Positions 1 through 64,000 of a stretch of DNA of 64,000 nucleotides are shown here, one piece after another. How positions within the stretch are numbered: the stretch's first letter is position 1; each line of letters opens with the position of its first letter. The notes beneath the pieces were generated by a model. It did no database searches. It had not been told where the DNA came from and saw nothing but the letters and a program-made list of their open reading frames with translations. This stretch comes from Deltaproteobacteria bacterium (GTDB lineage Bacteria > Desulfobacterota > GWC2-55-46 > UBA9637 > GWC2-42-11). The stretch is taken from NCBI GenBank assembly GCA_016223005.1, contig JACRPW010000044.1, forward strand, positions 627 through 64,626, read 5' to 3'. A program made the translations under genes and the position numbers.

Positions 1-1310
1 GCCCTTTTCCTGATTTAGTACTTCAAACAAGCCCGACAACTCCACAGCATCATTGATTTTGAATTGCTCTTCGCGTTTTTTATTGTATGATGCAATAGTT
101 TCACATACTTCCTTTAAATTTTTGTCTTTGCTCAACAAGCCATTTTGTATTCGGTCTTTTATATCGTGCCAGTTGGCAAAATACTTATCGGAAACTCTAT
201 CTACGGCAGCTTTCGACCAATAAATGTCGTCCCACTCTTCGGTTTGTTTCAGCCAGTCAATGAACCTGTAAATGGTTTGTACATCCTCCTTTGTTTATAC
301 AGCGTCTTGAAAGGCAGAAGTTTTCTGAAATCCTTTTCAACCCTTCGTGCCTGATTGTACAGGTTAATAAGTAAGTTATAATGCCCGATAATCCGATTGT
401 ATTCCTCTATTCCCGATTGCGACAAACACTCTGAAAATCTGGCAATTTCAAACATCTTCTCCTCAATGGGAGATGCTTCTATCATTTTATTTGTTTCGGC
501 ATCCTTTATATGTGTTGTTCTGTTGGCATCTTTCAAATATTGGTAGGCATTCAGGTACTCGTCTTTTCGTGAAAAAGTTACTTTCGCATTATCCTGTGAT
601 TTCTTCTTTTTCTTTTGAACTTTCCCCTCCAAAAACTGAATGCAGTTATCACAAAACTTGGGTAAGTTATCGTGTATAATCCGCGTAGCAACAGCAGTCG
701 CTTTTTCTTCTTTTTTATAGTAATTTTCCCTGTTTTGGTTGTAACCGGAGAAATAGGTGAAGAATTTTTCAAATGTTTTTAAGTGCGTTTCTAATTCCTT
801 TCTCTCGTTCTCATCATCTGTTAACTTCCTAATATTGTTTTTGATATACTTCAATATTCCTGCTTCGGTCAAACATTTGACGCCCTCTTTTTTTAAAACT
901 GGTTTTCCCTTATTGTCTTCTCCCGCCTTTTCTTTTAAAGGTTGTGTTCCAACATCGAAGGTTTTAACAACGGCTTCCCGAAGCGATTTTTCTTCTGAAG
1001 TAATCGTATTTTCTTTTTCCTTCTTCAGTTTGTATTTCTCAAAATATTTAGAGAAATCGATTTGTTTAGCTTCATCAGAAGTCAAGCTTCTGTTGATTAC
1101 CTGCTCGTGTATATGGTCCATAACAGGTTTCAGGGCTATGTACGCATCTTTTATTTTCCTGTCGTTTTCAAGGATATTTCCAAGCAATCTTGCCGCATCT
1201 TCTGCTGCAAGTGGTTTCCCATCTTTTCCGATAGGTTTCAGTTCAAACCTCAGCGTTTTGGAAATCTGGTATTTATTTGTAAACTTCTCAAAGATTGATT
1301 CATTTTCCAT
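1..1310 (-). CDS. cas12a: Cas12a (Cpf1) type V-A CRISPR effector, N-terminal ~435 codons only. The gene continues beyond the window start. There is an apparent -1 frameshift in an A-run near 294 (the listed ORF 249..1310 stops at 249 while a second frame continues open to position 1).
   Basis: The N-terminus MENESIFEKFTNKYQISKTLRFELKPIGKD matches the conserved Cas12a start (xEKFTNxYxLSKTLRFxxIPxGKT). FEKFFTYFSGYNQNRENYYKKEEKATAVATRIIHDNLPKF matches the Cas12a REC1 block (FxxFTTYFxGFxxNRxNxFSxExxSTxIxxRxIxxNLPKF). LYNQARRVEKDFRKLLPFKTLYKQ matches LYNQKxKxKLPKFKPLYKQ. The downstream frame reads FIDWLKQTEEWDDIYWSKAAVDRVSDKYF, consistent with continuation of Cas12a. An AAGGAGG ribosome-binding site lies 9 nt upstream of the ATG at 1310. 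Confidence 0.85.
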
Positions 1311-1373
1311 AGATTGTGTCCTCCTTATAAATGCGTTCTAATCAAAAATCCTCTCAAGTCGAACGAATAAATA

Positions 1374-1542
1374 AAAATAAGGGTTCATTCGTAAACCCCG
1401 CACCCCGCCCACAGGGCGGGGCCTTTTGGGTGCGGGGTAAAAAAGTTGAAATGTCAGGAAGGGGTGAGTGAAGTAGGTTGGGTTAGTTTTATCAACCCAA
1501 CCTTTGCAATAAACCATTGGATTTAGCGCTGCTCAACCCAAC
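1374..1542. repeat. Copy A of a ~170-nt structured direct repeat. It contains nested GC hairpins (ccccgcacc..ggtgcgggg enclosing cgccc-acag-ggcgg followed by cctttt) and a ggttgggtt/aacccaacc hairpin.
   Basis: About 93% identical to 2186..2355 in the same orientation. The inverted repeats were read directly from the sequence. Confidence 0.9.
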
Positions 1543-1583
1543 CTACAACCTACAAACCAAGCCAAAACGGCTGAGCTTCCCGC

Positions 1584-1853
1584 TTATATCTGCTCATCAT
1601 GTGCAGATTTTTCCTGCTTTACCCTCTCATGCAGACAAACCTTTATCAACGCCCCGCGATCAACACCGATCGCTTCACGGATTGTGTCAATGTCGTTAAC
1701 CAGTGATTCCGCAACATCCAGTGTAAGTCGCACCTTTTTCCCATGACGTATAAGCTTTGCCTTAGACATGTCAATAATGTCATGGATATCTTCACTGGAG
1801 TCAAAGCGGCGATCAAATTCAGCGCTGCTTTTAGCCGTTTTTTTCGTTTTCAT
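1584..1853 (-). CDS. brnA: BrnA-like antitoxin (ribbon-helix-helix/CopG-type), partner of the DUF497 toxin
   Basis: 89 aa with a KVRLTLDVAESLV beta-strand/helix pattern. It lies immediately downstream of BrnT and overlaps it by ~23 nt (toxin-first BrnTA organisation). Confidence 0.6.
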   Translation of the reverse strand: MKTKKTAKSSAEFDRRFDSSEDIHDIIDMSKAKLIRHGKKVRLTLDVAESLVNDIDTIREAIGVDRGALIKVCLHERVKQEKSAHDEQI

Positions 1854-2151
1854 ATAGTTCTACCTCCTTTTTGTTTGCCCGTCTGACCGAAATGATACGG
1901 ATTGCTTCATTGCGGTTGGTGTAAATTGCGATCCATATCTTCTTTTGGAGCTTGCCGATCACGATCCATATCTTCTTTTGGAGCTTGCTGATCACGATCC
2001 ATCTGTCTTCTACGGGATGTGGCGCATGGATTTCAATGCGGTTTTCATCCAGCCACAACTCTTTTGCCGTATCAAAGTCGATGCCGTGTGTAGATTTGTT
2101 TGAACTGCTCTTGTCGGAATCCCATTCAAACTTCATGGTGTTATTATACAT
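1831..2151 (-). CDS. brnT: BrnT toxin (DUF497/COG2929 RelE-like ribonuclease toxin). The likely real start is the internal MKFEWD at 2136. It contains a 33-bp in-frame tandem duplication.
   Basis: MKFEWDSDKSSSNKSTHGIDFDTAKELW...RIISVRRANKKE is the typical DUF497 signature. The duplicated 11-aa block is WIVISKLQKKI/WIVIGKLQKKI. Confidence 0.75.
   Translation of the reverse strand: MYNNTMKFEWDSDKSSSNKSTHGIDFDTAKELWLDENRIEIHAPHPVEDRWIVISKLQKKIWIVIGKLQKKIWIAIYTNRNEAIRIISVRRANKKEVELYENEKNG
1931..1996. repeat. 33-nt tandem duplication (2 full units plus a partial third) inside brnT
   Basis: atccatatcttcttttggagcttgccgatcacg is repeated with one mismatch. It is in-frame (11 codons). Confidence 0.9.
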
Positions 2152-2170
2152 ATTTTGTCCAGATTTTCAA
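2142..2170 (-). promoter_or_regulatory. Candidate sigma70 promoter for brnTA: TTGAAA-17-TATAAT, with the -10 ending 6 nt before the MKFEW ATG (leaderless or very short leader)
   Basis: On the minus strand the hexamers TTGAAA (2165-2170) and TATAAT (2142-2147) are separated by a 17-nt spacer. No SD sequence lies between the -10 and the ATG. Confidence 0.5.
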
Positions 2171-2185
2171 CATTTACTTATTATG

Positions 2186-2355
2186 AAAATAAGGGTTCAT
2201 TCGTAAACCCCGCACCCCGCCCACAGGGCGGCCTTTTGGGTGCGGGGTAAAAAAGTTGAAATGTCAGGAAGGGGTGAGTGAAGTAGGTTGGGTTGGTTTT
2301 ATCAACCCAATCTATTCTGCAATAAACCGTTGGGTTTCGCGCTGCTCAACCCAAC
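2186..2355. repeat. Copy B of the ~170-nt structured direct repeat
   Basis: Aligns with 1374..1542 with a few substitutions and a 2-nt indel. Confidence 0.9.
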
Positions 2356-2388
2356 ATATAAACTAAAATACGAAAGACGAAGAATAAG

Positions 2389-3174
2389 TTACACCCGCCA
2401 GTTATACAGGTCAAAATCCGCATCAGGGACATGCTCTGCTATATACCCCCTCTTTGGCCACCTCTCCAGAGAGATTTCGTCTTTGACTATTGTGATAAAA
2501 AATCTGATTTCATCATTCGTTTTAAGACCAAGTGCATTAAACGGCACAGCAATCTCCACAACATCCTTCACTGCTATCTCTTTAATCTCTGCTTTTTTAG
2601 TCCACTGCCCATCCCTATACTTTTCAAATATGTATGCCCATTCAATAGAGGGTCCATTTATCTGTGCCTCTACCTTAGAGTTTTCTGTGGAAAAAATGTT
2701 TATTGCAAAACCCCATCTTATATCAGAAGGCATAATCCCGCTTATGAAATCAAATCTGAAAAAGAGGCAGTCAAGATTAAAGCCGTAGTTTATGGAACTT
2801 AGTATGCTGCTAGTATCTTTTTCCATGTGCATGGCGCTTCCACCCCATCCGATATCTATCTTACCTGAAGAAAGCCACTCAAAATAATCGGTTATCTCAC
2901 CGTCAATAACAGGCATTATAAAAGATGTCGGTCTCGCAGCAGGTTCACAAACCCTTTCTTCTGAGATAATCGGAATATCAAGATTTGTCGGCGGCTCTTT
3001 ACCTATGAGCATATAAAGTTTTTTAAGATGCTTCCTGAACAGTTCATCAAATTCAATGTCATTCATTGATGAGTGTTCTTCCCCATACCACCAGAACCAG
3101 TCGCTCCCCTCCGCTGTATATATCTCCTCCCATGCCTCTTTAAGTTTTGAGATACTATCTTCACTTAATTCCAT
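2389..3174 (-). CDS. Glycoside hydrolase family 57, C-terminal portion. Probably the 3' part of a single GH57 gene separated from 3212..4501 by a frameshift.
   Basis: Its reading frame stays open upstream to 3219. The upstream ORF stops at 3212-3214, so the two frames abut within ~6 nt, which is the signature of an indel. The gene context is GH57. Confidence 0.55.
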   Translation of the reverse strand: MELSEDSISKLKEAWEEIYTAEGSDWFWWYGEEHSSMNDIEFDELFRKHLKKLYMLIGKEPPTNLDIPIISEERVCEPAARPTSFIMPVIDGEITDYFEWLSSGKIDIGWGGSAMHMEKDTSSILSSINYGFNLDCLFFRFDFISGIMPSDIRWGFAINIFSTENSKVEAQINGPSIEWAYIFEKYRDGQWTKKAEIKEIAVKDVVEIAVPFNALGLKTNDEIRFFITIVKDEISLERWPKRGYIAEHVPDADFDLYNWRV

Positions 3175-3211
3175 ACCGCCCTTTTTTAAGTTATTTTCAA
3201 ACAGAACCAGT

Positions 3212-4501
3212 TCATTCGCCTATCGTCACACACTTTATCAAATTATTACTGCTTATTTTTGAATACAGGGCATTTAAAAAATCATTCCCATCATTTTTAT
3301 AATATTCCCATGCATTTTCACCATCCAGAACTATTGTGACAAGATGACCCTCTATCTCGCTGCCAAGGGATTCCCTGATGTATAACAACCTTTCAACAAG
3401 GTCATCTGCAGCCTTTCCTGCATCCCATTTTGAATAAACAAACCCGATTAAGTCAGAAAGTATGCGGTCCCTGAAGACCATCGCAATCTCATTACCACCC
3501 TTCAGCATCTTATATGGTTTATACAATATATGCGGGTCAAGACATCTGTTGTTATCATCCCTCCTTATATGTTTGCCTAAAGACTGCTCCAGTATCCTCT
3601 CATCAGTTGCAATCCAGTTAATACCATGTCTTGCTATTAAAGATACTGCATCTTCACTTACACCCCCTTCTGGAGGCCACATACCAGCAGGCTTCTTGCC
3701 AAAGACATTTTCATGGTATCTAATGCCCTTTGCTATCTGCTCCATTGCATCTTCAGGGTGGACGAATCTTGAATTTGGCAAAACCACCCACGGCATTGCA
3801 TCTCTGGCAGAGTCAGTATCGCATAAAAGCGGCAGTATCGGATGATAGTACGGAGAGGTTGACAGTTCAATAATACCCAAGTCCTGCATTTTCCTGTATT
3901 CATGGATTATGATTTTTAAAATATCATACTGCTTTTCTATAAGCCTTGATTTTTCATCTTCTGTAAAATACTGCCCTTTTTTTTCAAGTCCTTTAAGAAA
4001 GTCATCGTCATCACGAAGTAAAGGGTCTATCCACGCAAGATTGAAAAGAACCTGCAGGTCCAGAAAGTCCTGCACAGCATAGTAGCGTATGGCTTCAGAG
4101 AAATTGCCATTGTATGAATGCAGCCCCCTTTTTTTAAGCAATTCCCAGTATCTTGGAAACGGCATTATCATATTCTCCCAGTTGGCAAAGAAAAACTTAT
4201 CTAAGAGAAATCTCTTGTCATCCAAAGTCAATATATCCGCAGGTTTTGTTGTAACATCCAGAAATCTATCCTTTGCCCTGCCTTCTGTGTAGTCTATGAG
4301 CTGCTCTAAAAGGGACGGCACAATATTGACTGTCTGGTGGATACTGGGATACCTTTCAAGTATATGCACCATATCATAATAATCCTTTGTCCCATGCAGT
4401 CTGACCCACGGCAGGGGATACCTGCCATCTACAGGGTCTTTATATAACGGCTGGTGCATATGCCAGAGAAATGCCACATGAATGGGTGAGTTGTCTTTCA
4501 T
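3212..4501 (-). CDS. Glycoside hydrolase family 57 catalytic domain (alpha-amylase / 4-alpha-glucanotransferase / branching-enzyme family), N-terminal portion
   Basis: The N-terminus VAFLWHMHQPLYKD carries the GH57 HQP motif, in a (beta/alpha)-barrel-like context. Confidence 0.7.
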   Translation of the reverse strand: MKDNSPIHVAFLWHMHQPLYKDPVDGRYPLPWVRLHGTKDYYDMVHILERYPSIHQTVNIVPSLLEQLIDYTEGRAKDRFLDVTTKPADILTLDDKRFLLDKFFFANWENMIMPFPRYWELLKKRGLHSYNGNFSEAIRYYAVQDFLDLQVLFNLAWIDPLLRDDDDFLKGLEKKGQYFTEDEKSRLIEKQYDILKIIIHEYRKMQDLGIIELSTSPYYHPILPLLCDTDSARDAMPWVVLPNSRFVHPEDAMEQIAKGIRYHENVFGKKPAGMWPPEGGVSEDAVSLIARHGINWIATDERILEQSLGKHIRRDDNNRCLDPHILYKPYKMLKGGNEIAMVFRDRILSDLIGFVYSKWDAGKAADDLVERLLYIRESLGSEIEGHLVTIVLDGENAWEYYKNDGNDFLNALYSKISSNNLIKCVTIGE

Positions 4502-4507
4502 GATCTA

Positions 4508-4996
4508 TCAATCTCTCATATTTACAAACTGCAGATTTATCTCCATATCCTTTGCCTTTAACATCTGGATAACTGCCTGAAGGTCATCCCTTTTCTTTCC
4601 TGTTACCCTTACCTGTTCATCCTGAATCTGCGGCTGAACCTTTATGTCACCGTCTTTTATAATCTTAACGATTTCCTTTGCCTTTTCAGTTGGTATGCCC
4701 TGTCTGATTTTTATCACCTGTCTCTTTAAACCGCCTGATGCATCTTCAATCTTTCCATATTCCAGTGCCTTTAAAGAAACACCCCTTTTCACCATCTTCC
4801 CTTGCAGAACATCTATAACTGCCATCAGTTTATAGTCATCGTCACCTATAACTATTATCTCCCCTTTCTTCTCCCACCTTATCTCACTCTTTGAACCTTT
4901 AAAATCATACCTCTGGCTGATTTCCTTTACAGCCTGATGAACCGCATTGTCAACCTCCTGTGTGTCTACCTTTGAAACAATATCAAAAGACGGCAT
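4508..4996 (-). CDS. yajQ: YajQ family nucleotide-binding protein (UPF0234)
   Basis: [19 protein letters not shown]... is the conserved YajQ N-terminus. Length is 162 aa. Confidence 0.85.
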
Positions 4997-5087
4997 ATCA
5001 TCTCCTCCTGATTGTCAGAAAATGCTATTCCGTAAAATAGCGATTAAAAACCTCGCTATTTTGCATTTTCTTCTATGTTGATAAAAT

Positions 5088-6479
5088 CTATCTCACATCT
5101 CCTCCAACAACTATCTCTGGTATGCGCAGTGTTGGCTGGGCATCTGAAACAGGCACACCCTGAGCATCCTTACCGCATGTGCCAATACCAAAACCTAAAT
5201 CACTGCCCACCATATCAATATCTTTCAGAACCTTTGGGCCATTCCCTGCTAATGTGGCGCCTCTCACAGGCTCTGATATTTTACCATTTTCTATGAGATA
5301 CCCCTCTGTAACCTCAAACACAAAATCACCATTTACCGTATTAACCTGCCCCCCTCCCATCTTTTTTACCAGAAGCCCCTTTTCAAGAGATGCGATTATC
5401 TCCTGCGGGCCTGTTTTACCCGGTGCAATCAGGGTATTTGTCATCCTTGGTATCGGTCTATGAAGGTAAGATTCCCGTCTGCCGTTGCCTGTAGACCTTT
5501 TCCCATCCTTCATTGCAGTAAGTCTATCATACATATAACCTTTAAGAATACCATTTTCAACAAGCACAGTCTTCTGCCCCTTTGTGCCCTCATCATCAAA
5601 AAAGAATGAACCCCGTTTATTTGGGATTGTCGCATCATCTATTACAGTTATAAGAGGGGATGCAACCTGTTCGCCAATCTTATTTGAATAGACTGAAAGG
5701 CACTGCTGTGATAAATCAGCCTCCAGTCCATGTCCTATTGCCTCATGAATCATTGTGCCGCCTGCACTGCTTGATAATATTACAGGCATCTTGCCGCCAG
5801 TCGCCATTCTTGAATTTAACAAGATAATTGCCCTTCGTGCCGCTGTTTCGGCAATCTGTTCAGGCGGCATATCTTCTAATATCTCTATACCCATGCAGCC
5901 GCCAACAGGTTCATAACCTGTTTGAAGGACATCACCCTCCACAGCAACAACATTCACAAAAAAGAGTATGCTTGTTTTATCTTCCTCTGCCCATGCACCT
6001 TCACTATTTATAACAGCCATCCTTCTTGCTCCATCACCATATACAACCTTAACCTGTTGGACCCTTTTATCTGTCCGCCTCGCTGCCATGTTTGCCCTGT
6101 TTACAATCTCAACCTTCTCTAAAAGGGGGATACTATGAGGAGGTATCTTTATAAAAAACCCTGCTGAAATATTTTTATGAGTGAGTGCAATATCCCTTTC
6201 TGTCTCTCCTTTTTTAACTGCCTGATTTACAGTTTCAGCAAGGGTAATCAGCCCTTTCTGTGAAATGTCATTTGTATATCCGTATGCGGTTTTATAATCA
6301 AATATAACCCTTATTCCGCAGCCGACATCCCTGCCAGATATAACCTTTTCAATCCTGTCTTCTTCGCAGACAATTGATGTATTTACAGTCTCTTCAAAGT
6401 ATATATCAGCAAAGTCTCCGCCTTTTTTGAGTGCAGTTTTCAGGATTTCAAACGGGTCAATACCCTTAATCAGTTCCAT
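5088..6479 (-). CDS. tldD: TldD/PmbA family metalloprotease. The listed ORF extends to 6581 but the likely start is MELIKGIDPF at 6479.
   Basis: HEAIGHGLEADL metal-binding motif. The N-terminal extension in the 6581 start has no homology and overlaps thiE. Confidence 0.85.
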   Translation of the reverse strand: MELIKGIDPFEILKTALKKGGDFADIYFEETVNTSIVCEEDRIEKVISGRDVGCGIRVIFDYKTAYGYTNDISQKGLITLAETVNQAVKKGETERDIALTHKNISAGFFIKIPPHSIPLLEKVEIVNRANMAARRTDKRVQQVKVVYGDGARRMAVINSEGAWAEEDKTSILFFVNVVAVEGDVLQTGYEPVGGCMGIEILEDMPPEQIAETAARRAIILLNSRMATGGKMPVILSSSAGGTMIHEAIGHGLEADLSQQCLSVYSNKIGEQVASPLITVIDDATIPNKRGSFFFDDEGTKGQKTVLVENGILKGYMYDRLTAMKDGKRSTGNGRRESYLHRPIPRMTNTLIAPGKTGPQEIIASLEKGLLVKKMGGGQVNTVNGDFVFEVTEGYLIENGKISEPVRGATLAGNGPKVLKDIDMVGSDLGFGIGTCGKDAQGVPVSDAQPTLRIPEIVVGGDVR

Positions 6480-6533
6480 TCCGATACCTCCAAGTCTATT
6501 GTTTTTTTTTAGCATACATTGTAATATATTTCC

Positions 6534-7151
6534 ATGCCAAAACAGATGCCAAAGTTCTATCCAATTATAGATACATCTCAAGTTTTGCTTTCAAGAATAG
6601 ATGACATTACAAGAACTATTATTCAAGCAGGTGCAAGGCTCATACAATTAAGAGGAAAAGACATTTCCACACGAAAGTTTGTTGACACTGCAAATATAAT
6701 AAGACCAATTGCAAAAAAAAACAACGCAGCATTTATTATAAACGACAGGGTTGATATTGCTGTGCTTGTTGGTGCAGACGGGGTTCATCTTGGGCAGGGA
6801 GATTTGCCGATAGAAGAGGCAAGAAGGCTCTTGGGAGATGAGAAAATCATCGGCATTTCAACGCACAATGAGGACGAGGCTAAAGATGCACAGACGAGAG
6901 GCGCTGATTATATTTCATTCGGACCGATATTTACTACCAAGACAAAAAAGGATGCGCAAGAGCCAAAGGGTATTCTTGAACTTAAAAAAATAAGGACAAA
7001 AGTAAATAGCCCCATTGCTGCAATCGGCGGCATAACTTTAGAAAACGCACAGGATGTATATAGGGCAGGGGCAGACTCTGCTGCGGTAATTTCAGATATT
7101 TTAAAATCAGATGATATAAAAGACAGGGTTAAAAGATTTATTAGTTTATGA
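6534..7151 (+). CDS. thiE: Thiamine-phosphate synthase
   Basis: FYPIID...AGARLIQLRGKD...GADGVHLGQGD...IAIGGI motifs. It overlaps thiD by ATGA. Confidence 0.9.
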   Translation: MPKQMPKFYPIIDTSQVLLSRIDDITRTIIQAGARLIQLRGKDISTRKFVDTANIIRPIAKKNNAAFIINDRVDIAVLVGADGVHLGQGDLPIEEARRLLGDEKIIGISTHNEDEAKDAQTRGADYISFGPIFTTKTKKDAQEPKGILELKKIRTKVNSPIAAIGGITLENAQDVYRAGADSAAVISDILKSDDIKDRVKRFISL

Positions 7152-7897
7152 GCACGGTATTAACCATAGCAGGTTCTGACCCATCAGGCGGGGCAGGTAT
7201 CCAGAGAGATTTAAGGGTATTCTCGGATTTTAAGTGCAATGGTCTTTCTGCAATAACCGCCCTCACTGCGCAAAATTCAAAAAAGGTAAATGCAGTTTTT
7301 CCTATTCCTGCCCGATTTGTCAAAAGACAGATTGGTGTACTTGTTGAAGAATATAAAATAGACGGCTTGAAGACAGGCATGCTTGCAGCAGAGGGGATAG
7401 TTAAGGTTGTTGTTGGATTTTTAAAAAGAAGGCAGCAGAAAAACATTGTTGTTGACCCTGTATTTGTCTCAACAAGCGGTTATCCGCTCCTTGAAAAAAA
7501 AGGGGTTGCAAGATTGAAAAGCGAACTAATCCCTCTTGCAGACATTGTTACGCCAAATCTCTTTGAGGCGCATATACTTTCTGGGATAAAAATTAATGGC
7601 ATTGATGAAATGCATTCTGCGGCAGAGAGGATTAAAAGACTTGGTTGTAAGGCTGTGCTTGTTAAGGGAGGACACCTCCATAAAATTTCAAATTCCAAAT
7701 CCCAAATTTCAAATGATGTGCTATATGATGGCGAGGAATTTAAATTGTTTAAAACAAGAAGGGTTCAAAAAGACTTGCACGGCACAGGGTGCATTCTGTC
7801 AGCAGGCATTGCAGCAGGGCTTGCAAATGGGCTGGATATGCAGTCTGCGATTAAAAAAGCAAAAAGGCATGTTACAAGGATGCTAATTCAAATATAG
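7148..7897 (+). CDS. thiD: Hydroxymethylpyrimidine/phosphomethylpyrimidine kinase. It contains a translated heptamer-repeat insertion (KISNSKSQISND).
   Basis: LTIAGSDPSGGAGIQRDL... and a C-terminal GTGCxLSAAIAA motif. The repeat ttcaaat/tccaaat/cccaaat/ttcaaat lies at 7687-7714. Confidence 0.9.
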   Translation: MSTVLTIAGSDPSGGAGIQRDLRVFSDFKCNGLSAITALTAQNSKKVNAVFPIPARFVKRQIGVLVEEYKIDGLKTGMLAAEGIVKVVVGFLKRRQQKNIVVDPVFVSTSGYPLLEKKGVARLKSELIPLADIVTPNLFEAHILSGIKINGIDEMHSAAERIKRLGCKAVLVKGGHLHKISNSKSQISNDVLYDGEEFKLFKTRRVQKDLHGTGCILSAGIAAGLANGLDMQSAIKKAKRHVTRMLIQI

Positions 7898-7918
7898 TAA
7901 GTAGTTACCGCTTACTGT

Positions 7919-8368
7919 TTACTGCTCACCGCTTACCGCTTTTGTGATTTCTATCTGTCTTGAATTCTCGCCTGTATAATAAAATTTTATAAGAATATAT
8001 TCTGGCGGTAAAAGAGGCAATCCCTTTTCTGCCCACTCAACAACTGTTACTACATCTGTATAAAAAAAATCCTCTATGCCTGCTTCGGTCAGTTCACTAA
8101 CACTGCCTAGCCTGTAAATGTCAATATGATATAAAGGCATCCTCCCCTTATATTCATTTACTATTGTAAAAGACGGGCTTTTGACAAGTTCATTTACACC
8201 AAGCCCTTTGGCAAGCCCTTGAACAAATGTTGTCTTGCCAGAGCCAAGGTCTCCGATAAGGGCAATAACATCACCTGCTTTAAGTTTAGCGCCAATCTTT
8301 TTGCCAAGTTTCCTTGTTTCTTCTTGAGAGTTTGTGTTAAAGATTTCTAGTTTCACGATATATCTCAA
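7919..8368 (-). CDS. tsaE: tRNA threonylcarbamoyladenosine biosynthesis ATPase TsaE (YjeE)
   Basis: Walker A GDLGSGKTTF and typical length. The C-terminus overlaps a ttaccgc-type short repeat. Confidence 0.8.
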   Translation of the reverse strand: MRYIVKLEIFNTNSQEETRKLGKKIGAKLKAGDVIALIGDLGSGKTTFVQGLAKGLGVNELVKSPSFTIVNEYKGRMPLYHIDIYRLGSVSELTEAGIEDFFYTDVVTVVEWAEKGLPLLPPEYILIKFYYTGENSRQIEITKAVSGEQ

Positions 8369-8417
8369 ACCTGAAGGTTTGAGTTACAAACCCTGTGCAA
8401 GTCTGTAACTCAAGGCT

Positions 8418-9962
8418 TTAGCCTTGATATTCATTTAAAACATTTGGCAGGCTCTTCAAAAGGTCTGTTGCGAGCATTCCAATCTTGCCGATTTTTTCTG
8501 TAACACAATCACCTGCAAGTCCATGCAGATACACACCAAGTCTTGCTGCATCTATAGATGAATAACCCTGCGCAATAAAACCTGCAATTATCCCTGTTAA
8601 AACATCTCCTGTGCCTGCTGTTGCCATACCGGAATTCCCTGTCATATTTATATAGACCCTGCCAGATGGCTCTGCAATTAGAGTCCTTGCACCCTTTAAT
8701 ACAACAATAACATTATTTTTAGTTGCAGCCTTTGATGCAATGTTTATTCTGTCAGACTGGACATCCCTTGCAGATATACCTAGTAACTTTGCCATCTCTC
8801 CCGGGTGTGGAGTTAAAACGATTGGTGCATTTGCATCCTTCAATATATCCAAAACTCCCCTTAACACATTTACCCCATCAGCATCAATGACCATAGGTAT
8901 CTTAATTTTCTGAACAAGTTTTATGACAAGTTCCTTTATATCTGAATTAGTAGTAAGACCCGGACCTATTGCAATCGCCTCTTTATCTAAAGATAGCGCC
9001 TTGATTTTGTCAAACGACATACTACCCATTGTCTTTGCCTTTGTTTCAGGAAGGGGCTCTGTCATAACCTCTGTGAGTTTTTTCTCCATAATATTATTAA
9101 GGCTTTTGGGTATTCCGAGTGTAACAAGCCCTGTTCCAACCCTCATGGCACCCAAACAAGTCATTGCTGCTGCCCCTGTTTTGCCAACAGAACCTGCCAG
9201 AACAAGGAGGTGACCGAAACTCCCTTTGTGAGAGTTTTCAGGTCTTTTCTTTAAAACACCTTTTATAAAATCAGGAGCAATGGTTTCATATTTAATGCCT
9301 GCTTCATCAATGAGTTTTTTAGGTATGCCAATATCAACTATTTCCACTTCTCCTGCATGAGCAGCGCCGGGATATATAAATAGACCAAGTTTTGGAAGCG
9401 TCATAGTAATAGTTATATCTGCCTTGACACATGCCCCAAGCACATTGCCTGTTGATGCGTCAAGACCTGTTGGCACATCTATAGCAGCAACTGGTTTGCC
9501 AATAGAATTTATAAACTCTATGACCTTTCTATGGATACCCGTTATAGCATTTTCAAGACCTGTGCCAAAGATTGCATCAACGAGCAGATGGCTGTGCCTT
9601 ATCTGAGAGGCATGTTTTTTAATGTCATCTGCTGTTTTGACTGCATAAATCCTGCCGTCCATTTTTTCCCAGATTTCAAGATTTGTCTTTGCATCACCTT
9701 TAACTTGAGACTCCTCTCCTATAAGATATACGGTTATCTCTGCGCCGCCGCTCAAGTGTCTTGCAATTACAAAACCATCCCCGCCATTATTGCCCTTGCC
9801 TGCAAATATGCTGACCTTCTGCATATTGCCGCCATACCTTCTTAAGATAATTTCAGCAGCCCCTCTCCCTGCATTTTCCATCAGCACAATGCCGGGGATG
9901 CCGTACCTTTTAATAGCGGTCTCGTCAAGTAATCTCACTGTTCTTGCATCCGCAACCTTCAT
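8418..9962 (-). CDS. nnr: Bifunctional NAD(P)H-hydrate epimerase/dehydratase Nnr (YjeF N- and C-domains). The likely start is MKVADARTV. The listed ORF starts at 9998.
   Basis: The N-terminal YjeF-N domain (GKGNNGGDG) is followed by the carbohydrate-kinase-like C domain (GxGDVLTG). Confidence 0.85.
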   Translation of the reverse strand: MKVADARTVRLLDETAIKRYGIPGIVLMENAGRGAAEIILRRYGGNMQKVSIFAGKGNNGGDGFVIARHLSGGAEITVYLIGEESQVKGDAKTNLEIWEKMDGRIYAVKTADDIKKHASQIRHSHLLVDAIFGTGLENAITGIHRKVIEFINSIGKPVAAIDVPTGLDASTGNVLGACVKADITITMTLPKLGLFIYPGAAHAGEVEIVDIGIPKKLIDEAGIKYETIAPDFIKGVLKKRPENSHKGSFGHLLVLAGSVGKTGAAAMTCLGAMRVGTGLVTLGIPKSLNNIMEKKLTEVMTEPLPETKAKTMGSMSFDKIKALSLDKEAIAIGPGLTTNSDIKELVIKLVQKIKIPMVIDADGVNVLRGVLDILKDANAPIVLTPHPGEMAKLLGISARDVQSDRINIASKAATKNNVIVVLKGARTLIAEPSGRVYINMTGNSGMATAGTGDVLTGIIAGFIAQGYSSIDAARLGVYLHGLAGDCVTEKIGKIGMLATDLLKSLPNVLNEYQG

Positions 9963-10099
9963 GCAAGCAAAAATATCACAGTGCATGTATGTTTGCAATC
10001 CCTTTGCAGTTATTTGTTCTGTAATTTGAAAATAAGAGGGGTGCCTCTTGAGATTATCTTGGGCAGTGAGTGATGGTAGCGTAAACCGTGCTATACTCC

Positions 10100-11350
10100 C
10101 TATTCCCTTATCTGACCATCACCATATATTATGAACTTCTGTGTGGTGAGTTCTTCAAGACCCATAGGTCCAAAGGCATGAATCTTGGTCGTTGATATGC
10201 CTATCTCTGCGCCAAGACCTAATTGAAATCCATCAGAAAATCTTGTTGAGGCATTGACAAGGACTGTGGATGAATTTACCTCTTTTAAAAACCTCTGGCT
10301 GTTCCTGTAATCCTTTGTGATTATGGACTCTGTATGCAAAGAGCCATATTTTCTAATATGCCTTATTGCCTCATCAATATCATCTACAACCTTTATTGCC
10401 AGAATTAGGTCAAGATACTCTGCATGCCAGTCTTCTTCTTTAGCCTCTTTTGCATAAGGTATAATCTTTCTTGTCTCTTCGCATCCCCGTATCTCAACAC
10501 CTGCTTCAGCATATCTCTTTCCCATCTCTGGTAGAAATCTTTCAGCAATATTTTTATGCACAAGGAGTGTCTCCATTGCATTACATACACCGGGTCTTTG
10601 CACCTTAGCATTGAAACAAATCCGGTAAGCCATATCCGTATCACTAGACTCGTCCACAAATATATGGCACACACCTTTATAATGCTTGATAACAGGGATT
10701 TTGGAATTTTCAACCACAAACCGTATAAGCCCCTCACCGCCCCTTGGTATAATCAGGTCAATATATTCTTCAAGTTTCAGCATTTCAAGAACCGCTTCTC
10801 TTTCTACCACAGGCACGACCTGTATGCATGTATCATTGACGCCCTCTTTCCTGCATGCATCCTTAAGAACCTTTGCTATGGCAAGGTTTGAATTTATCGC
10901 CTCACTGCCTCCCCTTAAGATTACTGCATTCCCTGACTTGAGACATAATGCTGCTGCATCAGCAGTAACATTAGGCCTTGCCTCATAGATAATACCTATA
11001 ACGCCCAAGGGAATCCGCATCTTGCCGACAACCAGACCATTCGGTCTTTTCCACATCCGCGTAATCTCACCAACAGGGTCAGGGAGTCCTGCAACCTCCC
11101 TTACACCGTCTGACATAGCATTTAAGACCTTGTCAGTGATTGTGAGTCTGTCAATCATTGCCGCAGACAGACCCTTTCCCTTTGCTAATGCCACATCTTT
11201 TGTGTTTGCCTCCTTTATGGCATCTGCATTTATAAGGAGTTCATCCGCCATTCTTAAAAGGGCATTATTTTTAATGCCTGTATTGAGATTGGCTAATTCA
11301 AAAGAGGCAGAGCGGCTATCTTTTGCTATTTGTAATATTATAGATTCCAT
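10100..11350 (-). CDS. proA: Gamma-glutamyl phosphate reductase
   Basis: Aldehyde dehydrogenase fold with the ProA-specific blocks ([12 protein letters not shown], catalytic Cys region). Length is 416 aa. Confidence 0.9.
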
Positions 11351-11406
11351 AGTCTTACAAAAAGGTTTTCAAGGCTAAAGCCTTGAGTTACTGTAACTCA
11401 AAGTCT

Positions 11407-12591
11407 TTAATCCGCCTGCCTCCTCAAAAATGTAGGCATATCAAGAATATCATCACCTGCTGAATTAAGGCTGCTCATCCTCGTCTGCCTTACGCCTTCC
11501 AAATTAAAAGGCTTATAACTTTTTTCTGTTTCAGGTTTTTTAGTTATACTGATTATCGGCGTTTCCAGCTCTGTTTTCATTTTTGGTTTCGTAGGTAGTG
11601 TTTTTTTTGAATGCTCTCTTATGCATTCTTCCCTGCCAAAACCTGTTGCAATCACTGTAACCCTTATCTCATCACCCATATTTTCATCTATTACAGCGCC
11701 GCAGATAATATTTGCATCCTCGTGTGCCTCCTCATGAATAAGGGAAGATGCCTCTTTAATCTCATGCAAAGCCATATCAGAAGAACCTGTGATATTTATA
11801 AGCACACCCATTGCACCATTTATGGATATATTTTCAAGGAGCGGACTGGATATTGCCTTTGTTGCTGCCTCAACAGCCCTGTTCTCGCCGCTGTGAGTGC
11901 CTGAGCCCATAAGTGCAAGCCCCATTTCTGCCATGATTGTCTTTACATCTGCAAAATCAACATTCATAAGACCATGGATTGTTATGACATCTGATATCCC
12001 TTTTACAGCCTGAAACAGCACCTCATCAGCCTTTTTAAAGGCATCCTGAAGGGATGTGTTCTTATTTGCTATGGAAAAGAGTCTTTCATTCGGGATTGTG
12101 ATAACTGTATCAACATAATTTTTCAATTCCTTTATACCCTCGTCTGCAAACCTTGCCCTTTGCCTGCCTTCGTGTACAAACGGCTTTGTCACAACTGCAA
12201 CTGTTAATGCGCCAATCTCTTTTGCAATCTCAGCAATTATAGGTGCGCCGCCTGTGCCTGTGCCTTTACCCATGCCAGCAGTTATAAATATCATGTCAGC
12301 GCCGTCAAGAACCTCTCTGATTCTGTCCCTGCTCTCAATCGCGGCATTTTTACCGATTTCAGGCCTTGCACCTGCACCAAGCCCCCTTGTCAACTGGACG
12401 CCAAGTTGAATCTTAACAGGGGACTTTGATACTGAAAGTGCCTGTGAGTCTGTGTTTGCAGTTACAAATTCAACACCCTCAAGCCTTTCATTTATCATGG
12501 TATTTACTGCATTTCCTCCTGCACCGCCAATACCTATAACCTTTATAATCGCCCTTTTGTGCAAACTATCTTCTAATTGGAACATAGGCAC
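11407..12591 (-). CDS. ftsZ: Cell division GTPase FtsZ
   Basis: GGGTGTG tubulin signature and IKVIGIGGAGGNAVN. Confidence 0.97.
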   Translation of the reverse strand: MPMFQLEDSLHKRAIIKVIGIGGAGGNAVNTMINERLEGVEFVTANTDSQALSVSKSPVKIQLGVQLTRGLGAGARPEIGKNAAIESRDRIREVLDGADMIFITAGMGKGTGTGGAPIIAEIAKEIGALTVAVVTKPFVHEGRQRARFADEGIKELKNYVDTVITIPNERLFSIANKNTSLQDAFKKADEVLFQAVKGISDVITIHGLMNVDFADVKTIMAEMGLALMGSGTHSGENRAVEAATKAISSPLLENISINGAMGVLINITGSSDMALHEIKEASSLIHEEAHEDANIICGAVIDENMGDEIRVTVIATGFGREECIREHSKKTLPTKPKMKTELETPIISITKKPETEKSYKPFNLEGVRQTRMSSLNSAGDDILDMPTFLRRQAD

Positions 12592-12677
12592 CTCCTTTTT
12601 ACTCGCTTTGCGAGAATTGTAAAATGGAAATTGTAAATTTTAAAATTCCCAATCTTCAATTTGCAATTTTCAATTAT

Positions 12678-13910
12678 TTAAAAAAACTCCCTCACCCACC
12701 CCTTCATCCTTGCAATGAGTTTATTAAATGTATTCCTATCCCCCCTTCCAAATCTGTTTTTTTGCGGCATCAGGTGACTATTTCCATATAGGACAAGCCC
12801 GACACCTGTTGAATACATTGGACTCCTTACCACATCCACAAGCCCGCCGATCCCTGTTGGCAATCCCCTCCTTACAGGCATATTAAATACCTGCTCTGCC
12901 AGTTCAACTATCCCGTCCATACTTGCAGTTCCGCCTGTAAGCACAATGCCTGATGCTGTCATGTTGTCATAACCTGAACTGCCTATCTCTGCACATACAA
13001 GTTGAAAAAGTTCCTCCATCCTTGGTTCTATAATCTCTGATAATATTTGCCTTGATACTGTCCTTGCCTGCCTCCCGCCTACACTCGGAACATCTATCAT
13101 CTCATCCCTGCCAACCATTGATGTCATTGCACAGCCGTATTTCTTTTTAATCTTCTCTGCCTCACTTATAGGGGTGCGAAGACCTACTGCAATATCCCCG
13201 GTAACCTGATTTCCTCCAAGAGATATAACCCCTGTATGTTTGATTGTCCCGCTGTGGTAGATGGCAATATCTGTTGTGCCTCCACCAACATCTATAAGGG
13301 CAACACCCAGGTCCTTCTCATCCGGGGCCAAAACCGCCTCGCTGCTTGCGATTTGCTGGAGGATAATATCAGCAACATCAAGTCCTGCCTTGTTTGCACT
13401 CTTTATAATATTCTGTGCTGATGTAACAGCAGCAGTGACTATATGGATTTTAACCTCTAACCTCACACCGCTCATGCCAAGGGGGTCAAGGATGCCATCC
13501 TGCTCATCCACTATATATTCCTGCGGGAGTATGTGAATTACCTCTCTGTCAGGCGGTATTGCAACTGCCTTGGCTGCGTCTATGACCCTGTCTATATCAG
13601 GTTTAGTCACCTCCTTGTCCTTGACTGCTATTACACCATGACTGTTAAACCCTTTTATATGTCCGCCTGCTATCCCTGTATAAACTGTGTTTATGCTGCA
13701 GCCTGCCATCAGTTCAGCCTCTTCTACAGCCTTTTTAATGGATTGGACAGTAGATTCAATATTCACAACAACACCCTTTCTAAGTCCTCTGGAAGGATGG
13801 CTGCCTATGCATATAATCTCAATGCCTTCTTCCTTTATTTCACCAACAATGGTGCATATTTTTGTTGTTCCTATATCCAGCCCAACAACAAGATTATCTT
13901 TTTTCCCCAT
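12678..13910 (-). CDS. ftsA: Cell division protein FtsA
   Basis: Actin-like ATPase. VGLDIGTTKI N-terminus and position between ftsQ and ftsZ. Confidence 0.95.
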   Translation of the reverse strand: MGKKDNLVVGLDIGTTKICTIVGEIKEEGIEIICIGSHPSRGLRKGVVVNIESTVQSIKKAVEEAELMAGCSINTVYTGIAGGHIKGFNSHGVIAVKDKEVTKPDIDRVIDAAKAVAIPPDREVIHILPQEYIVDEQDGILDPLGMSGVRLEVKIHIVTAAVTSAQNIIKSANKAGLDVADIILQQIASSEAVLAPDEKDLGVALIDVGGGTTDIAIYHSGTIKHTGVISLGGNQVTGDIAVGLRTPISEAEKIKKKYGCAMTSMVGRDEMIDVPSVGGRQARTVSRQILSEIIEPRMEELFQLVCAEIGSSGYDNMTASGIVLTGGTASMDGIVELAEQVFNMPVRRGLPTGIGGLVDVVRSPMYSTGVGLVLYGNSHLMPQKNRFGRGDRNTFNKLIARMKGWVREFF

Positions 13911-13932
13911 CTGTCATCACCACCTTTCTTAT

Positions 13933-14757
13933 TCAACTATTAGCCATCTTAACAACAACCCTTTTCCCATAATTCATATCTACTGTCTTTACATACTTAA
14001 TGGTACCGTTTAGTTCCTTTAACACCCTGTCAAGTCTTTCAAGTTTTTTTTGGAAGTTGTCAAATCCCATTTCAACCCTTACACCGCTGTCCATTGTATA
14101 TAGTGTTAAGCCGTAGACAGGGTCAACCTTTATCTCTGAAATGTCATCTGTGCCAAATATCTCTCTATCATCCAGCAGTTTTATTAAAAGGACAGCGTCA
14201 ATTATAAGTGATGATACCTTTTCATTATCTTCCACTCCGTCTTTTGAAATCCCAGCATTTATGACTGGCAAATCAAGGTCATCCTCCAAAGAAGCCCTTT
14301 TAAAAACAGAACCGCTCTCATCTATCAGGTAAAGTTCATCCATATTTATAAATGCAGCAGGGACCCTTTCCTTTATCTCCACAACCAACTTGTCAGGCAT
14401 CCTTCTTTTTATCTTTAATGTATTTATCCATGGATGCTTTCTGATATTTACTGCCATGTCATCTATACTGGCAGCAAGGATATTATCCCCTATACGAATG
14501 CCTGCCAGTTCCAGAATCTCATCTCTGGAAATCCTTTTGACGCCCTGTATATCTATCTCTTTTATCCGTAACAGCGGTGAGTTTAAAAGTTCCTCATAAA
14601 ATCTTTTGCCTGAAAAAGATATTGCTATGACTACTATTACTGCTGCTATGCCCTTAAATATCCTTTTAGACCTTCTGGACATACAGGTCTTTTTGACTCT
14701 TTTGAATAATGGTTCTTTCCTCCTAAAGTTTTTTGGTCTTTTAAATAACATGGGCAT
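13933..14757 (-). CDS. ftsQ: Cell division protein FtsQ/DivIB
   Basis: N-terminal TM segment, POTRA-like region and dcw position. Confidence 0.8.
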   Translation of the reverse strand: MPMLFKRPKNFRRKEPLFKRVKKTCMSRRSKRIFKGIAAVIVVIAISFSGKRFYEELLNSPLLRIKEIDIQGVKRISRDEILELAGIRIGDNILAASIDDMAVNIRKHPWINTLKIKRRMPDKLVVEIKERVPAAFINMDELYLIDESGSVFKRASLEDDLDLPVINAGISKDGVEDNEKVSSLIIDAVLLIKLLDDREIFGTDDISEIKVDPVYGLTLYTMDSGVRVEMGFDNFQKKLERLDRVLKELNGTIKYVKTVDMNYGKRVVVKMANS

Positions 14758-14760
14758 TTT

Positions 14761-15735
14761 TTAACCTTTATTCCTTACAGCCAAAAGCATCCTCTCAATA
14801 AGTTCTGTAAAATCTATGCCTGCACACCTTGCTGCCTTTGGCAGTAAACTCAGTTCTGTTAGACCAGGGACTGTGTTAAGTTCAAGAACATAGGGGTCAT
14901 TTTTTTTGTCAAGGCATACATCAACCCTTGCTGCGCCGCAGCACCCAAGGGCATTGTATGCATTAATGGCAGCCTCTTTTACCCTGCATTCAACCCCTTT
15001 CTCCAATGGTGCAGGCGCGATGTAATCTGTCATCCCTTTTGTATATTTTGACCTATAGTCATATAAACCTTTTTTGGGTTTTATCTCTACTACAGGCAAA
15101 GGTTCTCCGCTTAATATCCCTACAGTAACCTCCCTGCCCTGAATAAACCTTTCCAGGACAATCTTGTTATCAAACCTGAAGGCTTTTTTAATTGCCTTTT
15201 GCAAATCCTTTTTATCCTTTACAACAGTAAGCCCTATTGTTGAACCCTGCCTTGCAGGTTTTACTACAAGAGGAAATTTGTAATTTGTAGTTCGTAATTC
15301 GTAATTCTTAATTCCTAATTCGTAATTTCTTATAACCTGCCAATCAGGTGTTGGTATACCATGAAACCTAAAAATCTCCTTTGCTGCTGCCTTGTCAAAT
15401 GCCACTCCACTTGCAAGCACACCTGACCCTGTATATGGTATCCCCATTATCTCAAGGAGCCCCTGTATTGTGCCGTCTTCTCCATATTTGCCGTGTAGGG
15501 CGATAAATGCAAGTTTAATCTTCTTTTTCTCAATTACCTTTGCTGTATCCCTGCCTGCATCCACTGCAACCACTTTATAACCTTTACCCTTAAGCGCCTT
15601 ATATACAGCCATGCCTGAGCAGAGGGATACCTCCCTTTCAGATGACATCCCGCCCATCAAAACCCCTATTTTAAGTTTTTTTAAATTAGTAATTCGTAAT
15701 TCGTAATTCGTAATTTTTTTACTCCTCTCCGACAA
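14761..15735 (-). CDS. ddl: D-alanine--D-alanine ligase. It has a TTG start with a GAGGAGG SD. Heptamer-repeat peptides sit at the N-terminus (ITNYELRITN) and internally (NYELGIKNYELRTTNYKF).
   Basis: ATP-grasp Ddl motifs (KIGVLMGGMSSEREVSL, GSGVLASGVAFDK). The aattcgt-type repeats lie at 15684-15718 and 15275-15330. Confidence 0.92.
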   Translation of the reverse strand: MSERSKKITNYELRITNLKKLKIGVLMGGMSSEREVSLCSGMAVYKALKGKGYKVVAVDAGRDTAKVIEKKKIKLAFIALHGKYGEDGTIQGLLEIMGIPYTGSGVLASGVAFDKAAAKEIFRFHGIPTPDWQVIRNYELGIKNYELRTTNYKFPLVVKPARQGSTIGLTVVKDKKDLQKAIKKAFRFDNKIVLERFIQGREVTVGILSGEPLPVVEIKPKKGLYDYRSKYTKGMTDYIAPAPLEKGVECRVKEAAINAYNALGCCGAARVDVCLDKKNDPYVLELNTVPGLTELSLLPKAARCAGIDFTELIERMLLAVRNKG

Positions 15736-16660
15736 TCTTTATCTCCTCCTCAAGCAATACCCCTTTTTCCTTTAATACCCTATCCTTAATAATATTTATA
15801 AGTAACAGCACATCCTTTGTCTTTGCATCCCCAAGATTTACAATATAATTTGCGTGGACATCTGATACCATTGCATCACCTATCCTTGCACCCTTTAAAC
15901 CAACCTCATCTATGAGTTTGCCTGCGCAAAGCCCTTCAGGGTTTTTAAATATTGAGCCTGCATTCGGCAGGCGAACAGACTGGGTCTTTTCCCTCCTTTT
16001 AATAAATTCGTTCATTTGTTTTTCTATTATAGATACATCCCCTTTTTTAAATTTAAGATGAACCCTTGTAATTATATAATCCGGCTTAAGACTGCACGAC
16101 CTGTATGAAAAATGCAGTTCATCTCTTCTTATAAATATTTTACTGCCTCTTGTATCAGTCACATCAATCCCTGCCACAAGACTGCCTACATCAGCGCCGT
16201 ATGCACCTGCATTCATTGCCACTACCCCACCAATGGTTCCTGGTATTTGGACTGCAAATTCAAGCCCTGAAAGTCCCCTTTTACTACATTCATTCACAAT
16301 CTTTGCAAGTTTAACCCCTGCACCTGCGACCACATAGTCATCAGCCTGCCAGTATAAATCTTTAAATCCATCTGCGAGGTTTATTACAACACCCCTTATG
16401 CCGCCATCTCGGACAACAAGGTTTGTTCCAGCGCCAAGTAAAAAAACAGGGAAATCCTTTACATATGCAAACTTAAGTATCTCCTGAAGGTCATCTTCAT
16501 CCAGAGGAAACGCCATAACATCCGTAGGACCGCCTATTTTCATGGATGTCCACTCTTTCATCAGGACATCAAAGAGGATGCGTCCTTTGAAGTTGCAAGT
16601 TGCAAGCCTGCCCCTGTAAGCAGTAAACAGGGGTTGCAAGTTGCAAGTCTTATCTTTCAC
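15719..16660 (-). CDS. murB: UDP-N-acetylenolpyruvoylglucosamine reductase. The start is either GTG 16660 with a strong SD (which translates a repeat/hairpin element) or ATG 16561.
   Basis: FAD-binding MurB blocks (GGPTD, LLGAGTNLVV) and dcw position. Confidence 0.9.
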   Translation of the reverse strand: MKDKTCNLQPLFTAYRGRLATCNFKGRILFDVLMKEWTSMKIGGPTDVMAFPLDEDDLQEILKFAYVKDFPVFLLGAGTNLVVRDGGIRGVVINLADGFKDLYWQADDYVVAGAGVKLAKIVNECSKRGLSGLEFAVQIPGTIGGVVAMNAGAYGADVGSLVAGIDVTDTRGSKIFIRRDELHFSYRSCSLKPDYIITRVHLKFKKGDVSIIEKQMNEFIKRREKTQSVRLPNAGSIFKNPEGLCAGKLIDEVGLKGARIGDAMVSDVHANYIVNLGDAKTKDVLLLINIIKDRVLKEKGVLLEEEIKIVGEE

Positions 16661-16680
16661 TCTGTTAATTACCTCCTCTC

Positions 16681-18069
16681 TTAAACCTTGAAACTTGCAT
16701 CTTGAATCTTCTTTAAAATCTCATCCCCTATCTGCCATATATCACCTGCACCAAATGTAATAATCATATCATCAGACTTAACCATATCTGCCAGATAATT
16801 AGGCACATCCTTTTTATTAGGTATATACACAACATTTTTATGACCATACCCTTTGATTCCTTCAAACAAACCTTTACCTGTTACACCTTCAACCTTGCCC
16901 TCTCCGGCAGGGTATATATCAGTGAGTATGAGGATGTCTGCATCATTAAATGCAGAGAGAAATTCATTAAATAGGTCTTTTGTTCGTGTGTAGCGATGCG
17001 GCTGAAACACAGCGATAACCCGTTTATTCCAGCCGTCCTTTGCTGCCTTAAGGGTCGCCTTAATCTCCTCTGGATGGTGTCCATAATCATCAATAACTAT
17101 AACATCATCCACTGTCCCTCTTATCTGAAACCTCCGTTCAACGCCGCTAAAATCCTTAAGCCCATTTTTAATATCATCAAAATCCAAGCCGAGTTCTATA
17201 GCAACTGCGGCTGCAGCAAGGCAGTTATATACATTGTGGAGTCCAGGGGTATGAGTTAGAACGCAGCCAATTTTATCTGCCCTGTTCCATATTTCAAAGG
17301 ATGTTTCCATCCCATTAAATGAAATCCCTTTCGCATGATAGTCTGCCTGTGCAAAAAGCCCATAAGTTACATGTCTCCTCTCCACCTTTGGAATCAAAGA
17401 CTGCACATTTGGATGGTCAAGACACAAGACACTTAAACCATAAAACGGCACCTTGTTTATAAATGAGAGATAGGCACCTTTGACTTCGTCCATATCTTTA
17501 TAATGGTCCATGTGCTCCCTGTCTATATTTGTTACGACAGCAATTACAGGAGATAGTTTTACAAATGTCCCATCGCTTTCATCAGCCTCTGCAACAAGGA
17601 ACTCCCCGCTTCCAAGTTTTGCATTGGTTGCCATACTATTAAGCCTGCCGCCTATAACAACAGTGGGATCCATGCCAGCGATACTGAGTATCGTTGCAAT
17701 GATTGAGGTGGTCGTTGTCTTCCCATGCGTCCCTGCAACCAAAATCCCGTATTTCATCCGCATTAGTTCTGCAAGCATCTCTGCCCTTGGAATAACAGGC
17801 AAAAGTCTTTCATGGGCATGCCTTATCTCAGGGTTGTCCTCTTTCACTGCTGAGGAATAGACCACAACATCAGCGCCATCTATATTCTCTTTCTTATGGG
17901 ATATATGCACTGCTGCACCAAGAGATGCCAGCCGCTTTGTTATAGAAGATTCTTTCGCATCTGAGCCTGTAATCTTATATCCAAGGTTTAGAAGCACCTC
18001 TGCAATCCCGCTCATGCCTATTCCGCCTATCCCAACAAAATGTATATGTTTAATCCTCCCTTTATACAT
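16681..18069 (-). CDS. murC: UDP-N-acetylmuramate--L-alanine ligase
   Basis: IHFVGIGGIGMSGIAEVL N-terminus and GTHGKTTTTS P-loop. Confidence 0.95.
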   Translation of the reverse strand: MYKGRIKHIHFVGIGGIGMSGIAEVLLNLGYKITGSDAKESSITKRLASLGAAVHISHKKENIDGADVVVYSSAVKEDNPEIRHAHERLLPVIPRAEMLAELMRMKYGILVAGTHGKTTTTSIIATILSIAGMDPTVVIGGRLNSMATNAKLGSGEFLVAEADESDGTFVKLSPVIAVVTNIDREHMDHYKDMDEVKGAYLSFINKVPFYGLSVLCLDHPNVQSLIPKVERRHVTYGLFAQADYHAKGISFNGMETSFEIWNRADKIGCVLTHTPGLHNVYNCLAAAAVAIELGLDFDDIKNGLKDFSGVERRFQIRGTVDDVIVIDDYGHHPEEIKATLKAAKDGWNKRVIAVFQPHRYTRTKDLFNEFLSAFNDADILILTDIYPAGEGKVEGVTGKGLFEGIKGYGHKNVVYIPNKKDVPNYLADMVKSDDMIITFGAGDIWQIGDEILKKIQDASFKV

Positions 18070-19139
18070 GCATCCCTCTATAAATATCTTCTACAATAAT
18101 ACTAGCCGCATCAGGCATTCCCAATTGGTGTGCCCTTTCCTCAATCTCTTTTATCTTTACTAAATTTTCATAAAGTGAAGTCAATGCATGGGCAAGTTTT
18201 GCCCCATCCAGTTCTTCCTGTTTGAACATGACAGCAGCGCCTCTGTCTGCAAGATACCTTGCATTAACCTCCTGATGGTTGTCCGCAGCAAATGGATACG
18301 GGATAAGGATCGATGCCTTGCCAAGCGCCGTAATCTCTGCAATACTTGTTGCACCGCTCCTACAGATAATCAAGTCTGCCATTTTGTATGCATCTGCCAT
18401 ATCGTCAATAAAATTAAACACATTAGTTTTGAGTTTTGAGTTTATTGTATGTTTCTTTCACCCTCTCATAATCCTCTTCACCTGTCTGGTGGATGATATT
18501 TATTGAGCAATGTTTAAGATATTCCAGCGACTCAAGAAATATTGAGTTTATTGCCTTTGCACCTTGACTGCCTCCAAAAACCAGAATGGTGAATCCTTCG
18601 CCTTTCGCCTTTCGCCTTTCGCCTTTCGCCTTTAGTATTTCCTTCCTCACAGGATTTCCTGAAACTACCACCTTGCCCTTTGGAAAATATTTTTTTGCAT
18701 CAGGAAATGCAACAAATACCCTGTCAACAAACCTCCCAAGGTATCTGTTCGTAATGCCCGGCAGGGTATTTTGTTCAAGGATTATTGTCATAACCTTCAT
18801 AATCTTTGCAGCCGCTACAACTGGAAAGGCACTATACCCGCCTGCACCTACTACAAGGTCAGGCATATATCTTCTAATCAACTTTATAGATTTAAAAATC
18901 CCCATAAGTGCCTTTAAAATGGAAATCGCCCTATTTAATAATCCCTTTCCTTTCACACCTCCAACATCTAATGTCTCAAGATGGAAACCATATTTGTAGA
19001 GTATCTTTGCCTCCAGACCCTTCTTGCTCCCTATAAATGTAATCTCATTTCCAGAATCCCTTTCCTTAAAGATTTCTGCCAGTGCAATCGCTGGAAATAA
19101 ATGTCCTCCGGTTCCGCCTCCAGTTAGTATAATTTTCAA
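18062..19139 (-). CDS. murG: MurG glycosyltransferase. It is encoded as two ORFs in different frames (18423..19139 for the N-domain, 18062..18421 for the C-domain), joined at a 3-unit aaactca heptamer tract. Deleting one 7-nt unit restores a single frame.
   Basis: The N-ORF has GGGTGGHLFPAIALA. The C-ORF has FIDDMADAYKMADLIICRSGA, the conserved MurG C-terminal motif. The frames abut at 18424-18444. Confidence 0.85.
18424..18444. repeat. Heptamer tandem repeat (minus-strand aaactca x3) at the murG frame junction
   Basis: The + strand reads tagtttt gagtttt gagttta. Confidence 0.9.
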
Positions 19140-19141
19140 TA

Positions 19142-20245
19142 TTAAACACTCTCCTGACTTTTTTTGTAGATATTTAAGAGTATGCCCACACCTATCATAT
19201 TGATGACAAGTGATGAGCCTCCATAACTTATAAACGGCAGGACAAGCCCTTTTGTTGGCAATAGCCCTGTTACAACAGCCATATTCACAACTGCCTGAAG
19301 CGAGACAAGAAGTGTCACACCTATTGCCAGATAGGTGCCGTACAGGTCAGATGCAATTAAAGAAATCTTTATGCCTGATATAAGAAAAAGTATGTATAAA
19401 GAGATTACAATGCCAACACCAATAAGTCCAAGTTCCTCCCCAATAACAGAAAATATAAAGTCTGTATGTGCCTCAGGGAGATAAAATAGTTTCTGCTTAC
19501 CCTCACCCAGACCAACCCCCCATATACCACCAACACCAAATGCAAGAAAAGACTGGATAATCTGCCAACCATCGCCATGAAAGTCCTTCCATGGATCAAT
19601 AAAGACCATTATTCTGTCCACTATATAACCCTTCTTTAAGATAATGTAATATATAATAAGAACAAATATTGGCAAAAGGGCTGCTATATATCTTATCCGC
19701 ACCCCTGCGATAATCATCATGGCAAGCACAATAGCGCCAAGGGACAACATACCCCCAAAATCTTTCTCAAAATATATCAGAGAGAGTATAATGCCCGGTA
19801 TGATGATGTGAGGCAAGAAACCTATTTTAAAGGTTTTTATCTTTTCATTTTTTGTGGAGAGGGAATAGGCAAGGTATATAATAATTGATAATTTTGCAAG
19901 TTCAGAGGGTTGAAATGTCCAGTTGCCTATTTTAAGCCATCTTCTTGCACCACCAGCCATATAACCGATTCCCGGAATAAGAACCAATATGAGCAGAACT
20001 GTAGAGATTATGAGAAGCGGATACACAAGACCTTTATAAGTGTGATAGGAAATCCGTGTTGTTATGTAAAATATAGTAAATGCAATAACCAATGAAACCA
20101 GATGTTTGCTTACAAACAGATACTCGTTTCCATATCTCTTAATTGCCATGATATAGGTAGTTGAATATATCATTACAAAACCGGCTGCAAGAAGCAGAAG
20201 TGTTGCAATTATCAATAACTTGTCTATTTCCCGTGCCTTAATCAC
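19142..20245 (-). CDS. ftsW: Lipid II flippase/peptidoglycan polymerase FtsW (SEDS family)
   Basis: Multi-TM SEDS protein located between murD and murG. Confidence 0.9.
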   Translation of the reverse strand: MIKAREIDKLLIIATLLLLAAGFVMIYSTTYIMAIKRYGNEYLFVSKHLVSLVIAFTIFYITTRISYHTYKGLVYPLLIISTVLLILVLIPGIGYMAGGARRWLKIGNWTFQPSELAKLSIIIYLAYSLSTKNEKIKTFKIGFLPHIIIPGIILSLIYFEKDFGGMLSLGAIVLAMMIIAGVRIRYIAALLPIFVLIIYYIILKKGYIVDRIMVFIDPWKDFHGDGWQIIQSFLAFGVGGIWGVGLGEGKQKLFYLPEAHTDFIFSVIGEELGLIGVGIVISLYILFLISGIKISLIASDLYGTYLAIGVTLLVSLQAVVNMAVVTGLLPTKGLVLPFISYGGSSLVINMIGVGILLNIYKKSQESV

Positions 20246-21663
20246 AGCGCCTCTACCAATTTTTTAAAGACATCCCCTCTCTCCTCATAACTCTTAAACA
20301 TATCAAAACTTGAACATGCAGGGGAAAGGAGGACTATGTCTCCGCTTTTTGCTGTATTGTGTGCCTTTTTAACAGCATCTTCCATTGACAAGGCGAATAC
20401 AGTCTCTGTGCAGGCACCCAGCGCCTTTTTCATCTTCTGTCTTGCCTCTCCTATAAGTATCAAGAGTTTGACCTTTTCCTTTATCAAATCTTTAAGCACA
20501 CTGTAGTCGCCGCCTTTGTCCTTACCACCTGCTATTAGGACAATTGGCGCATTAAACCCCTCCAGACACTTCTGCAAGGCGCCGATATTTGTGCCTTTTG
20601 AATCATCGTAATAGGAAACACCGTTGATCTCTCTTGCAAACTCTACCCTGTGCGGCAGGGCATCAAAGGCATTTATGATTTTGATTACTTCATCATCCTT
20701 TAAACCGCACATTTTTGCTGCCGCTATTACAGCCATTATGTTTTCTATGTTATGGATACCCTTAAGTTTGAAACCGACAGTTGGATATATTTCTTTTGCG
20801 CCATCAAGAGAATAAACAATCCTGTTATCCTTATAATAAACCCCCTCTTCCAGAACATGGGTGCTGCTGAAAGGGATGATACGGATTTGAGATTTGAGAT
20901 TTGAGATTTGAGATTTTATAACCGGGTCATCTATATTCACAACCGCAATATCCCCTTGCCCCTGATTTTTGAATATATTAAATTTTGCATCCGCATATTC
21001 CTTAAAATTTGCGTATCTGTCCAGATGGTCCTCGGTAATGTTCAGAAGTATAGAAATATACGGCTTAAACCGTCTTATGCCCTCCAGTTGAAAACTGCTT
21101 ACCTCTGCTACCACATAATCAGACCTTTCTTTTCCCATGGCATAGTCAATCAGAGGAGTACCAATATTGCCGCCCACAAAGACATCTCTGCCTGCATCAC
21201 TCAAAACCCTGCCCAGCAGTGCTGTGGTTGTAGTTTTGCCATTTGTTCCTGTAACAGCAATAATAGGGGTGTCTATAAAATTATATGCCAGTTCAATCTC
21301 GCTTATAACCTCAATACCTTTCTTTCTTGCCCCCTGTATAGGTTCTATACTTGACGGCACACCCGGGCTTAAGATTATAAGGTCTGCCTCTGTAAAAATA
21401 TCTGCCGGGTGTTTACCTGCTGCAACCTTTACCCCTTCCATGTCATCTGAATAAGGCAGGTCTTCTATTGGTTTTAAGTCTGTTACAGTAACAACTGCCC
21501 CCTTTTCCTTCAGGAACCTTATGGTAGAAAGTCCTGTAGATGCAAGACCGACAACAAGGACATGCTTGCCTTTCAGGTCAAACTGATTAATGCGAGAAAC
21601 GATGTAACGCGGGAAACGATGTAAGGTTTCCTGCCTTTCCTGCCTTTCCCGCCTTTCTCGCAT
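20242..21663 (-). CDS. murD: UDP-N-acetylmuramoylalanine--D-glutamate ligase. The ATG 21663 start with a GAGGTG SD gives a repeat-encoded N-terminal extension (MRERRERQERQETLHRF). There is an internal KSQISNLKSQI heptamer insertion.
   Basis: Mur ligase blocks (GTNGKTTTTAL). The gatttga x4 repeat lies at 20884-20911. Confidence 0.92.
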   Translation of the reverse strand: MRERRERQERQETLHRFPRYIVSRINQFDLKGKHVLVVGLASTGLSTIRFLKEKGAVVTVTDLKPIEDLPYSDDMEGVKVAAGKHPADIFTEADLIILSPGVPSSIEPIQGARKKGIEVISEIELAYNFIDTPIIAVTGTNGKTTTTALLGRVLSDAGRDVFVGGNIGTPLIDYAMGKERSDYVVAEVSSFQLEGIRRFKPYISILLNITEDHLDRYANFKEYADAKFNIFKNQGQGDIAVVNIDDPVIKSQISNLKSQIRIIPFSSTHVLEEGVYYKDNRIVYSLDGAKEIYPTVGFKLKGIHNIENIMAVIAAAKMCGLKDDEVIKIINAFDALPHRVEFAREINGVSYYDDSKGTNIGALQKCLEGFNAPIVLIAGGKDKGGDYSVLKDLIKEKVKLLILIGEARQKMKKALGACTETVFALSMEDAVKKAHNTAKSGDIVLLSPACSSFDMFKSYEERGDVFKKLVEAL

Positions 21664-21667
21664 TACT

Positions 21668-22765
21668 TCACCTCAGTTTAAGTGTAGATATTGCTATCAA
21701 AGAAAGTATTATTGAAATTATCCAGAATCTGACAATAATCTTGGGTTCAGCCCATCCCTTGAGTTCAAAATGGTGATGGATTGGTGCCATAAGGAGAACC
21801 CTCTTCCCGCGGATCTTATAAGAGCCAACCTGAAATATTACAGAGAGCGCCTCTACAACAAAAATCCCTCCCACCAATACCAGAAGGATTTCATGCTTTG
21901 TAATAACAGCAAGTGTTCCAATAGCGCTGCCAAGTGCAAGAGAGCCTACATCACCCATAAATACCTGAGCAGGATATGTATTGAACCAGAGGAAACCAAG
22001 ACTCGCACCAACCATTGCACCTGCAAATATTGTAAGTTCACCGCTTTTTGCCACATAAAGTATCTGCAGATAGTTGGCGATTTTTATGTTTCCTGTCAGG
22101 TATGCAAGGAGCATATATGTTGCAGAAACTATCATTACAGGTCCTATAGCAAGTCCATCAAGCCCGTCTGTAAGATTCACTGCATTGGACGCACCTACTA
22201 CAACAAGCATGACAAACGGTATGTAAAAGACCCCCATGTCTATCATAACCTCTTTAAAAAAAGGCACTGTTACACGGGTATCAAACCCATTAAGGTACAG
22301 AAATAGGGCAACTGCAAACGCTATTAGAAACTGTCCTAAAAGTTTGTATGGGGGCAGAAGCCCGCGGCTGTCCCTTTTCACCAATTTGATATAATCATCA
22401 ATAAAACCGACTGCACCAAAGCCGAGGGTAATGAGGACAAGGAGCCAGACATAAAGATTTGTGAGGTTTGCCCACAGGAGTGTGGGTATAACAACTGCAA
22501 ATATTATGAGTGTCCCCCCCATAGTGGGAGTGCCTTCTTTACTTATATGATTCGGGGGGCCGTCCTTTCTTATGACCTGACCGACTTGCATCTCAGAAAG
22601 TTTCCTTATAATGTAGGGACCCAGAATAAAACTCAGAAGCAGGGCTGTAATAACAGCATAGATTGCCCTGAATGTAATATACTGAAATACATTAAAGACC
22701 GTATGATATGTGTGTAACGGATATAGTAAATGGTAAAGCATTAGTCGCTTCGCTCCATTGTCCAT
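21668..22765 (-). CDS. mraY: Phospho-N-acetylmuramoyl-pentapeptide transferase
   Basis: Polytopic membrane protein with MraY motifs ([10 protein letters not shown]). Confidence 0.95.
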
Positions 22766-22821
22766 CGGAAATTGTAGATTTTAAATTTTATAAACATTTT
22801 GCAATTCCCAATTCCCAATCT

Positions 22822-24039
22822 TCACTTTACAATGTCGTATTGTAACCTTTCAATTATCTCTTCCATGCCGACTGCCCTTGAACCTTTCACAAGCAGGATG
22901 TCTCCATTTTTCAAAATCTTTTCTAAGGCATTAACAACCTCTGATTTATTGTTAAGCGTTTGAACACATTTTTTATCCATTCCTGCCTTAATCGCGCCGT
23001 CTGCAATATCTTTTTTGAATTCACCCACAACAAATAAAAGGTCTAATCCTAATCCGCCTGCAACTTTGCCTATATATCTGTGCCTTTCTTTTGATGCATC
23101 CCCAAGTTCCAGCATATCACCCAGCACAGCGATTTTTCTGCCTTTCATCTCCGAAAGGCTTCTTAAGGATGCCTCAACAGATGCAGGATTTGCATTGTAT
23201 GTGTCATCTATGACTGTAATATCATTTTCAAGTTTAATCGGCCCCATCCTTCCATACAGGGGTTTATAGTTTTTAAGCCCATCAATAATATTTTGCTTCT
23301 TTGCGCCAATGGCAAGGCTTGCCGCAATTGCAGCAGCGGCATTTGAAAGATTATGAACGCCGTATCCATTTATATTTACCTCTGTATTGTCTCCATTCAC
23401 ATTAAATACTGCGGACATGCCGCCGTTATTCTTTGAATATTCTTTAAGAAAAACATCGGCATTAGATTTAATGCTGAATGTAATCTTTTTTTGCTTTATA
23501 GATTCTGCTATTTTTACAATCCACGGGTCATCCATATTTATTACAACAACACCATCCTCTCTGAGCCCCGAAAATATTTCACCTTTAGCAGATGCAACAC
23601 CATCAATATCTCCGAGTGTCTTCAGATGTGCTGAACCAATATTAGTCAGAAGGGCAATATCAGGCTTGCAGATACTTGTAAGTTTTGTCATCTCACCCTT
23701 TTCGCTTATACCAAGTTCTACAACTGCAATATCGTGTATGTTGTTCATCTTAAGCAGTGTAAGGGGCAGACCTATCAGGTTGTTCAGATTACCCTCTGTC
23801 TTCAGGACACAATGGGATTGCCTGAGTATTGAGGCTATCATCTCCTTTGTTGTTGTCTTGCCGCAACTGCCGCTGACTGCAATCAAGGGCACAGGGTGTC
23901 TCTCCCGCCAGTATCGTGCAAGATTGCCGAGAGCGGAAATTCCGTTAATGGCATCTATGATTTCTTTTGCTGTCAGTTCAAACATACAAACATTAGTGTC
24001 AGTGATTAGTGTCAGTGTCAGTAAAATCTTGCCTCTCAC
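22822..24039 (-). CDS. murF: UDP-MurNAc-tripeptide--D-alanyl-D-alanine ligase. The likely start is MFELTAKE near 23988.
   Basis: Mur ligase with a GSCGKTTTKEM P-loop. Confidence 0.9.
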   Translation of the reverse strand: MRGKILLTLTLITDTNVCMFELTAKEIIDAINGISALGNLARYWRERHPVPLIAVSGSCGKTTTKEMIASILRQSHCVLKTEGNLNNLIGLPLTLLKMNNIHDIAVVELGISEKGEMTKLTSICKPDIALLTNIGSAHLKTLGDIDGVASAKGEIFSGLREDGVVVINMDDPWIVKIAESIKQKKITFSIKSNADVFLKEYSKNNGGMSAVFNVNGDNTEVNINGYGVHNLSNAAAAIAASLAIGAKKQNIIDGLKNYKPLYGRMGPIKLENDITVIDDTYNANPASVEASLRSLSEMKGRKIAVLGDMLELGDASKERHRYIGKVAGGLGLDLLFVVGEFKKDIADGAIKAGMDKKCVQTLNNKSEVVNALEKILKNGDILLVKGSRAVGMEEIIERLQYDIVK

Positions 24040-24060
24040 TGTCCACTGACACTGACACTA
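23994..24060. repeat. Long hairpin whose arms are themselves tandem tgtcag(t) repeats (agtgtcagtgtcagt ... actgacactgacact) in the murF-murE spacer. The right arm overlaps the murE stop.
   Basis: The two arms form a 15-nt inverted repeat with no mismatches and a ~22-nt loop. Confidence 0.85.
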
Positions 24061-25548
24061 TTCATTATTCATTGCCTTTCTAACTTCTTCCACATCATCA
24101 AATGGTATCTTTTTATCACCGATAATTTGATATTTTTCATGCCCTTTTCCGGCAATAACTATAAAATCCCCTGCCTCTGCAATAGTTACTGCCTTTTCAA
24201 TTGCCTCTTTCCTATCAGGAATTATCATGTAGTCTTGACCCTTGACCCCTGCCTCTATCTCCTTTATAATTGCAAGCGGGTCTTCATCTCTCGGATTGTC
24301 AGATGTAATTATTGTAATATTGGAGAACCTTGCTGCAATTTCCCCCATAATGGGTCTCTTGCCTCTATCCCTGTTACCACCGCAGCCAAACACTGTGATT
24401 ACCCTTGCCCCTGCCACATCCCTTATTGTTGTAAGAAGCCTTTCAAGTGCATCACCTGTATGGGCATAGTCAATAACTGCCTGAAAGCCTTTCTTTGACG
24501 AAACCCTTTCAATCCTGCCTTCCACAGTTTTAAGATTTGAGATGCCTTTTTCAATGACATCTATTTTCAAACCCAATCCGATCCCGGCACCAACCGCTGC
24601 CATTATATTTTGCAAGTTATGCTTGCCTAAAAGTTTTGATGAGATATGAATACTGCCAATAGGTGTTGATAAAGAAGCCTCAATTCCGTTATCTGTAAAA
24701 TCCATTTTTTTAGGGAATATATTGCCCATTGCCTCTGCGTTAAGACTATATTCAATAGTTTTGACTTTTGACTTCGGGGCACCCACGATAGTGGGTCGTT
24801 TGACTTTTAATAATCTTCCCCATTCATCATCTATGTTAATTACTGCAAAACAATCTTCTGACTGCGGCAGAAACTCCTCAAACAGTCTTGCCTTGCTCTC
24901 AAAATAATCCTCCATAGTCTTGTGATAATCAAGGTGGTCCTGTGTAAGGTTTGTAAATACCCCTCCCTTAAAGATACAGCCGTCCACCCTCTTCTGGGAA
25001 AGGGCATGTGATGAGACCTCCATAACACAGTTGGTAACACCATTATCCGCCATATCTTTTAAGAGCCTCTGCAAATCAGGAGACTCAGGTGTTGTATGGG
25101 ATGCATCCAGTATCTTCCCCCTGTATCTGTAATTTATTGTGCCTATCACACCCGATTCCAGACCCGCCTGTTTAAGTATAGATTCAATCAGAAATGTCGT
25201 TGTTGTCTTGCCATTTGTTCCGGTAACACCTACAAGATTGAGTTTTCTTGAAGGCTCTCCATAAAACCTGCATGCAAGTTTTGCCATCGCATCTCTTGAA
25301 TCAGGCACAATAATCTCTGGGACTTTAACAGCACTGTCTATCCTTTCTGATACAATTGCTGCTGCACCATTTTTCACTGCATCAGGAATAAAGTTATAGC
25401 CATCTGTATTCTCCCCTTTTAGCGCTGCGAACAGGGAACCCTTTTTTACATCTCTGGAGTTATATGCAATACCCTTTATCTCTATATCCTCATTTAAGTT
25501 TTGAATTTCAAATGGTGATAAAACTTCTAATAAATCTTTTAATTTCAC
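24058..25548 (-). CDS. murE: UDP-MurNAc-L-Ala-D-Glu--2,6-diaminopimelate ligase
   Basis: Mur ligase GVTGTNGKTTTT, with a DNPR motif in the C-terminal domain. Confidence 0.93.
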   Translation of the reverse strand: MKLKDLLEVLSPFEIQNLNEDIEIKGIAYNSRDVKKGSLFAALKGENTDGYNFIPDAVKNGAAAIVSERIDSAVKVPEIIVPDSRDAMAKLACRFYGEPSRKLNLVGVTGTNGKTTTTFLIESILKQAGLESGVIGTINYRYRGKILDASHTTPESPDLQRLLKDMADNGVTNCVMEVSSHALSQKRVDGCIFKGGVFTNLTQDHLDYHKTMEDYFESKARLFEEFLPQSEDCFAVINIDDEWGRLLKVKRPTIVGAPKSKVKTIEYSLNAEAMGNIFPKKMDFTDNGIEASLSTPIGSIHISSKLLGKHNLQNIMAAVGAGIGLGLKIDVIEKGISNLKTVEGRIERVSSKKGFQAVIDYAHTGDALERLLTTIRDVAGARVITVFGCGGNRDRGKRPIMGEIAARFSNITIITSDNPRDEDPLAIIKEIEAGVKGQDYMIIPDRKEAIEKAVTIAEAGDFIVIAGKGHEKYQIIGDKKIPFDDVEEVRKAMNNE

Positions 25549-25560
25549 CCGAAAATACCT

Positions 25561-25611
25561 CTTTCGCCTTTCGCCGTGAAAAGCATGCTTTTCACCCTTA
25601 CGCCTTTAGCC
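25561..25611. repeat. Mini-palindrome element: cgccttt-type direct repeats flanking the palindrome gtgaaaagcatgcttttcac (murE-ftsI spacer). It is homologous to 50666-50710.
   Basis: The 20-nt palindrome is identical in both copies, and the flanks are related. Confidence 0.9.
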
Positions 25612-25615
25612 TGCC

Positions 25616-27589
25616 TCACTGAAATCTCACCTCACACACAACACCTGGGCTGAGATTTGCTCCAGGCATCGGGCTCTGATAAAATGCCCTGCCGCTCCCA
25701 ACAACCTTTACCTCCATAGGTATTTCCCTTAAAATCTTAAGAACCTGCCTGATTGTCTTGTCTTTCAAGTCAGGCATTGCATAATTTCCTTCATCTGAGT
25801 AACTATCAAAAGCAGCACTGCTGTCTTCAAAGAACCTTTTATTAGAAGTGCTAACAAAGGAATCACTTACATATCTTTCTGCCTTTCCGTCATTTGTATA
25901 AATGCCAAGATATGGCAAGACCTGTTTTGAAATCTCTCTAAAAACAGGCGCAGCAACCTGTCCGCCGTAAAAGACCCCGCGCGGTTCATCCAAGATGATA
26001 AGGATAACTATCCCCGGATTATCTGCTGGCACAAATCCTATAAATGAACTCATATATCTGTCTTCCAGGTACCCTCCTGTTAAAAGGTTTGCCTTCTGCG
26101 CGGTTCCTGTCTTGCCTGCAACTTCAAAACCATCTACCTGCGCCTTAATACCTGACCCTCCGGTATTTGTTACTGTTTTTAAGACCTCTGTAACCTTTTT
26201 TGCCGTGTCTTCGCTTATTACGCGTCTTTGAATCTCAGGGGTAAACTCTTTTACTATCTTGCCTTCGCTATCAATAATTCTTTTGACTATGATTGGTTTC
26301 ATAAGATAACCGCCATTTGCAATTGATGAAAATGCGGCGGCGAGTTGAATGCCTGTAATAGAAATCCCTTGTCCAAATGATATTGTATCAATAGAAACAC
26401 CTGACCATCTTTTTGGGTGCTGGACACTGCCTGCTATTTCACCCGGCAGGTCAATATTTGCCTTTGAACCAAACCCAAAACCCTTTATATATCTATAGAA
26501 TGCCTCCTTGCCCAGTTTTTCACCAATCTTTGCCGCACCTATATTGCTTGAATGTCTTATTATGTCCGTTACAGAAAGCCATCCAAATTTCCTGTCGTGT
26601 GCATCATGGATTACCCTGTCAAAAACCTTATATTCACCGTTCTCGCAAAAAAATATATCTGTTTGTTTTGCAACTCCTTCCTCAAATGCTGCTGCTATCA
26701 GAAAGGTCTTGAATGTCGAGCCTGGTTCAAACGCGTCTGAAACCAGCCTGTTTTTCCAGAGGTGCGCACGATACTGCAAGAAGGTATTTGGGTCAAAAGA
26801 AGGCAGGTCTGCCATAGCAAGAACCTCACCCGTTTTAGGGTCCATGACCATTGCCGTGCCTCCCTTTGCCCCTGTTGATGCAACAGCCTTTCCCAACTCC
26901 TTTTCTGTTATATATTGAACAGTCTTGTCAATTGTAAGGACAATATCCATACCTCTGGATATCCTTACCCTGTCCACATTATTATTCAGTGTTATGGCAT
27001 CTCCGTTGGCATCTTTCTCATCAATAATGACCCTTCCGCTGCCCTGAAGATAAGCATCAAACTTAAATTCTATGCCCTCCAGGCCGTTTGAGTCAAGTCC
27101 TGTGAAACCTATGATATCACTTGCCAGCCGAAAATTCGGATAGACCCTTTTATCTTCTGTCAGGATACCTACACCCTTTATCTTCAACTCCTTCCTTTCA
27201 GAAATCTTTTGAAAATCAACCTTTCTTTTTATCCACACAAACGGCTTATCTCTATTTATCTTCTCTATTATCTCACTCTTGTTCATCGCAGTTACAGGTG
27301 CAAGCGCCTTCACAACATCACCACGGTTTTCAATATGCTGGGGCTGTACATAAATAGAAGCAGCATCCATAGAAACAGCCATATCTTTCATGTTTCTGTC
27401 ATATATCGTGCCGCGCCTCGGTAAAAGTGTTTCCTCTTTCAATCGCTGTTTTAATGCAATCGCCTTAAATTTTGGACTGTCGACAACCTGAAATTGAAAT
27501 GCCCGTATAAAAACAATAGAAAATGCCACAAAAAAAAGGAGCATCGCTATAAATATTCTGAACTTGAGCCATGTCTTAAACCTGTTCAT
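25616..27589 (-). CDS. ftsI: Peptidoglycan transpeptidase FtsI/PBP (class B penicillin-binding protein)
   Basis: N-terminal TM segment, dimerisation domain, and the STFK, SSN and KTGT transpeptidase motifs. Confidence 0.93.
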   Translation of the reverse strand: MNRFKTWLKFRIFIAMLLFFVAFSIVFIRAFQFQVVDSPKFKAIALKQRLKEETLLPRRGTIYDRNMKDMAVSMDAASIYVQPQHIENRGDVVKALAPVTAMNKSEIIEKINRDKPFVWIKRKVDFQKISERKELKIKGVGILTEDKRVYPNFRLASDIIGFTGLDSNGLEGIEFKFDAYLQGSGRVIIDEKDANGDAITLNNNVDRVRISRGMDIVLTIDKTVQYITEKELGKAVASTGAKGGTAMVMDPKTGEVLAMADLPSFDPNTFLQYRAHLWKNRLVSDAFEPGSTFKTFLIAAAFEEGVAKQTDIFFCENGEYKVFDRVIHDAHDRKFGWLSVTDIIRHSSNIGAAKIGEKLGKEAFYRYIKGFGFGSKANIDLPGEIAGSVQHPKRWSGVSIDTISFGQGISITGIQLAAAFSSIANGGYLMKPIIVKRIIDSEGKIVKEFTPEIQRRVISEDTAKKVTEVLKTVTNTGGSGIKAQVDGFEVAGKTGTAQKANLLTGGYLEDRYMSSFIGFVPADNPGIVILIILDEPRGVFYGGQVAAPVFREISKQVLPYLGIYTNDGKAERYVSDSFVSTSNKRFFEDSSAAFDSYSDEGNYAMPDLKDKTIRQVLKILREIPMEVKVVGSGRAFYQSPMPGANLSPGVVCEVRFQ

Positions 27590-27945
27590 TGTTGGGTTTG
27601 TTCTTTTATCCTTATAATCTGTTCCTGCGATGGATATACTAATCCCAATTCTGTCCTTGCTATCCTGTCTATCCTGTCAGGTGATTTCAGGGAAGTAATC
27701 TCTATATTCAATAACCCCTTTTCCTTCAGAAGATTTTTTCGTTCCAGTTCCACCCTTGATATCTCGTAACCAAGATTTATAGTCAAAAGCCTGCTCCACA
27801 CATAAAAAAGTGTAACCATTGCAATAACTGTTATTACGATGATTGCAGAAAATAAAAACCATGGGCTGTTAACATCCCTCTTATCTTTAACCCTTTGGCG
27901 TCCAAGGACACCGGTAAAAGAATTTTTTTTTAATATCGCCTGCAT
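27586..27945 (-). CDS. ftsL: Cell division protein FtsL
   Basis: Small bitopic protein with a coiled coil, located between rsmH and ftsI. Confidence 0.7.
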   Translation of the reverse strand: MQAILKKNSFTGVLGRQRVKDKRDVNSPWFLFSAIIVITVIAMVTLFYVWSRLLTINLGYEISRVELERKNLLKEKGLLNIEITSLKSPDRIDRIARTELGLVYPSQEQIIRIKEQTQQ

Positions 27946-27962
27946 CTTCTTGACCCTTGACC

Positions 27963-28898
27963 CTATATCCTCTCCGCCGCCCTCATCTTTGCACTCCGCG
28001 CACGGGGATTATTTTTTATTTCAGTTTCAGATGGTATTACAGGTTTTTTTGTAATAACCTTCACTAGCGGCACCCTTTCACAAATACACATGGGCAGGTC
28101 AGGGGGACAGATGCACACCTTTTCCAGAGACCTGAATCTTTCTTTTACTATCCTGTCTTCCAAAGAATGATATGAAATAACAACGAATCTGCCTTCATGG
28201 GCAAGAAGGGATACACCTTCATCTATCGCTCTTTTAAGATTTTCAAGTTCATTATTCACCTTAATTCTGATTGCCTGAAATGTCTTTGTGGCAGGATGTA
28301 TGCTGGTGGGATGGTATCTTACAGGTATTGCCGAGTATACAATATCTGCAAGTTCTTTTGTGGTTGTTATCTTACAAACCCTCCTCTTTTCCACAATCTT
28401 CTTTGCTATCCTTCTTGCCCACCTCTCTTCCCCATACTGATAAATAACATCACCTAAGTCTTGTTCAGAAAGACCATTAACCAGATCACAGGCTGAAGTG
28501 CCTTTTGTCCTGTCCATCCTCATATCAAGATACCCTTCATGCCTGAAACTAAAGCCCCTTTCAGGTTTTTCAAAATGGTAAGAAGACACACCAAGGTCAA
28601 GGAGTATCCCATTAACTTCTATTACATGATGTTCTTCAAGTATAGACTTTATATCTGCAAAGTTTCCCCTTATTATAGTTACCCTTGAAATGTCTTCTAT
28701 TAACCTTTTTTCTGCAGCCAAGACCGCATCTTCATCCCAATCAATGCCTATGACCTTTCCATCAGGTTTTATTGCATTAAGTATGTTTAGTGTATGTCCA
28801 CCTCCCCCTAATGTTCCGTCAACATATGTATTACCCGGGCTGCAATTTAAAAATCTTACAACCTCCCCTGACAATACTGATGTGTGTTCAAAATCCAC
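27963..28898 (-). CDS. rsmH: 16S rRNA m4C1402 methyltransferase RsmH (MraW)
   Basis: HTSVLSGEV...DGTLGGGGH SAM-binding N-terminus. Confidence 0.95.
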   Translation of the reverse strand: MDFEHTSVLSGEVVRFLNCSPGNTYVDGTLGGGGHTLNILNAIKPDGKVIGIDWDEDAVLAAEKRLIEDISRVTIIRGNFADIKSILEEHHVIEVNGILLDLGVSSYHFEKPERGFSFRHEGYLDMRMDRTKGTSACDLVNGLSEQDLGDVIYQYGEERWARRIAKKIVEKRRVCKITTTKELADIVYSAIPVRYHPTSIHPATKTFQAIRIKVNNELENLKRAIDEGVSLLAHEGRFVVISYHSLEDRIVKERFRSLEKVCICPPDLPMCICERVPLVKVITKKPVIPSETEIKNNPRARSAKMRAAERI

Positions 28899-28900
28899 TC

Positions 28901-29347
28901 CTAAAGCCCCAAACTCGCAAGGGCATCGCGGACATCATGGGCATCAAAGTTCTCCTGAGATTTTACTATTACAGATTCCCACCGTGTCTTACTCCATATC
29001 TCAATCCTTTTAAGCATCCCCACAAACACAATATCCTTTTCCAGTTTTGCATAATCCCGCAGTACCTGTGGAATGAGCAGACGACCAAGTTTATCAATAC
29101 AGCACTCTGCAGCCCCTGAATAAAAGAACCTTAAAAACTGGGCAGGTTCCTTTTTCAGCATTGATAAGTTTGATGCCTTTTGTTCAATAATCTCCCATTC
29201 AGAAAATGGATAGGCAACAAGACAGCCGTCATAGTTAGTGACTATAAGCCTTTCCTCATATTTATCCTTTAATATTTCACGGAATTTTGAAGGAACGCTA
29301 ACCCTTCCTTTTGCATCTATGGTGTGTTCAAATCTGCCTCTGAACAT
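28901..29347 (-). CDS. mraZ: Transcriptional regulator MraZ. The likely start is MFRGRFEH. The listed ORF extends to 29398.
   Basis: Duplicated MraZ domain (DAKGRVSVP / DKLGRLLIP). It is the first gene of the dcw cluster. Confidence 0.9.
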   Translation of the reverse strand: MFRGRFEHTIDAKGRVSVPSKFREILKDKYEERLIVTNYDGCLVAYPFSEWEIIEQKASNLSMLKKEPAQFLRFFYSGAAECCIDKLGRLLIPQVLRDYAKLEKDIVFVGMLKRIEIWSKTRWESVIVKSQENFDAHDVRDALASLGL

Positions 29348-29554
29348 GGTGGTTACAAGATTTACCTTTCTTGAATTTATTCTACCCCTGTCCCCCACCC
29401 AAATAAAAACTTATCCACTTTATACCACTTTATCCCACTGTGGCTAAACTATATGCCTCTTGGCAATTCTTGTCAAGTAAATTTTTAAGCAAATTTTAAG
29501 AGTTTTTTTATAATATTTTAGGACTTGAATAAATCCTTAAGAGTGCTATTATAA

Positions 29555-30328
29555 ATGGGCAATATGGTTATTGTTATAGACATAGGCAATACAAATATCG
29601 TAATCGGTGTTTATGATAAAGGTGAATTAGTCCATCACTGGCGGATAGGAACAAAAAAGGCACGTACCGCGGATGAATACGGCATTATGATGATGGACCT
29701 GTTAAATTTTGCAAGGATAAAGACTGCGGATATAAAAGGCGCTATAATCTCCTGTGTTGTCCCGCCGCTAACTGATACATTCTCTGATATGTCAGAAAGA
29801 TATTTTGGAATCAAACCCTTGATAGTTGGACCAGGCATAAAAACAGGCATACCGATTTTGACTGATAATCCAAAAGAGGTTGGTGCTGACAGGATTGTAA
29901 ATGCTGTGGCTGCATACGACAAATACCACTCTGCAGTGATTGTTGTTGATTTTGGCACAGCAACCACATTTGACTACATATCGCCAAAGGGTGAATATAT
30001 GGGCGGGGCAATTGCCCCTGGCATAGGCATATCAACTGATGCGCTCTCTCAAAGGGCTTCAAAACTACCAAGGATTGAGATTGCAAAGCCAAAGAGATTG
30101 GTTGGCAAAAATACAATAGACAGTATGCAGGCAGGCATTTTCTATGGTTATGCAGGGCTTGTAGATGGAATTGCAAAAAGGATGTCCGATGAGGTTGGAA
30201 CAAAGCCAATGCTCGTTGCAACAGGGGGCTTTGCAAAACTTATCACCTCTGAAAGTAAAATCATAAGAGATATAGATGAGTTCCTTACATTAAAGGGCTT
30301 ACTCATTATTTATGAAAGGAATTTATAA
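29555..30328 (+). CDS. coaX: Type III pantothenate kinase
   Basis: [15 protein letters not shown]-terminus and ASKHA fold. Confidence 0.9.
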
Positions 30329-30344
30329 TAGACAAGGAGATACT

Positions 30345-32441
30345 ATGGAAATCCCCATTGATAAAAAAAGAAATATTACTGTCATTGGCCACAGCGGGGC
30401 AGGCAAGACCACTTTGATGGAATCTATGCTGTTTGATACAAAATCCACTGATAAAATCGGCAGGGTAGATAATGGCTCTTCTGTTTTGGATTTTGAGCCA
30501 GAAGAGATTAAGAGAAAAATCACAATATCCGCAAAGGTGCATTGCTACGAGTGGGATAAGTGTTTAGTAAATATTATAGATTCGCCCGGATATTCGGATT
30601 TTATCCATGATACCAGAGATTGTCTTATGGTCGCAGGCGGAGCAGTCGTTATCCTGTCTGCCATATCCGGGGTAAAGGTTGCCACAGAAGAGGTATGGAA
30701 ATTTGCAGACGAATACGCAGTTTCAAGGATTGCCTTTGTAAACAAGATGGATAAGGAATATGCAAATTTTTTAAGGGCTGTAGATGATATGGAAAAGGTA
30801 TTAAATGTCAAAGGTGTCCCTGTGCAGATTCCGATTGGCATCGCCGAGGATTTTAAAGGTGTGGTTGACCTTATGCACATGAAGGCACTTATTTACAAGG
30901 ATGACCTCTCTGGCACTTACGAAACAAAGGATATCCCTCAGGAACTTATGGAAGATGCAGGGAAGATGCGTGAGCATATGATTGAACTGATTGCTGAAAT
31001 AGATGATGCGCTTACTGAAAAGTATCTAAATGGTGAGAAGTTAACAATAGATGAACTCACAATGGGGTTAAAAGAAGGCACCCTCGCAAGGAGATTTGTG
31101 CCTGTGGTATGCGGTTCTGCATTCAAGAATATAGGCATACAGTCTTTAATGGACATGATAAATATGTGCCTGCCATCACCCATGGAAAAGGGGATTGTGC
31201 GGGGTGTAATAAAAGGTAAAAATCCTGTAACAGGTGAAGAGGTTGAAAGGCATCCGTCTCTTGATGAGCCTTTTTCTGCATTTGTATTCAAAACTACGGT
31301 TGACCCATATACAGGAAGATTAAATATCTTCCGCATACATTCAGGCAGGATAAAATCAGATTCTACGGTCTTAAATTCTTCTAATGGTGTAAAGGAAAAG
31401 ATAAGTCACCTCTATCGTGTTCAGGGGAAAAAACTGAAAGAGATAGGGACAGCAGGTGCAGGTGATATTGTTGCTGTTGCAAAGTTTAAGGATACTGGCA
31501 CAGGCGACACCCTTTGTGATGAGCATCACCCTGTCATTTTTCCAACAATACCACCTGTTAATGCCGTGCTTTCGTATGCAATCACTCCAAAGACAAAATC
31601 TGATGAAGATAAACTGCACCCTGCCATATTAAAACTTATGGACGAAGACCCGACAATAAAATTCTCAAGAGAAGATGAGACAAAGGAGTTTATACTATCG
31701 GGTGTGGGGCAGGTTCATCTTGAGGTGTCTATTGACAAGATGAAAAGGAAATACGGGGTTGATGTTGAATTAAATATCCCGCGGGTGCCTTACAAAGAGA
31801 CAATCCGCTCATCTGTAAAAATACAGGGTAGATATAAAAAACAATCAGGCGGCAGGGGGCAATACGGCGACTGCTGGTTGGAATTAAAGCCGATGCCAAG
31901 AGGCGCAGGATTTGAATTTATTGACAATATCGTAGGCGGTGTTATTCCAAGACAGTATATCCCTGCTGTTGAAAAGGGCGTTGTTGAGGCAATGCACAGC
32001 GGCATACTTGCAGGCTATCCTGCTGTTGATGTTCAGGTTACTTTGTATGATGGCTCATACCACTCTGTTGACTCCTCTGAGATGGCATTTAAAATCGCAG
32101 GCTCAATGGCTTTTAAAAAGGCTATGGAGATGGCTCATCCTGTCCTTCTTGAACCCGTAATGAGAGTGGAAATAAATGTGCCTGATGAAAGTATGGGTGA
32201 TGTTATAGGAGACATAAACTCAAGACGGGGTAAGATACAAGGTGTTGAACCAAAGGCAAACAGCCAGACAATAAAGGCAGTTGTGCCAATGGCAGAGGTT
32301 CTGAAATATACATCAGATTTAAGAGGCATGACAGGTGACAGGGGCATGTTTACAATGGAGTTTTCGCATTATGAAGATGTGCCGACACACCTTTCACAGA
32401 AGATAATAATTGCTGCAAAGGCAGGGAAAGAGAAGGAATAG
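30345..32441 (+). CDS. Elongation factor G family GTPase (EF-G paralog). The likely start is MEIPIDKKRN. The listed ORF starts at 30312.
   Basis: GHSGAGKTTL and DSPGYSDF G-motifs. The five-domain EF-G architecture runs through the C-terminal domains. Confidence 0.85.
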   Translation: MEIPIDKKRNITVIGHSGAGKTTLMESMLFDTKSTDKIGRVDNGSSVLDFEPEEIKRKITISAKVHCYEWDKCLVNIIDSPGYSDFIHDTRDCLMVAGGAVVILSAISGVKVATEEVWKFADEYAVSRIAFVNKMDKEYANFLRAVDDMEKVLNVKGVPVQIPIGIAEDFKGVVDLMHMKALIYKDDLSGTYETKDIPQELMEDAGKMREHMIELIAEIDDALTEKYLNGEKLTIDELTMGLKEGTLARRFVPVVCGSAFKNIGIQSLMDMINMCLPSPMEKGIVRGVIKGKNPVTGEEVERHPSLDEPFSAFVFKTTVDPYTGRLNIFRIHSGRIKSDSTVLNSSNGVKEKISHLYRVQGKKLKEIGTAGAGDIVAVAKFKDTGTGDTLCDEHHPVIFPTIPPVNAVLSYAITPKTKSDEDKLHPAILKLMDEDPTIKFSREDETKEFILSGVGQVHLEVSIDKMKRKYGVDVELNIPRVPYKETIRSSVKIQGRYKKQSGGRGQYGDCWLELKPMPRGAGFEFIDNIVGGVIPRQYIPAVEKGVVEAMHSGILAGYPAVDVQVTLYDGSYHSVDSSEMAFKIAGSMAFKKAMEMAHPVLLEPVMRVEINVPDESMGDVIGDINSRRGKIQGVEPKANSQTIKAVVPMAEVLKYTSDLRGMTGDRGMFTMEFSHYEDVPTHLSQKIIIAAKAGKEKE

Positions 32442-32765
32442 ATACAATCTATACTCTATCAGGGTTCGCGATACACTTACTATCTTTACATATCGGCTTC
32501 CCAGAGTTACTGATTTAGGTGTTGGTGCTGGTTTCTGAACAGGTGGTTGAACTACTTTTGGTGGCGGTGGTGGTGCCGGTGGTTGTATTTTCTTTTGCTC
32601 AAGTGCTTTTTGCATCTGTATCAACTGTGCCTCTGCATTTTTCAGGACACTTTGCATTTCTTGTATTTGCTGCGGAGTCGCTTGAGCACCCTGTAAATTC
32701 TTGTTAGGCACTGAAAATATTACAACTACAAATACAATTAAAAAATTTGCAAATAACCTTTTCAT
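32394..32765 (-). CDS. Hypothetical small secreted protein (signal peptide, coiled coil, Pro-rich PPAPPPPPK tract)
   Basis: ORF with an N-terminal hydrophobic signal-like segment. It overlaps the EF-G 3' end convergently by ~48 nt. No homology call was made. Confidence 0.35.
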   Translation of the reverse strand: MKRLFANFLIVFVVVIFSVPNKNLQGAQATPQQIQEMQSVLKNAEAQLIQMQKALEQKKIQPPAPPPPPKVVQPPVQKPAPTPKSVTLGSRYVKIVSVSRTLIEYRLYLFLLFPCLCSNYYLL

Positions 32766-33109
32766 AATCTAACCCTCCTGTTTTTAACAGGGTGTTGAAA
32801 AAATCTTCTCCAACGGAAAAAGTGTCATGCCCGCGAAAGCGGGCATCCAGTAACATATTGAAAAAACTGCACGTCAAAGGGGGTCAAATCTTTTCCTTTC
32901 TATGCAGGAAAAGGGGACAGATTTATTTAATTGACAGGAAAAGGGGAGACAGGAAAATCTTTTCCTTTCTATGGGGTATCCTCCTTTTATGTGTTCTTTT
33001 GGCTATGGGAAGGATACCCCTTTCTTATCTCTAACACAAACTATGATACATTACCGCTACTTTTAAAGTTTGGTATGTTTAACAATTCTGTGATAGTATT
33101 TAGCTGCGT

Positions 33110-33185
33110 CGGATTTCACCTCCCGGTATGTATTGTTGTCAGCAAAACTATACCAGATACGGCTGAAATCCGATGCACTTTTTTA
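33110..33185 (+). terminator. Intrinsic-terminator-like structure: 10-bp stem tcggatttca/tgaaatccga enclosing a sub-hairpin, followed by TTTTTT
   Basis: Inverted repeat and T-run read directly. It sits in a 600-nt gene-poor region ~235 nt upstream of the OppF-like ATPase start. Confidence 0.5.
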
Positions 33186-33419
33186 TCTCATTGATATTGC
33201 ACGGCTTTTAGTCATATGTTACACTAATACCAACTTTTTTATGAAAGAACCAACAATTTTCTCATATGAACTTGAACTTAATAATGAATTGATTAGAAAG
33301 AGCGCCTAACAATCAAATCCATGAGACGGTGCGCTAGCCCGCCTGTGATTTAAGCCGTTATTATGATAAATTATGAACGAAATAGGGGAAGTGTCCCTGT
33401 ATTTTCTGTATTTTGTAAT

Positions 33420-34409
33420 ATGGGTAACTTACTTACAATAAAAAACTTAAAAAAGCACTTCCATGTGAGCAGGGGGATATTTGATAGACACGGCAGCACA
33501 GTGTATGCTGTTGACGGTGTGGGTCTATCTGTAAAAAAGGGCGAGACCTTTGGTCTTGTCGGAGAATCAGGGTGCGGCAAATCAACACTTGCAAGGGTTG
33601 TGATGCGGCTTATAGAACCAACAGGTGGGAGTATCATCTTCGATGGTCGTGATATATCATCTCTATCGCAAAGAGAGATGATTCCGATTAGAAGAAAGGT
33701 GCAGATGATATTTCAAGACCCTTATGCATCTTTAAACCCGAGGATGACAGTTGGGGATATTATTGGAGAGGCACTTATAATACACAAACTTGCAGAAAGT
33801 AATGTTCAGAAGAATAATATTGTTGCAAAACTTATGGATGTGGTTGGTCTTCCAAAGGATTCTATAAACCGCTACCCGCATGAATTCAGCGGAGGTCAGA
33901 GACAGAGAGTCGGCATAGCAAGGGCGCTTGCAGTAAAACCTGATTTAATCATTGCAGATGAACCTATATCTGCCCTTGATGTATCTATTCAGGCACAGAT
34001 TCTAAACTTGTTACAGGATTTGCAGAAGGAATTTAATCTCACATACCTTTTTATAGCCCATGATTTAAGGGTTGTGGAGTATATAAGCGACAGGATTGCG
34101 GTTATGTATCTTGGAAAGATCGTTGAACTCGGAAATGCCAGCGATGTTTATAATCACCCTGTCCATCCATATACTGAGTCGCTTTTGTCTTCTATACCAA
34201 TACTGGGGACAGATTTGAAATCTGTCCCCACTGTCCACAAAAAAAAGAAGAGGATAATACTTAAAGGTGACATACCAAGCCCTATGAACCCGCCTTCAGG
34301 CTGTGCATTTCACACAAGGTGTATATATGCACAGGAAAGGTGCAAGATAGAAGCACCGCTGCTGACAGAAAGGGATGGAAGGGTTGCGTCATGCCACTTC
34401 CCGTTATAA
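33420..34409 (+). CDS. ABC transporter ATP-binding protein, oligopeptide/dipeptide (OppF/DppF-like) family with a Cys-containing C-terminal extension. No cognate permease is adjacent. The listed ORF starts at 33363.
   Basis: Walker A GESGCGKST, ABC signature LSGGQRQRV, Walker B IIADEP, and a C-terminal CAFHTRC...C tail. Confidence 0.85.
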   Translation: MGNLLTIKNLKKHFHVSRGIFDRHGSTVYAVDGVGLSVKKGETFGLVGESGCGKSTLARVVMRLIEPTGGSIIFDGRDISSLSQREMIPIRRKVQMIFQDPYASLNPRMTVGDIIGEALIIHKLAESNVQKNNIVAKLMDVVGLPKDSINRYPHEFSGGQRQRVGIARALAVKPDLIIADEPISALDVSIQAQILNLLQDLQKEFNLTYLFIAHDLRVVEYISDRIAVMYLGKIVELGNASDVYNHPVHPYTESLLSSIPILGTDLKSVPTVHKKKKRIILKGDIPSPMNPPSGCAFHTRCIYAQERCKIEAPLLTERDGRVASCHFPL

Positions 34410-34420
34410 GAGGAGGAAAG

Positions 34421-35392
34421 ATGAAAAAGATTATGGTTACAGGATGTGCAGGGTTTATAGGCTGCATGGTTGCGAGAAAACTACTTGATGAAGACATTCA
34501 TGTAATAGGCATTGACAATCTAAATAACTATTATGATGTAACCTTGAAAACCCATCGTCTTGATGGGTTAAAGAGGTATAAAAACTTTACATTCAATCCT
34601 CTTGATATAGAAAACCTGAAAGCTATGGAGGATATATTCAGGCACAATAATCTTCTGGCTGTTATAAATCTTGCTGCAAGGGCAGGTGTCAGATACAGCA
34701 TGGAAAATCCGCATGTCTATATGACTACCAATGCCAATGGCACATTAAATCTCCTTGAACTTATGAAAAAATATGGTATAAAAAAGATGGTCCTTGCCTC
34801 TACATCATCTCTGTATGCAGGACAGAAAATCCCATTTTCAGAAGACCTGCCTGTTAATACCCCTATTTCACCTTATGCAGCATCAAAAAAGGCGGCAGAG
34901 GTAATGGCATATACATACCATTACCTTTATGGGCTGGACATATCAGTGGTGCGGTATTTTACTGTGTATGGACCTGCAGGCAGACCTGACATGAGTATAT
35001 TCAGATTCATAAAATGGATAGACGAAGGGGTGCCTTTAGAACTGTTTGGCGATGGTTCACAAAGCAGAGACTTTACCTATATAGATGATATAGCGAATGG
35101 GACAATAAAGGGGCTTAAAAGTCTTGGATATGAAATAATAAATCTGGGCGGCGGAAAAGAGCCGACATCACTCAATTATGTAATAGATAGACTTGAAGGA
35201 TACTTAGGCAAAAAGGCTAAAATAGATTACAAACCATTTCATAAGGCTGATATGACAAAGACCGAAGCAGATATAACAAAGGCAAAGAAACTCATTGACT
35301 GGGAACCTCAGACTGACTTAGATGAAGGGTTAAAAAAGACAGTTGACTGGTATATTGAAAACAGTGATTGGCTAAAAGAAATAAAAATTTAA
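34421..35392 (+). CDS. NAD-dependent nucleotide-sugar epimerase (UDP-glucuronate 4-epimerase-like SDR). The GAGGAGG SD precedes the ATG at 34421.
   Basis: GCAGFIG Rossmann motif, YxxxK (YAASKKA), and IDNLNNYYD typical of the Cap1J/LpsL family. Confidence 0.8.
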   Translation: MKKIMVTGCAGFIGCMVARKLLDEDIHVIGIDNLNNYYDVTLKTHRLDGLKRYKNFTFNPLDIENLKAMEDIFRHNNLLAVINLAARAGVRYSMENPHVYMTTNANGTLNLLELMKKYGIKKMVLASTSSLYAGQKIPFSEDLPVNTPISPYAASKKAAEVMAYTYHYLYGLDISVVRYFTVYGPAGRPDMSIFRFIKWIDEGVPLELFGDGSQSRDFTYIDDIANGTIKGLKSLGYEIINLGGGKEPTSLNYVIDRLEGYLGKKAKIDYKPFHKADMTKTEADITKAKKLIDWEPQTDLDEGLKKTVDWYIENSDWLKEIKI

Positions 35393-35408
35393 CTGCAAGG
35401 AGTGTGCA

Positions 35409-35918
35409 ATAGATAACGAGAATATTAATTGGTATGCTGTTCATGTCAGGTCAAGACATGAGTTTAAGGTATTTGAGCATCTGACGAGGTCAGGGATAGA
35501 TACATTTCTTCCTGTAGTGGAAAGGCTTTCCAGATGGAAGGACAGGAAGAAGTTAATAGATTTCCCGCTTTTCCCGGGTTATATGTTTGTGCATATCCAA
35601 AAGGTTTATGATACCATGCTCTCTGTTCTCAAAACACCGGGTGTTGTAAGGATGCTTGGGCTTTCTGCATCTGAGCCATATCCTGTGCCTGAAGAACAAA
35701 TCATATCTTTAAAAAAACTTATTGCATGCAAGCAAGACATTGACCCTTACCCGTATCTCAAGGAAGGGAAGATGATTAGAATAAAAAGCGGGCCTTTTAA
35801 AGGCATTGAAGGAATACTTGCAAAAAAGCATGACAAACACATGCTTGTAATTTCTATTGATGTCTTACAGCGGGGTGTTGCGGTAAGAATAGCAGCATCT
35901 GATGTGGAGATGATTTAA
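35409..35918 (+). CDS. NusG-family transcription antiterminator paralog (UpxY/LoaP-like: NGN domain plus KOW). The NGN domain is encoded upstream of the listed ATG (35517). The reading frame opens at 35385 with no canonical start codon; ATA 35409 follows an AAGGAG SD.
   Basis: Upstream in-frame translation reads NINWYAVHVRSRHEFKVFEHLTRSGIDTFLPVVE (NGN motif). The C-terminus has a KOW-like GKMIRIKSGPFKGIEGIL. Confidence 0.6.
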   Translation: MDNENINWYAVHVRSRHEFKVFEHLTRSGIDTFLPVVERLSRWKDRKKLIDFPLFPGYMFVHIQKVYDTMLSVLKTPGVVRMLGLSASEPYPVPEEQIISLKKLIACKQDIDPYPYLKEGKMIRIKSGPFKGIEGILAKKHDKHMLVISIDVLQRGVAVRIAASDVEMI

Positions 35919-35952
35919 AGGCGGGAAAGGCTGGAAAAAAGGGGGACTCAAA

Positions 35953-37257
35953 ATGGAATTGGTTCAGATGATTAAGTCAAAGAGTGCCAGAATTGGCATA
36001 ATTGGTCTTGGGTATGTTGGACTTCCGCTTGTTATTGAATTCTGTAAGGCAGGATTCAAGGTTACAGGCTTTGATGTGGATAATGAAAAGGTAGAACTGT
36101 TAAAACAGGGCAAGAGTTATATAAAACATATTGACTCAAAACTCATAACTCAAAACTCAAAACTCTTCATTCCAACAACCGATTTTAGTCAGTTGTCAAC
36201 TATGGACTGCATCATTATATGCGTTCCCACACCGCTGAATAAATACCGCGAACCTGATATGTCATATGTTTTTAATACAACTAAGACCATTGCGAAGTAT
36301 CTAAAAAGAGGTCAGATTATAATTCTGGAATCAACTACATATCCAGGCACAACAGATGAAGATGTAAAAGAAATACTTGAGGAATCAGGGTTAAAGGCAG
36401 GAGAGGACTTTTATCTTGCATTTTCTCCTGAGAGAGAAGACCCGAACAACAGGGATTTTTCCACAAGCACAATTCCTAAGGTTGTTGGCGGTTTCACCCC
36501 AAAATGTCTTGAGATAGCCCGAACACTTTATGACAATATAGTTGTTAAGACAGTCCCTGTTTCATCTACAAGAACTGCTGAGGCGACTAAACTCCTTGAA
36601 AATATCTATCGCGCAGTAAACATTGCCCTTGTGAATGAACTCAAAATGCTATTTGACAGGATGGGGATTGATGTATGGGAGGTAATAGAGGCATCAAAGA
36701 CAAAGCCTTTTGGCTTTCAGGCATTCTATCCGGGACCAGGACTCGGTGGGCACTGCATTCCGGTTGACCCCTTCTATCTTACATGGAAGGCGCGGGAATA
36801 TGACTTTTCAACAAGGTTTATTGAACTTGCAGGCGAGATAAATACGAATATGCCCTATTATGTTGTTCAAAGGACTATAGAGGCATTGAACGAAAGAGGT
36901 AAGAGTATAAATGGTGCAAAGGTTTTGATATTAGGGCTTGCATATAAAAAAGATGTGGATGACCCAAGAGAATCCCCGTCTTTCAGACTTATAGAGTTGT
37001 TGGAGGGAAAAGGTGCAATTGTTGATTATAATGACCCCTACATACCAAAGGCGCCAAAGATGAGAAGGCATAAGATTAATAAGGAATCTGTCCTATTAAC
37101 AAAGGAAAATCTGGCGGGATATGACTGTATTGTTATAGCGACTGACCATTCAAGTTATGATGCAGAGTTTATAGTGAATAATTCAAATCTTATAATTGAT
37201 ACCAGAAATCTTGTCGGCAAAAAAGGCATAAAGGATAGGAGGGTGGTAAAGGCATGA
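35953..37257 (+). CDS. Nucleotide-sugar dehydrogenase (UDP-glucose / UDP-N-acetylhexosamine 6-dehydrogenase family) with an in-frame ctcaaaa x5 repeat insertion (KLITQNSKLF)
   Basis: IGLGYVGLP NAD-binding motif and catalytic GGHCIPVDP. Confidence 0.85.
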   Translation: MELVQMIKSKSARIGIIGLGYVGLPLVIEFCKAGFKVTGFDVDNEKVELLKQGKSYIKHIDSKLITQNSKLFIPTTDFSQLSTMDCIIICVPTPLNKYREPDMSYVFNTTKTIAKYLKRGQIIILESTTYPGTTDEDVKEILEESGLKAGEDFYLAFSPEREDPNNRDFSTSTIPKVVGGFTPKCLEIARTLYDNIVVKTVPVSSTRTAEATKLLENIYRAVNIALVNELKMLFDRMGIDVWEVIEASKTKPFGFQAFYPGPGLGGHCIPVDPFYLTWKAREYDFSTRFIELAGEINTNMPYYVVQRTIEALNERGKSINGAKVLILGLAYKKDVDDPRESPSFRLIELLEGKGAIVDYNDPYIPKAPKMRRHKINKESVLLTKENLAGYDCIVIATDHSSYDAEFIVNNSNLIIDTRNLVGKKGIKDRRVVKA

Positions 37258-38687
37258 TAGTAAGTGAAAAGATATTCAGGGAATACGATATACGCGGAGA
37301 GGTAGGGAAAGATATTGATAGAGATATTGCTATCTCCATTGGTAAGGCATTTGCCTCTTTTGTCAGAGTGAAAATCCCTGATGCGAGGTGTGTAAGTGTT
37401 GGAAGGGATGTGAGGATAAGTTCAGATGATTTAGCATCAGGGGTAATGGAGGGGATAGCCTCTTCGGGTCTTGATGTATATGATGTCGGGGTTTGTCCAA
37501 CACCGCTTCAATACTTTTCTCTGTTTCACCTAAATCTTGATGGCGGCATAATGGTTACAGGCAGCCATAATCCGCCTGAATATAATGGCTTTAAGATAAG
37601 TATCGGCAAAGACACTATTCACGGTGAGGATATACAAAGGATAAAAGAGGAGATACTAAAAGGAGAGTCAGTGATTTCCGGAAAGATAGGAGATATTAAA
37701 AGATATAACATAACTACAGCATATAAGGACTATATGCTGAAAGAGTTTTTATATCTTAATGATTCAAGGTTTAAAAGGTTAAAGATAGTTGTAGATGCTG
37801 GTAACGGCACAGGAGGTATTGTTGCCCCTGAAATCTTAAGTGCGATAGGCTGTGAAGTGACACCGCTTTATTGCGAGCCTGATGGAAATTTTCCAAATCA
37901 TCACCCAGACCCTACAGTAGTTGAATACATACAGGATTTGATTGGCAAGACTAAAGAGTTGGGTGCAGATATGGGGGTTGGATATGATGGTGATGCTGAC
38001 AGAATTGGAATAGTAAATAGAGATGGTGGTATTGTATGGGGCGACCAATTGATGATAATCTTAAGCCGTGAGATATTAAAACAGAGAAAAGGTGCAAAGA
38101 TAATTGCTGATGTTAAATGTTCTCAAATTCTGTTTGATGATGTGAAAAACCACGGCGGCATACCGATTATGTGGAAGACAGGGCATTCACTTATAAAGCA
38201 AAAGATGCGGGATGAAGGGGCGGTTGTTGCAGGGGAATTCAGCGGACATATATTTATCAAGGACAGATATTTTGGATATGATGATGCAATCTATACTACC
38301 TTAAGACTTGTAGAAATCATGAAGAATACAGGCAGTGATATAAAGAAACTTCTTTCTGATATTCCAAATATGTATTATACACCCGAGATAAGGATTGATT
38401 GTCCTGATGAAATAAAAAAAGATGTGGTTAAACAGATTGTATCCAGATTTATAGGATATAAAAAAAATGGCGGATGTGAATATAATATTAAGGATGTGAA
38501 TACAATAGACGGCGTCAGGATTACATTTGAAAACGGGTGGGGGCTTTTAAGGACAAGCAACACACAGCCGGTAGTGGTTATGCGGGTTGAGGCAGAAGAC
38601 AAGGAGAGTTTAAACAGTTACAGGCTGTTTCTTGAGAATGAACTTAAAAATGCACCTGTCTGCCGACAGGCAGGGAGGACAGTGTAA
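37254..38687 (+). CDS. Phosphomannomutase/phosphoglucomutase (alpha-D-phosphohexomutase)
   Basis: Active-site TGSHNPPEYNGFK and the domain order of the PMM/PGM family. Confidence 0.9.
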   Translation: MIVSEKIFREYDIRGEVGKDIDRDIAISIGKAFASFVRVKIPDARCVSVGRDVRISSDDLASGVMEGIASSGLDVYDVGVCPTPLQYFSLFHLNLDGGIMVTGSHNPPEYNGFKISIGKDTIHGEDIQRIKEEILKGESVISGKIGDIKRYNITTAYKDYMLKEFLYLNDSRFKRLKIVVDAGNGTGGIVAPEILSAIGCEVTPLYCEPDGNFPNHHPDPTVVEYIQDLIGKTKELGADMGVGYDGDADRIGIVNRDGGIVWGDQLMIILSREILKQRKGAKIIADVKCSQILFDDVKNHGGIPIMWKTGHSLIKQKMRDEGAVVAGEFSGHIFIKDRYFGYDDAIYTTLRLVEIMKNTGSDIKKLLSDIPNMYYTPEIRIDCPDEIKKDVVKQIVSRFIGYKKNGGCEYNIKDVNTIDGVRITFENGWGLLRTSNTQPVVVMRVEAEDKESLNSYRLFLENELKNAPVCRQAGRTV

Positions 38688-38688
38688 G

Positions 38689-40134
38689 ATGAAGGCAATA
38701 ATCCTTGCAGGTGGAAGCGGGACAAGGCTTTGGCCCTTGTCCAGAAGGAACTATCCCAAACAGTTTCTAAAACTAAACGGCGATAAGTCCCTTCTTCAGC
38801 AGACAGTGGAAAGATTGTCAGGTGCAGTTCAACTTGAGGACATTATCGTAATGACGAACAGTAATTATAAATTCCATGTGCTGTCAGACCTTCAGGCTCT
38901 TAACTCTAAACTCTCAACTCTGAACTCTAATATCATCCTTGAACCAGCGGCAAGAAATACTGCGCCTGCTATTGCGCTAGGGGTTAAATATTGTCTTGAA
39001 AGACTCGGCTGTGATTATGATGAAATAATATTCCTGTCGCCTTCAGACCACATCATCAAACCCAATGACAAGTTCACAGAATACCTTGCATCTGCAAAGG
39101 CTATTGCAGAGAAAGGCTATATAGTAACATTTGGGATAAAACCGGATAGACCTGAGACAGGATATGGATATATAAAAGTCAGAAGTCAGGAGCCTGCCCC
39201 CGCAGGCTTCAATCGGGGGTCAGAAGTCAGAAGTCAGGAATTCTTGAGAGTTGAAAGGTTTGTGGAAAAACCAGATGTAGAGACTGCAAGACGTTATTTA
39301 GATGAAGGGAATTACTACTGGAATTCAGGCATGTTTGCATTCAGTATAGGCACAATGATTAAGGAATTTGAAAGACATGCACCGGCAATAAGTAATATGC
39401 TAACTAAAAGTTTTGACGAGATGCTGTCAAACTTTAAGGATATGCCTGATGTATCCATAGACTACGCTGTAGCAGAAAAATCAAAGGATGTTGTAACAGT
39501 CCCCCTTGATTTATACTGGAATGACATTGGCTCATGGGATTCATTGTGTGATGTTATGGATAAGGATGAAGATGGAAATATCAAAAAGGGTGATGTTATT
39601 GCTATAGACACAAAAAATACCCTGATAATAGGAAATAAAAGGCTTATATCAACCATTGGACTTAATGACTGTCTTATAGTTGAAACTGACGATGCTGTGC
39701 TTATAGCAAGAAAAGGAGAGACTCAAAAGGTTAAAGATATAGTTAGAAAGTTAAAGGCAGATGGCAGAAAAGAGGCAGAAGAACATGTTACCACATATAG
39801 GCCATGGGGCAGTTATACAGTGCTTGAAGAGGGGGAGCGGTATAAGATAAAAAGGATTGTTGTTTACCCAAATAAAAAGTTAAGCCTGCAGATGCACCAT
39901 CACAGGAGCGAACACTGGGTTGTTGTGAAAGGAACTGCACGGGTGACAGTTGGCGATATAAAAAGGACTATCCATGAAAACGAATCTGCATATGTCCCTA
40001 AATCAACTGTCCATAGACTTGAAAACCCCGGCAAAGTGCCTCTAGAGATAATAGAGGTTCAAAATGGTGAATATGTTGGAGAAGATGATATTGTGAGGGT
40101 TGATGATGATTATGGGAGACAAAAACTTACTTGA
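38689..40134 (+). CDS. manC: Mannose-1-phosphate guanylyltransferase / mannose-6-phosphate isomerase (ManC type, cupin C-terminus). It carries an in-frame insertion of a heptamer/mini-palindrome element.
   Basis: MKAIILAGGSGTRLWPLSR N-terminus and C-terminal cupin. The ORF listed from 38632 is an upstream extension overlapping the PMM gene. Confidence 0.88.
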   Translation: MKAIILAGGSGTRLWPLSRRNYPKQFLKLNGDKSLLQQTVERLSGAVQLEDIIVMTNSNYKFHVLSDLQALNSKLSTLNSNIILEPAARNTAPAIALGVKYCLERLGCDYDEIIFLSPSDHIIKPNDKFTEYLASAKAIAEKGYIVTFGIKPDRPETGYGYIKVRSQEPAPAGFNRGSEVRSQEFLRVERFVEKPDVETARRYLDEGNYYWNSGMFAFSIGTMIKEFERHAPAISNMLTKSFDEMLSNFKDMPDVSIDYAVAEKSKDVVTVPLDLYWNDIGSWDSLCDVMDKDEDGNIKKGDVIAIDTKNTLIIGNKRLISTIGLNDCLIVETDDAVLIARKGETQKVKDIVRKLKADGRKEAEEHVTTYRPWGSYTVLEEGERYKIKRIVVYPNKKLSLQMHHHRSEHWVVVKGTARVTVGDIKRTIHENESAYVPKSTVHRLENPGKVPLEIIEVQNGEYVGEDDIVRVDDDYGRQKLT

Positions 40135-40260
40135 CAGTATGCAACGGTATTTTGTATTCTAACAATCTTTAAATCAGTGTAAACCTAGTTAGAAAATCTG
40201 CAACTGTTTAGATTGTTAGAAATAACGGCTAAACATCATTGAAATTTGTAAGGGGATTTT

Positions 40261-41613
40261 ATGTTTGATGGATTAAGTGATAGATTAAACAGTATATTTA
40301 AAAGGCTTAAGGGATACGGAAGGCTGTCTGAGGTAAACATTCAAGAGGCGCTCAAGGATGTCAGGATGTCACTTCTTGAGGCTGATGTCAATTTCAAGGT
40401 TGTAAAGGACTTTATTCAGAAGGTTAAGGATAGGGCAGTTGGCAAAGATGTGTTAGACAGCCTGACACCGGGGCAGCAGATTGTTAAGATTGTCAGAGAT
40501 GAACTCACAGATATACTCGGCGGTACTGTATCATCTCTTAACCTCGGGACAAAACCGCCTGCAGTAATTATGTTAGTTGGGCTTCAGGGTTCAGGAAAAA
40601 CAACCACAGCAGCAAAACTCGCAAGGCATCTGCGTGGGAAAGGCAGGAGACCCTATCTTGTTCCGGCTGATGTGTATAGACCTGCTGCAATCCTGCAGCT
40701 GAGGAAACTATCTAAAGAAATAGATATAGATGTGTTTGAAGACGATGCCTTTAAAATGCCTCAGGATATATGCCATGAGGCACTCAGGATTGCCAAAATA
40801 AAAGGTTATGATACTGTCATTATTGATACAGCAGGCAGGCTGCATATTGACAAATCCCTTATGGATGAATTAAAGGACTTAAAAGAAATACTAAATCCTA
40901 AAGAGATACTCTTTGTTGCAGATGCAATGACAGGACAGGATGCTGTGAACACAGCAGCAGGATTTAACAGCGATATTGACATTACAGGTGTTATTCTTAC
41001 AAAACTAGATGGTGATGCAAGGGGTGGTGCGGCACTTTCTATGGTGACTGTCACCGGAAAACCCATAAAGTTTATTGGAGCAGGGGAAAAGGTTGATGCT
41101 ATTGAGGTTTTCTATCCTGATAGACTCGCAGGCAGGATACTTGGTATGGGTGATGTCCTTACGCTCATTGAAAAGGCAGAGGCAGTAGTTGATAAAGAAA
41201 AGGCAAAGATTATGGAAGAGAAACTCCGCAAGAATTTATTTACACTTGAGGATTTTAAGGAGCAGTTAAGTCAGATAAAAAAAATAGGGTCTTTGGAGAG
41301 CATACTTTCAATGGTGCCTGGTTTTAAACAAATTAAGATGACCCGCGATGTTAATCCTGATCCTAAAGAACTTGTGAGGATAGAGGCGATAATAAATTCC
41401 ATGACAATGAAGGAAAGGGTAAAGCCTGATATCCTTAATGCCAGTAGGAAAAAACGGATAGCAAATGGAAGCGGCACAACTGTTCAGGATGTTAATAAAC
41501 TTATAAAGCAATATCTTCAGGCAAGACAGATGATGAAGAAATTTGCTAATATAGGTCCAAAGGCAATGACGGGGCAGGCATTAAAGGTTTTGAGGGGTGG
41601 CATGCCGTTTTAA
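40261..41613 (+). CDS. ffh: Signal recognition particle protein Ffh
   Basis: NG domain GLQGSGKTTT and Met-rich M domain. Confidence 0.97.
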   Translation: MFDGLSDRLNSIFKRLKGYGRLSEVNIQEALKDVRMSLLEADVNFKVVKDFIQKVKDRAVGKDVLDSLTPGQQIVKIVRDELTDILGGTVSSLNLGTKPPAVIMLVGLQGSGKTTTAAKLARHLRGKGRRPYLVPADVYRPAAILQLRKLSKEIDIDVFEDDAFKMPQDICHEALRIAKIKGYDTVIIDTAGRLHIDKSLMDELKDLKEILNPKEILFVADAMTGQDAVNTAAGFNSDIDITGVILTKLDGDARGGAALSMVTVTGKPIKFIGAGEKVDAIEVFYPDRLAGRILGMGDVLTLIEKAEAVVDKEKAKIMEEKLRKNLFTLEDFKEQLSQIKKIGSLESILSMVPGFKQIKMTRDVNPDPKELVRIEAIINSMTMKERVKPDILNASRKKRIANGSGTTVQDVNKLIKQYLQARQMMKKFANIGPKAMTGQALKVLRGGMPF

Positions 41614-41661
41614 TGGTGTAACCACCTGAAATGTCAATGATTTCATGATAAACAAAAGGAG

Positions 41662-41943
41662 GTGATAAATAAAGTGGCTGTTAAATTACGGCTTACAAGG
41701 CTTGGTGCAAAGAAAAAACCATTTTACAGGATAGTGGCTGCGGATTCAGATTCTCCAAGGGATGGAAAATTTATTGAGGTTGTTGGCACCTATGACCCAA
41801 ATAAGAATCCTGCAAAGGCTGACCTCAATGAGGGTCTTGTCCTGAAATGGCTTGATAGGGGCGCTGTTCCGACAGAGACTGTAAAAAACCTGTTCAAGAA
41901 GGCAGGCATTTTTAACAAAACATCTGGGAGACTATCAGCGTAA
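41662..41943 (+). CDS. rpsP: 30S ribosomal protein S16
   Basis: [22 protein letters not shown] start with an AAAGGAGGTG SD. Confidence 0.93.
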
Positions 41944-42001
41944 CCTTTTTCTGATTGGGCTAATATAAACGCATTAAAACTAAACTTACGGAGGTGTAAC
42001 G

Positions 42002-42232
42002 GTGAAGGAACTTATTGAGTATATAGCAAAGGCGCTTGTAGACCATCCTGATAAGGTAAGGGTCGGTGAGATCATGGGTGAGAATACCTCGGTCATTGAG
42101 CTCATTGTTGCAAAGGAGGACCTTGGTAAGGTGATAGGCAAGGAAGGCAGAACTGCACGGGCAATGAGAGTAATTCTCACGGCAGTGTCAACAAAACTAA
42201 AGAAGAGGGCAGTTCTGGAGATAGTTGAGTAA
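42002..42232 (+). CDS. khpA: KH-domain RNA-binding protein (KhpA/YlqC, UPF0109)
   Basis: [18 protein letters not shown] motif. Conserved position between rpsP and rimM. Confidence 0.85.
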
Positions 42233-42257
42233 AAGATTGCCAACTGCTTTTTAAAAG

Positions 42258-42800
42258 ATGTCCAAAAAACCTGCTGAAAACCTTTGTGAAGAGGGCGCAG
42301 ACCTTGTTTTGATAGGCAGGGTTGTTGGTGTTCACGGCATAAACGGTGAAATAAAAATCTTACCTTATGGGGACCGTGAACAGAAGAAGTGGAGGGCAAT
42401 CTATCTAAAAAAGAATGCCTTGCAGAAGAGGTATAGGATAAAGGGGATAAGACCTCACAAAGGTGTGCTGCTGGTCAGTCTTTACGGCTGTGATACCAGA
42501 AATGATGCAGACACATTGATAGATTCAGAGGCTTTAATAGAAAGGTCAGAATTACCAAAACTTCCAAAAGGTGAATATTATCATTTTGAACTTGAGGGCA
42601 CCATGGTTTTTACTGAGGACAATACCTTTATTGGCACAATAGAAGGCATATTGTCAACACGGGGGGGTAGCGATGTTTATATTGTTAAAGGTAGTTCAGG
42701 TGAGATATTGGTTCCAGCAGTGGATAATATTATCGTAAGTATTGATACAGATAAAAAGAGGATGATTGTCAGACCGCCAGAAGGTCTCTTTAAGAAATGA
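42258..42800 (+). CDS. rimM: 16S rRNA processing protein RimM
   Basis: LIGRVVGVHGINGEIKI PRC-barrel N-terminal motif. Confidence 0.9.
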   Translation: MSKKPAENLCEEGADLVLIGRVVGVHGINGEIKILPYGDREQKKWRAIYLKKNALQKRYRIKGIRPHKGVLLVSLYGCDTRNDADTLIDSEALIERSELPKLPKGEYYHFELEGTMVFTEDNTFIGTIEGILSTRGGSDVYIVKGSSGEILVPAVDNIIVSIDTDKKRMIVRPPEGLFKK

Positions 42801-43534
42801 GATTTGATGTATTAAGCATCTTCCCTGATTTTTTTAAGTCACCATTAAGTCAGACTATACTTAAGCGGGCTATAGAAAAAGGACTGATAAGTGTAAATAT
42901 TAACAATATAAGGGATTATGCCTCTGGCAGGCATAAAAGTACAGACGACTATCCGTATGGCGGCGGCAAAGGGATGATAATGATGGCAGAGCCAATCATC
43001 TCTGCTGTAGAGGATATAAGGTCAAAGATTGAGAGCAAGGCTTCCCTTAAAATAATCCTTACTACGCCTCAGGGGAAATTGCTTGAACAGGGTATAGTAA
43101 GAAAACTTGCTGGTTTTAAAAATATTATAATAATATGTGGAAGATATGAGGGTATTGATGAGAGGGTAAGGACTATTCTAAATCCTGAAGAGATATCTAT
43201 AGGTGATTATGTCTTAAGCGGTGGTGAACTCCCTGCTATTGTAATTATTGATGCGGTTTCCAGAAATATACCCGGTGTTGTTGGTTCAGAGGTATCGGTT
43301 GAGACAGACACATTTTCAGGAGGTCTTCTTAAATATCCTCAATGGACAAGACCCGAGGAGTTCATGGGTTTGAGAGTGCCTTCTGTACTTCTTTCAGGCA
43401 ATCATAAGGAGATAGAAAGATGGCGAAGGCAAGAAACAATAAAGAAAACACTTGAAAAAAGACCTGACCTTCTGGAAAAGGCAGAGGTTTCAGAAGATGA
43501 TAAAATAATAATAAGTGAATTAAAAAAGCAATAG
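42797..43534 (+). CDS. trmD: tRNA (guanine37-N1)-methyltransferase
   Basis: [14 protein letters not shown]-terminus and SPOUT fold. Confidence 0.95.
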
Positions 43535-43542
43535 GAGGAATT

Positions 43543-43884
43543 ATGGGAATAATAGAGAGTATAGAAAAGGACTACCTTCGCACAGATATCCCTGAGTTAA
43601 GGATAGGAGATACAGCGAGGGTTAATGTCAGGATAAAAGAAGGGGAAAAGGAAAGGGTTCAGCAGTTTGAGGGGATAGTGATAAGTAAGAGGGGAAGTGG
43701 ACTAAAAGCAACATTTACTGTCCGAAAGGTTTCTTATGGTATTGGCGTTGAAAGGACATTCCCGCTTCACTCCCCTGCCCTTGAAACAATAAAGGTCATA
43801 AGTCATGGGCAGGTTAGAAGGGCTAAACTTTACTATATCCGTAATCTCAAGGGTAAGGCAGCAAGGATTAAAGAAAAGGTGTAA
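43543..43884 (+). CDS. rplS: 50S ribosomal protein L19
   Basis: Conserved L19 sequence. Operon rpsP-rimM-trmD-rplS. Confidence 0.95.
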
Positions 43885-43959
43885 GGACAGAGTCAAAGCT
43901 AAAAAATCATTCTCCACGGTACTCTGACTCTTTGACCCTCTGACTCTCCGACTCTAAGT

Positions 43960-44580
43960 ATGATGAATTCCTATGAACTGGAAGCACTGAAAAATGGCTT
44001 CAAAATTATTGCAGGTGTAGATGAGGCTGGAAGGGGTCCACTGGCAGGGCCTGTGGTTGCTGCTGCTGTAATATTTCCTTTTGATGCCTGCAATAAACCT
44101 AGAGAGTTCCTCAATCTTGGGATAAACGACTCAAAAAAACTAACCCCTCTTAAAAGGGAAAATCTTTGCAATAAAATCTTTCAAAATGCCCGTTCTGTAG
44201 GAATCGGGATTGCATGGCCTGATTATATAGAACAAGTCAATATCAATGTTGCCACGCAGAAGGCAATGGTAAATGCTGTTTCTAAATTGATGCCGTCTCC
44301 TGATTTTCTGTTAATTGACGGCATTTATGGAATTCCATACAATATCAGTCAAAGAACAATTATAGGTGGTGATGCTGCCAGTGTAAGTGTGGCTGCTGCA
44401 TCTATTATTGCAAAGGTTGCAAGGGATAGAATAATGAGCGGGTATCATAATCTACTGCCTGATTACAGGTTTGCAAAACATAAAGGTTATGGGACATTAG
44501 ACCACTGTACGTTTATAGAAAAGTATGGTCCCTCTTCAATACACAGGAGGGGTTTCAAAGGCGTAAGAGAGCATACATGA
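43960..44580 (+). CDS. rnhB: Ribonuclease HII
   Basis: IAGVDEAGRGPLAGPVV active-site motif. Confidence 0.93.
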   Translation: MMNSYELEALKNGFKIIAGVDEAGRGPLAGPVVAAAVIFPFDACNKPREFLNLGINDSKKLTPLKRENLCNKIFQNARSVGIGIAWPDYIEQVNINVATQKAMVNAVSKLMPSPDFLLIDGIYGIPYNISQRTIIGGDAASVSVAAASIIAKVARDRIMSGYHNLLPDYRFAKHKGYGTLDHCTFIEKYGPSSIHRRGFKGVREHT

Positions 44581-44945
44581 ATGATGCACGGATTACATTA
44601 GGGAAGACAGGGGAGTTGGCAGCCATTTCATTTTTACAGAGGCATGGTCTTAAGATAATAGAGCAGAATTATAAATGCCGGTATGGTGAGATTGATATTA
44701 TTGCTAAGGATAAAGATATAATTGCCTTTGTTGAGGTAAAGACAAGAAAAAACCTTTCCTGCGGGATTCCTCAGATGGCGGTTGATTTAAGGAAACAGAG
44801 GCAAATGTCAAAGGTTGCATCACATTATATCAGATGCAGGAGGGCTGTAAATATCCCTGCCAGATTTGATGTTATTGCAATAAATCTTGCAGACGGACCT
44901 GCAAAAATAGAATATATAAAGGATGCCTTTGAAATGTGTCTTTAA
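44577..44945 (+). CDS. yraN: YraN family (UPF0102) predicted endonuclease
   Basis: GELAAISFLQRHGLKII...GEIDIIA signature. It follows rnhB, as in many genomes. Confidence 0.85.
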   Translation: MNDARITLGKTGELAAISFLQRHGLKIIEQNYKCRYGEIDIIAKDKDIIAFVEVKTRKNLSCGIPQMAVDLRKQRQMSKVASHYIRCRRAVNIPARFDVIAINLADGPAKIEYIKDAFEMCL

Positions 44946-44968
44946 AAATCAAAAAAATCAAAAAAATC

Positions 44969-44998
44969 TTGACAAATATTATGACAAATTAGTAGTAT
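44969..44998 (+). promoter_or_regulatory. Candidate sigma70 promoter TTGACA-18-TAGTAT upstream of the lipoprotein gene
   Basis: Hexamers read directly. A GAAAGGAGGTG SD precedes the ATG 45052. Confidence 0.4.
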
Positions 44999-45051
44999 TC
45001 AACATCAAATTCTATATTCAGATAGAAATCTGAAAGGAGGTGAGATTTTAG

Positions 45052-45240
45052 ATGAAGAGGATTTATAGTCTGATTGTTGTATTATTGTTAGTATCTCCTA
45101 TGTTTCTTGCTGCTTCATGCGGTAAGAAGGCAGAGGAAACAAAGCCAGCAGAAACAGCAGCTCCAGCAGCACCTGCAGCACCAGCCCCAGAGGCAGCACC
45201 AGCAGCACCAGCCCCAGAGGCAGCACCAGCAAAGAAGTAA
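45052..45240 (+). CDS. Small Ala/Pro-rich lipoprotein (lipobox LAASC) built from 21-nt tandem repeats
   Basis: Signal peptide plus Cys lipobox. The unit PAAPAPEAA is repeated; the DNA repeats lie at 45175-45232. Confidence 0.6.
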   Translation: MKRIYSLIVVLLLVSPMFLAASCGKKAEETKPAETAAPAAPAAPAPEAAPAAPAPEAAPAKK

Positions 45241-45289
45241 CTTATATGCCGGGTATAAGATAGGGAAGGGAGAGGTAATTATTCATTCA

Positions 45290-46609
45290 TTACTTTTTCT
45301 CTTTCCTATCAATATCTTCCTTTATTACCTTCTCGTATCCTATATCCTTTGGTCTATAATATCTTTTGTCTTTAAGTTTTTCAGGCAGATAATCCTGTTT
45401 GACATCTCTCTTTTCATAATCATGCGGATATTTATACCCCTTTCCATAACCGAGTTCTTTCATAAGTTTTGTCGGTGCATTTCTTATGTGCAGAGGCACA
45501 GGCAAACTGCCCTTTTCCCTTACATCTTCCAAAGCCCCAAGATACGCAGTATAAGAGGCATTGCTCTTTGGCGCTGTTGCAAGATATGCGACACCCTGTG
45601 CAAGCGGTATCCAGCCCTCTGGCATGCCGACAAAATCAAATGCGTCCTTAACTGAAATTGCAACCCTTAAAGCGTTTGGGTCAGCATTACCAATGTCTTC
45701 TGATGCGAATATTACCATCCTTCTTGCAATGAATAAAGGGTCTTCGCCTGCCTCAAGCATTCTTGCAAGATAATATAATGCAGCATCCGGATCGCTTCCG
45801 CGCATAGATTTTATGAATGCCGATATGACATTGTAATGCTCCTCACCGTCCTTATCATACAATAGCGCCTTTTTCTGGATTGCCTCATGGATTATCTCAG
45901 ATGTAATATGTCTTGTGCCGTCTTTATCAGGGGCAGTAGTCATAACCGCTGCCTCAATTGTATTAAGGGCGCTCCTCCCATCTCCATGAGAGTATTCTGC
46001 AATTATATCTATTGCGCCATCTCCAATATTTAACCTGTATTTGCCTAAACCCATTTCCTTATCATCTATTGCCCTCTGGATAATCTTTTTAATATCTTCC
46101 TGCAAAAGTTGTTTTAAAAGCAGAACCTTGCATCTTGAAAGGAGCGGCGCATTCATCTCAAATGACGGGTTTTCTGTAGTAGCGCCGATGAGGGTTATTG
46201 TGCCGTCCTCCACATGATGAAGAAATGCATCCTGCTGGGATTTGTTAAATCTGTGGATTTCATCAACAAAAAGGATTGTCTTTCTCTTATGGTAAACAAA
46301 TTCGTCTTTTGCCTCTTTTATGACCTCTCTTATTTCCTTTACACCTGAAAGGACTGCTGAAAATGATATAAACCTGCTCCCTGTTGACTCTGCAATTATA
46401 TTTGCAATGGTTGTCTTACCTGTACCCGGAGGTCCCCAGAGTATTATTGAAGGGACATCTTTTCTTTCAATCAGATTTCTTAAAAATCTGCCCTTTGCAA
46501 CAAGATGCCCCTGCCCTACAAATTCATCAAGGTTTTTTGGACGCATCCTGTCTGCGAGAGGCGCAGGCGGTCTTGCAGGCTCACTCGGTTTAACATCAAA
46601 TAATTCCAC
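45290..46609 (-). CDS. rarA: Replication-associated recombination protein A (RarA/MgsA, AAA+ ATPase)
   Basis: Walker A GPPGTGKTT, and the RarA C-terminal domains. Confidence 0.93.
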   Translation of the reverse strand: MELFDVKPSEPARPPAPLADRMRPKNLDEFVGQGHLVAKGRFLRNLIERKDVPSIILWGPPGTGKTTIANIIAESTGSRFISFSAVLSGVKEIREVIKEAKDEFVYHKRKTILFVDEIHRFNKSQQDAFLHHVEDGTITLIGATTENPSFEMNAPLLSRCKVLLLKQLLQEDIKKIIQRAIDDKEMGLGKYRLNIGDGAIDIIAEYSHGDGRSALNTIEAAVMTTAPDKDGTRHITSEIIHEAIQKKALLYDKDGEEHYNVISAFIKSMRGSDPDAALYYLARMLEAGEDPLFIARRMVIFASEDIGNADPNALRVAISVKDAFDFVGMPEGWIPLAQGVAYLATAPKSNASYTAYLGALEDVREKGSLPVPLHIRNAPTKLMKELGYGKGYKYPHDYEKRDVKQDYLPEKLKDKRYYRPKDIGYEKVIKEDIDRKEKK

Positions 46610-46629
46610 GAATTTAATATAGCATAAAA

Positions 46630-46655
46630 CCTAAAAATAGACATTGATTTTTGGG
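46630..46655. repeat. 26-bp palindromic element CCCAAAAATAGACATTGATTTTTGGG, copy 1 of 3 (the others are 62357-62384 and 63898-63924). All three are promoter-proximal.
   Basis: 9-nt inverted arms around an 8-nt core. The three copies are near-identical. Confidence 0.85.
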
Positions 46656-46809
46656 AAAACCTGCCTGTCTGCCGTGCCAACGGCACAGGCAGGCAAGTTT
46701 GTCCAATAGCGAGGTTTTTAATCGCTACTTTACGGATAAAATTTTGATTTTGAAAATACGCAGGCAATATGCTATCTTGCAGGAAAACTGAATTATTGGG
46801 AGGAATATT

Positions 46810-48615
46810 TTGTCAGGGCATATTATAGAAAATCTTGGGGATTGGAAAAGGGACGTTTACTGTGGAGATACAACTGCGCCTCATATCGGGAAAGAGATAA
46901 TGCTTATGGGCTGGGTTCAAAGGCGGCGCGACCACGGGAACTTGATATTTATTGATTTGCGGGACAGGACAGGCATTGTTCAGGTTGTATTCAATCCTGA
47001 ATTTGAAAAATTAGTCCACGAAAAGGCGCATCATATAAGAAATGAATTTGTCATCGCAGTTAAAGGCATTGTTTCAAAAAGACCGGCAGGCACTGAAAAT
47101 CCTGATTTAAGGACAGGCGCGATTGAAGTCCATGTCAAAGAATTGAAGATTTTAAATGAGTCTCAGCCGCTCCCATTTCTTATTGAAGATGATATTGACG
47201 CTACTGAAAATATAAGGCTGAAATACAGGTATCTTGATTTGAGAAGGCCTGCCTTGCAGAAAAACCTTATCCTGCGCCACAAAATATGCAAGGTGGTGCG
47301 GGATTTTCTTTCTGATAAAGGAGGCTTCATTGAACTTGAAACGCCTATGCTTACAAAATCAACGCCTGAAGGCGCAAGGGACTATCTTGTGCCGAGCAGA
47401 TTAAACCCCGGACATTTCTATGCACTGCCTCAGTCCCCGCAATTATTTAAACAAATATTGATGGTATCTGGCTTTGACAGGTATTTTCAGATTGTCCGGT
47501 GTTTCAGAGATGAGGACTTAAGGGCGGACAGACAGCCTGAATTTACACAGATAGACGCTGAGATGAGTTTTGTTGACAAGGAAGATGTAATGGACATAAT
47601 GGAAAAACTCATTGCAGAGGTCTTTGAAAAGGCAGCGGATAAAAAACTTTGCCTGCCATTTCCAAGATTGACATACAAAGAGGCAATAAGCAGGTTCGGG
47701 CTTGATAACCCTGATACAAGGTTCGGGCTTGAGTTAAAGGATGTTACAGAGATTGTCCGAAATTCAGACTTTAAGGTATTCAAAGATGCTGTCCATAAAC
47801 GCGGAATTGTCCAGATAATCAATGCAAAAAACTGCGCTGAATTTTCAAGAAAGGAACTTGATGAATTAACAGAACTCGCTGCAACTTACGGCGCAAAGGG
47901 TCTTGCGTGGGTCAAAATCACAAAAGATGGCTGGCAGTCGCCTATTGCAAAGTTTTTAAAAGATGCAGAAAAAGATGGCATTGTAAAAACCACAGATGCT
48001 GTTATAGGTGATTTGCTCCTTTTTGCTGCTGATGTGCCGAAGGTCGTGAATACAACGCTTGGCAGAATCAGGCTCAACCTTGCTGAGAGACTGAACCTTA
48101 TACCAAAAGACACCTTTAATTTTGTATGGGTAACAGACTTCCCTCTCCTTGAATATGATGAAGAAGAAAAGAGGTTTGTTGCAGTCCATCATCCTTTCAC
48201 AGCGCCTGTAGATGAGGATACTCCTAAACTTGATGTCAATCCCATTGAGGCAAGGGCAAAGGCTTATGACCTTGTCCTAAACGGCTCTGAAATCGGCGGC
48301 GGAAGCATAAGGATACACAGACAGGATATTCAGTCAAAGATATTTGACAAACTCGGCATATCAAAGGATGAGGCAAGGCTTAAATTCGGCTTTCTACTGG
48401 ATGCCCTCGAATTCGGCACCCCCCCTCACGGCGGCATTGCATTCGGACTTGACAGGCTCTGCGCAATAATCTGCAATGCACAGTCCATAAGGGATGTCAT
48501 AGCATTTCCAAAAACCCAGAAAGGCACATGCCTTATGACAGAAGCACCATCACTTGTAGAAAAGAAACAGATGGATGAACTGTTTATAAGATTAAAAACA
48601 GAGGTTCCCAAATAA
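46810..48615 (+). CDS. aspS: Aspartate--tRNA ligase
   Basis: Class II aaRS motifs ([31 protein letters not shown]). TTG start. Confidence 0.95.
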
Positions 48616-48685
48616 AACATTCATGCCGACAAGTTGGCACAAAGGAGAATGAAAATATTATCAACCCCTCGGAGGGTATTTTCAA

Positions 48686-49324
48686 GTGAAAATCTCAGAG
48701 ATATTTTTCAGTATACAGGGGGAGTCAAGTTATGCAGGGCTCCCCTGTATTTTTATAAGGCTTGCAGGGTGTAACCTGCGATGTGTTTACTGCGATACGG
48801 TTTATGCACAAGATATGGAGCAGGGCTATGAGATGCCTATTGATGAGATTCTGCATGAGGTAAAAAAATTCAAATGCAAGATGGTTGAAATAACAGGCGG
48901 CGAGCCGCTTATGCAGGATGAGGCCGTGCCTCTTATAAATAAACTATTTGCATTAAAATATAAAGTTCTTCTTGAAACAAACGGTACAATAAGTTTAAAA
49001 GGCATAGACAAACGGGTTGTAAAAATCATGGATATAAAAACGCCCGGAGGCGGATTTGCACAGGATTTTATGGAAGGAAATCTAAAATATCTTAAAAAAA
49101 ATGATGAGATAAAGTTTGTTCTTATGGACAGAAACGACTATGAATGGGCAAAGGAAATTATAAAAAGATATTCCCTAGACAAAAAGACAAAGGTATTATT
49201 ATCTGCTGCCCACAAGAAACTATCCCTTGATAAACTTTCAAAATGGATTTTAGAAGATGGACTGCATGCAAGACTACAGCCGCAGATGCATAAAATTATT
49301 TGGGGAGAAAAAAGAGGAGTTTAA
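48686..49324 (+). CDS. queE: 7-carboxy-7-deazaguanine synthase QueE (radical SAM)
   Basis: CNLRCVYCDT radical-SAM cluster motif, and EIFFSIQGES N-terminus. Confidence 0.9.
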   Translation: MKISEIFFSIQGESSYAGLPCIFIRLAGCNLRCVYCDTVYAQDMEQGYEMPIDEILHEVKKFKCKMVEITGGEPLMQDEAVPLINKLFALKYKVLLETNGTISLKGIDKRVVKIMDIKTPGGGFAQDFMEGNLKYLKKNDEIKFVLMDRNDYEWAKEIIKRYSLDKKTKVLLSAAHKKLSLDKLSKWILEDGLHARLQPQMHKIIWGEKRGV

Positions 49325-49403
49325 TTGTTATATGTCCTTGCATAAGTAAGATGTCATTGCGAGGATTTTTGTTCCGAAGCAATCTCTAATTATTTGATTT
49401 TAT

Positions 49404-49479
49404 TGGAGCGGGCGACGGGATTCGAACCCGCGACCCCAACCTTGGCAAGGTTGTGCTCTACCAGCTGAGCTACACCCGC
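49404..49479 (-). tRNA. tRNA-Gly (anticodon GCC), CCA encoded
   Basis: The reverse complement folds as a cloverleaf: GCGGGUG acceptor, anticodon loop UUGCCAA, T-loop GGUUCGAAUCC. Confidence 0.9.
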
Positions 49480-49624
49480 TTAAAGACAGTGAATAGTTAT
49501 TAGTAAGTGGTGTTTAGTAAATACTAGACAAAAACTTTTTTACATTAATTCCTGTAAAGATTAATAATAACTTGTTTTAGAATTTATCATACTATATAAT
49601 GCTGTCAAGATTTTTTTCTATCAT

Positions 49625-50356
49625 ATGGATAAATCCCAAGAGGAAATTCAGAAACCAAAAAACTGGTTTGAGAGTCTGGACTGTGCTATAGAGGGTGCTA
49701 TCTTCGCTGTAAAGACTGAACGGCACATGAGGTATCACTATGTAATTGCTGCTGTTATCCTGCTGACAAGTCTTCTGCTGAATCTGACAACAACTGAATT
49801 TCTCATATTTGCCCTTTCCATAGTGCTGCTCTTATTTGCTGAGATGTTTAATACTGCAATAGAGCATCTGGGTAACATCATTTGGGAGAAACATCACATC
49901 TTCATAAAACAGGCAAAGGATATAGCAGCAGGTGCAGTTCTAATATCTTCTATTGGAGTTTTCCTTACATCTTATGTAATATTTTCAAAATATCTGTACC
50001 GTCCTGCTGAACTATTTCTAATAGGGGTAAAGACATTGTCAGGTCATATAGCAATTATATCACTGCTTTTCGTTTTTATTGCTGTTGTCTTCTCAAAGGC
50101 ATATTTACATAAAGGAAGACCGCTTCACGGGGGTATGCCAAGCGGTCATTCTGCAGTTGCATTTTCTCTGTGGGTATCAATATCGCTTATTACAGTAAAC
50201 CCTTTGGTGACAATTTTATCATTCGTTATGGCTGTCATGGTCAGCCAAAGCAGGCTCATTGGCCGCATCCATACTTTCTTTGAAGTATTTATGGGCGCTC
50301 TGCTGGGAGCAGGTCTCACATTTCTAATCTTTTACCTTTTTTCAAATACCCTCTGA
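49625..50356 (+). CDS. Fusion protein: prokaryotic diacylglycerol kinase (DgkA) N-domain plus a PAP2-family phosphatase C-domain
   Basis: The N-terminal half has the DgkA-like AIEGAIFAVKTERHMRYH...EMFNTAIEHL. The C-terminal half has PAP2 motifs KGRPLHGGMPSGHS...SRLIGRIHT. Confidence 0.7.
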   Translation: MDKSQEEIQKPKNWFESLDCAIEGAIFAVKTERHMRYHYVIAAVILLTSLLLNLTTTEFLIFALSIVLLLFAEMFNTAIEHLGNIIWEKHHIFIKQAKDIAAGAVLISSIGVFLTSYVIFSKYLYRPAELFLIGVKTLSGHIAIISLLFVFIAVVFSKAYLHKGRPLHGGMPSGHSAVAFSLWVSISLITVNPLVTILSFVMAVMVSQSRLIGRIHTFFEVFMGALLGAGLTFLIFYLFSNTL

Positions 50357-52026
50357 TGTCAAATAAATCAATAATAGCATCTGTTATATCAGGCACTATT
50401 ATGATATTTGCATTCCCGCCTTTTGATATATGGGTTATAGGTTGGTTTGGCATGGCGCCTTTATTCTTTGCCATTTATGATAAAAAGCCGTTGCAGGCAT
50501 TTGCACTGGGCTTTATCTGGGGCATTGTTTTTTTTCTCGGCACTGTTTACTGGGTTGTAAACTCAATGGTAAATTACGGTGGTGTGCCTGTATGGGCAAG
50601 TGTGCTGGCGCTTCTGCTTCTTGTAATTGTCTTAAGCCTTTACCCTGCTGTATTCGCTTATTTTACCTTTAGCCGTGAAAAGCATGCTTTTCACCCTTCA
50701 GCCTTTCGCCTGATTTTTATCCCTTTCCTCTGGGTCAGTCTTGAATTTGTGCGGACATATCTTTTTACAGGCTTTCCTTGGGTCTTACTTGGTTATTCAC
50801 AAACAGCATTCCTCCCAATAATGCAGATTGCTGATATAACAGGTGTCTATGGTGTATCGTTTTTGATAATCATGGTCAATGTTTTTCTATTCAATTGCGG
50901 ACTGCAGATTGCAGATTGCGGATTTAAAATTAAAATTTCTAAAATGGAATGGATTATAGTATTTTCGGTTTTAATCCTTGTCTTTGGTTATGGTCATTTA
51001 AGGATTGGACAGATTGATAATTTAACTAAAAACTGGAGGCAGATTAAGATAGGTATTGCCCAGGGCAATATAGATCAGGCGCAGAAATGGGACCCTGCAC
51101 ATCAGGAAGGAACGATAGATATTTACAGGCAGATTAGTATAGACATTGCACAAAATGAAAAGGACATTGACCTTATTATATGGCCAGAAACAGCCACACC
51201 ATTTTATCTTCAGTCTGATGAAAAATTCGGTCCGCTTATCTTTGATATAGCAAAAACTCTGGCAGTAAACCTTATTACAGGAAGTCCTGCGCATGAGTAT
51301 ACATCTGATGGTAAAACTATAAATTACTATAACAGCGTGTTTCTGATTTCAAAGCAGGGAGGCATTGTCAATAGATACGATAAAGTCCATCTCGTGCCTT
51401 TCGGCGAATATGTCCCTTTTAAAAGATTTCTTCCATTTGAAAAACTTGTTGCAGGTGTCGGGGATTTCAGTTCAGGAAAAAACTTCAAGCCCCTTGCATT
51501 AAATAATGATGATACATTTGGCATCCTCATATGTTTTGAGGCAATATTTCCTGACATAGCAAGGCAGCTTTTGAAAAATGGCGCAGACTTTTTAATCACA
51601 GTAACAAATGATGCATGGTTTGGAAGGTCATCTGCACCATATCAGCACCTATCCCAATCATTAGTGCGGGCTGTTGAAGGCAGGACATTTTTAATCCGCT
51701 CTGCCAATACAGGTATAAGCGCAGTGATTGACCCTGTTGGAAGGATAAAGGTTAAAAGCGGACTGTTTACAAGAGAAGGTTTAGTAGATACAATATCATT
51801 AAAAGAAAGGTCTTTCACAACATTTTATACCCGATATGGCGATGTGTTTGCCATTGGATGCATATTCATCTCAATAGTTATATTTATTACTAATGCAAGA
51901 AAAAGGGGGCAGACTTGCCTATTGACATTTGCCCTCTTTATCTTCTCTATCACCTTTTTTACCTCTGCCGTCCCCTTTTCTTATTTTTCTTATTGGTCCC
52001 CTTTTCTTGTTTTCTTATTATCCTAA
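50356..52026 (+). CDS. lnt: Apolipoprotein N-acyltransferase (CN-hydrolase). It carries an in-frame mini-palindrome insertion (FSREKHAFHPSAFRL) and a heptamer-repeat insertion (GLQIADCGFKIKI).
   Basis: Multi-TM N-terminal domain plus CN-hydrolase with E...K...C (ILICFEAIFPD). The repeats lie at 50666-50710 and 50894-50935. Confidence 0.88.
   Translation: MSNKSIIASVISGTIMIFAFPPFDIWVIGWFGMAPLFFAIYDKKPLQAFALGFIWGIVFFLGTVYWVVNSMVNYGGVPVWASVLALLLLVIVLSLYPAVFAYFTFSREKHAFHPSAFRLIFIPFLWVSLEFVRTYLFTGFPWVLLGYSQTAFLPIMQIADITGVYGVSFLIIMVNVFLFNCGLQIADCGFKIKISKMEWIIVFSVLILVFGYGHLRIGQIDNLTKNWRQIKIGIAQGNIDQAQKWDPAHQEGTIDIYRQISIDIAQNEKDIDLIIWPETATPFYLQSDEKFGPLIFDIAKTLAVNLITGSPAHEYTSDGKTINYYNSVFLISKQGGIVNRYDKVHLVPFGEYVPFKRFLPFEKLVAGVGDFSSGKNFKPLALNNDDTFGILICFEAIFPDIARQLLKNGADFLITVTNDAWFGRSSAPYQHLSQSLVRAVEGRTFLIRSANTGISAVIDPVGRIKVKSGLFTREGLVDTISLKERSFTTFYTRYGDVFAIGCIFISIVIFITNARKRGQTCLLTFALFIFSITFFTSAVPFSYFSYWSPFLVFLLS
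50666..50710. repeat. Second copy of the gtgaaaagcatgcttttcac mini-palindrome element, inside lnt and translated in-frame
   Basis: Same palindrome with cctttagcc / ccttcagcctttcgcc flanks. Confidence 0.9.
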
Positions 52027-52212
52027 CCTGTCTTCTAAATGTCAATAATGACAAAAATATTCTTGCTTTTAGCAATAATCTATCATATAAATTTTGTTCC
52101 GTATAATTCTTACTGCACTCTACACTTGGTATGGGTTTAAGTGTTAATCTGTATCAGGAGACAAGTCTGGAACGGCAGCAGCAACAAACAGTCAAAGGGA
52201 GGAAGTGAAGCA

Positions 52213-53796
52213 ATGAGGGTTCTCATAAGCGACAGCATGTCTGACAAGTGCGTTGAGATATTAAAGAATGTTTCAGGCATTCAGGTTGATGTCAATACAA
52301 AACTAAAGCCAGAGGAATTAAAAAATATTATAAAGGATTATCACGGCCTTGTTGTAAGGAGCGCGACAAAGGTTACAAAAGAGATTATTGATGCTGCGGA
52401 TAACCTTAAGGTTATTGGCAGGGCTGGGACAGGCGTTGACAACATTGACATAAATGCCGCGACAAAAAGGGGCATTGTTGTGATGAACACCCCGGGCGGC
52501 AATACAATAACAACTGCTGAACATGCAGTATCAATGCTCCTTTCCCTGTCAAGAAAGATACCGCAGGCAACAGCATCCATGAGAAAAGGCGAGTGGGAAA
52601 AGAAAAGGTTTGAAGGCACAGAGGTTACAGGAAAGACCCTGGGCATATTAGGTGTTGGGAATATCGGCAGTGTTGTTGCTGACAGGGCAATTGGCTTAAA
52701 GATGAATGTGATTGCATACGACCCGTTTATTTCAGAGGAGGCTGCTAACAGGCTTGGGATTGAGGTTGTATCATTAGACGCACTTTATAAAAGGAGCGAC
52801 TTTATATCTATCCATGTGCCTTTGACAAACGAGACAAAAAATATGGTGAATAAAGATGCCTTTGCAAATATGAAAAAGGGCGTAAAACTCATAAACTGTG
52901 CCAGAGGTGGCATTGTAAATGAAAAGGATTTGGCTGATGCGATAAAAAAAGGCATTGTCTCAGGCGCTGCATTTGATGTTTTTGAAAAAGAACCGACGCC
53001 AGCAGATAATCCTCTTCTGCAGATGGAAGAGGTAATCCTGACCCCCCACCTCGGCGCTTCAACATTTGAGGCGCAGGAGAGCGTTGCAATTGCAATTGCA
53101 GAGCAGATTGCAGAATATCTTTCAAAAGGCACAATAAGAAATGCTGTGAATGTGCCGTCTGTGCCTACTGAACTATTGTTGACACTTGGGCAGTATATAA
53201 CCCTTGCTGAAAAACTTGGTAGCCTTCAGGGGCAGATACTCAAAGGCGGGATAGAGGAGATAGTAGTTGAATATACAGGTGATGTTGCAAATTATGATGT
53301 TGCATCTGTTACCATATCAGCACTGAAAGGCGTCCTTGACCAGGTGCTTGACCAGCAGGTAAACTTTGTAAATGCCCCGTTTATAGCAAAGGAACGAGGC
53401 ATAAAGGTTATTGAAACAAAAAGTTCCAGAACAATAGACTTTGCAAGCACAATTACAATAAAGGTTAAGACAAAGGAAAAGGAGAATCTTGTTGAAGGCG
53501 CCTTATTTGGCAAGAAGGATTTAAGGATAGTTAGAATAAATGAATTCTTTATAGATGCGGTTCCGGATGGTTATCTGCTGCTCCTCCATAATTATGATAA
53601 ACCAGGGGTTATAGGCAATATCGGGACACTCCTCGGTAAAAGCAATATAAATATTGCAAGACTCCATCTCGGCAGAGAGTCTATCGGAGGTGAGGCTGTC
53701 TCTGTCTGGAATGTGGACACCCCTGTTTCTGAAAATGTTATGGGAAAACTTCTTAAACTTCCAAACATAATCTCTGTAAAGGTTGTAAGATTATAA
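52213..53796 (+). CDS. serA: D-3-phosphoglycerate dehydrogenase with a C-terminal ACT domain. The likely start is MRVLISDS. The listed ORF starts at 52141.
   Basis: 2-hydroxyacid dehydrogenase GxGxxG (GILGVGNIGS), with catalytic R/E/H residues. Confidence 0.9.
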   Translation: MRVLISDSMSDKCVEILKNVSGIQVDVNTKLKPEELKNIIKDYHGLVVRSATKVTKEIIDAADNLKVIGRAGTGVDNIDINAATKRGIVVMNTPGGNTITTAEHAVSMLLSLSRKIPQATASMRKGEWEKKRFEGTEVTGKTLGILGVGNIGSVVADRAIGLKMNVIAYDPFISEEAANRLGIEVVSLDALYKRSDFISIHVPLTNETKNMVNKDAFANMKKGVKLINCARGGIVNEKDLADAIKKGIVSGAAFDVFEKEPTPADNPLLQMEEVILTPHLGASTFEAQESVAIAIAEQIAEYLSKGTIRNAVNVPSVPTELLLTLGQYITLAEKLGSLQGQILKGGIEEIVVEYTGDVANYDVASVTISALKGVLDQVLDQQVNFVNAPFIAKERGIKVIETKSSRTIDFASTITIKVKTKEKENLVEGALFGKKDLRIVRINEFFIDAVPDGYLLLLHNYDKPGVIGNIGTLLGKSNINIARLHLGRESIGGEAVSVWNVDTPVSENVMGKLLKLPNIISVKVVRL

Positions 53797-53865
53797 AAAA
53801 AAGTTAAAGAGTTTAAGAGTAAAAGCAAAAACAGTTGAGGAGTTAAATACTCCTAATCCTAAACT

Positions 53866-54861
53866 ATGGTTAGTCAACTAAACATATCCCTCCCGCAGGG
53901 TGTCCGTGATATACTCCCTGAAGAGGCTGAAAAGGCAAGGCATGTTGAGGATGCTGTAATTTCAGTTTTTGAGAAAAATGGATTTAAGCAGGTTATTACG
54001 CCGCTTCTGGAATATCTTGATGTTGTATTGCTTGGATTGGGCGCTGAACTAAAGGACAAGATATTTAAGTTTGTTGAGTCTGTTTCAGGTAAAATAATAG
54101 CCATAAGACCTGACATCACGCCGCAGGTGGCTAGAATGGTTGCCGCACGGATGAAAGATTATCCGCTGCCGCTCAAGTTGTGCTATAATGAAAACATTGT
54201 CAGATATGATGACCTTCGTGCAGGAACACCTGTAGAACTCCGTCAGATAGGTGCAGAATACATAGGTGAAGACTCTTCAAAGGCAGATGCAGAGATTATA
54301 TCAACTGCCATAGAGGCGATGAAGAAGACGAAGGTAATGGGTTTCAAGATTGATATAGGGCATATAGGTTTTTTTAAAGGACTTATGGAGGATATTAAGG
54401 CTAACAAATCCATTGAAAAAAGTATCAGACGATCTGTGCTTATAAAAGACAGTTCGTCTTTAAAAGAGATACTGTCTTCTGTTAAAGATAGTGATTCAAA
54501 AAGAATCATTGCTGAACTGCCCTTTATGTTTGGCGGAAAAGAAGTTATAGGCAGGGTCAAACCTCTTGTGAAGGCAGAATCTGCCAGAAAGGCATTGGAT
54601 GATATTGCAAAAGTTATTGAGATACTCAAGAAGAGGAAAATGGAACAGTATGTAACCGTTGACCTCGGTGAGGTAAGGGGTTTTGATTATTATACAGGCA
54701 TAATATTTGAAGGCTTTGCAAAAGGTGTTGGCAAAGCACTGCTTCGGGGTGGACGATACGATAATCTCTTGGGAAAATACGGCTATCCATGCCCTGCAAC
54801 CGGTTTTGCAATTAATATAGAAAGTGTAGCGGCAGCAATAAAAAAAGAGAATGGGGTTTAA
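53866..54861 (+). CDS. hisZ: ATP phosphoribosyltransferase regulatory subunit HisZ (HisRS paralog)
   Basis: LPQGVRDILPEEA class-II HisRS-like N-terminus without an anticodon-binding domain. A short-form hisG is present at 63159. Confidence 0.85.
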   Translation: MVSQLNISLPQGVRDILPEEAEKARHVEDAVISVFEKNGFKQVITPLLEYLDVVLLGLGAELKDKIFKFVESVSGKIIAIRPDITPQVARMVAARMKDYPLPLKLCYNENIVRYDDLRAGTPVELRQIGAEYIGEDSSKADAEIISTAIEAMKKTKVMGFKIDIGHIGFFKGLMEDIKANKSIEKSIRRSVLIKDSSSLKEILSSVKDSDSKRIIAELPFMFGGKEVIGRVKPLVKAESARKALDDIAKVIEILKKRKMEQYVTVDLGEVRGFDYYTGIIFEGFAKGVGKALLRGGRYDNLLGKYGYPCPATGFAINIESVAAAIKKENGV

Positions 54862-56157
<1,296 letters not shown>

Positions 56158-56164
56158 TTGTTAA

Positions 56165-56255
56165 GGAGAGATGTCCGAGCGGCCGAAGGAGCACGACTGG
56201 AAATCGTGTGTGCGCTAATACCGTACCGAGGGTTCAAATCCCTCTCTCTCCGCCA
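56165..56255 (+). tRNA. tRNA-Ser (anticodon GGA) with a long variable arm, CCA encoded
   Basis: GGAGAGA/TCTCTCC acceptor, anticodon loop CUGGAAA, T-arm GAGGGTTCAAATCCCTC. Confidence 0.9.
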
Positions 56256-56348
56256 GATTGAGTTGAGAGTTAAGGAGTTATGGAGTTACTGTTTTTGTTT
56301 TTACTCCTAAACTCTTTAACTCCGAACCGTAGTTAATTGTGGTTAGTA

Positions 56349-56456
56349 TTGATAGCCGGGTCTTGCGCAGCGGTTAGGTTGCGAACCCCGCCAGGTCCGG
56401 AAGGAAGCAACGGCAGTAACTCTATTCCGGGTGCCGCAAGTCTGCCTGGCTATCAA
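56349..56456 (+). ncRNA. ffs: Signal recognition particle RNA (4.5S/ffs, small bacterial type)
   Basis: Conserved domain IV motif CCAGGUCCGGAAGGAAGCA. The terminal helix is gatagcc...ggctatc. It has the conserved position immediately upstream of dnaX. Confidence 0.85.
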
Positions 56457-56511
56457 TAATAACCACAAGATTATTTCAAATCTTAAATCTTAAATTTGAA
56501 ATTACAAAATT

Positions 56512-58095
56512 ATGTCCTATCTCGTACTTGCAAGAAAATGGAGACCACAGGTCTTTGAAGATGTTATTGGGCAGAGGCATGTCAGCCAAACCCTTCAAAA
56601 TGCCATTACATCAAAAAGGGTTGCCCATGCATACCTTTTTTCTGGACCAAGAGGCGTTGGAAAAACAACCGTTGCCCGTATCTTTGCAAAGGCATTAAAC
56701 TGTCTTAATGGCCCAGCCCCTGTTCCGTGCAATGAATGCCAGATATGCAGGGATATAACCCGCAGTTCCTCTGTTGATGTCCTTGAAATAGACGGTGCAT
56801 CCAATACCGGCGTGGATAGTATAAGGGAACTACGGGAAACAGTTAAGTATCTTCCTTCTATGGGAAGATACAGGATTTATATAATAGATGAGGTGCATAT
56901 GCTCTCAAATAACGCATTTAACGCACTTCTAAAAACCCTTGAAGAACCGCCAGCCCATACAATCTTTATGTTTGCAACTACCGAACCTCACAAGATTCCA
57001 AATACAATCCTCTCGCGGTGCCAGAGATTTGATTTTAAGAGGATACCGCTGAAAGATGTGCAAACACAGTTAAGGCATATTGCCGCATCAGAAGGCATTG
57101 ATATAAGTGATACCGCGATTTTTCTTCTGGCAAATGAGTCTGAAGGTAGCATGAGGGATTCCCAGAGCCTCTTGGACCAGGTCATATCATTTTCAGGCAG
57201 TAAAATCTCTGATGAAGATGTTATGAATGCCCTTGGTATCATGGATAGAAAACTTTTGTTCCAGTTTGCTGACTCCATCATAAAAAGGGACGATGAGACG
57301 GTTCTGAATTTAATTGAAAATATATATAACTTTGGGTATGATCTTAAAAGATTTTGCCAGTCGCTCCTTGAGTATTTCAGAAATCTTGTTGTAATAAAGA
57401 CAGTTAAAGATGGGAAGGATGTCCTTGATGTGCCTGATATTGAGATTCTAGAACTCCAAAAACTGGCAAAAGATACCTCTTTTTTAAATCTGCAAATGCT
57501 GTTTAACATCCTCTATCGCGGTTTTGAGGATGTTTCAAGGTCGGCACTGCCTCGTTTTATTTTTGAAATGACAGCGCTTCGCATGACACATATTGACTCA
57601 TCTGAATCATTGACAGATATTATTAAAAAACTTGATACCCTGTCATCAGGAAGCACAGGAAAAGAAGAACAGAAAGTAAAAGGTAACAACAACTTGGCAG
57701 ATGTTGTTTCTGATATGCCATATTCAAGTTCTAACAAGGAAATATCAGTTTTTGGTTTTAAATCGTCAGGCAGTAGCAGTGATTTGTGGAAAAAACTTGT
57801 TGCATTTATAAAAAAGAAAAAACCTGCACTGGCATCTCACCTTGAGTTTGCAGTGCCTGATGTGATTAATGAAAAAGATATTTCAGTAAGGGTCAAGGAC
57901 GGCCATTACTATACATATCTTGTCAACAACAAGGATAACTTTTCAAAACTGTGTGAGGAGTTCTTTGGTAAACAGATGGTAATTGAGATAAGGGCAGGTA
58001 AAGATGAAAATGAGACTGTAAGTGCCAAAAATGAAACTATGGAAGACCCTATTATTAAGGATGCCTTGAAGATATTTGGCGGAAGGATTGTATAA
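56512..58095 (+). CDS. dnaX: DNA polymerase III subunit gamma/tau
   Basis: AAA+ GPRGVGKTT, Zn module CNECQIC, SRC motif. Confidence 0.95.
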   Translation: MSYLVLARKWRPQVFEDVIGQRHVSQTLQNAITSKRVAHAYLFSGPRGVGKTTVARIFAKALNCLNGPAPVPCNECQICRDITRSSSVDVLEIDGASNTGVDSIRELRETVKYLPSMGRYRIYIIDEVHMLSNNAFNALLKTLEEPPAHTIFMFATTEPHKIPNTILSRCQRFDFKRIPLKDVQTQLRHIAASEGIDISDTAIFLLANESEGSMRDSQSLLDQVISFSGSKISDEDVMNALGIMDRKLLFQFADSIIKRDDETVLNLIENIYNFGYDLKRFCQSLLEYFRNLVVIKTVKDGKDVLDVPDIEILELQKLAKDTSFLNLQMLFNILYRGFEDVSRSALPRFIFEMTALRMTHIDSSESLTDIIKKLDTLSSGSTGKEEQKVKGNNNLADVVSDMPYSSSNKEISVFGFKSSGSSSDLWKKLVAFIKKKKPALASHLEFAVPDVINEKDISVRVKDGHYYTYLVNNKDNFSKLCEEFFGKQMVIEIRAGKDENETVSAKNETMEDPIIKDALKIFGGRIV

Positions 58096-58207
58096 AGATG
58101 TCTGATTACACAGATTACAAAGGCAGATTACGCAGATTAGAAAAGATTAGTTTTAAATCGGTGTAATCGTTTTTAAAAATCTGTGTAATCATTTATAGGG
58201 AGGATAG

Positions 58208-58519
58208 ATGAAGAATCTGGGTAATATATTGAAACAGGCACAAAAGATGCAGGAAAAGATGGCACAGGTTCAGCAGGAACTTGCTGCCAAAACCATTGAA
58301 TCTTCTTCAGGAGGCGGCATGGTTACTGCTGTTGTAAACGGCAAGCAGGAACTTGTATCTATAAAGATTGACCCTTCTGTTGTAAATGCCGATGATGTGG
58401 AAATGCTTCAGGATCTGGTTGCGGCTGCTGTAAACAGCGCTATAAAAAAATCACAGGAGATGATGTCTGAAGAGATGGGCAAGGTAACAGGGGGACTCAA
58501 TATCCCTGGACTATTTTAA
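58208..58519 (+). CDS. ybaB: Nucleoid-associated protein YbaB/EbfC
   Basis: MQEKMAQVQQELA...GGGMV conserved YbaB sequence. The dnaX-ybaB-recR synteny is present. Confidence 0.92.
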   Translation: MKNLGNILKQAQKMQEKMAQVQQELAAKTIESSSGGGMVTAVVNGKQELVSIKIDPSVVNADDVEMLQDLVAAAVNSAIKKSQEMMSEEMGKVTGGLNIPGLF

Positions 58520-58558
58520 ACTGTTTTTACCTTACCTTTGAGTTTTGCAATTTGATTT

Positions 58559-59173
58559 TTGAGTTATTTTTATATGGCATACTATGCAGAGCCGATAATG
58601 AGGCTTGTTCAGGAACTTTCAAGACTGCCGGGTATAGGAGAAAAGACCGCAACCCGTCTTGCAATATACATCCTGAATTCCTCTAATGGATACGCAGAGG
58701 CGCTTGTTAAAAGTCTTCTGGATGTAAAACAGAATATAAAGGCATGTTCAGTCTGTTTTAATATGACAGACAGGGACACTTGTTCAATATGCAGTAATAC
58801 AGGAAGAAATCATGAGATTATATGCCTTGTTGAAGGCATAAACGACCTTGCTGCTATTGAAAAGGCAGGCAGATATAAAGGCACCTACCATGTCCTGCAT
58901 GGCGTAATCTCTCCTTTAAAGGGTATAGGTCCTGATGATATAGGGGTAGCGGAACTGCTTAAAAGGGTTCATGCCGGAAATATTAAAGAGGTTATAATCG
59001 CAACAAACCCCACTGTTGACGGAGAGGCAACTGCCCTTTATATTACAAAGGTTTTAAAACCATCAGGCATAAAGATTACAAGGCTCGCAACAGGCATCCC
59101 AATGGGAAGCGATATTGAATATATAGATAGTGCAACACTTAGCATGGCAATAGATGGAAGAAGGGAGATATGA
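58559..59173 (+). CDS. recR: Recombination protein RecR
   Basis: HhH LPGIGEKTA, C4 zinc finger CSVC...CSIC, Toprim. Confidence 0.95.
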   Translation: MSYFYMAYYAEPIMRLVQELSRLPGIGEKTATRLAIYILNSSNGYAEALVKSLLDVKQNIKACSVCFNMTDRDTCSICSNTGRNHEIICLVEGINDLAAIEKAGRYKGTYHVLHGVISPLKGIGPDDIGVAELLKRVHAGNIKEVIIATNPTVDGEATALYITKVLKPSGIKITRLATGIPMGSDIEYIDSATLSMAIDGRREI

Positions 59174-59176
59174 TTT

Positions 59177-59764
59177 TTGGAGGTTGAAATGGCTGATTAC
59201 ACTGAGATAAGATGGCATGGAAGGGCACAGCAGGGCATTGTTACTGCGGCAAAGGTTCTGGCAGAGGCGGCATTATCCAGCGGCAAGTATGTTCAGGCGT
59301 TTCCTGAGTTTGGTCCAGAAAGGATGGGCGCTCCTGTCAGGGCGTTCAACAGGATTTCATCGGAACCAATCAGGATTCATGGACAGGTAACCAATCCCCA
59401 TATCATCCTTATAGTTGACCCAACCCTTATAGGCACGGTAAATGTTACAGAAGGCACACCTCAAAATGCAGTATTTATCATAAATACCCCGAAACTACCT
59501 GATGAGATGAAGAAAAAACTATCACTGGGCAGCCATGCAAGGGTCTTCACCATTGATGCAAGCAAGATATCAATTGAGTGTATCGGCAGGCATATACCGA
59601 ATACGCCGATGCTCGGTGCAATGGCAAAGGCAACAGGTGTAGTAAGTGTTGATGCACTGACAGATGACTTTAAAGAGAACTATGCAAAGAAATATAGTCC
59701 AAAGGTTATAGAGGGAAATATTAGTGCTATCAGGCATGGCTTTGAACAGGTAAGGGAGGGCTAG
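59177..59764 (+). CDS. porC: Pyruvate:ferredoxin (2-oxoacid) oxidoreductase gamma subunit
   Basis: EIRWHGRAQQGIVTAAKVLAEAA, the canonical gamma-subunit N-terminus. Confidence 0.88.
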   Translation: MEVEMADYTEIRWHGRAQQGIVTAAKVLAEAALSSGKYVQAFPEFGPERMGAPVRAFNRISSEPIRIHGQVTNPHIILIVDPTLIGTVNVTEGTPQNAVFIINTPKLPDEMKKKLSLGSHARVFTIDASKISIECIGRHIPNTPMLGAMAKATGVVSVDALTDDFKENYAKKYSPKVIEGNISAIRHGFEQVREG

Positions 59765-59897
59765 ACGACATTCTGCGAATGTCGAATTGTAAATTGAAGA
59801 TTGAAAATTGGGAATTTGAAAATGTTTATAAAATTTAAAATCTAATATTTACAATTTTCATTTTACAATTTGAGCGAAGCGAACAAAGGGAGGGCTG

Positions 59898-60197
59898 ATG
59901 AAAAGGGGCTGGAAAGAGACGCCAATAAGGGGCATTATACTTGAGGCAGGCAGTTCCCATGATTATGCAACAGGCGGATGGCGGAAAATAAAGCCTGTCC
60001 TTGACAGTGCAAAGTGTATAGACTGTATGCTCTGCTGGGTCTTCTGCCCTGATTCTGCTGTTATAGTTGAAAATGGAAAGATGCTCGGCTTTGACCTTGA
60101 ACACTGCAAAGGGTGCGGTATATGTGCAGAGGAATGTCCTGACAAGGTCAAGGCAATCACAATGCTTGCAGAGGAAGAAGAGGAGGAGATAGCATGA
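59898..60197 (+). CDS. porD: Pyruvate:ferredoxin oxidoreductase delta subunit (2x[4Fe-4S] ferredoxin)
   Basis: CIDCMLCWVFCP and CKGCGICAEECP cluster motifs. Confidence 0.88.
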   Translation: MKRGWKETPIRGIILEAGSSHDYATGGWRKIKPVLDSAKCIDCMLCWVFCPDSAVIVENGKMLGFDLEHCKGCGICAEECPDKVKAITMLAEEEEEEIA

Positions 60198-61396
60198 CTG
60201 CAGAAAAAAAGGCTAAATGCTCTACAGGGCTTACAGGAAACATCGCTGTTGCCTATGCAATGAAGCAAATCAACCCTGATGTAGTCGCAGCGTATCCCAT
60301 AACCCCTTCAACAACTGTTGTAGAAGAATTTTCCAGTTATGTTGCAGATGGCGCTGTTACCACAGAATTAATTACAGTTGAAAGCGAGCATTCTGCTATG
60401 AGCGCATGCATAGGCGCTGCTGCGGCAGGCGCAAGGGTTATGACAGCCACTTCTTCGCAGGGTCTTGCACTTATGTGGGAGATGCTTTATATCGCATCGG
60501 GCATGAGGCTTCCTATTGTTATGACATGCGTGAATAGGGCATTGTCAGCGCCTTTAAATATCCACTGCGACCATTCTGATTCAATGGGCGCAAGGGATTC
60601 GGGCTGGATTCAACTTTATTCAGAGACTGTTCAGGAGGCATACGATAATGTCGTACAGGCTGTAAGGATTGCAGAGCATGGGAATTTGCTGCTTCCTGTA
60701 ATGGTCTGCCTTGACGGGTTCATCACAAGCCATTCCATTGAAAATCTCTGTGTCTTTGATGATGACACTGTAAAGGGTTTTATAGGTGAATACAAACTAA
60801 ATCAGCCGTCGCTTCTGGATGTTGAACACCCCACATCATACGGCGCGGTAGCACTGCCTGATTCATATATAGAGAGCAGGAGACAACTGGCAGAGGCAAT
60901 GATAAATGCAAAGGATGTTATAACGGATGTTGCAAAGGAGTATGAAAAGGTGTCAGGCAGGCATTACGGACTTATGGAAAGGTATATGATGGATGATGCA
61001 GATGCGGCAATAGTCATAATGAGTTCTGCTGCAGGCACAACAAAGGTTGCTGTGGATGAGATGAGGAAAAGGGGATTAAAGGTCGGGCTTTTAAAACCAA
61101 GGGTCTTCAGACCATTCCCATATATTGAAATTGCGGATGCCCTTAAAAATATAAAGTCTGTTGCAGTCCTTGACAGGGCTGACTCTTACAGTTCATTTGG
61201 CGGACCATTATTTACAGAAATCAGGTCATCTTTATACGAACTTGACAAGAGACCAAAAATCATCAGCAGGATTTTCGGTCTGGGCGGCAGGGAATATGGT
61301 GTTCAGGATGCTGTCAAGATATTTGAAGAACTTTTGAAAATAAAGGAAACAGGCAAGGTTGATAAATTGTATAACTATATAACTGTGAGGGAATAA
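60194..61396 (+). CDS. porA: Pyruvate:ferredoxin oxidoreductase alpha subunit
   Basis: GNIAVAYAMKQINPDVVAAYPITPST, the typical alpha N-terminus. Confidence 0.9.
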   Translation: MTAEKKAKCSTGLTGNIAVAYAMKQINPDVVAAYPITPSTTVVEEFSSYVADGAVTTELITVESEHSAMSACIGAAAAGARVMTATSSQGLALMWEMLYIASGMRLPIVMTCVNRALSAPLNIHCDHSDSMGARDSGWIQLYSETVQEAYDNVVQAVRIAEHGNLLLPVMVCLDGFITSHSIENLCVFDDDTVKGFIGEYKLNQPSLLDVEHPTSYGAVALPDSYIESRRQLAEAMINAKDVITDVAKEYEKVSGRHYGLMERYMMDDADAAIVIMSSAAGTTKVAVDEMRKRGLKVGLLKPRVFRPFPYIEIADALKNIKSVAVLDRADSYSSFGGPLFTEIRSSLYELDKRPKIISRIFGLGGREYGVQDAVKIFEELLKIKETGKVDKLYNYITVRE

Positions 61397-62329
61397 ATGG
61401 CTACTTTAAAAGAACTTACAGGTAAAAAGGAATTATTTGCAGGCGGGCACCGTCTATGTTCAGGGTGCGGCATACCGCCTATAGTAAGACTGATACTTCG
61501 GTCAACCGAGCACCCCATTGTTGCATCAACTGCAACAGGGTGTCTTGAGGTGGGCACCAGCATATATCCATATACATCATGGAGGATACCGTGGATACAT
61601 AGTGCATTTGAAAACACTGCTGCAACCATCAGCGGGATTGAGACAGCATACAGGGCATTAAAAAAAAGAGGCAGACTTCCTGCTGATAAGGAAATAAAGT
61701 TTGTTGCATTCGGCGGTGACGGCGGCACCTATGACATAGGGCTTCAGGCTTTATCAGGTGCTTTGGAAAGGAGACACTCTTTCCTCTATGTGTGTTATGA
61801 CAACGGGGCATACATGAACACAGGTATCCAGAGGTCAAGTTCAACCCCATTCGGTGCAAACACAACCACATCACCTGTCGGAGAGGTAATACCCGGAAAA
61901 CAGGAATTCAGGAAAGACCTTACAAAAATCGTAATTGCCCACAATGTTCCATATGCGGCACAGGCATCACCGCATAACTGGAAAGACCTGAACAACAAGG
62001 CACAGAAGGCACTGGCAATAAATGGGCCTACATTTTTAAATATTATTTCACCCTGTCCGCTCGGCTGGTATACAAAGCCTGAAGAATCCATAGAGATTGC
62101 AAAGGTCGCTGTAGATACATGCTTCTGGCCGCTTTATGAAGTTGAAAACAGCATATTAAAGGTCAATTATAAACCAAAGGAAAAAAGAGCAATAGAAGAC
62201 TGGCTCAAGATGCAGGGAAGGTTTAAGCATTTATTCTTACCGAACAACAAATGGATGATTGACAAATTTCAGGAATATATCAATAAAGAATGGGAAAGAC
62301 TTTTAATGCTTGATGGAAAGCAGGTGTAA
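61397..62329 (+). CDS. porB: Pyruvate:ferredoxin oxidoreductase beta subunit (TPP-binding)
   Basis: CSGCG...GGDGGTYDIG TPP-binding motif. Confidence 0.9.
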   Translation: MATLKELTGKKELFAGGHRLCSGCGIPPIVRLILRSTEHPIVASTATGCLEVGTSIYPYTSWRIPWIHSAFENTAATISGIETAYRALKKRGRLPADKEIKFVAFGGDGGTYDIGLQALSGALERRHSFLYVCYDNGAYMNTGIQRSSSTPFGANTTTSPVGEVIPGKQEFRKDLTKIVIAHNVPYAAQASPHNWKDLNNKAQKALAINGPTFLNIISPCPLGWYTKPEESIEIAKVAVDTCFWPLYEVENSILKVNYKPKEKRAIEDWLKMQGRFKHLFLPNNKWMIDKFQEYINKEWERLLMLDGKQV

Positions 62330-62398
62330 GTTTCAGATAAGAAGGTTTTTTTAAGTCCCCAAAAATAGACATTGATTTTTGGGGAAAGTCAAATAACC

Positions 62399-62426
62399 TT
62401 GACAATACCATCTTATCTGTTACAAT
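62399..62426 (+). promoter_or_regulatory. Candidate sigma70 promoter TTGACA-16-TACAAT for rpsU
   Basis: Consensus -35, 16-nt spacer, near-consensus -10, ~70 nt upstream of the rpsU ATG with a GAGGAGGGGGTG SD. Confidence 0.5.
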
Positions 62427-62497
62427 CTGATATCCGATTTATGTGCCTAATATTTTTATTTTAACTATTTTTGCATAGAGGAGGGGGTGAAAAATGA

Positions 62498-62695
62498 ATG
62501 CCGGGTATTAGGGTTAAAGACAACGAGTCATTTGAGAGTGCCCTTAAAAGGTTTAAAAAACAGTGTGAAAAGGCAGGGATACTCTCTGAGATTAAAAAAC
62601 GGGAACATTATGAAAAACCGAGTGTAAAAAAGAAAAAAAAGACAATTGCAGCAAGGAAACGGGCTGCAAAGAAGGTTAAAAGAAGAGAGTTTTAA
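62498..62695 (+). CDS. rpsU: 30S ribosomal protein S21
   Basis: [21 protein letters not shown], highly conserved S21. Confidence 0.95.
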
Positions 62696-62697
62696 AG

Positions 62698-63162
62698 ATG
62701 CCGCTAAGAGAAGATTTGATAAATCAGATGAATCAGGCTGCAAAGTCACAGAATAAAGGGAAACTTGGAACATTACGGTTTATTCTTGCAGCAGTAAAAA
62801 ACAAAGAAATAGAACTTAAGAAAAGGGAAAGCGGACTATCTGACGAGGAGATTATTTATGTAATCTCCAGCATGATAAAGCAGAGGCTTGATTCTATTGA
62901 GCAGTTTCAAAAAGGGGGGCGTGAGGACCTTGTCCAAAAGGAATTAGCAGAACTTGCTATCCTTAAAACATTCATGCCCCCTCAACTCTCCAGAGAAGAG
63001 GTAATAACAATTGTCGAGCAAACTGCAGTCAATATAAATGCAGCAGGACTTCGCGACATGGGAAGGCTTATGAAAGAGGTAATGCCAAAACTTATCGGCA
63101 AGGCAGATGGGAAATTGATAAGTGATGCAGTAAAAGAGGTGCTAGCTTCATTGCAGCATTAA
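62698..63162 (+). CDS. yqeY: GatB/YqeY domain protein
   Basis: YqeY-family sequence immediately after rpsU, the conserved pairing. Confidence 0.8.
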   Translation: MPLREDLINQMNQAAKSQNKGKLGTLRFILAAVKNKEIELKKRESGLSDEEIIYVISSMIKQRLDSIEQFQKGGREDLVQKELAELAILKTFMPPQLSREEVITIVEQTAVNINAAGLRDMGRLMKEVMPKLIGKADGKLISDAVKEVLASLQH

Positions 63163-63821
63163 CCGCCAATCACAGTTTCTAACCCTTCTATAATCTCTTT
63201 TATCCGTTCTGGCTTTATTTTCAAGGATGCCCTATTTACAATAAGTTTACTTGTAACCCTCATGATTTCTTCAACCTCAACAAGACCATTCTTCTTGAGT
63301 GTCTCACCTGTTGATACAAGGTCAACAATCCTTTCAGACAAACCAAGTATCGGTGCAAGCTCAATTGAACCATAAAGTTTTATAATATCAACCTGAATGC
63401 CTTTATCTAAAAAATATTTGAGCGTAATATTTGGATATTTGGTTGCTACCCTTATATGTGTCCAGTGGTGAGGATTATCCTTTTTGCCAAGTTCCTTTGG
63501 CTCTGCAACTATCATTTTGCAAAAGCCTATGCCCATATCAATGGGTTCGTAGACATCCCTGCCCTGTTCAAGGAGAACATCCCTGCCGACTATACCCATG
63601 TCTGCAGCACCGTATTCAACATAGGTCGGCACATCCTGTGCCCTTACAACCATAAATTTCACATTAGATTTTTTATCTTCAAAAATGAGTTTTCTGCTGT
63701 CATCAAGTATGCCCTTTACCTGTATGCCAATCTTTTTAAAGAGACTAACTGCCTCTTTCATTACCCGTCCCTTTGGCAAGGCTATTGTCAATGGTTCTTG
63801 TATTTTCTTTAAAGATTTCAT
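63159..63821 (-). CDS. hisG: ATP phosphoribosyltransferase, short form (HisZ-dependent)
   Basis: LTIALPKGRV N-terminus, ~220 aa without the C-terminal regulatory domain. Confidence 0.92.
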   Translation of the reverse strand: MKSLKKIQEPLTIALPKGRVMKEAVSLFKKIGIQVKGILDDSRKLIFEDKKSNVKFMVVRAQDVPTYVEYGAADMGIVGRDVLLEQGRDVYEPIDMGIGFCKMIVAEPKELGKKDNPHHWTHIRVATKYPNITLKYFLDKGIQVDIIKLYGSIELAPILGLSERIVDLVSTGETLKKNGLVEVEEIMRVTSKLIVNRASLKIKPERIKEIIEGLETVIGG

Positions 63822-64000
63822 ATCTGTATTATTTGAGTATTAGTTGAGTGTGTAATTTAGCATGGTAGTGTCGTATTGTCAATCAATTGGAAAACCACCC
63901 AAAAATAGACATTGATTTTTGGGGAAACCACTGTAATTTAAAAATTTATGCATATTTATGTTGACTAGGATTGTTAAAAGTTGTATTAAATAGTTGTTAA

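Follow-up and report, generated by a model that had tools for sequence, protein, structure and literature searches.

The four families of short repeats described here are genuine dispersed repeats of a single uncultivated groundwater 'Deltaproteobacteria' clade (relatives of MAG GWC2_42_11), and belong to a wider habit in which 7-base repeat arrays and small hairpins occupy the gaps between co-transcribed genes and some protein loops. All four had been listed in an initial annotation of the window, as the whole stretch of 64,000 nucleotides analysed is called here, and each was recovered within about 10 nt of its listed place and far beyond chance (Table 1). Minor corrections concern the first Family 2 range (8380-8417), which marks the right site and ends about 10 nt before the end of the hairpin, and the first Family 3 range (5038-5070), which also marks the right site and is replaced by that in Table 1. 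With a probability of roughly 45%, the elements are transcribed together with their operons and form intercistronic hairpins that influence mRNA processing or translation in an orientation-dependent manner. Comparable repeats have been described before in other bacteria, and any function they have is unproven.

In Families 1 and 4, degenerate heptanucleotides form inverted arrays, in which 3-5 units of 7 nt in the left arm (AATTGNA in Family 1, GAGTTWA in Family 4) are followed by a short centre and by their own complement, giving on a single strand an AT-rich imperfect hairpin of 60-100 nt. Family 1 is composite and consists of an optional 5' GC mini-hairpin (CGACATTC-nnn-GAATGTCG, or GCCTTACGGCA), the arms surrounding a ATTTTAAAAT centre, and a 3' GCRAAGC mini-hairpin, which either contains the Shine-Dalgarno sequence (GGAGCGAAGCGAC-ATG) or has AAGGAGG and the start codon within about 15 nt on its 3' side. 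The elements are 60-115 nt long and most end in terminal inverted repeats (AATTGTAAATTG...CATTTTACAATT), of which the AATT at both ends is itself palindromic, so that a target-site duplication there would be indistinguishable from the inverted repeat. The constant AATTG core recurs at a regular spacing of 7 bp, and lag-7 identity in the Family 1 and murB-ddl spacers is 0.52-0.63, against about 0.30 at other lags.

The three Family 1 copies in the window, whose flanking genes were confirmed by Pfam, gave pairwise local alignment scores of 30, 37 and 57, compared to means of 10.6-12.7 for dinucleotide shuffles (z = 10-20), and the numbers expected by chance were 0.01 for Family 2, 0 for Family 3 and 0 for Family 4. 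A Family 1 search of all other spacers in the window returned none scoring >19, and a covariance model recovered exactly the three copies, each with a far higher score on the sense strand. Searched by itself with up to 3 mismatches, the 15-mer core gave 8 matches versus 5.1 expected, a non-significant excess.

Table 1. Repeats and heptamer arrays located in the window, with positions counted from its first nucleotide.
Element	Position	Strand	Location and character
Family 1 copy A	12586..12677	-	entire ftsA-ftsZ spacer
Family 1 copy B	22742..22835	-	murF-mraY spacer
Family 1 copy C	59765..59897	+	porC-porD spacer
Family 2 copy 1	8369..8436	.	nnr-tsaE junction; three-hairpin cluster sharing TTGAG/CTCAA
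Family 2 copy 2	11351..11406	-	entire ftsZ-proA spacer
Family 3 copy 1	5029..5060	-	tldD-yajQ spacer
Family 3 copy 2	46705..46736	+	divergent rarA-aspS region
Family 4 copy 1	53797..53865	+	entire serA-hisZ spacer; shared segment 53802-53835
Family 4 copy 2	56264..56325	+	between tRNA-Ser (56165-56255) and SRP RNA (56354-56454); shared segment 56288-56321
Plain tandem array, (AATTACG)4 in gene orientation	15661..15718	-	murB-ddl spacer; lag-7 identity 0.63
GGCGAAA-type heptamers around palindrome GTGAAAAGCATGCTTTTCAC (family D12)	25549..25615	-	ftsI-murE spacer

In the window, Family 1 is always located between co-directional genes, and its three copies have one orientation relative to transcription. 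In copy A the heptamer arms (about 12616-12675) are accompanied by the mini-hairpin H2 (CTCGCAAAGCGAG, 12602-12614), then AAAAAGGAGG and the ATG of ftsZ at 12585; the covariance-model match (12602-12675) scores 81.6 bits on the minus strand and 30.7 on the plus strand. The left arm of copy B encodes the final codons and stop of murF (...YDIVK*), while its 3' end, GGAGCGAAGCGAC-TA-ATG, provides mraY with its Shine-Dalgarno sequence (gene start at 22741; annotated MraY of 357 aa), with a match at 22744-22834 (59.9 bits; 60 sense versus 41 antisense). Copy C comprises the mini-hairpin H1 (CGACATTCTGCGAATGTCG, 59766-59784), arms at 59785-59870 and an H2-like hairpin (GAGCGAAGCGAA, 59872-59883), followed by GGGAGGG and the porD ATG at 59898. 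It scores 94 bits sense and 43.7 antisense, and its predicted RNA fold is -32.3 kcal/mol on the sense strand (z = -4.5) compared to -21.6 on the antisense strand.

In contigs of the clade, Family 1 is found in about 20 distinct operon junctions, many of them in ribosomal-protein operons, with 18 sense and 2 antisense orientations (p ~4e-4, by our own binomial estimate). Downstream genes are ftsZ, mraY and porD in the window and, in the clade, rpsM, rpsE, rplK, rpsD, rplV, an HU/IHF-type gene, a JAB-domain gene, thiF and psd (by Pfam), a tRNA-Glu (by ARAGORN), and rpsG, lgt, ftsI and serS, these four identified from N-terminal sequences only. Folding of 19 clade elements gave z from -2 to -7 in 18, and the sense strand folds better in 11 of the 17 sense-oriented elements and worse in the other six. 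Comparison of the window with L002 and L005 shows 93-97% identity in the ftsA-ftsZ spacer, against mostly 72-88% in 60-nt bins of the flanking coding DNA (about 80% overall) and 76-79% for the FtsZ proteins. The spacers differ at few places, namely one change from G.U to A-U, a single base in a hairpin loop and some bases at junctions; the order of the variant heptamers is preserved, and orthologous copies of Family 1 are more alike than the paralogues within the window. The same spacer in L159 holds a 94-nt inverted array of ATAGGCN flavour, which retains the architecture with an unrelated heptamer. The elements are dispensable, as the dcw spacers of the closest relative (L158/L004, whose MraY is 88% identical) measure 2-27 nt and are free of arrays; the ftsA-ftsZ spacer of this relative holds a different hairpin. 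Compensatory base changes, as in a structured cis-regulatory RNA, were not found in the Family 1 arms, where the arm pairs are invariant (double change in 1 of 16 pairs; covariation term -0.5 kcal/mol) and the sixth base of each heptamer is variable and mostly mismatched or unpaired; selection for pairing is thus not demonstrated.

The segments shared by the Family 4 copies are inverted with respect to each other and 94% identical, and the copies are opposite to each other also relative to transcription. Copy 1 is an inverted GAGTTWA-type heptamer array with an inner AGGAGT/ACTCCT hairpin, and copy 2 an inverted GAGTTRA/TAACTCC array (fold -26.8 kcal/mol, z = -3.6). The same flavour occupies the spacer before a 175-aa ORF, taken to be rplJ, in L084 (4824-4900). 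The tandem array between murB and ddl is the same phenomenon in non-palindromic form, with orthologous arrays of drifting flavour in L002, L005, L159 and L160, and the repeat in the ftsI-murE spacer has a second copy, 88% identical, at 50661-50712 inside lnt. De novo repeat finding in the window yielded more families beyond the four, and period-7 arrays are present at 11 distinct window sites, several inside genes, compared to 0 in 20 randomisations; scans of the window for periods 5, 6, 10 and 11 gave 0 sites. Heptamer flavour varies from spacer to spacer and from genome to genome, reaching eight flavours in one operon of L159. Some copies behave like junk, as arrays lie within ddl, murD and murG (in variable loops of Ddl, MurD and MurG) and within lnt, and one of them shifts murG out of frame. 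The richness in repeats is indeed unusual, as initially stated, in view of these counts and additional families, but has precedents in other bacteria, and the designation of the families as distinct is partly misleading since a single architecture, in different flavours, underlies Families 1 and 4 as well as several unlisted arrays. In a search of the window against Rfam 15, only tRNA-Gly, tRNA-Ser and SRP RNA exceeded gathering scores; at E <= 1 the sole overlap with the four families was SCARNA7 over copy C of Family 1, at chance level (23 bits, E = 0.15).

Families 2 and 3 are hairpin modules of 23-34 nt, of REP or small-repeat type, which also recur in the clade. The Family 2 core, TCAAGGCTWWAGCCTTGAGTTAC, is found at 8405-8427 and 11369-11391. 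In copy 1 it reads TCAAGGCTAAAGCCTTGAGTTAC in gene orientation and carries the nnr stop codon (8418-8420) in its loop (fold -22.8 kcal/mol, z = -3.6); the spacer at this junction in L004 is only 22 nt. Copy 2 consists of TTGAGTTAC-a-GTAACTCAAGGCTTTAGCCTTGA followed by AAACCTTTTT, and relatives have unrelated heptamer palindromes in the ftsZ-proA spacer. The two Family 3 copies have 31 of 32 nt in common and the same orientation relative to the downstream gene. Copy 1 forms the hairpin AAAATAGCGA-GGTTTTTAA-TCGCTATTTT, then ACGGA, about 35-65 nt 5' of the yajQ ATG (4996), and its spacer folds at -21.2 kcal/mol (z = -3.8). The orthologous aspS copy in L148 (4424-4457), about 45 nt upstream of the gene, matches the yajQ copy at 34 of 34 nt, while the remainder of that spacer does not align. 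The palindrome D8 (CCCAAAAAT-N8-ATTTTTGGG) is kept together with Family 3 (ATAGCGA-N9-TCGCTAT) in the orthologous rarA-aspS spacer, and both dyads have an operator-type appearance.

According to the preferred reading, elements between co-directional genes would be transcribed within the operon mRNA, and a sense-oriented element would form an intercistronic hairpin just 5' of an exposed ribosome-binding site, uncoupling the downstream cistron from the upstream one. Downstream expression may then be set at the level of the mRNA, which would be processed or stabilised at the element (as a site for RNase III or RNase E, or as a protective hairpin at a 5' or 3' end), and also by the element delivering the ribosome-binding site. 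Slippage with local inverted duplication, or else MITE-like copying, is the probable source of the arrays and of their changes in flavour, and selection would putatively retain individual copies afterwards. Position, the 18:2 orientation, the constraint on the ftsA-ftsZ spacer, hairpin potential, ribosome-binding site placement, the architecture kept in L159 while its sequence was replaced, and the conservation of Family 3 before aspS were counted for such a role. Counted against it were the absent covariation, the mixed strand asymmetry, the array-free closest relative, the arrays inside genes, the opposite orientations of Family 4, the 2 antisense Family 1-type copies and the promoter-like hexamers (TTGNAA-18-TAAAAT) within the element.

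Rather unlikely, and the strongest of the alternatives, is that the repeats are selfish or neutral DNA, made by the same slippage, local inverted duplication or MITE-like copying and tolerated, functionless, where least harmful. The array-free dcw cluster of the closest relative, the changes of flavour, the arrays in protein loops and lnt, the murG frameshift and the terminal inverted repeats of Family 1 are all consistent with this, as are the near-identical paralogues at different junctions (rplK in L147 and rpsE in L146, which differ at few positions) and a nested insertion of about 30 nt (a TCCCCGA hairpin) that distinguishes the orthologous elements L007 and L126. However, the ftsA-ftsZ copy is more conserved than its flanking genes, and its preserved order of variant heptamers is not expected from neutral decay or array homogenisation; the orientation bias and the retention of Family 3 and D8 before aspS also argue against a purely neutral origin. 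Neither a target-site duplication nor a clean empty site was found for Family 1 at orthologous positions: L158 and L004 have no element and their spacers are not alignable, and the short rpsK-rpsD version in L156 resembles an internal deletion.

An action of the repeats as DNA, in the form of site arrays for nucleoid or regulatory proteins, cruciforms, recombination hot spots or terminators, appears improbable. The regular 7-bp spacing of the AATTG core and the dyads conserved upstream of aspS would suit such a role, two of the three D8 copies adjoin near-consensus promoters, and GCGAAGC is a very stable DNA mini-hairpin. Nevertheless, a symmetric role in DNA does not predict the orientation bias, and the complete change of flavour at the same spacer argues against a sequence-specific binder. 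The recombination hot spots suggested at first found no support, as dcw gene order is identical across the five relatives compared although the repeats turn over, giving no sign of rearrangement. Of the suggested terminators, only the Family 2 copy after ftsZ is plausible, with its stem and then AAACCTTTTT on the sense strand (scan site 11386-11369, minus strand). The D8 copy at 63898-63923 also passes the terminator-like scan, which listed no Family 1 or Family 3 site; Family 2 copy 1 and the sole Family 4 site, the inner hairpin of copy 1 (53854-53838), qualify only on the non-transcribed strand. Termination by Family 1 is unlikely given its position within operons directly before ftsZ, mraY, porD and ribosomal-protein genes and its lack of a U-tract, and for Family 4, likewise without a U-tract and directly before essential co-transcribed genes, efficient termination is equally unlikely.

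It is quite improbable that Family 1 elements are portable internal promoters, in which TTGNAA of the left arm would be the -35-like and TAAAAT or TACAAT of the centre or right arm the -10-like hexamer, with transcription of the downstream gene starting from the element. The sense strand of copy A does offer TTGCAA-18-TAAAAT, TTGAAG-18-TACAAT and TTTAAA-17-TACAAT and, as read by eye in copies A, C and L147, the heptamer phase puts TTGNAA 18 nt before the ATTTTAAAAT centre in copy A and L147 and before GAAAAT in copy C. Several junctions also correspond to promoter positions in E. coli (nusG-rplK, rpmJ-rpsM, and upstream of tRNA, serS and ftsZ), and the sequence itself is strongly conserved, beyond structure. 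Precedents for promoter-carrying repeats exist in the Correia elements and Neisseria REP2 (PMC3184786). However, the matches reach only 9/12 with a suboptimal 18-nt spacer (in copy A, 9/12 on both strands), and in DNA as AT-rich as this, promoter-like sites show no enrichment relative to shuffled sequence (59 versus 50 expected, and 68 versus 49). The palindrome places identical hexamers on both strands, leaving the 18:2 bias unexplained, many copies lie where promoters are unexpected (rpsK-rpsD, rplR-rpsE, rpsS-rplV, porC-porD, murF-mraY), and the ATAGGCN array of L159 has no such hexamers.

Intercistronic hairpins cleaved by RNase III are found in the early mRNA of phage T7 and in the rplL-rpoB and rpsO-pnp regions of E. 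coli, with protective terminal stem-loops after cleavage. Like the elements described here they may be seen as irregular stems of at least 20 bp with internal mismatches between co-transcribed genes, a likeness that would be a functional analogy only; the known sites are not repeat families. Similarities to bacterial MITEs and MITE-like elements (ERIC, Correia/CREE, RUP, Nezha, Chunjie; PMC3184786, PMC2229807) comprise a size of 60-130 nt, terminal inverted repeats, long imperfect hairpins, copies overlapping gene ends or lying inside genes, and co-transcription with neighbouring genes; Family 1 combines terminal inverted repeats, small size and multiple copies. ERIC affects mRNA stability in an orientation-dependent manner via RNase E (PMC3184786, PMC2229807). 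In contrast to MITEs, tandem 7-nt units make up the arms here, neither a target-site duplication nor a partner transposase was identified in the 64-kb window, and a single mobile master copy does not account for the differences in flavour between sites. Families 2 and 3 resemble REP, BIME and REPIN sequences and Neisseria REP2 (PMC3116915, PMC3184786) in that they are short, imperfect palindromes (20-35 nt) located at the ends of genes and sometimes paired head to head (11369-11400), and Family 1 resembles REP2 in supplying a Shine-Dalgarno sequence at its 3' end. The palindrome of Families 2 and 3 is unlike REP in that the GTAG head is absent (Family 2 has GTAAC, Family 3 none), the stems are moderately GC-rich and each family has two copies in 64 kb.

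Heptamer-rich intergenic DNA is documented in Xanthomonas and Nostoc, inverted pairs included (GGGAATC and GGGGAYT repeats, respectively; PMC4692102), in Beggiatoaceae, cyanobacteria and Bacteroidetes (TAACTGA repeats; PMC4679880) and in Geobacter (PMC2700814), and long bacterial heptanucleotide SSRs are attributed to Mrazek 2007 as cited in PMC4679880. As far as the literature was searched, no description of such repeats in this uncultivated groundwater deltaproteobacterial lineage was found. The window arrays, with at least three head-to-tail 7-nt units in excess over chance, share with these SSRs, including the cyanobacterial STRR, a mostly intergenic location between co-directional ORFs, often near the end or start of a neighbouring gene, with some copies inside ORFs, and a persistence between the same genes in related species while length and sequence vary. 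The convergent, stem-loop-forming arrays of Families 1 and 4 have a counterpart in the 70-75 convergent (inverted) pairs of Xanthomonas (PMC4692102), and TAACTGA repeats lie just upstream of start codons, with a proposed role in translation (PMC4679880). Unlike the known heptanucleotide SSRs, in which one unit dominates, the repeats described here come in many flavours within a genome, their AT-rich units are not expected to form G-quadruplexes, the ends of Family 1 bear constant GC mini-hairpins, one with a Shine-Dalgarno sequence, and in one copy nearly every base is conserved between genera.

The initial annotation had described four families of short intergenic repeats in the window, and both sequence inspection and de novo repeat finding, which recovers each family, bear this out to within about 10 nt (positions of all features are compiled in the table below). 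Repeat finding aligned 22764-22833 with 59786-59855, both Family 1, over 70 nt at 87% identity, and the 12.6-kb and 59.8-kb copies of this family over 50 nt at 80% plus 39 nt at 87%; the corresponding values are 32 nt at 88% for Family 2, 32 nt at 97% for Family 3 and 34 nt at 94% for Family 4. In the comparison with shuffled sequence that the annotation had proposed, pattern searches found the copies of Families 2-4 against 0.00-0.01 expected in dinucleotide shuffles. The 15-mer core of Family 1, searched in the window with three mismatches, is not significant alone (eight matches against 5.1 expected), and alignment scores and a covariance model were therefore used for this family. The full Family 1 spacers gave alignment scores of 30, 37 and 57 against shuffle means of 10.6-12.7 (z = 10-20), none of the other window spacers scores above 19 against them, and the covariance model recovers exactly three copies in the window. 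The gene contexts that had been named for these copies, ftsA/ftsZ, murF/mraY and the gamma and delta subunits of pyruvate:ferredoxin oxidoreductase, were confirmed by Pfam. Rfam searches, at gathering scores and at E <= 1, yielded no credible match on the repeats, and a CRISPR identity was dropped since the spacing of the repeats is not regular. Families 1 and 3 were also compared by eye with consensus sequences of known sites: MraZ boxes misfit in spacing and sequence, the spacing of the GG-GC elements is wrong for a sigma-54 promoter, the dyad span is 21 nt versus 25 in CIRCE, and IHF, FNR and CRP sites gave no adequate match.

Repeat elements and accompanying features of the window
Feature	Context	Positions	Strand
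Family 1, copy A	ftsA-ftsZ	12586-12677	-
Family 1, copy B	murF-mraY	22742-22835	-
Family 1, copy C	porC-porD	59765-59897	+
Family 2	nnr-tsaE	8369-8436	
Family 2	ftsZ-proA	11351-11406	
Family 3	tldD-yajQ	5029-5060	
Family 3	rarA-aspS	46705-46736	
Family 4	serA-hisZ	53797-53865	
Family 4	tRNA-Ser/SRP RNA	56264-56325	
D8 palindrome		46629-46661	
D8 palindrome		62357-62389	
D8 palindrome		63897-63929	
Near-consensus promoter	3' of a D8 copy	62399-62426	
Near-consensus promoter	3' of a D8 copy	63882-63854	
52-nt repeat	ftsI-murE spacer	25562-25613	
52-nt repeat	inside lnt	50661-50712	
GATTACRCA-type inverted pair	between dnaX and ybaB	58103-58191	
Intragenic period-7 array	ddl	15277-15327	
Intragenic period-7 arrays	murG	18592-18641, 18428-18455	
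Intragenic period-7 array	murD	20879-20922	
Intragenic period-7 array	lnt	50894-50925	
Intragenic period-7 arrays	further protein-coding genes	36132-36169, 38896-38931, 7680-7714	
Split murG		18062-19139 (junction 18421-18423)	
Divergent spacer	upstream of mraZ	~29400-29550	
PF18501 ORF		249-1310	-
Direct repeats	beside PF18501 ORF	1371-1555, 2183-2368	

Read in the direction of the genes, the left arm of Family 1 consists of three to five degenerate heptamers (AATTGNA or GATTGNR), the centre usually holds the perfect palindrome ATTTTAAAAT next to a variable middle, the right arm carries the complementary units (TNCAATT), and the 3' end is a GC mini-hairpin, CTCGCRAAGCGAG or GGAGCGAAGCGAC. Lag-7 identity in the three spacers is 0.52-0.61 against about 0.30 at other lags. 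The por copy has an extra 5' mini-hairpin, CGACATTCTGCGAATGTCG, which also stands 5' of copies in related contigs, and its sense RNA is predicted to fold at -32.3 kcal/mol (z = -4.5), with z between -2 and -7 in 18 of the 19 clade elements folded. No covariation was found in the Family 1 arms, where the paired positions are constant and only the unpaired base varies, so that this test is uninformative; likewise, the asymmetry in folding energy was not used to argue for an RNA-level role because the sense/antisense result was mixed. A ribosome-binding site is built into Family 1-type elements or lies adjacent to them. Before ftsZ the 3' hairpin leads into AAAAAGGAGG and then the ATG, while before mraY a GGAG lies inside the 3' hairpin itself, 9-11 nt 5' of the ATG, a layout also seen in relatives at thiF, a JAB-domain gene, psd, lgt and ftsI. 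The left arm of the murF-mraY copy doubles as the end of murF, supplying its last five codons and the stop. A subfamily is marked by the centre AAAATGTTTATAAAATTTAAAATCTA, common to copies B and C and to the rpsL-rpsG copy of a GWC2_42_11-like contig (L147). Two orthologous Family 1-type elements (L007, 5226-5350; L126, 2738-2837) are set apart by a hairpin of about 30 nt, TCCCCGAATG...ATCGGGGA, nested in one of them as an insertion. The ftsA-ftsZ spacer of L004 (1-64) is occupied by this hairpin too, which suggests mobility of very small hairpins themselves in this clade.

Junctions carrying such elements were compiled from genome and metagenome scans, the covariance model search and Pfam checks of downstream genes; upstream partners at ribosomal junctions were read by eye from C-terminal sequences, and serS, rpsG, lgt and ftsI were named from N-terminal sequences only. 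The metagenome scan, made with the 3' end of the Family 1 element, returned 32 stretches. Among the matches listed, Family 1-type copies occupy about 20 operon junctions, six of them in ribosomal-protein gene clusters (rpmJ-rpsM, rpsK-rpsD in three species with one form shortened, rplR-rpsE, nusG-rplK, rpsL-rpsG and rpsS-rplV); besides the three in the window, copies are found at ftsL-ftsI and 5' of an HU/IHF-type gene, a JAB-domain gene, thiF, psd, lgt, serS and tRNA-Glu. The elements sit between co-directional genes, and over the distinct junctions among the matches listed 18 are in sense versus 2 in antisense orientation (binomial estimate, p ~4e-4), the latter at a tRNA-gene junction and between mraZ and rsmH in L160. 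Each window copy also scores far higher with the covariance model on the sense strand.

The genome-collection scan with ATTGNAAANTGAAGATTGNNAATT matched at least 120 stretches against a rough chance expectation of about 1 to 10, a result which shows breadth and from whose listing no copy numbers are derivable. Many of the matches listed come from Prevotella and other Bacteroidales and consist of plain (RATTGAA)n arrays, long ones among them; AATTGAA/GATTGAA arrays occur among the matches listed (L006-L125) in many phyla, with hosts among Planctomycetota, Acidobacteriota, Nitrospirota, candidate-phyla bacteria and further groups. The inverted architecture characterizes a subset of the matches listed, in Deltaproteobacteria, Nitrospirota and Nitrospinota, and in two Nitrospirota it precedes an HdrA/QmoA-like flavoprotein gene (named from N-terminal sequence only). 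Three units place stops in all three frames, because each unit on the ATTGAAR strand contains TGA. Also, a MITE-like family with constant flanks, AACCCGGACGAGCCGGA..., is present in the Olavius Delta 1 symbiont and related Desulfobacterales.

A cyanobacterial origin, to which the STRR-like repeats had pointed, was rejected: the dcw cluster of the window is compact and includes ftsA, its por operon has four subunits, and the best protein matches are to deltaproteobacterial MAGs, with FtsZ and MraY 100% identical to proteins of one of them. The window was compared with relatives whose FtsZ is 73-80% or MraY 80-88% identical: GWC2_42_11 (L002), GCA_016234925.1 (L005), GCA_016200645.1 (L159), a Logan assembly (L004, L158) and an ENA contig (L160). 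The ftsA-ftsZ spacer (113-114 nt) is 94.7-95.6% identical to those of L002 and L005, and in a 60-nt sliding comparison its bin reaches 0.93-0.97 against mostly 0.72-0.88 in coding bins. Its variant heptamers keep their order in both genomes, and the differences are GGG to GGA (G.U to A-U in the fold), a mini-hairpin loop base, the length of the A-run and a junction base. Family 1 orthologues are thus far closer than the three paralogues in the window, and we infer that this copy is probably under purifying selection. In a further relative, L159, the sequence of the same spacer is replaced and the architecture retained: it holds an inverted array in the same layout, 94 nt long and built of ATAGGCN, an unrelated unit. 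L004 carries a different GC hairpin there, and in L158, the closest relative, the dcw spacers are only 2-27 nt long and the cluster contains no arrays. Dcw spacers longer than 40 nt in the window, L159, L160, L002 and L005 are mostly heptamer arrays, whose 7-nt unit differs both between spacers and between genomes. The heptamers of the murB-ddl spacer, in five genomes, form a plain tandem array whose unit drifts (AATTACG, AAATTAC, AAATTTC, AAAGTCA). Upstream of mraZ, gene orientation and GC skew both switch in a 156-nt divergent spacer of 28% GC, which may reflect gene-strand bias alone or a switch related to replication.

Period-7 tandem arrays also lie inside genes, an unusual place for heptamers, whose length does not divide by 3, and are translated in frame. 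Those of Ddl, MurD and MurG fall in length-variable loops (RNYELGIKNYELRTTNYKF in Ddl, SQISNLKSQI in MurD), and the same loops in relatives carry other heptamers or unrelated sequence. Directly after an (AAACTCA) array, murG is split into two ORFs of 238 and 119 aa, which one 7-nt unit fewer would join in frame (...KLKTNVFNFIDDMA), as in relatives; for the split, genuine slippage heterogeneity, a pseudogene and a MAG assembly error are all conceivable. Both the intragenic arrays and this frameshift matter for the annotation and assembly quality of such MAGs. The two copies of a 52-nt repeat, 88% identical, share the central palindrome GTGAAAAGCATGCTTTTCAC, and the one in lnt lies in the membrane domain, translated as ...YFTFSREKHAFHPSAFRL....

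Family 2 is a 7-bp hairpin (TCAAGGC-TWWA-GCCTTGA) with a GTTAC tail, located in hairpin clusters with a common TTGAG/CTCAA motif. After ftsZ it fills the whole spacer, is followed on the sense strand by AAACCTTTTT and is terminator-like in a scan; at nnr-tsaE the loop of the hairpin contains the stop codon of nnr, and the sense strand has no U-tract. At the corresponding positions relatives show different hairpins or hardly any spacer, and a GWC2_42_11-type contig contains both hairpin modules in swapped order. Family 3, a hairpin with a 10-bp stem (AAAATAGCGA-N9-TCGCTATTTT) followed by ACGGA, stands 5' of yajQ and aspS and is oriented alike with respect to the two genes. In the relative L148 a copy about 45 nt upstream of aspS matches at 34 of 34 nt and is accompanied, as in the window, by the D8 palindrome CCCAAAAAT-N8-ATTTTTGGG, the remaining spacer being unalignable, which points to a conserved site upstream of aspS, putatively an operator, leader hairpin or weak terminator. 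The D8 palindrome is thereby kept in the orthologous rarA-aspS spacer (L148, 4579-4609); two of its three window copies lie just 5' of near-consensus promoters (the first TTGACA-16-TACAAT with TG), and one is terminator-like on the minus strand. Family 4 has the architecture of Family 1 with GAGTTWA/TAACTCC units, one copy filling the serA-hisZ spacer and the common 34 nt of the two lying in opposite orientations relative to transcription; the same units fill the spacer 5' of a 175-aa ORF, taken to be rplJ, in GWC2_42_11. GATTACRCA-type repeats recur in relatives (L005, 2380-2460, e.g. in the ddl-ftsQ spacer; L007, 5776-5807; L071).

From these sequence comparisons we infer that the elements may be intercistronic RNA hairpins that set downstream gene expression, the likeliest of the readings considered. 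They would be transcribed within operon mRNAs and uncouple the downstream cistron, whose expression would be set by mRNA processing or stabilisation and by delivery of a ribosome-binding site. The hypothesis is testable because there are about 20 junctions, a strong orientation bias and a ribosome-binding site built into the repeat. It is weakened by the lack of covariation and by the mixed sense/antisense folding, and against it stand also the closest relative, which does without the elements, and some copies that behave like junk; it is possible, if rather unlikely, that the repeats are neutral or selfish. That Family 1 represents portable promoters is improbable: a TTGNAA-18-TAAAAT sequence is present in the element on both strands, but sites of this type occur only at background level. 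Roles at the DNA level, among them termination in the case of Family 2 and the D8 palindrome, appear similarly doubtful.

A more far-reaching reading, to which we give little credence, is that inverted heptamer arrays form a widespread, structure-selected intercistronic class made by a dedicated local mechanism and not by ordinary transposition. It fits in that the same spacer keeps its size and layout (stop codon, left arm, loop, right arm and an A-rich tract with a Shine-Dalgarno sequence) while one 7-nt unit gives way entirely to another, in that in-frame arrays occur in the same protein loops across genomes, and in that the very same AATTGAA/GATTGAA arrays recur in many phyla. If true, inverted arrays would be a general, so far unrecognised bacterial way of punctuating operons.

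Among long simple-sequence repeats, heptamers rank first in abundance in most bacterial genomes, according to a passage in PMC4679880 citing Mrazek 2007, and are without established function (PMC4679880, PMC4692102). The GGGAATC repeats of Xanthomonas form 70-75 convergent pairs, mostly between co-directional ORFs and at the same gene pairs in related species (PMC4692102), TAACTGA repeats lie just 5' of start codons with a proposed role in translation (PMC4679880), and Geobacter has several heptanucleotide elements, some of them intragenic (PMC2700814). ERIC and Correia elements are examples of MITEs, co-transcribed hairpins whose effects depend on orientation, and REP2 brings along both a promoter and a ribosome-binding site (PMC3184786). 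The elements of the window are of the same kind as these but of a distinctive composite form. The interpretation in the initial annotation is supported in part: the families are real, and the repeats themselves are ordinary in kind. No description of such elements for this clade was found in the literature. The clade offers an unusually clean comparative case, as the copy preceding ftsZ is frozen at 93-97% identity across genera, another relative holds a different unit in the same architecture there, and the closest relative has none in the dcw cluster. Together with the ribosomal-operon distribution and the intragenic arrays, the frozen copy and the retained architecture make it a good system for an old open question.

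Among the other features of the window is a 353-aa ORF matching Pfam PF18501, the REC1 recognition lobe of Cas12a type (E = 5e-31), which is far too short for a full Cas12a. The direct repeats beside it, about 185 nt long, 86-98% identical and some 812 nt apart, flank small ORFs.

Follow-up and report, generated by a model that had tools for sequence, protein, structure and literature searches.

In the MAG contig analysed here, murG is read as two open reading frames that meet in a short heptanucleotide array, and the sequence evidence suggests that this break reflects a wrong or unstable count of repeat units and not a designed split, the gene itself most likely being intact. An assembly or slippage artefact appears the most likely origin because an independent assembly of the same strain has a longer murG repeat. 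In bacteria that have been studied, MurG is an essential enzyme present as a single copy, and murG belongs to the core cell-wall genes. NCBI annotation lists it here as a pair of proteins, of which one is ‘hypothetical’, and the same kind of problem affects a related MAG. A wrong repeat count can split gene calls in MAGs of heptanucleotide-rich genomes, and in such lineages completeness estimates, pseudogene counts and inferences of essential-gene loss would be biased.

The two murG frames and their junction repeat

Within the window (the whole 64-kb stretch of DNA that was analysed), the gene order on the (−) strand is murD-ftsW-murG-murC-murB-ddl, with murG between ftsW and murC as in the dcw cluster, and this order is identical in the Pfam-labelled relatives. 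The murG 5′ ORF (NCBI protein MBI5682550.1) begins with MKIILTGGGTGGH and ends with ...ETYNKLKTQN*, and the 3′ ORF (NCBI ‘hypothetical protein HZC45_05215’) opens with (GTG)FNFIDDMADAY and has a stop that overlaps the start of murC (Table 1). The +1 frame is open from 18457, just past a TGA at 18460-18458, and thus shares a stretch with the 0 frame before the latter reaches its stop. A search for promoters and terminators internal to murG gave none above shuffled background.

Table 1. Positions of the murG reading frames and of the heptanucleotide arrays discussed in the text (window coordinates)
Feature	Position	Strand	Description
murG 5′ ORF	18423..19139	(−)	238 aa, TTG start, stop TAA 18425-18423 (0 frame)
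murG 3′ ORF	18062..18421	(−), +1 frame	119 aa, start GTG 18421
Two-frame overlap	18426..18457	(−)	0 frame and +1 frame both open
Junction array, AAACTCA x2.7	18425..18443	(−)	19 nt, perfect; AAACTCA AAACTCA AAACT
Second murG array, AAAGGCG x5.3	18597..18633	(−)	37 nt, perfect, in frame, KAKGERRKAKGEG, inter-domain linker
murD array, AAATCTC x4.7	20884..20916	(−)	33 nt, in frame, KSQISNLKSQI
ddl array, AATTACG x4.6	15684..15715	(−)	in frame, ddl 5′ end
Dehydrogenase array, ACTCAAA x4.6	36134..36165	(+)	one mismatch, in frame, DSKLITQNSKLF

A profile search places the whole Glyco_transf_28 N domain (PF03033, residues 3-142, E = 9.8e-35) in the 5′ ORF, complete with the GGTGGH loop. The same ORF continues through the inter-domain linker into the C domain, of which it encodes the first third (PF04101, Glyco_tran_28_C, profile positions 1-53), and the other two thirds (profile positions 59-163) lie in the 3′ ORF. 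The C domain with its GGSQG loop is therefore divided, and is not encoded in one chain with the N domain. An earlier note on this DNA was right that murG occupies two frames meeting at a heptamer tract, and inaccurate in assigning the N and C domains to separate frames, given the C-domain portion carried by the 5′ ORF.

The array at which the frames meet is a perfect tandem repeat in coding sequence with a unit that is not a multiple of three, the configuration sought in phase variation. Because 7 and 3 have no common factor, the reading frame is kept only by gain or loss of three units at once; array lengths of 12 or 33 nt would be in frame here, and 19 nt is out of frame. The earlier note had counted three units, of which two are full, and its third, ‘aaacta’, consists of five repeat bases and one flank base. 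Its proposal that removal of one 7-nt unit restores continuity holds: the deletion (−7 nt) gives a 356-aa ORF, ...ETYNKLKTNVFNFIDDMADAY, with the sequence that the note gave. Adding two units (+14 nt) likewise gives one ORF, of 363 aa, ...ETYNKLKTQNSKLKTNVFNF, and this repaired protein matches the MurG structures 7d1i, 3s2u and 1f0k over residues 3-357 with E = 4e-61 to 5e-52.

Repeat number in contigs of the same population

A Logan contig (L001, run SRR12113407) matches window positions 18443-15692 at 100% identity over 2,752 nt and departs from the window in murG repeat length only. At its start, the 5 nt ACTCA prolong the repeat, whereas the left flank ACAAT stands there in the window; the perfect array at the murG 3′ part is thus at least 24 nt long versus 19 nt in the window, with an identical flank on the murG 3′ side. 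L001 stops 24 nt into the array without spanning it, and is compatible with a 26-nt allele, which would also be out of frame. Over 9.7 kb, a single mismatch separates the window from three further contigs of this population, and the agreement extends to the places where they enter arrays. The second murG array has an equal count in contig L003, and the dehydrogenase array is unchanged in L018; L002 ends within the second murG array and starts within the murD array, and the far end of L001 stops in the ddl array. On the evidence of these contigs, the murG unit count in this MAG is not reproducible, and the headline claim of the earlier note, a truly split essential gene, loses its support.

Other collections were searched for the junction itself. 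Look-ups of the exact 238-aa and 119-aa products in public assemblies returned no contig that carries the same frameshift or spans the junction; JGI metagenome contigs gave no match to both flanks of the array with a variable gap between them, nor to the right flank alone; and Logan look-ups with MraY, FtsA and MurE gave no matches. In the protein collection, the nearest intact protein is only 65% identical, and no full-length MurG in frame from this species was found.

We suggest that the 19-nt array has one unit too many or two too few, and that the true count is probably 4.7 units (33 nt), at which MurG would have 363 aa and one additional heptad, KLKTQNS. A local assembly or scaffolding error in repeat count could have produced the 19-nt array, or the assembler may have picked a minority replication-slippage allele; both the true count and the choice between these two routes are what we infer as probable from the sequences. 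The predicted junction peptide would be ETYNKLKTQNSKLKTNVFNFIDDMADAYK; the 12-nt allele would instead give ...KLKTNVF..., and a +1 ribosomal slip ...KLKLKTNVF.... Incorrect repeat counts and spurious Ns have been described as frequent local errors of metagenome scaffolds (PMC7111523). The murG locus resembles such cases in having a local repeat number that another assembly of the same population does not support, although the error is deduced here from a contig end within the repeat and not from mapped reads.

Some observations run against an artefact. The perfect 33-nt and 37-nt arrays on the same contig are in frame, and there is no systematic collapse by the assembler; moreover, a de Bruijn assembly with k of at least 21 would yield a 19-nt array only if some reads carried 19 nt, which would point to a real allele more than to a pure artefact. 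It is conceivable, if unlikely, that the array is hypermutable, and that a substantial share of the cells, or the genotype that dominates the MAG sample, truly carries 2.7 units. Slippage would then incidentally switch murG on and off, and cells with the broken gene would die, grow slowly or be rescued at a low level. Consistent with this, copy number differs between the MAG and L001 despite flanks that are 100% identical, the remaining perfect arrays on the contig are correctly assembled, five of the six contig ends in SRR12113407 fall at or beside arrays, suggesting mixed alleles, and in the E. coli gene neuO, discussed below, the most frequent change is that of one unit gained or lost (PMC3046976). 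Against it, a lethal allele of an essential, single-copy gene would be expected at a level near the mutation rate and not at consensus level, 2.7 units is short for high slippage rates, and every other period-7 array lying wholly within a gene of the window is in frame. Were the out-of-frame allele real and common, it would represent a rare repeat-driven switching of an essential cell-wall gene, and would raise the question of how arrays expand in essential genes without passing through lethal frames en route.

The contig ends themselves do not fit simple copy-number bubbles: a k=31 de Bruijn graph simulation with mixed alleles of 12-54 nt predicts that L001 would start at 12, 19, 26 or 30 nt, and never at 24. 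Separately, a collapse at k=20, for which the shortest path of 19 equals k−1, was considered and rejected as evidence, as the assembler is not identified and the other arrays are uncollapsed. A groundwater study that combined MEGAHIT with IDBA-UD scaffolding (PMC7906910) was considered as a possible source of the MAG, but its supplement text gave no match to the run numbers or the locus tag.

The murG loop in relatives

In relatives, the corresponding MurG loop contains an array that keeps the frame and measures about 33 nt, the length that we propose for the intact gene. The loop holds a perfect AAATTTC x4.9 array (KFQISNFKFQI) in L006 and L004, reads RLRITNYKLQIT in P0004, and contains a degenerate copy of the array in L005. 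A single ORF runs through the loop in P0002, P0003/L006 and P0004, and neither the shift site nor the two-frame arrangement is conserved. One related MAG does have a divided murG call: contig L004 (DOFD01000039.1) is identical to L006 (MGPS01000006.1) over the 291 aligned nt save for ‘NN’ in another murG heptamer array, and these two letters split the call into 196 + 177 aa where L006 encodes an intact 360-aa protein. Judged from this alignment, the split in L004 clearly appears to be assembly-made, at a heptamer array, and it takes the ‘Ns inside a repeat’ form of scaffold error (PMC7111523). The earlier note had offered an assembly or collapse error, or population heterogeneity, as possible sources of the murG break, and both gain support from the length difference in L001 together with the ‘NN’ split in L004.

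These comparisons also bear on whether the two ORFs might work as they stand. A functional split MurG would consist of two associating polypeptides, the second produced by termination-reinitiation at the overlapping TAAtGTG, and indeed the GTG of the 3′ ORF begins 2 nt past the TAA of the 5′ ORF and both parts retain conserved MurG residues. We regard such an enzyme as highly improbable, since the break interrupts the Rossmann fold of the C domain, separating a helix from the strand that follows, and does not coincide with a domain boundary; the GTG at 18421 is overlapped by an out-of-frame ATG and has no Shine-Dalgarno sequence before it; no split at this loop occurs in any relative that was examined, and the relatives read at the DNA or protein level are in frame there; the sole other split checked at the DNA level is the ‘NN’ artefact of L004; and the unit count on which the arrangement depends is contradicted by L001.

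Frame recoding, which the earlier note had also raised, is not supported either. A +1 ribosomal frameshift in the array, programmed or tolerated, could occur for example by a slip of tRNA-Lys on CTC-AAA-A, which would give ...NKLKLKTNVFNF... with the canonical 11-residue loop. The A4 run would permit perfect +1 re-pairing of tRNA-Lys, the product would regain the usual loop length, and all three frames are open across the array, but no slow or stop codon stands in the A site there, re-pairing in the +1 frame is impossible for the AAC ahead of the stop (AAC-TAA), no Shine-Dalgarno-like stimulator lies at the correct spacing, and relatives are plainly in frame with no conserved site. Nor was any downstream RNA structure found, the 96 nt 3′ of the site folding no better than shuffles (z = −0.11). 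As in prfB (RF2), the 0 frame ends at a stop codon and the ribosome would have to shift by +1; unlike prfB, murG has no slippery codon at the stop, no upstream Shine-Dalgarno stimulator and no conservation in relatives. We therefore give recoding hardly any credence.

It is equally hard to believe that murG is a true pseudogene replaced by another, functional murG at a different place in the genome. Neither half contains additional stops, and each retains residues conserved in the family; the gene lies where it normally does within the dcw cluster, flanked by ftsW and murC; a single intact murG occupies this position in relatives; and the 64-kb window has no second copy.

Heptanucleotide arrays across the window and in known systems

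The junction array is one of many in this DNA. Perfect period-7 runs of at least 17 nt number 12 in the window versus 0.07 expected from first-order Markov simulations, and other periods give 0-4 such runs. Altogether 29 period-7 rows occur in the 64 kb, which corresponds to about one array every 2 kb; they lie in genes as well as in intergenic sequence and have no shared unit consensus (AAACTCA, AAATCTC, AATTACG, AAAGGCG, AACTCTA, ATTGCAG and others). The longer coding arrays cluster at 31-37 nt (4.4-5.3 units), among which a 33-nt murG array would be typical. The murG heptamer recurs in frame, as the earlier note had seen, in a gene of the UDP-glucose/GDP-mannose dehydrogenase family (Table 1).

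The closest parallel to the junction array is neuO of E. coli K1 prophage CUS-3, in which a poly-psi heptanucleotide VNTR of 2-93 units at the 5′ end mediates a switching shown to be adaptive, units are gained or lost singly by slippage, and expression occurs only at counts that are multiples of three (PMC3046976). Like neuO, murG has a 7-nt coding tandem unit and would yield full-length protein only if the count keeps the frame, and slipped-strand mispairing, by which neuO changes arise, may be likened to what could occur in the murG array. Even the encoded heptads are similar: three units make one heptad, RLKTQDS from AAGACTC in neuO and KLKTQNS from AAAACTC in murG, the two units being one base apart. 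However, neuO is an accessory surface-modification gene, whereas murG has only 2.7 units, in an internal loop, and encodes a housekeeping enzyme of the cell wall, and the difference in murG count may be an assembly error where neuO switching is adaptive.

With respect to number and distribution, the window arrays are better compared with heptamer elements dispersed through genomes. In Geobacter metallireducens, 49 + 15 sites, both genic and intergenic, hold tandem arrays of four to five heptamers (PMC2700814), and heptamer repeats occur in cyanobacteria and Xanthomonas (PMC4692102). The window shares with the Geobacter/cyanobacterial type a period of 7, about 4-5 units per array and many loci in and between genes, far above chance. 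Its arrays differ from that type, which has one GC-rich consensus, in being A/T-rich with diverse units, in their far higher density, and in lying at orthologous loops of essential genes with a unit that differs by species.

A further reading follows from this distribution, namely that heptamer arrays form an actively turning-over, genome-wide system in the lineage, in which the 2.7-unit murG allele would be a real intermediate, tolerated because all three frames are open and sufficient MurG comes from reinitiation at TAAtGTG or from low-level +1 slippage on the A-run. We consider this reading very unlikely. The turnover idea itself draws on the recurrence of arrays in the same essential-gene loops across species with differing units, on the overwriting of loop and even strand codons, and on a unit number that may vary within a population. 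Apart from the question of the murG split, this dense and position-conserved occurrence of heptamer arrays in essential genes seems to us the more interesting observation.

Reading frames of the murG locus

A complete dcw (cell-division and cell-wall) cluster occupies the minus strand of the window at 11.4–29.4 kb, in the order mraZ-like, rsmH-like, ftsL, ftsI, murE, murF, mraY, murD, ftsW, murG, murC, murB, ddl, ftsQ, ftsA, ftsZ; most of these names come from ORF order and a reading of the translations, and the Pfam annotation of the corresponding genes in relatives extends from murD to ddl only. As the earlier note had proposed, murG (18062–19139) is read in two frames that meet at a heptamer repeat, a perfect 19-nt period-7 run (the junction array), and NCBI lists each piece as a protein of its own (MBI5682550.1 and 'hypothetical protein HZC45_05215') on a 65,087-nt MAG contig labelled 'Deltaproteobacteria bacterium'. 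The +1 frame is open from 18457, leaving both frames open over 18426–18457. Removing 7 nt from the junction array yields a 356-aa ORF with the very peptide predicted for the loss of one unit, and adding 14 nt yields a 363-aa ORF (...YNKLKTQNSKLKTNVFNF...); with 7 nt added, the gene stays out of frame.

Features of the murG locus, its counterparts in relatives, and heptamer arrays of the window
Feature	Coordinates	Strand	Description
murG 5′ ORF	18423–19139	minus	238 aa, ends ...ETYNKLKTQN-TAA
murG 3′ ORF	18062–18421	minus	119 aa from GTG, +1 frame
Junction array	18443–18425	minus	AAACTCA AAACTCA AAACT, between the two ORFs
Linker array	18597–18633		AAAGGCG ×5.3
Junction loop, P0003	L006 3697–3730		KFQISNFKFQI; perfect AAATTTC ×4.9 in L006 and L004
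Junction loop, P0004			RLRITNYKLQIT
Junction loop, P0002	L005 3281–3325		RFHIPNFKFQV; degenerate array, AAATTYC
Linker array, L006	3509–3549		AAAACTC ×5.9
Linker array, L005	3007–3032		AGGGTCA ×3.7
L001 (SRR12113407)	18443–15692		100% over 2,752 nt
L002 (SRR12113407)	20910–18604		100%
L003 (SRR12113395)	20569–18544		100%
L018 (SRR12113407)	36124–41505		one mismatch
Example arrays	7683–7714, 15275–15327, 15684–15715, 18597–18633, 20884–20916, 36134–36165, 38897–38930, 50894–50924		

The N- and C-domains of MurG had been placed in different frames; the frames do differ, but the 5′ ORF holds the entire N domain (PF03033) together with PF04101 profile positions 1–53 and the 3′ ORF holds positions 59–163, so the break falls within the C-terminal Rossmann fold and not between domains. 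In a structure model of P0003, an intact MurG of a relative (mean pLDDT 88.9), the junction site lies between helix 224–233 and strand 239–244, in what an alignment of 44 MurG sequences marks as a length-variable loop. A split enzyme made from the two ORFs could draw on the GTG closely following the stop (TAAtGTG), but no ribosome-binding site precedes that GTG, the Rossmann fold is interrupted by the break, and the split is common to no relative examined. A murG pseudogene with a second copy outside the window would sit poorly with two clean halves in a gene at its normal place.

Recoding, also raised in the earlier note, found no footing. AAC, the P-site codon before the stop, is unable to re-pair in the +1 frame; re-pairing would be possible solely on the A4 run of CTC-AAA-A, which no pause codon follows; no Shine–Dalgarno-like stimulator lies at the right distance; the predicted folding of the 96 nt downstream is no more stable than that of shuffled sequences (z = −0.11); and relatives are plainly in frame at the junction loop. 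That a slip on CTC-AAA-A would yield an 11-residue loop, the canonical length, is a curiosity and not evidence.

Array length in independent assemblies and in relatives

The explanation with the best support has an intact murG in the organism and, in this contig, a 19-nt array that is probably a miscount; the miscount would have arisen through a local assembly or scaffolding error or through a real minority slippage allele taken by the assembler, to which we assign roughly two parts and one part, respectively. Most likely there is no genuine 'split essential gene' here. The same strain is present in Logan assemblies of two runs, and the junction array is the sole disagreement between these and the window in 12.5 kb, bar the single L018 mismatch. 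Contig L001 starts within the array (ACTCAAAACTCAAAACTCAAAACT, then AATGTG) and the perfect repeat beside the 3′ part of murG runs for 24 nt in it; in the window the left flank takes over after 19 nt. The unit count of the MAG is therefore not reproducible; the three other array-bound Logan contig ends match the window as far as the contigs reach. L001 would give the prevailing junction allele in SRR12113407 at least 3.4 units; the smallest compatible in-frame allele has 4.7 units, and an out-of-frame 26 nt is also compatible since L001 does not span the array.

A really abundant out-of-frame murG allele, the main rival and in our estimation an unlikely one, draws on the finding that, of six contig ends from SRR12113407 (L001, L002, L018; compared at window 15692, 18448, 18604, 20910 and 36124), five lie in or just beside heptamer arrays, on the correct assembly of the remaining perfect arrays, and on the fact that an assembler with k of at least 21 yields a 19-nt array only given reads carrying one. 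A contig from another run crosses the 37-nt array unbroken. These contig ends suggest array-length heterogeneity in one sample; their depths into arrays (24, 24, 27 and 30 nt) are not predicted by simple k = 31 allele bubbles or mixtures.

The nearest intact MurG proteins, 57–65% identical, all have an in-frame heptamer-derived segment at the junction loop, and the linker site of relatives also holds an array; at these orthologous loops the units differ among species. The P0003 array adds just three residues relative to array-free MurG and in part encodes a β-strand, which argues that arrays are written over ancestral codons rather than cleanly inserted. For a miscount in an intact gene, murG of L004 (GCA_003532155.1, DOFD01000039.1) is a direct precedent of an assembly-made split at a heptamer array: this public MAG of a related species is identical to L006 (MGPS01000006.1, GWC2_42_11), another assembly of that species, over the aligned 291 nt except for an 'NN' inside the murG linker array (L004 2458–2500 vs L006 3509–3549), owing to which murG is called as 196 + 177 aa where L006 encodes an intact 360-aa protein. 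Incorrect repeat counts and stray Ns have been described as frequent local faults in scaffolds built from metagenomes (PMC7111523).

Heptamer arrays across the window

Tandem Repeats Finder returned 29 period-7 rows in 64 kb, and 12 perfect period-7 runs reach 17 nt or more, against 0.07 expected (other periods, 0–4 runs). About 17 arrays are wholly intragenic, all in frame but the murG junction array, in a thiD-like gene, ddl (two), murB (two), murC, murE (three), murG (two, junction array included), murD, a UDP-glucose dehydrogenase family gene, manC-like (two) and lnt; the heptamer's reported recurrence in the dehydrogenase gene was recovered as in-frame ACTCAAA at 36134–36165. The longer arrays cluster at 31–37 nt (4.4–5.3 units), and one ddl array reaches 7.6 units. 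Because an intragenic array keeps frame only when units change in threes, the 2.7 units of murG stand apart from the rest; a typical count would be 4.7 units (33 nt).

Heptanucleotide arrays occur about every 2 kb over the whole window, most of them 30–37 nt long, and the intragenic ones encode heptads such as KSQISNL, NYELRIT and KGERRKA. These lengths are also typical of intergenic arrays, so the preference is not solely a reading-frame effect; that essential genes carry such arrays at orthologous loops, with units differing by species, merits a separate look. Intergenic arrays also form adjacent inverted pairs (12612–12671 and 59782–59873; 30-nt arms 0 nt apart with 77% complementarity, and 40-nt arms 12 nt apart with 75%) that could form long imperfect hairpins, one pair being located in the ftsA–ftsZ spacer.

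The closest case in mechanism is the neuO heptanucleotide VNTR, in which three AAGACTC units encode RLKTQDS, expression occurs at multiples of three only, and single-unit slippage is the commonest change (PMC3046976); the murG unit AAAACTC (KLKTQNS) is one base away. Unlike neuO, murG is no contingency gene, and adaptive switching is not indicated. Heptamer repeats are over-represented in bacteria (PMC4692102), and Geobacter metallireducens carries tandem heptamers in groups of four to five throughout its genome, intragenic and intergenic (PMC2700814); the arrays of the window lie closer together and vary more in unit sequence than such recorded sets.

Other features of the window

An in-frame 9-nt tandem repeat (×3.4; 21627–21657) at the 5′ end of the murD ORF encodes MRERRERQERQE; as relatives in the alignment lack this N-terminal extension, the true murD start may lie further downstream. 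Gene orientation switches at about 29400–29555, with genes on the minus strand up to this point and on the plus strand beyond it, and GC skew changes sign between about 28 and 32 kb, which could reflect a replication origin or merely a divergent operon boundary. Finally, a degenerate 9-nt/27-nt repeat (CCAGCAGCA) at 45145–45231, a low-complexity Pro/Ala-type coding repeat, lies in a region of overlapping long ORFs on opposite strands (45107–45655, plus; 45290–46609, minus).

Follow-up and report, generated by a model that had tools for sequence, protein, structure and literature searches.

An inverted pair of repeat arrays at the start of murD

In the window, by which we mean the whole 64-kb stretch of DNA that was analysed, murD follows mraY on the minus strand, and codons 1-32 of murD contain two short tandem repeat arrays that are inverted relative to each other. 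The junction comprises the following features:

20242..21663, minus strand: murD (UDP-N-acetylmuramoyl-L-alanine--D-glutamate ligase), 473 aa, with Pfam domains Mur_ligase_M, MurD-like_N and Mur_ligase_C
21661..21663, minus strand: murD start codon ATG; no other canonical in-frame start precedes the MurD core
21668..21670, minus strand: mraY stop codon TGA, the end of ORF 21668-22765 (Pfam Glycos_transf_4, E = 3.8e-35)
21669..21674, minus strand: Shine-Dalgarno sequence GAGGTG of murD, 5 nt upstream of the ATG and overlapping the mraY stop
21568..21663, minus strand: N-terminal tail, murD codons 1-32, outside the conserved domain (Pfam MurD-like_N begins at residue 33 with profile position 1)
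21654..21665, minus strand: 5' arm of the basal stem, UAAUGCGAGAAA, containing the AUG (inverted repeat I1, 12 nt, 100% complementary, paired in the MFE and centroid structures)
21627..21662, minus strand: 5' array of four 9-mers, GCGAGAAAG, GCGGGAAAG, GCAGGAAAG and GCAGGAAAC (TRF; repeat family D1)
21588..21624, minus strand: 3' array of two 17-mers, CTTACATCGTTTCCCGC / GTTACATCGTTTCTCGC (TRF; repeat family D2; inverted repeats I1-I3)
21588..21599, minus strand: 3' arm of the basal stem, UUUCUCGCAUUA (inverted repeat I1; RNA folds)
21609..21616, minus strand: 3' arm of the inner 8-bp stem, UUUCCCGC (inverted repeat I2; MFE structure)

On the coding strand, positions 21588-21665 read TAATGCGAGAAA-(GGCRGGAAA)x3-…-(CTTACATCGTTTCYCGC)x2-ATTA. 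The plus strand of 21592-21661 reads gcgagaaacgatgtaac / gcgggaaacgatgtaag / g / tttcctgcc tttcctgcc tttcccgcc tttctcgc. When the arrays were re-read, the repeat proved to be as the initial annotation had described it: TRF reported the 17-mer 2.2 times at 21588-21624 (90% matches, score 60) and the 9-mer 3.4 times at 21627-21657 (95% matches, score 55), and in a second repeat search the 9-mer family reached 21662. The 5' arm consists of four 9-mers GCRGGAAAG, which translate as R-E-R/R-E-R/Q-E-R/Q-E-T. The 3' arm consists of four 8-9-nt units with the complements TTTCYCGC, grouped as two 17-mers, each of which is TTACATCG followed by the reverse complement of one 5' unit (TTTCCCGC, TTTCTCGC). 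Matching inverted ends had also been noticed before. They are present, but their extent was understated: the terminal inverted repeat I1 is a perfect match of 12 bp (TAATGCGAGAAA / TTTCTCGCATTA, 21588-21599 and 21654-21665) that includes the murD ATG, and there is an inner inverted pair as well (GCGGGAAA / TTTCCCGC), in which GCGGGAAA at 21645-21652 is the stem partner of UUUCCCGC. Where the outer stem has A:U and the inner stem G:C, both arms agree on the difference.

The previously proposed position of the element inside the murD frame, downstream of the ATG and GAGGTG, was borne out. No in-frame ATG, GTG or TTG occurs between codon 1 and the Rossmann motif; the only near-cognate codons in the tail are ATC21, ATT25 and CTG30, all lacking a Shine-Dalgarno sequence, and the other two reading frames across the element are closed. 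An identical 473-aa product with the same start is recorded at NCBI (P0001). Since the sole usable murD start (ATG 21663, with GAGGTG) lies 5' of the element, the latter would be read in frame (as MRERRERQERQETLHRF...), almost certainly giving a MurD that is normal apart from a charged tail of 32 residues. The reported overlap of murD with the mraY stop, in contrast, was not found: the TGA (21670-21668) and the ATG (21663-21661) are separated by 4 nt, and it is the GAGGTG (21674-21669) that overlaps the stop codon. The Shine-Dalgarno sequences of other genes in the window are of the AGGAGG type.

Chance levels were taken from dinucleotide shuffles of the window, with array counts from 30 shuffles. 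A shuffled window is expected to hold 0.33 period-9 and 0.13 period-17 arrays, and the element qualifies as a long simple sequence repeat (5-11-nt unit, array beyond chance). The window has six perfect inverted repeats whose arms reach 12 bp or more and whose loops do not exceed 100 nt (0.45 expected). The sense-strand RNA fold of the element has a predicted energy of -37.6 kcal/mol (z = -3.6), and none of 200 shuffles was equally stable. This agrees with the earlier proposal that the inverted ends form a stem; the predicted stem is stable, and the AUG is buried within it. The sense and antisense folds of the element are nearly equal (-34.2 vs -32.5 kcal/mol) and therefore give no strand-specific sign of RNA-level selection. 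Across hairpins of this kind, G.U pairs are commoner on the sense strand in 12 of the 16 informative cases, a weak RNA-level signal for the class.

Arrays elsewhere in the window and at the same junction in relatives

The murD element is one case of a general tendency. The window contains 18 period-7 arrays (0.07 expected) and 7 period-9 arrays (0.33 expected). Two thirds of the arrays (18/27) are intergenic or lie no more than 90 nt from an ORF end, a fraction of the sequence that makes up 26.6% of the window (p = 1.5e-5). Inverted-array hairpins are also found at the dcw junctions murE>murF, murC>murB and ftsA>ftsZ; in murB and ddl, too, arrays lie between the Shine-Dalgarno sequence or start and the conserved core, and murG is split by a one-unit slip in the heptamer array at 18421-18443. 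The view that repeats are embedded in essential genes is thus supported by further cases, namely murD internally, murG, murB and ddl. Arrays build up where they are tolerated: at gene junctions, in the first ~30 codons and in variable loops. Their unit sequences differ from locus to locus. A second short direct array of the murD-element 9-mer is present at 35917-35937; neither a second paired copy of the 9-mer arrays nor another copy of the 17-mer was found in the 64-kb window.

We then compared the junction among relatives. The closest one, L001, whose MurD is 69% identical, has no hairpin between mraY and murD, and none was found in L004, L006, L007 and L008 either. In the MurD tree, the window sequence groups with the hairpin-less L001. 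Among the relatives, 25 to 312 nt separate the mraY stop from the MurD core, and unrelated 7-9-nt arrays occupy these spacers, some paired with an inverted array and some alone:

L026: (GAGAAACG)3 plus inverse
L003: (GGTCAAGA)4 plus inverse
L010: (GGTTCAR)4 plus inverse
L008: (AGTCAGA)4
L215: (AGTCAAG)4
L216: (CCAGCGA)4

Even between close relatives (L026 vs L215, and L002 vs L216), the arrays are wholly different. Inverted-array hairpins occur at about half of the clade's mraY>murD junctions. In some relatives the element at the junction is part of the coding sequence and in others it is not; L002, L010, L011 and L018 have hairpins in a non-coding mraY-murD spacer. The N-terminal tails of the MurD homologues are 7 to 47 residues long and unrelated in sequence, each being set by the local repeat; the window's tail has no counterpart among them and aligns to gaps or to dissimilar tails. 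Within the L026 lineage, the element is identical across four independent samples and assemblies, and no polymorphic intermediates of slippage or template switching were found. The exact MurD protein of the window forms one cluster with a single member (its best other homologue being 69% identical), no contig encoding it is on record, a junction-anchored 23-mer had no match among metagenome contigs, and the databases contained no close relative of the window.

The elements of the window and of L026 are alike in that purine-rich GRGAAASG units are followed by TTYCCCG units and then by ATT(A/C)ATCAGTT. Homology of the two seemed plausible but is not established, since the array of L215, a close relative of L026, is wholly different and the window groups with L001 in the MurD tree. 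In the comparison with relatives, which had been suggested as a check, arrays recur at the same junction, but the hairpin is missing from the closest relative and the sequences are unrelated. Absence from the closest relative, together with fast turnover, makes a selected regulatory role harder to argue. What had been described as a discrete element is instead a fast-turnover product of a genome-wide tendency to form repeats; it is a real but fast-evolving, local product of a repeat-rich genome and not a new kind of element. The mraY-murD junction can accordingly be regarded as a fast-evolving spacer with lineage-dependent content.

Comparison with known repeat systems

Of the systems described so far, the element is nearest to the paired inverted tandem-repeat sites of Geobacter metallireducens and to the long simple sequence repeats. 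In the deltaproteobacterial genome of G. metallireducens (Aklujkar et al. 2009, PMC2700814), 3-5 head-to-tail units of 7-9 nt are accompanied by another array of the same unit in the opposite orientation, at a spacing that varies within a few tens of nt. These paired sites lie between genes of operons, e.g. proBA; related heptanucleotide families occur inside and between genes, and the authors proposed that the sites are bound by IHF/HU or a global regulator (PMC2700814). Judged by supplement S5 of that study, the murD element is of the same build, with four 9-mers, two of which recur as complements in the 3' arm. The G. metallireducens sites are multicopy families with the consensus sequences GTTGCTYN, TCTCCGTS[Y] and MTYCTGA, whereas units in the window differ at each locus, and those of the murD element (GGCRGGAAA / TTTCYCGC) match none of the class consensuses 1-3. 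Only the L026 unit (cyclically TCTCCGTT) is near class 2, and the heptamers of L008 and L009 resemble class 3. Furthermore, the G. metallireducens pairs were read as protein sites, whereas the murD arms are close enough to form a single RNA hairpin and lie in a translated frame.

According to MacGregor 2015 (PMC4679880), where Mrazek's survey is summarised, long simple sequence repeats have 5-11-nt units, including heptamers, examples being the cyanobacterial STRR and TAACTGA of Beggiatoaceae, and they sometimes lie inside ORFs near the termini, including that of Beggiatoa MurG. The window resembles these genomes in its genome-wide excess of short units, the dominance of heptamers and their position near start codons and gene ends; slippage was proposed as the cause of such arrays (PMC4679880). 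In STRR and TAACTGA the copies all run in one direction, a genome mostly has a single unit of its own, and the arrays usually lie outside coding sequence (TAACTGA carries a stop in every frame); the murD element, in contrast, is a compound of two inverted arrays with periods of 9 and 17 nt, and is almost certainly translated. A heptamer repeat of the STRR/TAACTGA type was rejected on the grounds of these periods, the different sequence and the site downstream of the start; the neighbouring heptamers of the window also have different sequences.

The element shares with REP/BIME sequences the stable stem-loop without a U-tract at an intra-operon junction, which may affect mRNA stability and the translation of neighbouring genes. 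REPs are a conserved multicopy family of extragenic sequences associated with RAYT transposases. The murD element, however, lies inside an ORF, occurs in full only once in the 64-kb window and has no Rfam match, and its sequence is lineage-specific, so that this identity was dismissed. Rfam gave no family over the element, either in a local E-value search or in a gathering-threshold search of the window and ten loci; the only matches were SRP RNA and tRNAs elsewhere.

Several other identities were considered. A MITE was rejected: a 12-bp terminal inverted repeat is present, but there is no flanking direct duplication (…GAT|TAATG…CATTA|CTTC), the window has no further copies and the junction-anchored search of metagenome contigs was empty. 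An intrinsic terminator does not fit, as the terminator scan was negative at 21588-21665 and downstream of the stem the sequence is AUUAAUCAGUUUGACC, with no U-run. A contingency locus was rejected, since murD is essential, gain or loss of a 9-mer would keep the reading frame and that of a 17-mer would be lethal, and the L026-lineage element is identical in four samples. An assembly artefact is unlikely: the 78 nt should be under the length of a typical short read, the frame is kept, and in another lineage four independent assemblies agree exactly on analogous elements. Arrays of at least three GGCRGGAAA units occur in more than 120 metagenome contigs; in about one fifth of these the array has an inverted counterpart on its upstream or downstream side, and it often starts right after a stop codon (proximity count 44 vs 11, not de-duplicated). 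Nevertheless, a special dispersed (GGCRGGAAA)n family was rejected, because viral contigs contained arrays of permuted units no less often (3 and 6 hits) than (GGCRGGAAA)3 (2 hits), and we therefore do not treat the unit as special.

Probable origin, predicted occlusion of the murD start and proposed coupling to mraY

The pattern of the repeats suggests how the element arose. Replication slippage would have produced the arrays, intramolecular template switching at a nascent hairpin would then have copied one arm onto the other, and the product would have been tolerated in a permissive N-terminal spacer. Template switching would explain why both arms agree where the outer stem differs from the inner one (A:T vs G:C). 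It is documented as a source of hairpins (PMC8794818, PMC7202029), and quasi-palindromes formed in this way have arms homogenised or extended in one step, show apparently compensatory changes and may occur in coding sequence (PMC8794818, PMC7202029, PMC8604942). Those studies describe single events in rRNA, E. coli reporters and yeast genes, whereas the murD arms are themselves tandem arrays. We consider an origin by slippage and template switching most likely, while selection of the hairpin for function is unproven.

The position of the hairpin has a predicted consequence for murD. Opening the region from -15 to +12 around the murD start is calculated to cost 17.8 kcal/mol, compared to a median of 7.75 (sd 4.3) for 58 starts in the window. 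This is the second highest value of the 58, the sole higher one belonging to a doubtful GTG of murF in another hairpin, and by this prediction no other credible start within the window is as occluded as that of murD. In the mRNA, the element would fold into a hairpin (about -34 to -38 kcal/mol), and the 12-bp basal stem of this hairpin, which begins 2 nt before the AUG, would mask the start codon. A free 30S subunit should then initiate poorly on murD, and a ribosome terminating at the mraY UGA, 4 nt upstream, could melt the basal stem and pass on to the murD AUG, with the net outcome that murD translation would be tightly coupled to that of mraY. Coupling through start occlusion is known from MS2 coat-replicase and E. 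coli rpmI-rplT, where the dependence was demonstrated experimentally and the structure is conserved. The murD junction resembles these systems in having a stop codon only a few nt from the downstream start, which is buried in a stem that ribosomes could open, but here the dependence is a prediction and the structure is not conserved among relatives. Since the hairpins of L026 and L003 leave the start codon uncovered, start occlusion is not a conserved feature, and as elongating or terminating ribosomes are able to unwind such stems, the quantitative effect of the hairpin may be small. Such a structure would couple murD initiation to ribosomes terminating on mraY. Taken together, we read the element as a locally generated, translated quasi-palindrome of inverted arrays whose hairpin would occlude the murD start and couple murD to mraY, with a probability of about 0.5.

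A real, if less probable, possibility is that the element is neutral debris of slippage and template switching with no selected role as RNA, DNA or protein, any coupling being incidental and small. The rapid turnover (L026 vs L215, L002 vs L216), the hairpin-less closest relative, the different unit at every locus and the equal frequency of permuted 9-mer arrays in viral contigs all favour this; enrichment at gene boundaries is expected from purifying selection against insertions in gene interiors, and murG was even split by a slip. The frequency of inverted-array hairpins at the clade's mraY>murD junctions and their presence at several other dcw junctions of the window argue for more than debris, as do the sense-strand G.U excess in 12 of 16 hairpins and the exceptional occlusion of the murD start; the matched difference between inner and outer stems points the same way, though template switching alone could yield it. 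A function of the protein itself, with the Arg/Glu-rich tail (MRERRERQERQE...) as a selected MurD module, e.g. a charged helix for interaction or localisation, is very improbable. The tail is in frame and stop-free, and AlphaFold2 draws a helix at residues 2-14, but pLDDT is below 50 over residues 1-26, the tails of homologues are unrelated and dictated by the repeats, and some relatives carry an element of this kind in non-coding sequence.

REP hairpins stabilise upstream mRNA in enterobacterial operons. A comparable processing or stability element within the dcw operon, shielding the mraY segment from 3'-5' exonucleases or marking an RNase site and thereby setting proximal vs distal dcw levels, would be in keeping with strong hairpins lacking a U-tract at several junctions of the same operon and with those in the non-coding spacers of four relatives. 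We consider it improbable, since ribosomes would keep melting a hairpin within the translated murD frame, the closest relative has none, and the hallmarks of REPs (shared multicopy sequence, extragenic site) are missing. By analogy with G. metallireducens, the arrays might instead be paired DNA sites for a nucleoid-associated or global regulator that affects dcw transcription or chromosome architecture. The architecture fits (PMC2700814), a second short 9-mer array lies at 35917-35937, and the L026 unit is near the class-2 consensus. This is nonetheless quite improbable: the variation of units between loci and between close relatives is incompatible with one sequence-specific protein, and the element lies within an operon and an ORF rather than at a promoter, with no convincing promoter around.

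If the hairpin gates murD initiation, it would be a simple and evolvable lock on MraY:MurD stoichiometry. It is unlikely, yet worth stating, that the lineage actively maintains inverted 7-9-nt array hairpins at operon junctions as tunable couplers or mRNA-processing signals, so that different arrays would recur at the mraY-murD junction in many lineages because the presence of a hairpin is selected, and not because of a mutational hotspot. In that case, array copy number would set stem length and thereby the expression ratio of adjacent cell-wall genes, and the system would be free to spread into the opening codons of essential genes. The murD element illustrates that a genome prone to repeats is able to place newly made, structured sequence in the translated start of an essential, highly conserved enzyme and yet leave the enzyme intact. 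For annotation, this means that in MAGs of this sort a long N-terminal "extension" of a core enzyme may stem from repeats and still be real, and that heptamer slips, such as the one in murG of the window, can mimic pseudogenes.

The compound repeat at the 5′ end of murD

The genes surrounding the element follow the order of the dcw cluster, all of them on the minus strand, and Pfam bears out the identities of MraY, MurD, MurB, Ddl, MurF and MurG.

Genes around the element (coordinates include the stop codon)
24058-25548, minus strand: murE
22822-24039, minus strand: murF
21668-22765, minus strand: mraY
20242-21663, minus strand: murD
19142-20245, minus strand: ftsW
18062-19139, minus strand: murG, split
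Further downstream of murG, minus strand: murC, murB, ddl, ftsQ, ftsA, ftsZ

The compound repeat with inverted ends described in the initial annotation is real and statistically solid, exceeding chance in both shuffles and folding, but its true span is 4 nt longer at either side. On the coding strand, from 21665 to 21588, it reads 5′-UA AUG CGAGAAAG GCGGGAAAG GCAGGAAAG GCAGGAAAC CUUACAUCG UUUCCCGCG UUACAUCG UUUCUCGCA UUA-3′. TRF detected a 9-mer in 3.4 copies (95% matches) and a 17-mer in 2.2 copies (90%). According to a repeat search, the ends form a perfect 12-bp inverted repeat (TAATGCGAGAAA / TTTCTCGCATTA) with a spacing of 54 nt, which encloses an inner inverted pair (GCGGGAAA / TTTCCCGC). 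In both copies of the 17-mer, TTACATCG precedes the reverse complement of one of the 5′ units, and the one difference between the two 5′ units involved (GCGAGAAA vs GCGGGAAA) has its counterpart in the 3′ arm (TTTCTCGC vs TTTCCCGC). Dinucleotide shuffles gave 0.33 period-9 arrays, 0.13 period-17 arrays and 0.45 perfect 12-bp inverted repeats (loop up to 100 nt) per window. Compared to the latter value, the window holds six short-loop inverted repeats that are perfect over 12 bp or more, four others being located at 1473-1546, 34204-34230, 40157-40221 and 58103-58191. The sense RNA of the element folds with -37.6 kcal/mol (z = -3.6), and none of 200 shuffles was equally stable.

The element is almost certainly translated as a 32-residue tail, the sole reading that gives a functional MurD, as several observations indicate. 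No in-frame ATG, GTG or TTG was found between the murD ATG (21663-21661) and the Rossmann motif VLVVGLASTG, which begins at residue 35; the only near-cognate in-frame codons of the tail (ATC21, ATT25 and CTG30) all lack a purine-rich Shine-Dalgarno sequence. The remaining two reading frames across the element are closed. The NCBI record P0001 is an identical 473-aa protein with the same start. The Pfam MurD-like_N match starts at residue 33, which corresponds to profile position 1. Finally, AlphaFold2 modelled the core well (mean pLDDT 82), with residues 1-26 below 50. In relatives with a non-coding junction hairpin (loci L002, L010, L011 and L018), a separate start codon lies directly before the MurD core, and in L010 a clear Shine-Dalgarno sequence stands upstream of it; such a core-proximal start is absent from the murD of the window. 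The well-matching Shine-Dalgarno sequence GAGGTG lies 5 nt upstream of the murD ATG, and the mraY stop TGA (21670-21668) sits within GAGGTGA. The two open reading frames are separated by 4 nt, and do not overlap as had been supposed.

The mraY-murD junction in relatives

No close relative of the window was found, the best MurD homologue being 69% identical. In the clade with a common MraY C-terminal end, an ATGA overlap of mraY stop and murD start is typical. The distance between the mraY stop and the MurD core is hypervariable (53-252 nt in that clade, 25-312 nt over all loci compared), and the spacer mostly contains unrelated 7-9-nt arrays.

Arrays at the junction (locus: array; inverted partner; fold)
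L026: (GAGAAACG)3; partner (TTCCCCGA)3; z -4.5
L003: (GGTCAAGA)4; inverse array present; z -3.2
L010: (GGTTCAR)4; inverse array, non-coding; z -4.7
L002: A/C-rich vs G/U-rich arrays in a 185-nt hairpin; partner present, non-coding; z -4.5
L008: (AGTCAGA)4; no partner; no hairpin
L006: (GGCAATR)4; no partner; no hairpin
L215: (AGTCAAG)4; no partner; not folded
L216: (CCAGCGA)4; no partner; not folded

The junction is a hotspot for short-unit arrays in this lineage. The arrays differ completely even between close relatives (L026 vs L215; L002 vs L216), and the L026 element had the same sequence in four independent samples. A junction hairpin is absent in the closest relative, L001, and also in L004, L006, L007 and L008. 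The elements of the window and L026 are partly alike, but this likeness was not accepted as homology, because in the MurD tree the window clusters with the hairpin-less L001, apart from L026.

The MurD tails of L005 (3905-4018), L008 (3968-4078) and L009 (1680-1775), e.g., KSEIRNQKSE, are encoded by (AATCAGA/AGTCAGA)n, and the L005 tail additionally holds a ccccctttgaaaaaggggg hairpin. In six metagenome contigs of approximately 65% GC (L084, L102, L118, L119, L185 and L187), (GGCRGGAAA)n starts at a stop codon or directly behind one and is followed by inverted (YTTCCYGCC)n arrays, resulting in long intergenic hairpins. This is the architecture of the window element, although the organisms are unrelated. 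Permuted-unit controls suggest that the (GGCRGGAAA) unit itself is not special.

Other arrays in the window

With a score threshold of 36, the window contains 18 arrays of period 7 (0.07 expected); arrays of period 9 number 7 (0.33 expected). Among the arrays of period 7-9, 18 of 27 are intergenic or at most 90 nt from an ORF end, positions that make up 26.6% of the window (p = 1.5e-5). Hairpins made of an array and its inverted copy occur at three more junctions, murE>murF, murC>murB and ftsA>ftsZ.

Further features of the window
23960-24090: murE>murF hairpin, inverted GTGTCAGTG arrays, -40 kcal/mol
22769-22819: murF>mraY junction, intergenic inverted heptamer arrays, hairpin just upstream of mraY
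20884-20916: murD internal array, perfect heptamer TCAAATC x4.7, encoding KSQISNLKSQI in a variable loop
18421-18443, minus strand: murG array, ACTCAAA x2.7
16570-16730: murC>murB junction, fold of -43 kcal/mol
15684-15715: array at the 5′ end of ddl
12615-12675: ftsA>ftsZ junction, intergenic inverted heptamer arrays, hairpin just upstream of ftsZ, -26 kcal/mol
35917-35937, plus strand: short array of the 9-mer of the element (AAAGGCGGGAAAGGCTGGAAA), no inverted partner
45145-45231: longest array, about 9.7 copies of a CCAGCAGCA-like 9-mer, also a 27-nt period x2.4
56354-56454, 49407-49479 and 56165-56252: small SRP RNA (Bacterial) and two tRNA genes (Rfam, gathering threshold)

The murE>murF hairpin extends over the stop codon of murE and the earliest potential start of murF. 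The murF start is ambiguous, with GTG 24039 (within the hairpin) and ATG 23985 as candidates, and PF01225, the N-terminal domain of Mur ligases, went undetected in the 405-aa MurF. As in murD, arrays in murB and ddl separate the conserved core from a strong Shine-Dalgarno/start, and their repeat-encoded N-terminal tails read VKDKTCNLQPLFTAYRGRLATCNF... and LSERSKKITNYELRITN..., respectively. At the position of the murD internal array, L003, L005 and the database protein P0031 (about 60% identical) have degenerate heptamers encoding nearly the same peptide, and L026 has another, AAATTCG-like heptamer. murG is broken into 18423-19139 and 18062-18421 exactly at its array; the former piece matches positions 1-53 of Pfam Glyco_tran_28_C, the latter positions 59-163. 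Removal of one 7-nt unit would rejoin a single frame; the split may reflect a slippage variant, a misassembly or a true pseudogene. The arrays in murD, murB, ddl and murG bear out the earlier remark that the element adds to the repeats lying within essential genes. The 35917-35937 array, in sense orientation, follows a TAA stop and precedes the Shine-Dalgarno sequence and ATG (35953) of the next gene. The longest array lies in a stretch where no ORF of 90 aa or more was called.

Probable origin of the element and its predicted effect on the mRNA

The element lacks defining features of REP/BIME, MITEs, intrinsic terminators and phase variation, and no Rfam family matched it. The closest published description is that of the 'paired' sites of Geobacter metallireducens, in which 3-5 tandem 7-9-nt units are paired with another array on the other strand; they occur between and within genes, and an untested interpretation makes them sites for a global regulator or IHF/HU (PMC2700814). 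The architecture is common to both, whereas consensus sequences and multicopy family character differ. The (AATCAGA/AGTCAGA)n of L005, L008 and L009 is the reverse complement of MTYCTGA, the class-3 heptamer of G. metallireducens. The genome-wide array background matches the long simple sequence repeats that, with heptamer repeats near start codons, were described in cyanobacteria and Beggiatoaceae (PMC4679880; bioRxiv 10.1101/2022.06.06.494920). The element is a new example of an already known sequence type, in which a tandem array of short units has become a quasi-palindromic hairpin.

Replication slippage, a mutational process, would be the source of the arrays, as suggested by units that vary by locus and lineage, the genome-wide excess, the enrichment where insertions are tolerated and the frameshifting slip in murG. 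Template switching at hairpins is known to yield inverted partners and matched differences (PMC8794818, PMC7202029); intramolecular switching at a nascent hairpin may likewise account for such partners here and for the matched A:T/G:C difference of outer and inner stem. The main rival to any selected role is a purely neutral reading, in which the hairpin is a by-product of these two processes. Since neither the hairpin nor its position is conserved, a selected function is unproven. Hairpins of this class tend to have somewhat more G.U pairs on the sense strand (12 of 16), a hint of constraint at the RNA level; the present element folds almost equally well in sense and antisense. That the hairpins constitute a maintained, tunable coupling or processing system seems rather unlikely to us.

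The basal 12-bp stem begins 2 nt upstream of the murD AUG, and the start codon is predicted to be buried by the element. Opening positions -15 to +12 costs 17.8 kcal/mol, compared with a median of 7.75 (sd 4.3) over 58 starts of the window, and is the top value among the credible ones. In-frame hairpins of relatives leave the AUG uncovered. A ribosome halted 4 nt upstream, at the mraY UGA, would occupy and unwind the greater part of the basal stem, so that enforced translational coupling of murD to mraY would be the simplest mechanistic reading.

A two-codon mini-ORF, GUG AAG UAA (21663-21671, minus strand), bridges mraY and murD. Its GUG overlaps the mraY UGA (G-UGA), where relatives place the murD ATG, and its UAA overlaps the present murD AUG (UA-AUG). 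These overlaps suggest that the murD start codon may have shifted to a new frame in this lineage.

Follow-up and report, generated by a model that had tools for sequence, protein, structure and literature searches.

The stretch of DNA that we analyzed (the window) is 64 kb long, with a GC content of 40.7% and 8% non-coding sequence. It contains a perfect 20-nt palindrome, GTGAAAAGCATGCTTTTCAC, in two places: in the spacer between ftsI and murE, and inside lnt. The palindrome consists of two 10-nt halves (10+10) and has the ends GTGA...TCAC. The first-pass annotation had reported it from both sites, and we found exact matches at both (25576-25595 and 50675-50694). Nothing else in the window matches, even if up to three mismatches are allowed, and no matches are expected by chance (100 shuffles of the window). 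The features around the two copies are as follows:

24058-25548, minus strand: murE (Mur ligase domains from Pfam)
25562..25575, plus strand: left heptamer units, TTTCGCC x2, in register with the right units after removal of 22 nt
25576..25595, no strand assigned: palindrome copy 1, in the ftsI-murE spacer (exact match)
25596..25611, plus strand: extra CC and right units TTACGCC TTTAGCC (register test)
25616-27589, minus strand: ftsI (Transpeptidase, PBP_dimer, and PASTA domains from Pfam)
50356-52026, plus strand: lnt, 556 amino acids (LNT_N and CN_hydrolase domains from Pfam)
50661..50674, plus strand: left units TTTTACC TTTAGCC, inside lnt (register test)
50675..50694, no strand assigned: palindrome copy 2, within lnt and in its frame; C50674 and the palindrome together encode R107-H113
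50695..50710, plus strand: extra CC and right units TTCAGCC TTTCGCC, inside lnt (register test, and the junction in the related locus L001)
50894..50924, plus strand: second array in lnt, ATTGCAG x4.4, at the end of TM6 and in the TM6-TM7 loop

Copy 1 lies in a spacer of 67 nt, between the stop of ftsI (25616) and the start of murE (25548); the orthologous spacer is just 1 nt in the related locus L014 and 6 nt in L015. The context of copy 1 is TTTCGCC TTTCGCC, the palindrome, CC, and TTACGCC TTTAGCC. If 22 nt are removed (the palindrome and one CC), what remains is TTTCGCC TTTCGCC TTACGCC TTTAGCC, with the heptamers in register. The context of copy 2 is similar: TTTTACC TTTAGCC, the palindrome, CC, and TTCAGCC TTTCGCC, which collapses to TTTTACC TTTAGCC TTCAGCC TTTCGCC when the same 22 nt are removed. 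The annotation's statement that copy 2 leaves the reading frame of lnt unbroken is correct: the ORF of 556 amino acids is read straight through F105-S-R-E-K-H-A-F-H-P-S-A-F-R-L119.

We then considered whether the palindrome was inserted into lnt, as the first-pass annotation had supposed, or is native Lnt sequence. Conservation of this segment across phyla had been named as what would refute an insertion. The loop is indeed present across phyla, but an alignment of 20 orthologs showed no conservation of its sequence, and there is no palindrome in the ortholog that is closest. The most informative comparison is with lnt from L001, whose product is 72% identical (amino acids): at the matching codons, L001 has an uninterrupted, palindrome-free array with the junction TTTAGCC|TTCAGCC (x4), and the insert in the window is bordered by just these two units. 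Relative to L001, lnt has gained a net 15 nt (+22 nt for the insert and -7 nt for one unit), which preserves the frame. Two other relatives have different sequences at the corresponding site: L002 has (CTCTCGA)x4, and L003 has a (TCTCACA)n array that is broken by another hairpin, TCCCCGA-N9-TCGGGGA.

In a model of Lnt from AlphaFold2, with a mean pLDDT of 81.5, residues 105-114 are non-helical and lie between helices 79-104 and 115-136, and residues 108-112 have pLDDT values below 50. The catalytic nitrilase domain of Lnt, which lies between TM7 and TM8, is periplasmic; given the parity of the helices, the TM4-TM5 and TM6-TM7 loops should be cytoplasmic. The palindrome-encoded residues R107-H113 are predicted by this model to be in a disordered cytoplasmic loop, which agrees with a surface loop, the location that the first-pass annotation had proposed to check. 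According to our alignment, the native loop in E. coli Lnt (PDB 5VRG) is just 2 residues shorter. The array and the palindrome overwrote a variable loop of Lnt rather than merely lengthening it.

To find additional copies, we scanned 185,579 species-representative genomes for the 20-mer. The scan gave matches in nine loci: seven in other phyla and two, L005 and L007, in the assembly JACRNI01. We rejected the seven cross-phylum matches as coincidental palindromes, as they are parts of longer terminator-like hairpins or have no heptamer flanks. An exact search of metagenomes for the 20-mer gave no matches. A loop-degenerate pattern with CC flanks gave two matches in the metagenomes, which we also rejected: they are unrelated and have no heptamer context.

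Both of the JACRNI01 copies have the architecture seen in the window, with CTTGCCC-type units, CC-palindrome-CC, and more units. In L007, the palindrome is in frame within the gene for a 421-amino-acid Usp/PCP_red protein, in the linker between the domains, which reads ...GKRQGQG VKSMLFT GKGQEA.... The proposal that the palindrome can be tolerated in frame in coding DNA is thus borne out by a second protein. At the site of the Usp linker, L007 has (GGGGCAA)n and the palindrome, while in another relative, L019, this site is occupied by (AGGGTCA)x4 alone, without the palindrome. This is a second pair of filled and unfilled sites with an array in both genomes. In L005, the palindrome lies 13 nt past the stop codon of thiC and is upstream of a gene for a TlpA-like lipoprotein. 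NCBI's annotated start for the TlpA-like gene places the palindrome within the coding sequence; the signal peptide points to a start further downstream.

Because the Lnt and MurD proteins of JACRNI01 share just 72% and 68% identity with those of the window, L005 and L007 were first taken to come from a second, divergent genome. We rejected this reading. RNase R, TlpA, and BrnT from these two loci are identical in sequence to proteins from the window's metagenome-assembled genome (MAG), and for ThiC, AccC, and Usp the identity to its proteins is 90% or more. Among the NCBI proteins of this MAG are MBI5682582.1 and MBI5681961.1. Also, JACRNI01 carries two versions of the Usp gene (in L007 and in L020). 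Finally, Lnt from the window and Usp from L007 are each the outlier of their family, while JACRNI01's other versions both group with one and the same set of relatives. The protein matches, the duplicate Usp gene, and the pattern of outliers imply that JACRNI01 is a composite bin and that all four copies are from the window's lineage. We therefore assigned L005 and L007 to that lineage, taking the window's MAG to be the pure bin.

The four known copies (two in the window and one each in L005 and L007) are identical. Identity among them ends at the palindrome and CC: the adjoining units vary from copy to copy and belong to two families of arrays, TTTCGCC-type and CTTGCCC-type. In every copy, the insertion point lies between a unit ending in ...CC and a next unit starting with YT. 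In three of the four copies, the heptamers come back into register when 22 nt (the palindrome and one CC) are removed; in L005, deletions of 22 nt and of 21 nt tie at 4/7. In those three, 6 of 7 positions across the junction match at period 7 with an offset of 20+2 nt, as compared to 0-3 matches at other offsets for the copies in the window. No decayed copies (up to 4 substitutions) or half-sites were found in 166 kb of DNA from the clade. These results show that the 20-nt palindrome and CC form a discrete 22-nt unit that was inserted into earlier C-rich heptamer microsatellites. Insertion is more parsimonious than precise excision in the relatives. The CC may be a 2-nt duplication of the target, or it may belong to the element. 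As for the repeat flanks described in the first-pass annotation, they are real, but they are direct period-7 units that predate the insertion, and there is no composite element.

Two of the palindrome's reading frames are stop-free, and both are used: Lnt has EKHAFH, and Usp has VKSMLFT. The third frame contains TGA. Two of the copies are in coding loops or linkers, one is intergenic, and one (L005) is ambiguous. Among the four known copies, the palindrome is tolerated only in spacers or disordered loops.

The palindrome is a small part of a much larger population of heptamer repeats. In the window, Tandem Repeats Finder (TRF) identified about 28 distinct arrays of period 7, built from a wide variety of units. 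If we consider perfect arrays only, there are 12 with period 7, versus 0-4 for each of the other periods from 4 to 12, and shuffled sequences had 0-1 arrays of period 7. Eleven of the arrays are interior to ORFs (including those in ddl, murG, murD, murE, and lnt), 6 are at the ends of ORFs, and 11 are intergenic. Some of the intergenic arrays form inverted array pairs. The density of period-7 arrays is 2-15 per 10 kb in most loci from the clade, which stem from independent assemblies, versus 0-1.2 in unrelated loci; L004, a 4.4-kb locus from a more distant relative, has none. We had also noticed that 10 of the 11 interior arrays have stop-free units, as compared to a background of 59%, but we discarded this test as circular because ORFs cannot contain stops. 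The arrays that we examined most closely, besides those in lnt, are:

16590..16648, plus strand: (AAGTTGC)n array at the murC-murB junction, broken by another hairpin
18425..18443, minus strand: (AAACTCA)x2.7 array, palindrome-free, at the break between the two ORFs of the split murG
18597..18633, plus strand: (TTCGCCT)x5.3 array in murG, which is on the minus strand (100% matches; no palindrome)
20884..20916, plus strand: (GATTTGA)x4.7 array in murD, encoding KSQISNLKSQI

The array at 18597-18633 had been noticed in the first-pass annotation as a cgccttt-only relative of the palindromic element. The array is present, but it is a mere microsatellite, one of the ~28 period-7 arrays. It encodes KAKGERRKAKGE in a variable loop of MurG, and orthologs have other units there. 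The nearby split of murG has a simple basis: deleting one (AAACTCA) unit gives an intact MurG of 356 amino acids. In MurD, KSQISNLKSQI stands in place of a native segment in the orthologs. More broadly, in the dcw orthologs of L014, L015, and L016, the arrays share alignment columns while their units differ; the columns with recurring arrays are in the middle loop of murD and at two sites in murG. At the murC-murB junction, the hairpin within the array is CCCCTGT-N9-ACAGGGG (16611-16633; RNA fold z = -3.1). We also observed a second dispersed palindrome family, TGGGGACAGATTTGAAATCTGTCCCCA, at 34204..34230, with a near-identical copy in frame in the Usp gene of L007.

These comparisons show that the host arrays are lineage-wide, that they lie in spacers and in permissive loops of housekeeping proteins, and that their unit sequences turn over. 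Heptamer repeats are over-represented in many bacteria, but the published ones are mainly intergenic, with under-representation in coding DNA (PMC4692102, PMC4679880), so their abundance within genes here is unusual. We found no literature report of heptamer repeats in Deltaproteobacteria. The arrays that recur at orthologous loops of essential proteins, together with the split of murG by a single unit, may perhaps be the more surprising part of these results.

How did the palindrome come to lie in these arrays? Our preferred explanation, to which we give a probability of roughly 0.6, is that it is a discrete insertion element of 20-22 nt whose target is CC^YT within heptamer arrays rich in C. 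It would resemble the small dispersed repeats (SDRs) of Nostoc (see below) and would have no cellular function of its own. Such a micro-element would be non-autonomous and would be copied in trans into heptamer arrays. The most plausible target would be array DNA that is slipped or single-stranded and becomes exposed during replication or repair, and the doubled CC would be the footprint of the copying event. Selection would then retain those copies that lie in spacers or disordered loops and whose frame is compatible with the copy number of the heptamers. We searched 21 of the window's ~64 ORFs against Pfam (the dcw genes and the less obvious ones), and none of these encodes a transposase, an HUH/RAYT enzyme, or a reverse transcriptase. 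Among the called genes listed for most of the related loci, there are no mobility enzymes.

Alternatively, the palindrome might have been born once within an array, by fold-back or template switching, and might then have spread by ectopic gene conversion, with no dedicated mobility. All of the copies are in C-rich arrays with similar units, which would provide microhomology, and no transposase was seen in the scanned sequence. Furthermore, when one arm of the palindrome with its CC (GCTTTTCACC) is compared to the array (GCCTTTCGCC), 8 of 10 positions agree. This agreement and the inverted array pairs make a fold-back origin inside an array plausible. However, the identity between copies ends exactly at the palindrome and CC: the adjacent units differ at 1-2 of 7 nt between copies, and there are two families of units. 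The arrays supply just ~14-20 nt of imperfect homology on each side, and the murG array, which has the same unit, lacks the palindrome. Overall, we consider spread by gene conversion to be unlikely, albeit worth taking seriously.

It is also conceivable, though quite doubtful, that an active and perhaps enzyme-driven process repeatedly overwrites spacers and permissive loops with heptamer arrays, essential cell-wall genes included, and seeds tiny hairpins in them, with slippage (such as the shift by a single unit that splits murG) acting as a switch that turns core genes on and off or diversifies them. If so, the palindrome may be one of several substrates of a machinery for hairpin- or microsatellite-directed insertion.

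A selected role in cis seems slightly less probable still. The palindrome could be an operator for a dimeric protein, or, as a hairpin in RNA, it could act on processing, stability, or the coupling of translation (such as between ftsI and murE). It is perfect, its GTGA...TCAC ends are typical of operators, its four copies are identical, and two of them directly follow a stop codon within an operon. In the lnt mRNA, a hairpin with an 8-bp stem and a 4-nt loop is predicted (z = -2.4). On the other hand, two of the four copies encode parts of loops in proteins that are unrelated to each other, and the orthologous sites in relatives lack the palindrome. In the ftsI-murE spacer, the predicted RNA fold is no better than in shuffled sequences (z = -1.18), and Rfam has no match at either the ftsI-murE spacer site or the lnt site. 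The palindrome is not an intrinsic terminator, because the hairpin has no T-run after it: the 3' context is CCTTACG or CCTTCAG on one strand and GGCGAAAGG or GGCTAAAGG on the other, and the stem is A/T-rich.

We think it very improbable that the palindrome is a miniature transposon similar to Rickettsia palindromic elements (RPEs) or MITEs, with the heptamer flanks as its terminal repeats and with insertion that has evolved to be in frame. In-frame copies are indeed tolerated in two proteins, and there is a possible 2-nt target duplication. But the flanks are direct, not inverted; they vary by copy; and they are present without the palindrome in relatives. The conserved unit is just 20-22 nt, as compared to ~150 bp for RPEs (PMC10969869), and the in-frame copies use different frames, hence there is no conserved peptide. 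Finally, it is scarcely credible that the palindrome is native, matches by chance, or is an artifact of assembly: although the 20-mer also occurs in seven unrelated genomes, those are the longer terminator-like hairpins or flank-less matches mentioned above, 0 matches are expected within the window, the Usp and thiC-tlpA copies are represented in two MAG assemblies that were deposited separately, the sequence of the Lnt loop is not conserved, and the register is restored when 22 nt are removed, with an uninterrupted lnt in L001.

If an inserted SDR-like element is confirmed genome-wide, then elements of ~20 nt that are nested in microsatellites reach beyond the Nostocaceae into an unrelated phylum, which would argue for a general mechanism rather than one that is specific to cyanobacteria. 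The pairs of filled and unfilled sites, at matching codons of conserved genes, are clean material for studying that mechanism. Also, 7-nt microsatellites, whose period is incompatible with the reading frame, can occupy loops in essential proteins (MurG, MurD, Ddl, and Lnt). The tolerance of these arrays bears on the evolution of protein loops and on the frameshift-prone "pseudogenes" in MAGs, as well as on gene calling and the quality of binning.

We compared the palindrome and its host arrays to several known systems. MITEs have terminal inverted repeats, target-site duplications, and lengths of ~50-500 bp. Here, the whole element is a single 20-nt palindrome, far below the length of a MITE, with a possible 2-nt duplication (CC). 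In REPs, the palindrome is imperfect and its 5' tetranucleotide is conserved, reading GTAG in the classic families; REPs lie outside genes, number in the hundreds, and are linked to a RAYT gene. Like REPs and REPINs, which are thought to be mobilized in trans via single-stranded hairpin DNA, the element is a short dispersed palindrome, but it is perfect, it starts with GTGA, and two of its four copies are in ORFs instead of being extragenic. No RAYT/Y1 transposase is present in the scanned ORFs of the window or among the called genes listed for most related loci. Intrinsic terminators combine a GC-rich hairpin with a U-run, while this palindrome has an A/T-rich stem and no U-run.

The first-pass annotation had likened the palindrome to the RPEs. 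Like RPEs, it is palindromic and lies in frame within housekeeping genes that are unrelated, where the protein fold permits it, so the analogy holds for in-frame tolerance. It fails for size, for a conserved peptide, and for the tandem-repeat context. RPEs form ten families of ~150 bp with a conserved encoded peptide, and they are present in dozens of copies per genome, with 44 insertions in R. conorii (PMC10969869). The element described here spans 20-22 nt, is read in two frames, and targets a microsatellite; RPEs have no tandem-repeat context.

The host arrays are heptanucleotide simple sequence repeats (SSRs): their units are head-to-tail with period 7, and they are over-represented relative to other periods and to shuffles. 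They resemble the STRRs of cyanobacteria, the TAACTGA repeats of Beggiatoaceae (PMC4679880), and the GGGNATC repeats of Xanthomonas and Nostoc (PMC4692102) in having a period of 7 and 2-8 units. As in those repeats, the length and the unit vary between close relatives at a single locus, and slippage is the presumed driver. Unlike the published heptamer SSRs, at least 11 of the ~28 arrays are interior to ORFs, and arrays recur at orthologous loops.

By their described features rather than by sequence, the closest precedent for the palindrome appears to be the SDRs, which are closer than the RPEs. The elements SDR1-8 of Nostoc punctiforme and its relatives, which Elhai and colleagues are said to have described in 2008, are reportedly 21-27 nt long, form hairpins, were inferred to be mobile, and are often embedded in tandem heptameric repeats. 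We also drew on two citing papers (PMC5861425, PMC3116915); according to the former, no SDRs were found in HIP1-enriched cyanobacterial genomes outside the Nostocaceae. As far as these accounts go, the two kinds of element are similar in size (21-27 nt there and 20-22 nt here), and both have a hairpin core and dispersed identical copies and encode no protein. Both are nested in heptamer arrays; here, continuity is regained on removal for three of the four copies, with a tie for L005. In both cases, mobility was inferred from filled and empty sites.

There are also differences. The palindrome here is perfect and 20 nt long, and only four copies are known, which is low relative to Nostoc as it has been described. 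Two of the copies are in frame in coding sequence, including one in Lnt, the product of an essential gene. The host is an uncultured groundwater "deltaproteobacterium" (Thermodesulfobacteriota-like) and not a member of the Nostocaceae; as it is not a cyanobacterium, the palindrome would belong with the SDRs by kind only and not by descent. What is new here is an SDR-like micro-insertion in an uncultured groundwater "deltaproteobacterium", inside housekeeping genes; the kind of element was already known from the Nostocaceae.

Conserved housekeeping genes of the window contain internal heptamer arrays, at the following positions:

15275-15327 and 15684-15715: arrays in ddl
18597-18633: array in murG
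20884-20916: array in murD
24234-24248 and 24759-24774: arrays in murE
36134-36165, 38897-38930 and 39219-39237: further arrays inside conserved housekeeping genes

Orthologues of murD and murG have arrays at the same alignment columns, built from other units. The murD array substitutes for a native segment (KSQISNLKSQI versus kkwlknngtgik).

A second array in murG coincides with a frame change. The gene (18062-19139, minus strand) is made up of two ORFs of 238 and 119 amino acids, and the +1 frame change that splits it falls exactly at an (AAACTCA)x2.7 array (18425-18443). When one AAACTCA unit is taken out, or two are put in, the two parts are read as a single intact MurG of about 356 amino acids. 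At this site, murG orthologues carry short in-frame tandem arrays of other units, with period 7 in two loci from other assemblies (L014 and L015) and period 8 in a third (L016). The frame change could be genuine slippage heterogeneity or an error in the MAG consensus.

Separately, on L005, a contig with a copy of the 20-nt palindrome just after thiC, a TlpA-like lipoprotein has a predicted signal peptide and lipobox (MHHASRITVLFLLTAYCSLLTVLTAC) for which most of the coding sequence, at about 6340-6430, comes from two heptamer arrays; read on the coding strand, these are (CATCACG)n and (CTCACTG)n.

Other heptamer arrays hold different nested hairpins, in both cases a 7-bp stem closing a 9-nt loop:

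window 16590-16648, murC-murB junction: CCCCTGT-N9-ACAGGGG in (AAGTTGC)n
L003 (locus of a relative) 1620-1700, at the lnt loop site: TCCCCGA-N9-TCGGGGA in (TCTCACA)n

Intergenic arrays of the AATTGNA type are present as inverted pairs (12612-12671 and 59782-59873), whose arms of 30-40 nt are 75-77% complementary and form long imperfect hairpins. More small dispersed hairpins lie at 62356-62385 and 63898-63923 and at 8410-8427 and 11369-11386: CCCAAAAATAGACATTGATTTTTGGG occurs twice in the window, as does TCAAGGCT(TTT/AAA)AGCCTTGA, with its loop inverted between copies. Perfect hairpins with stems of at least 8 bp numbered 36, as compared to 10-19 in simulations, which is an enrichment of about 2.5-fold.

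Several hairpins (32827-32846, 32890-32913, 33656-33682, and 34204-34230) are within a stretch of about 2 kb (32394-34318) that contains nothing but short ORFs. These ORFs had no matches in Pfam, and the stretch had no match in Rfam. Elsewhere, the window has these RNA genes:

49407-49479, minus strand: tRNA
56165-56252: tRNA
56354-56454: SRP RNA

The hairpin at 34204-34230 is a member of another family of dispersed palindromes, distinct from the 20-nt one, with the sequence GGGGACAGATTTGAAA(T/C)CTGTCCCC. The window's copy is intergenic; another, at about 4190-4232 of contig L007, is within a 12-aa in-frame insertion close to the N terminus of the Usp-domain protein, and an additional partial repeat gives it a 13-bp stem. 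The public MAG that includes L007 (GCA_016234925.1, or JACRNI01; also the source of L001, L005, L016, and L020) appears to combine two related lineages in one bin: it contains two versions of Usp, and some of its contigs encode proteins that match the window's MAG exactly, others proteins with only about 70% identity.

Near the window's edge, a 353-aa ORF (249-1310, minus strand) matches Pfam's REC1 (PF18501, alpha-helical recognition lobe; E = 4.8e-31), a Cas12a-associated domain. Much shorter than Cas12a, the ORF might represent a fragment or else a separate small protein. A BrnT-toxin module (ORFs 1584-1853 and 1831-2151, minus strand), as identified by a match to Pfam's BrnT_toxin, lies between two directly repeated copies of a sequence of about 150 nt (1400-1560 and 2215-2375). 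Inside each repeat are hairpins with GTTGGGT...AACCCAAC arms, which resemble the core and inverse-core motifs of integron attC sites.
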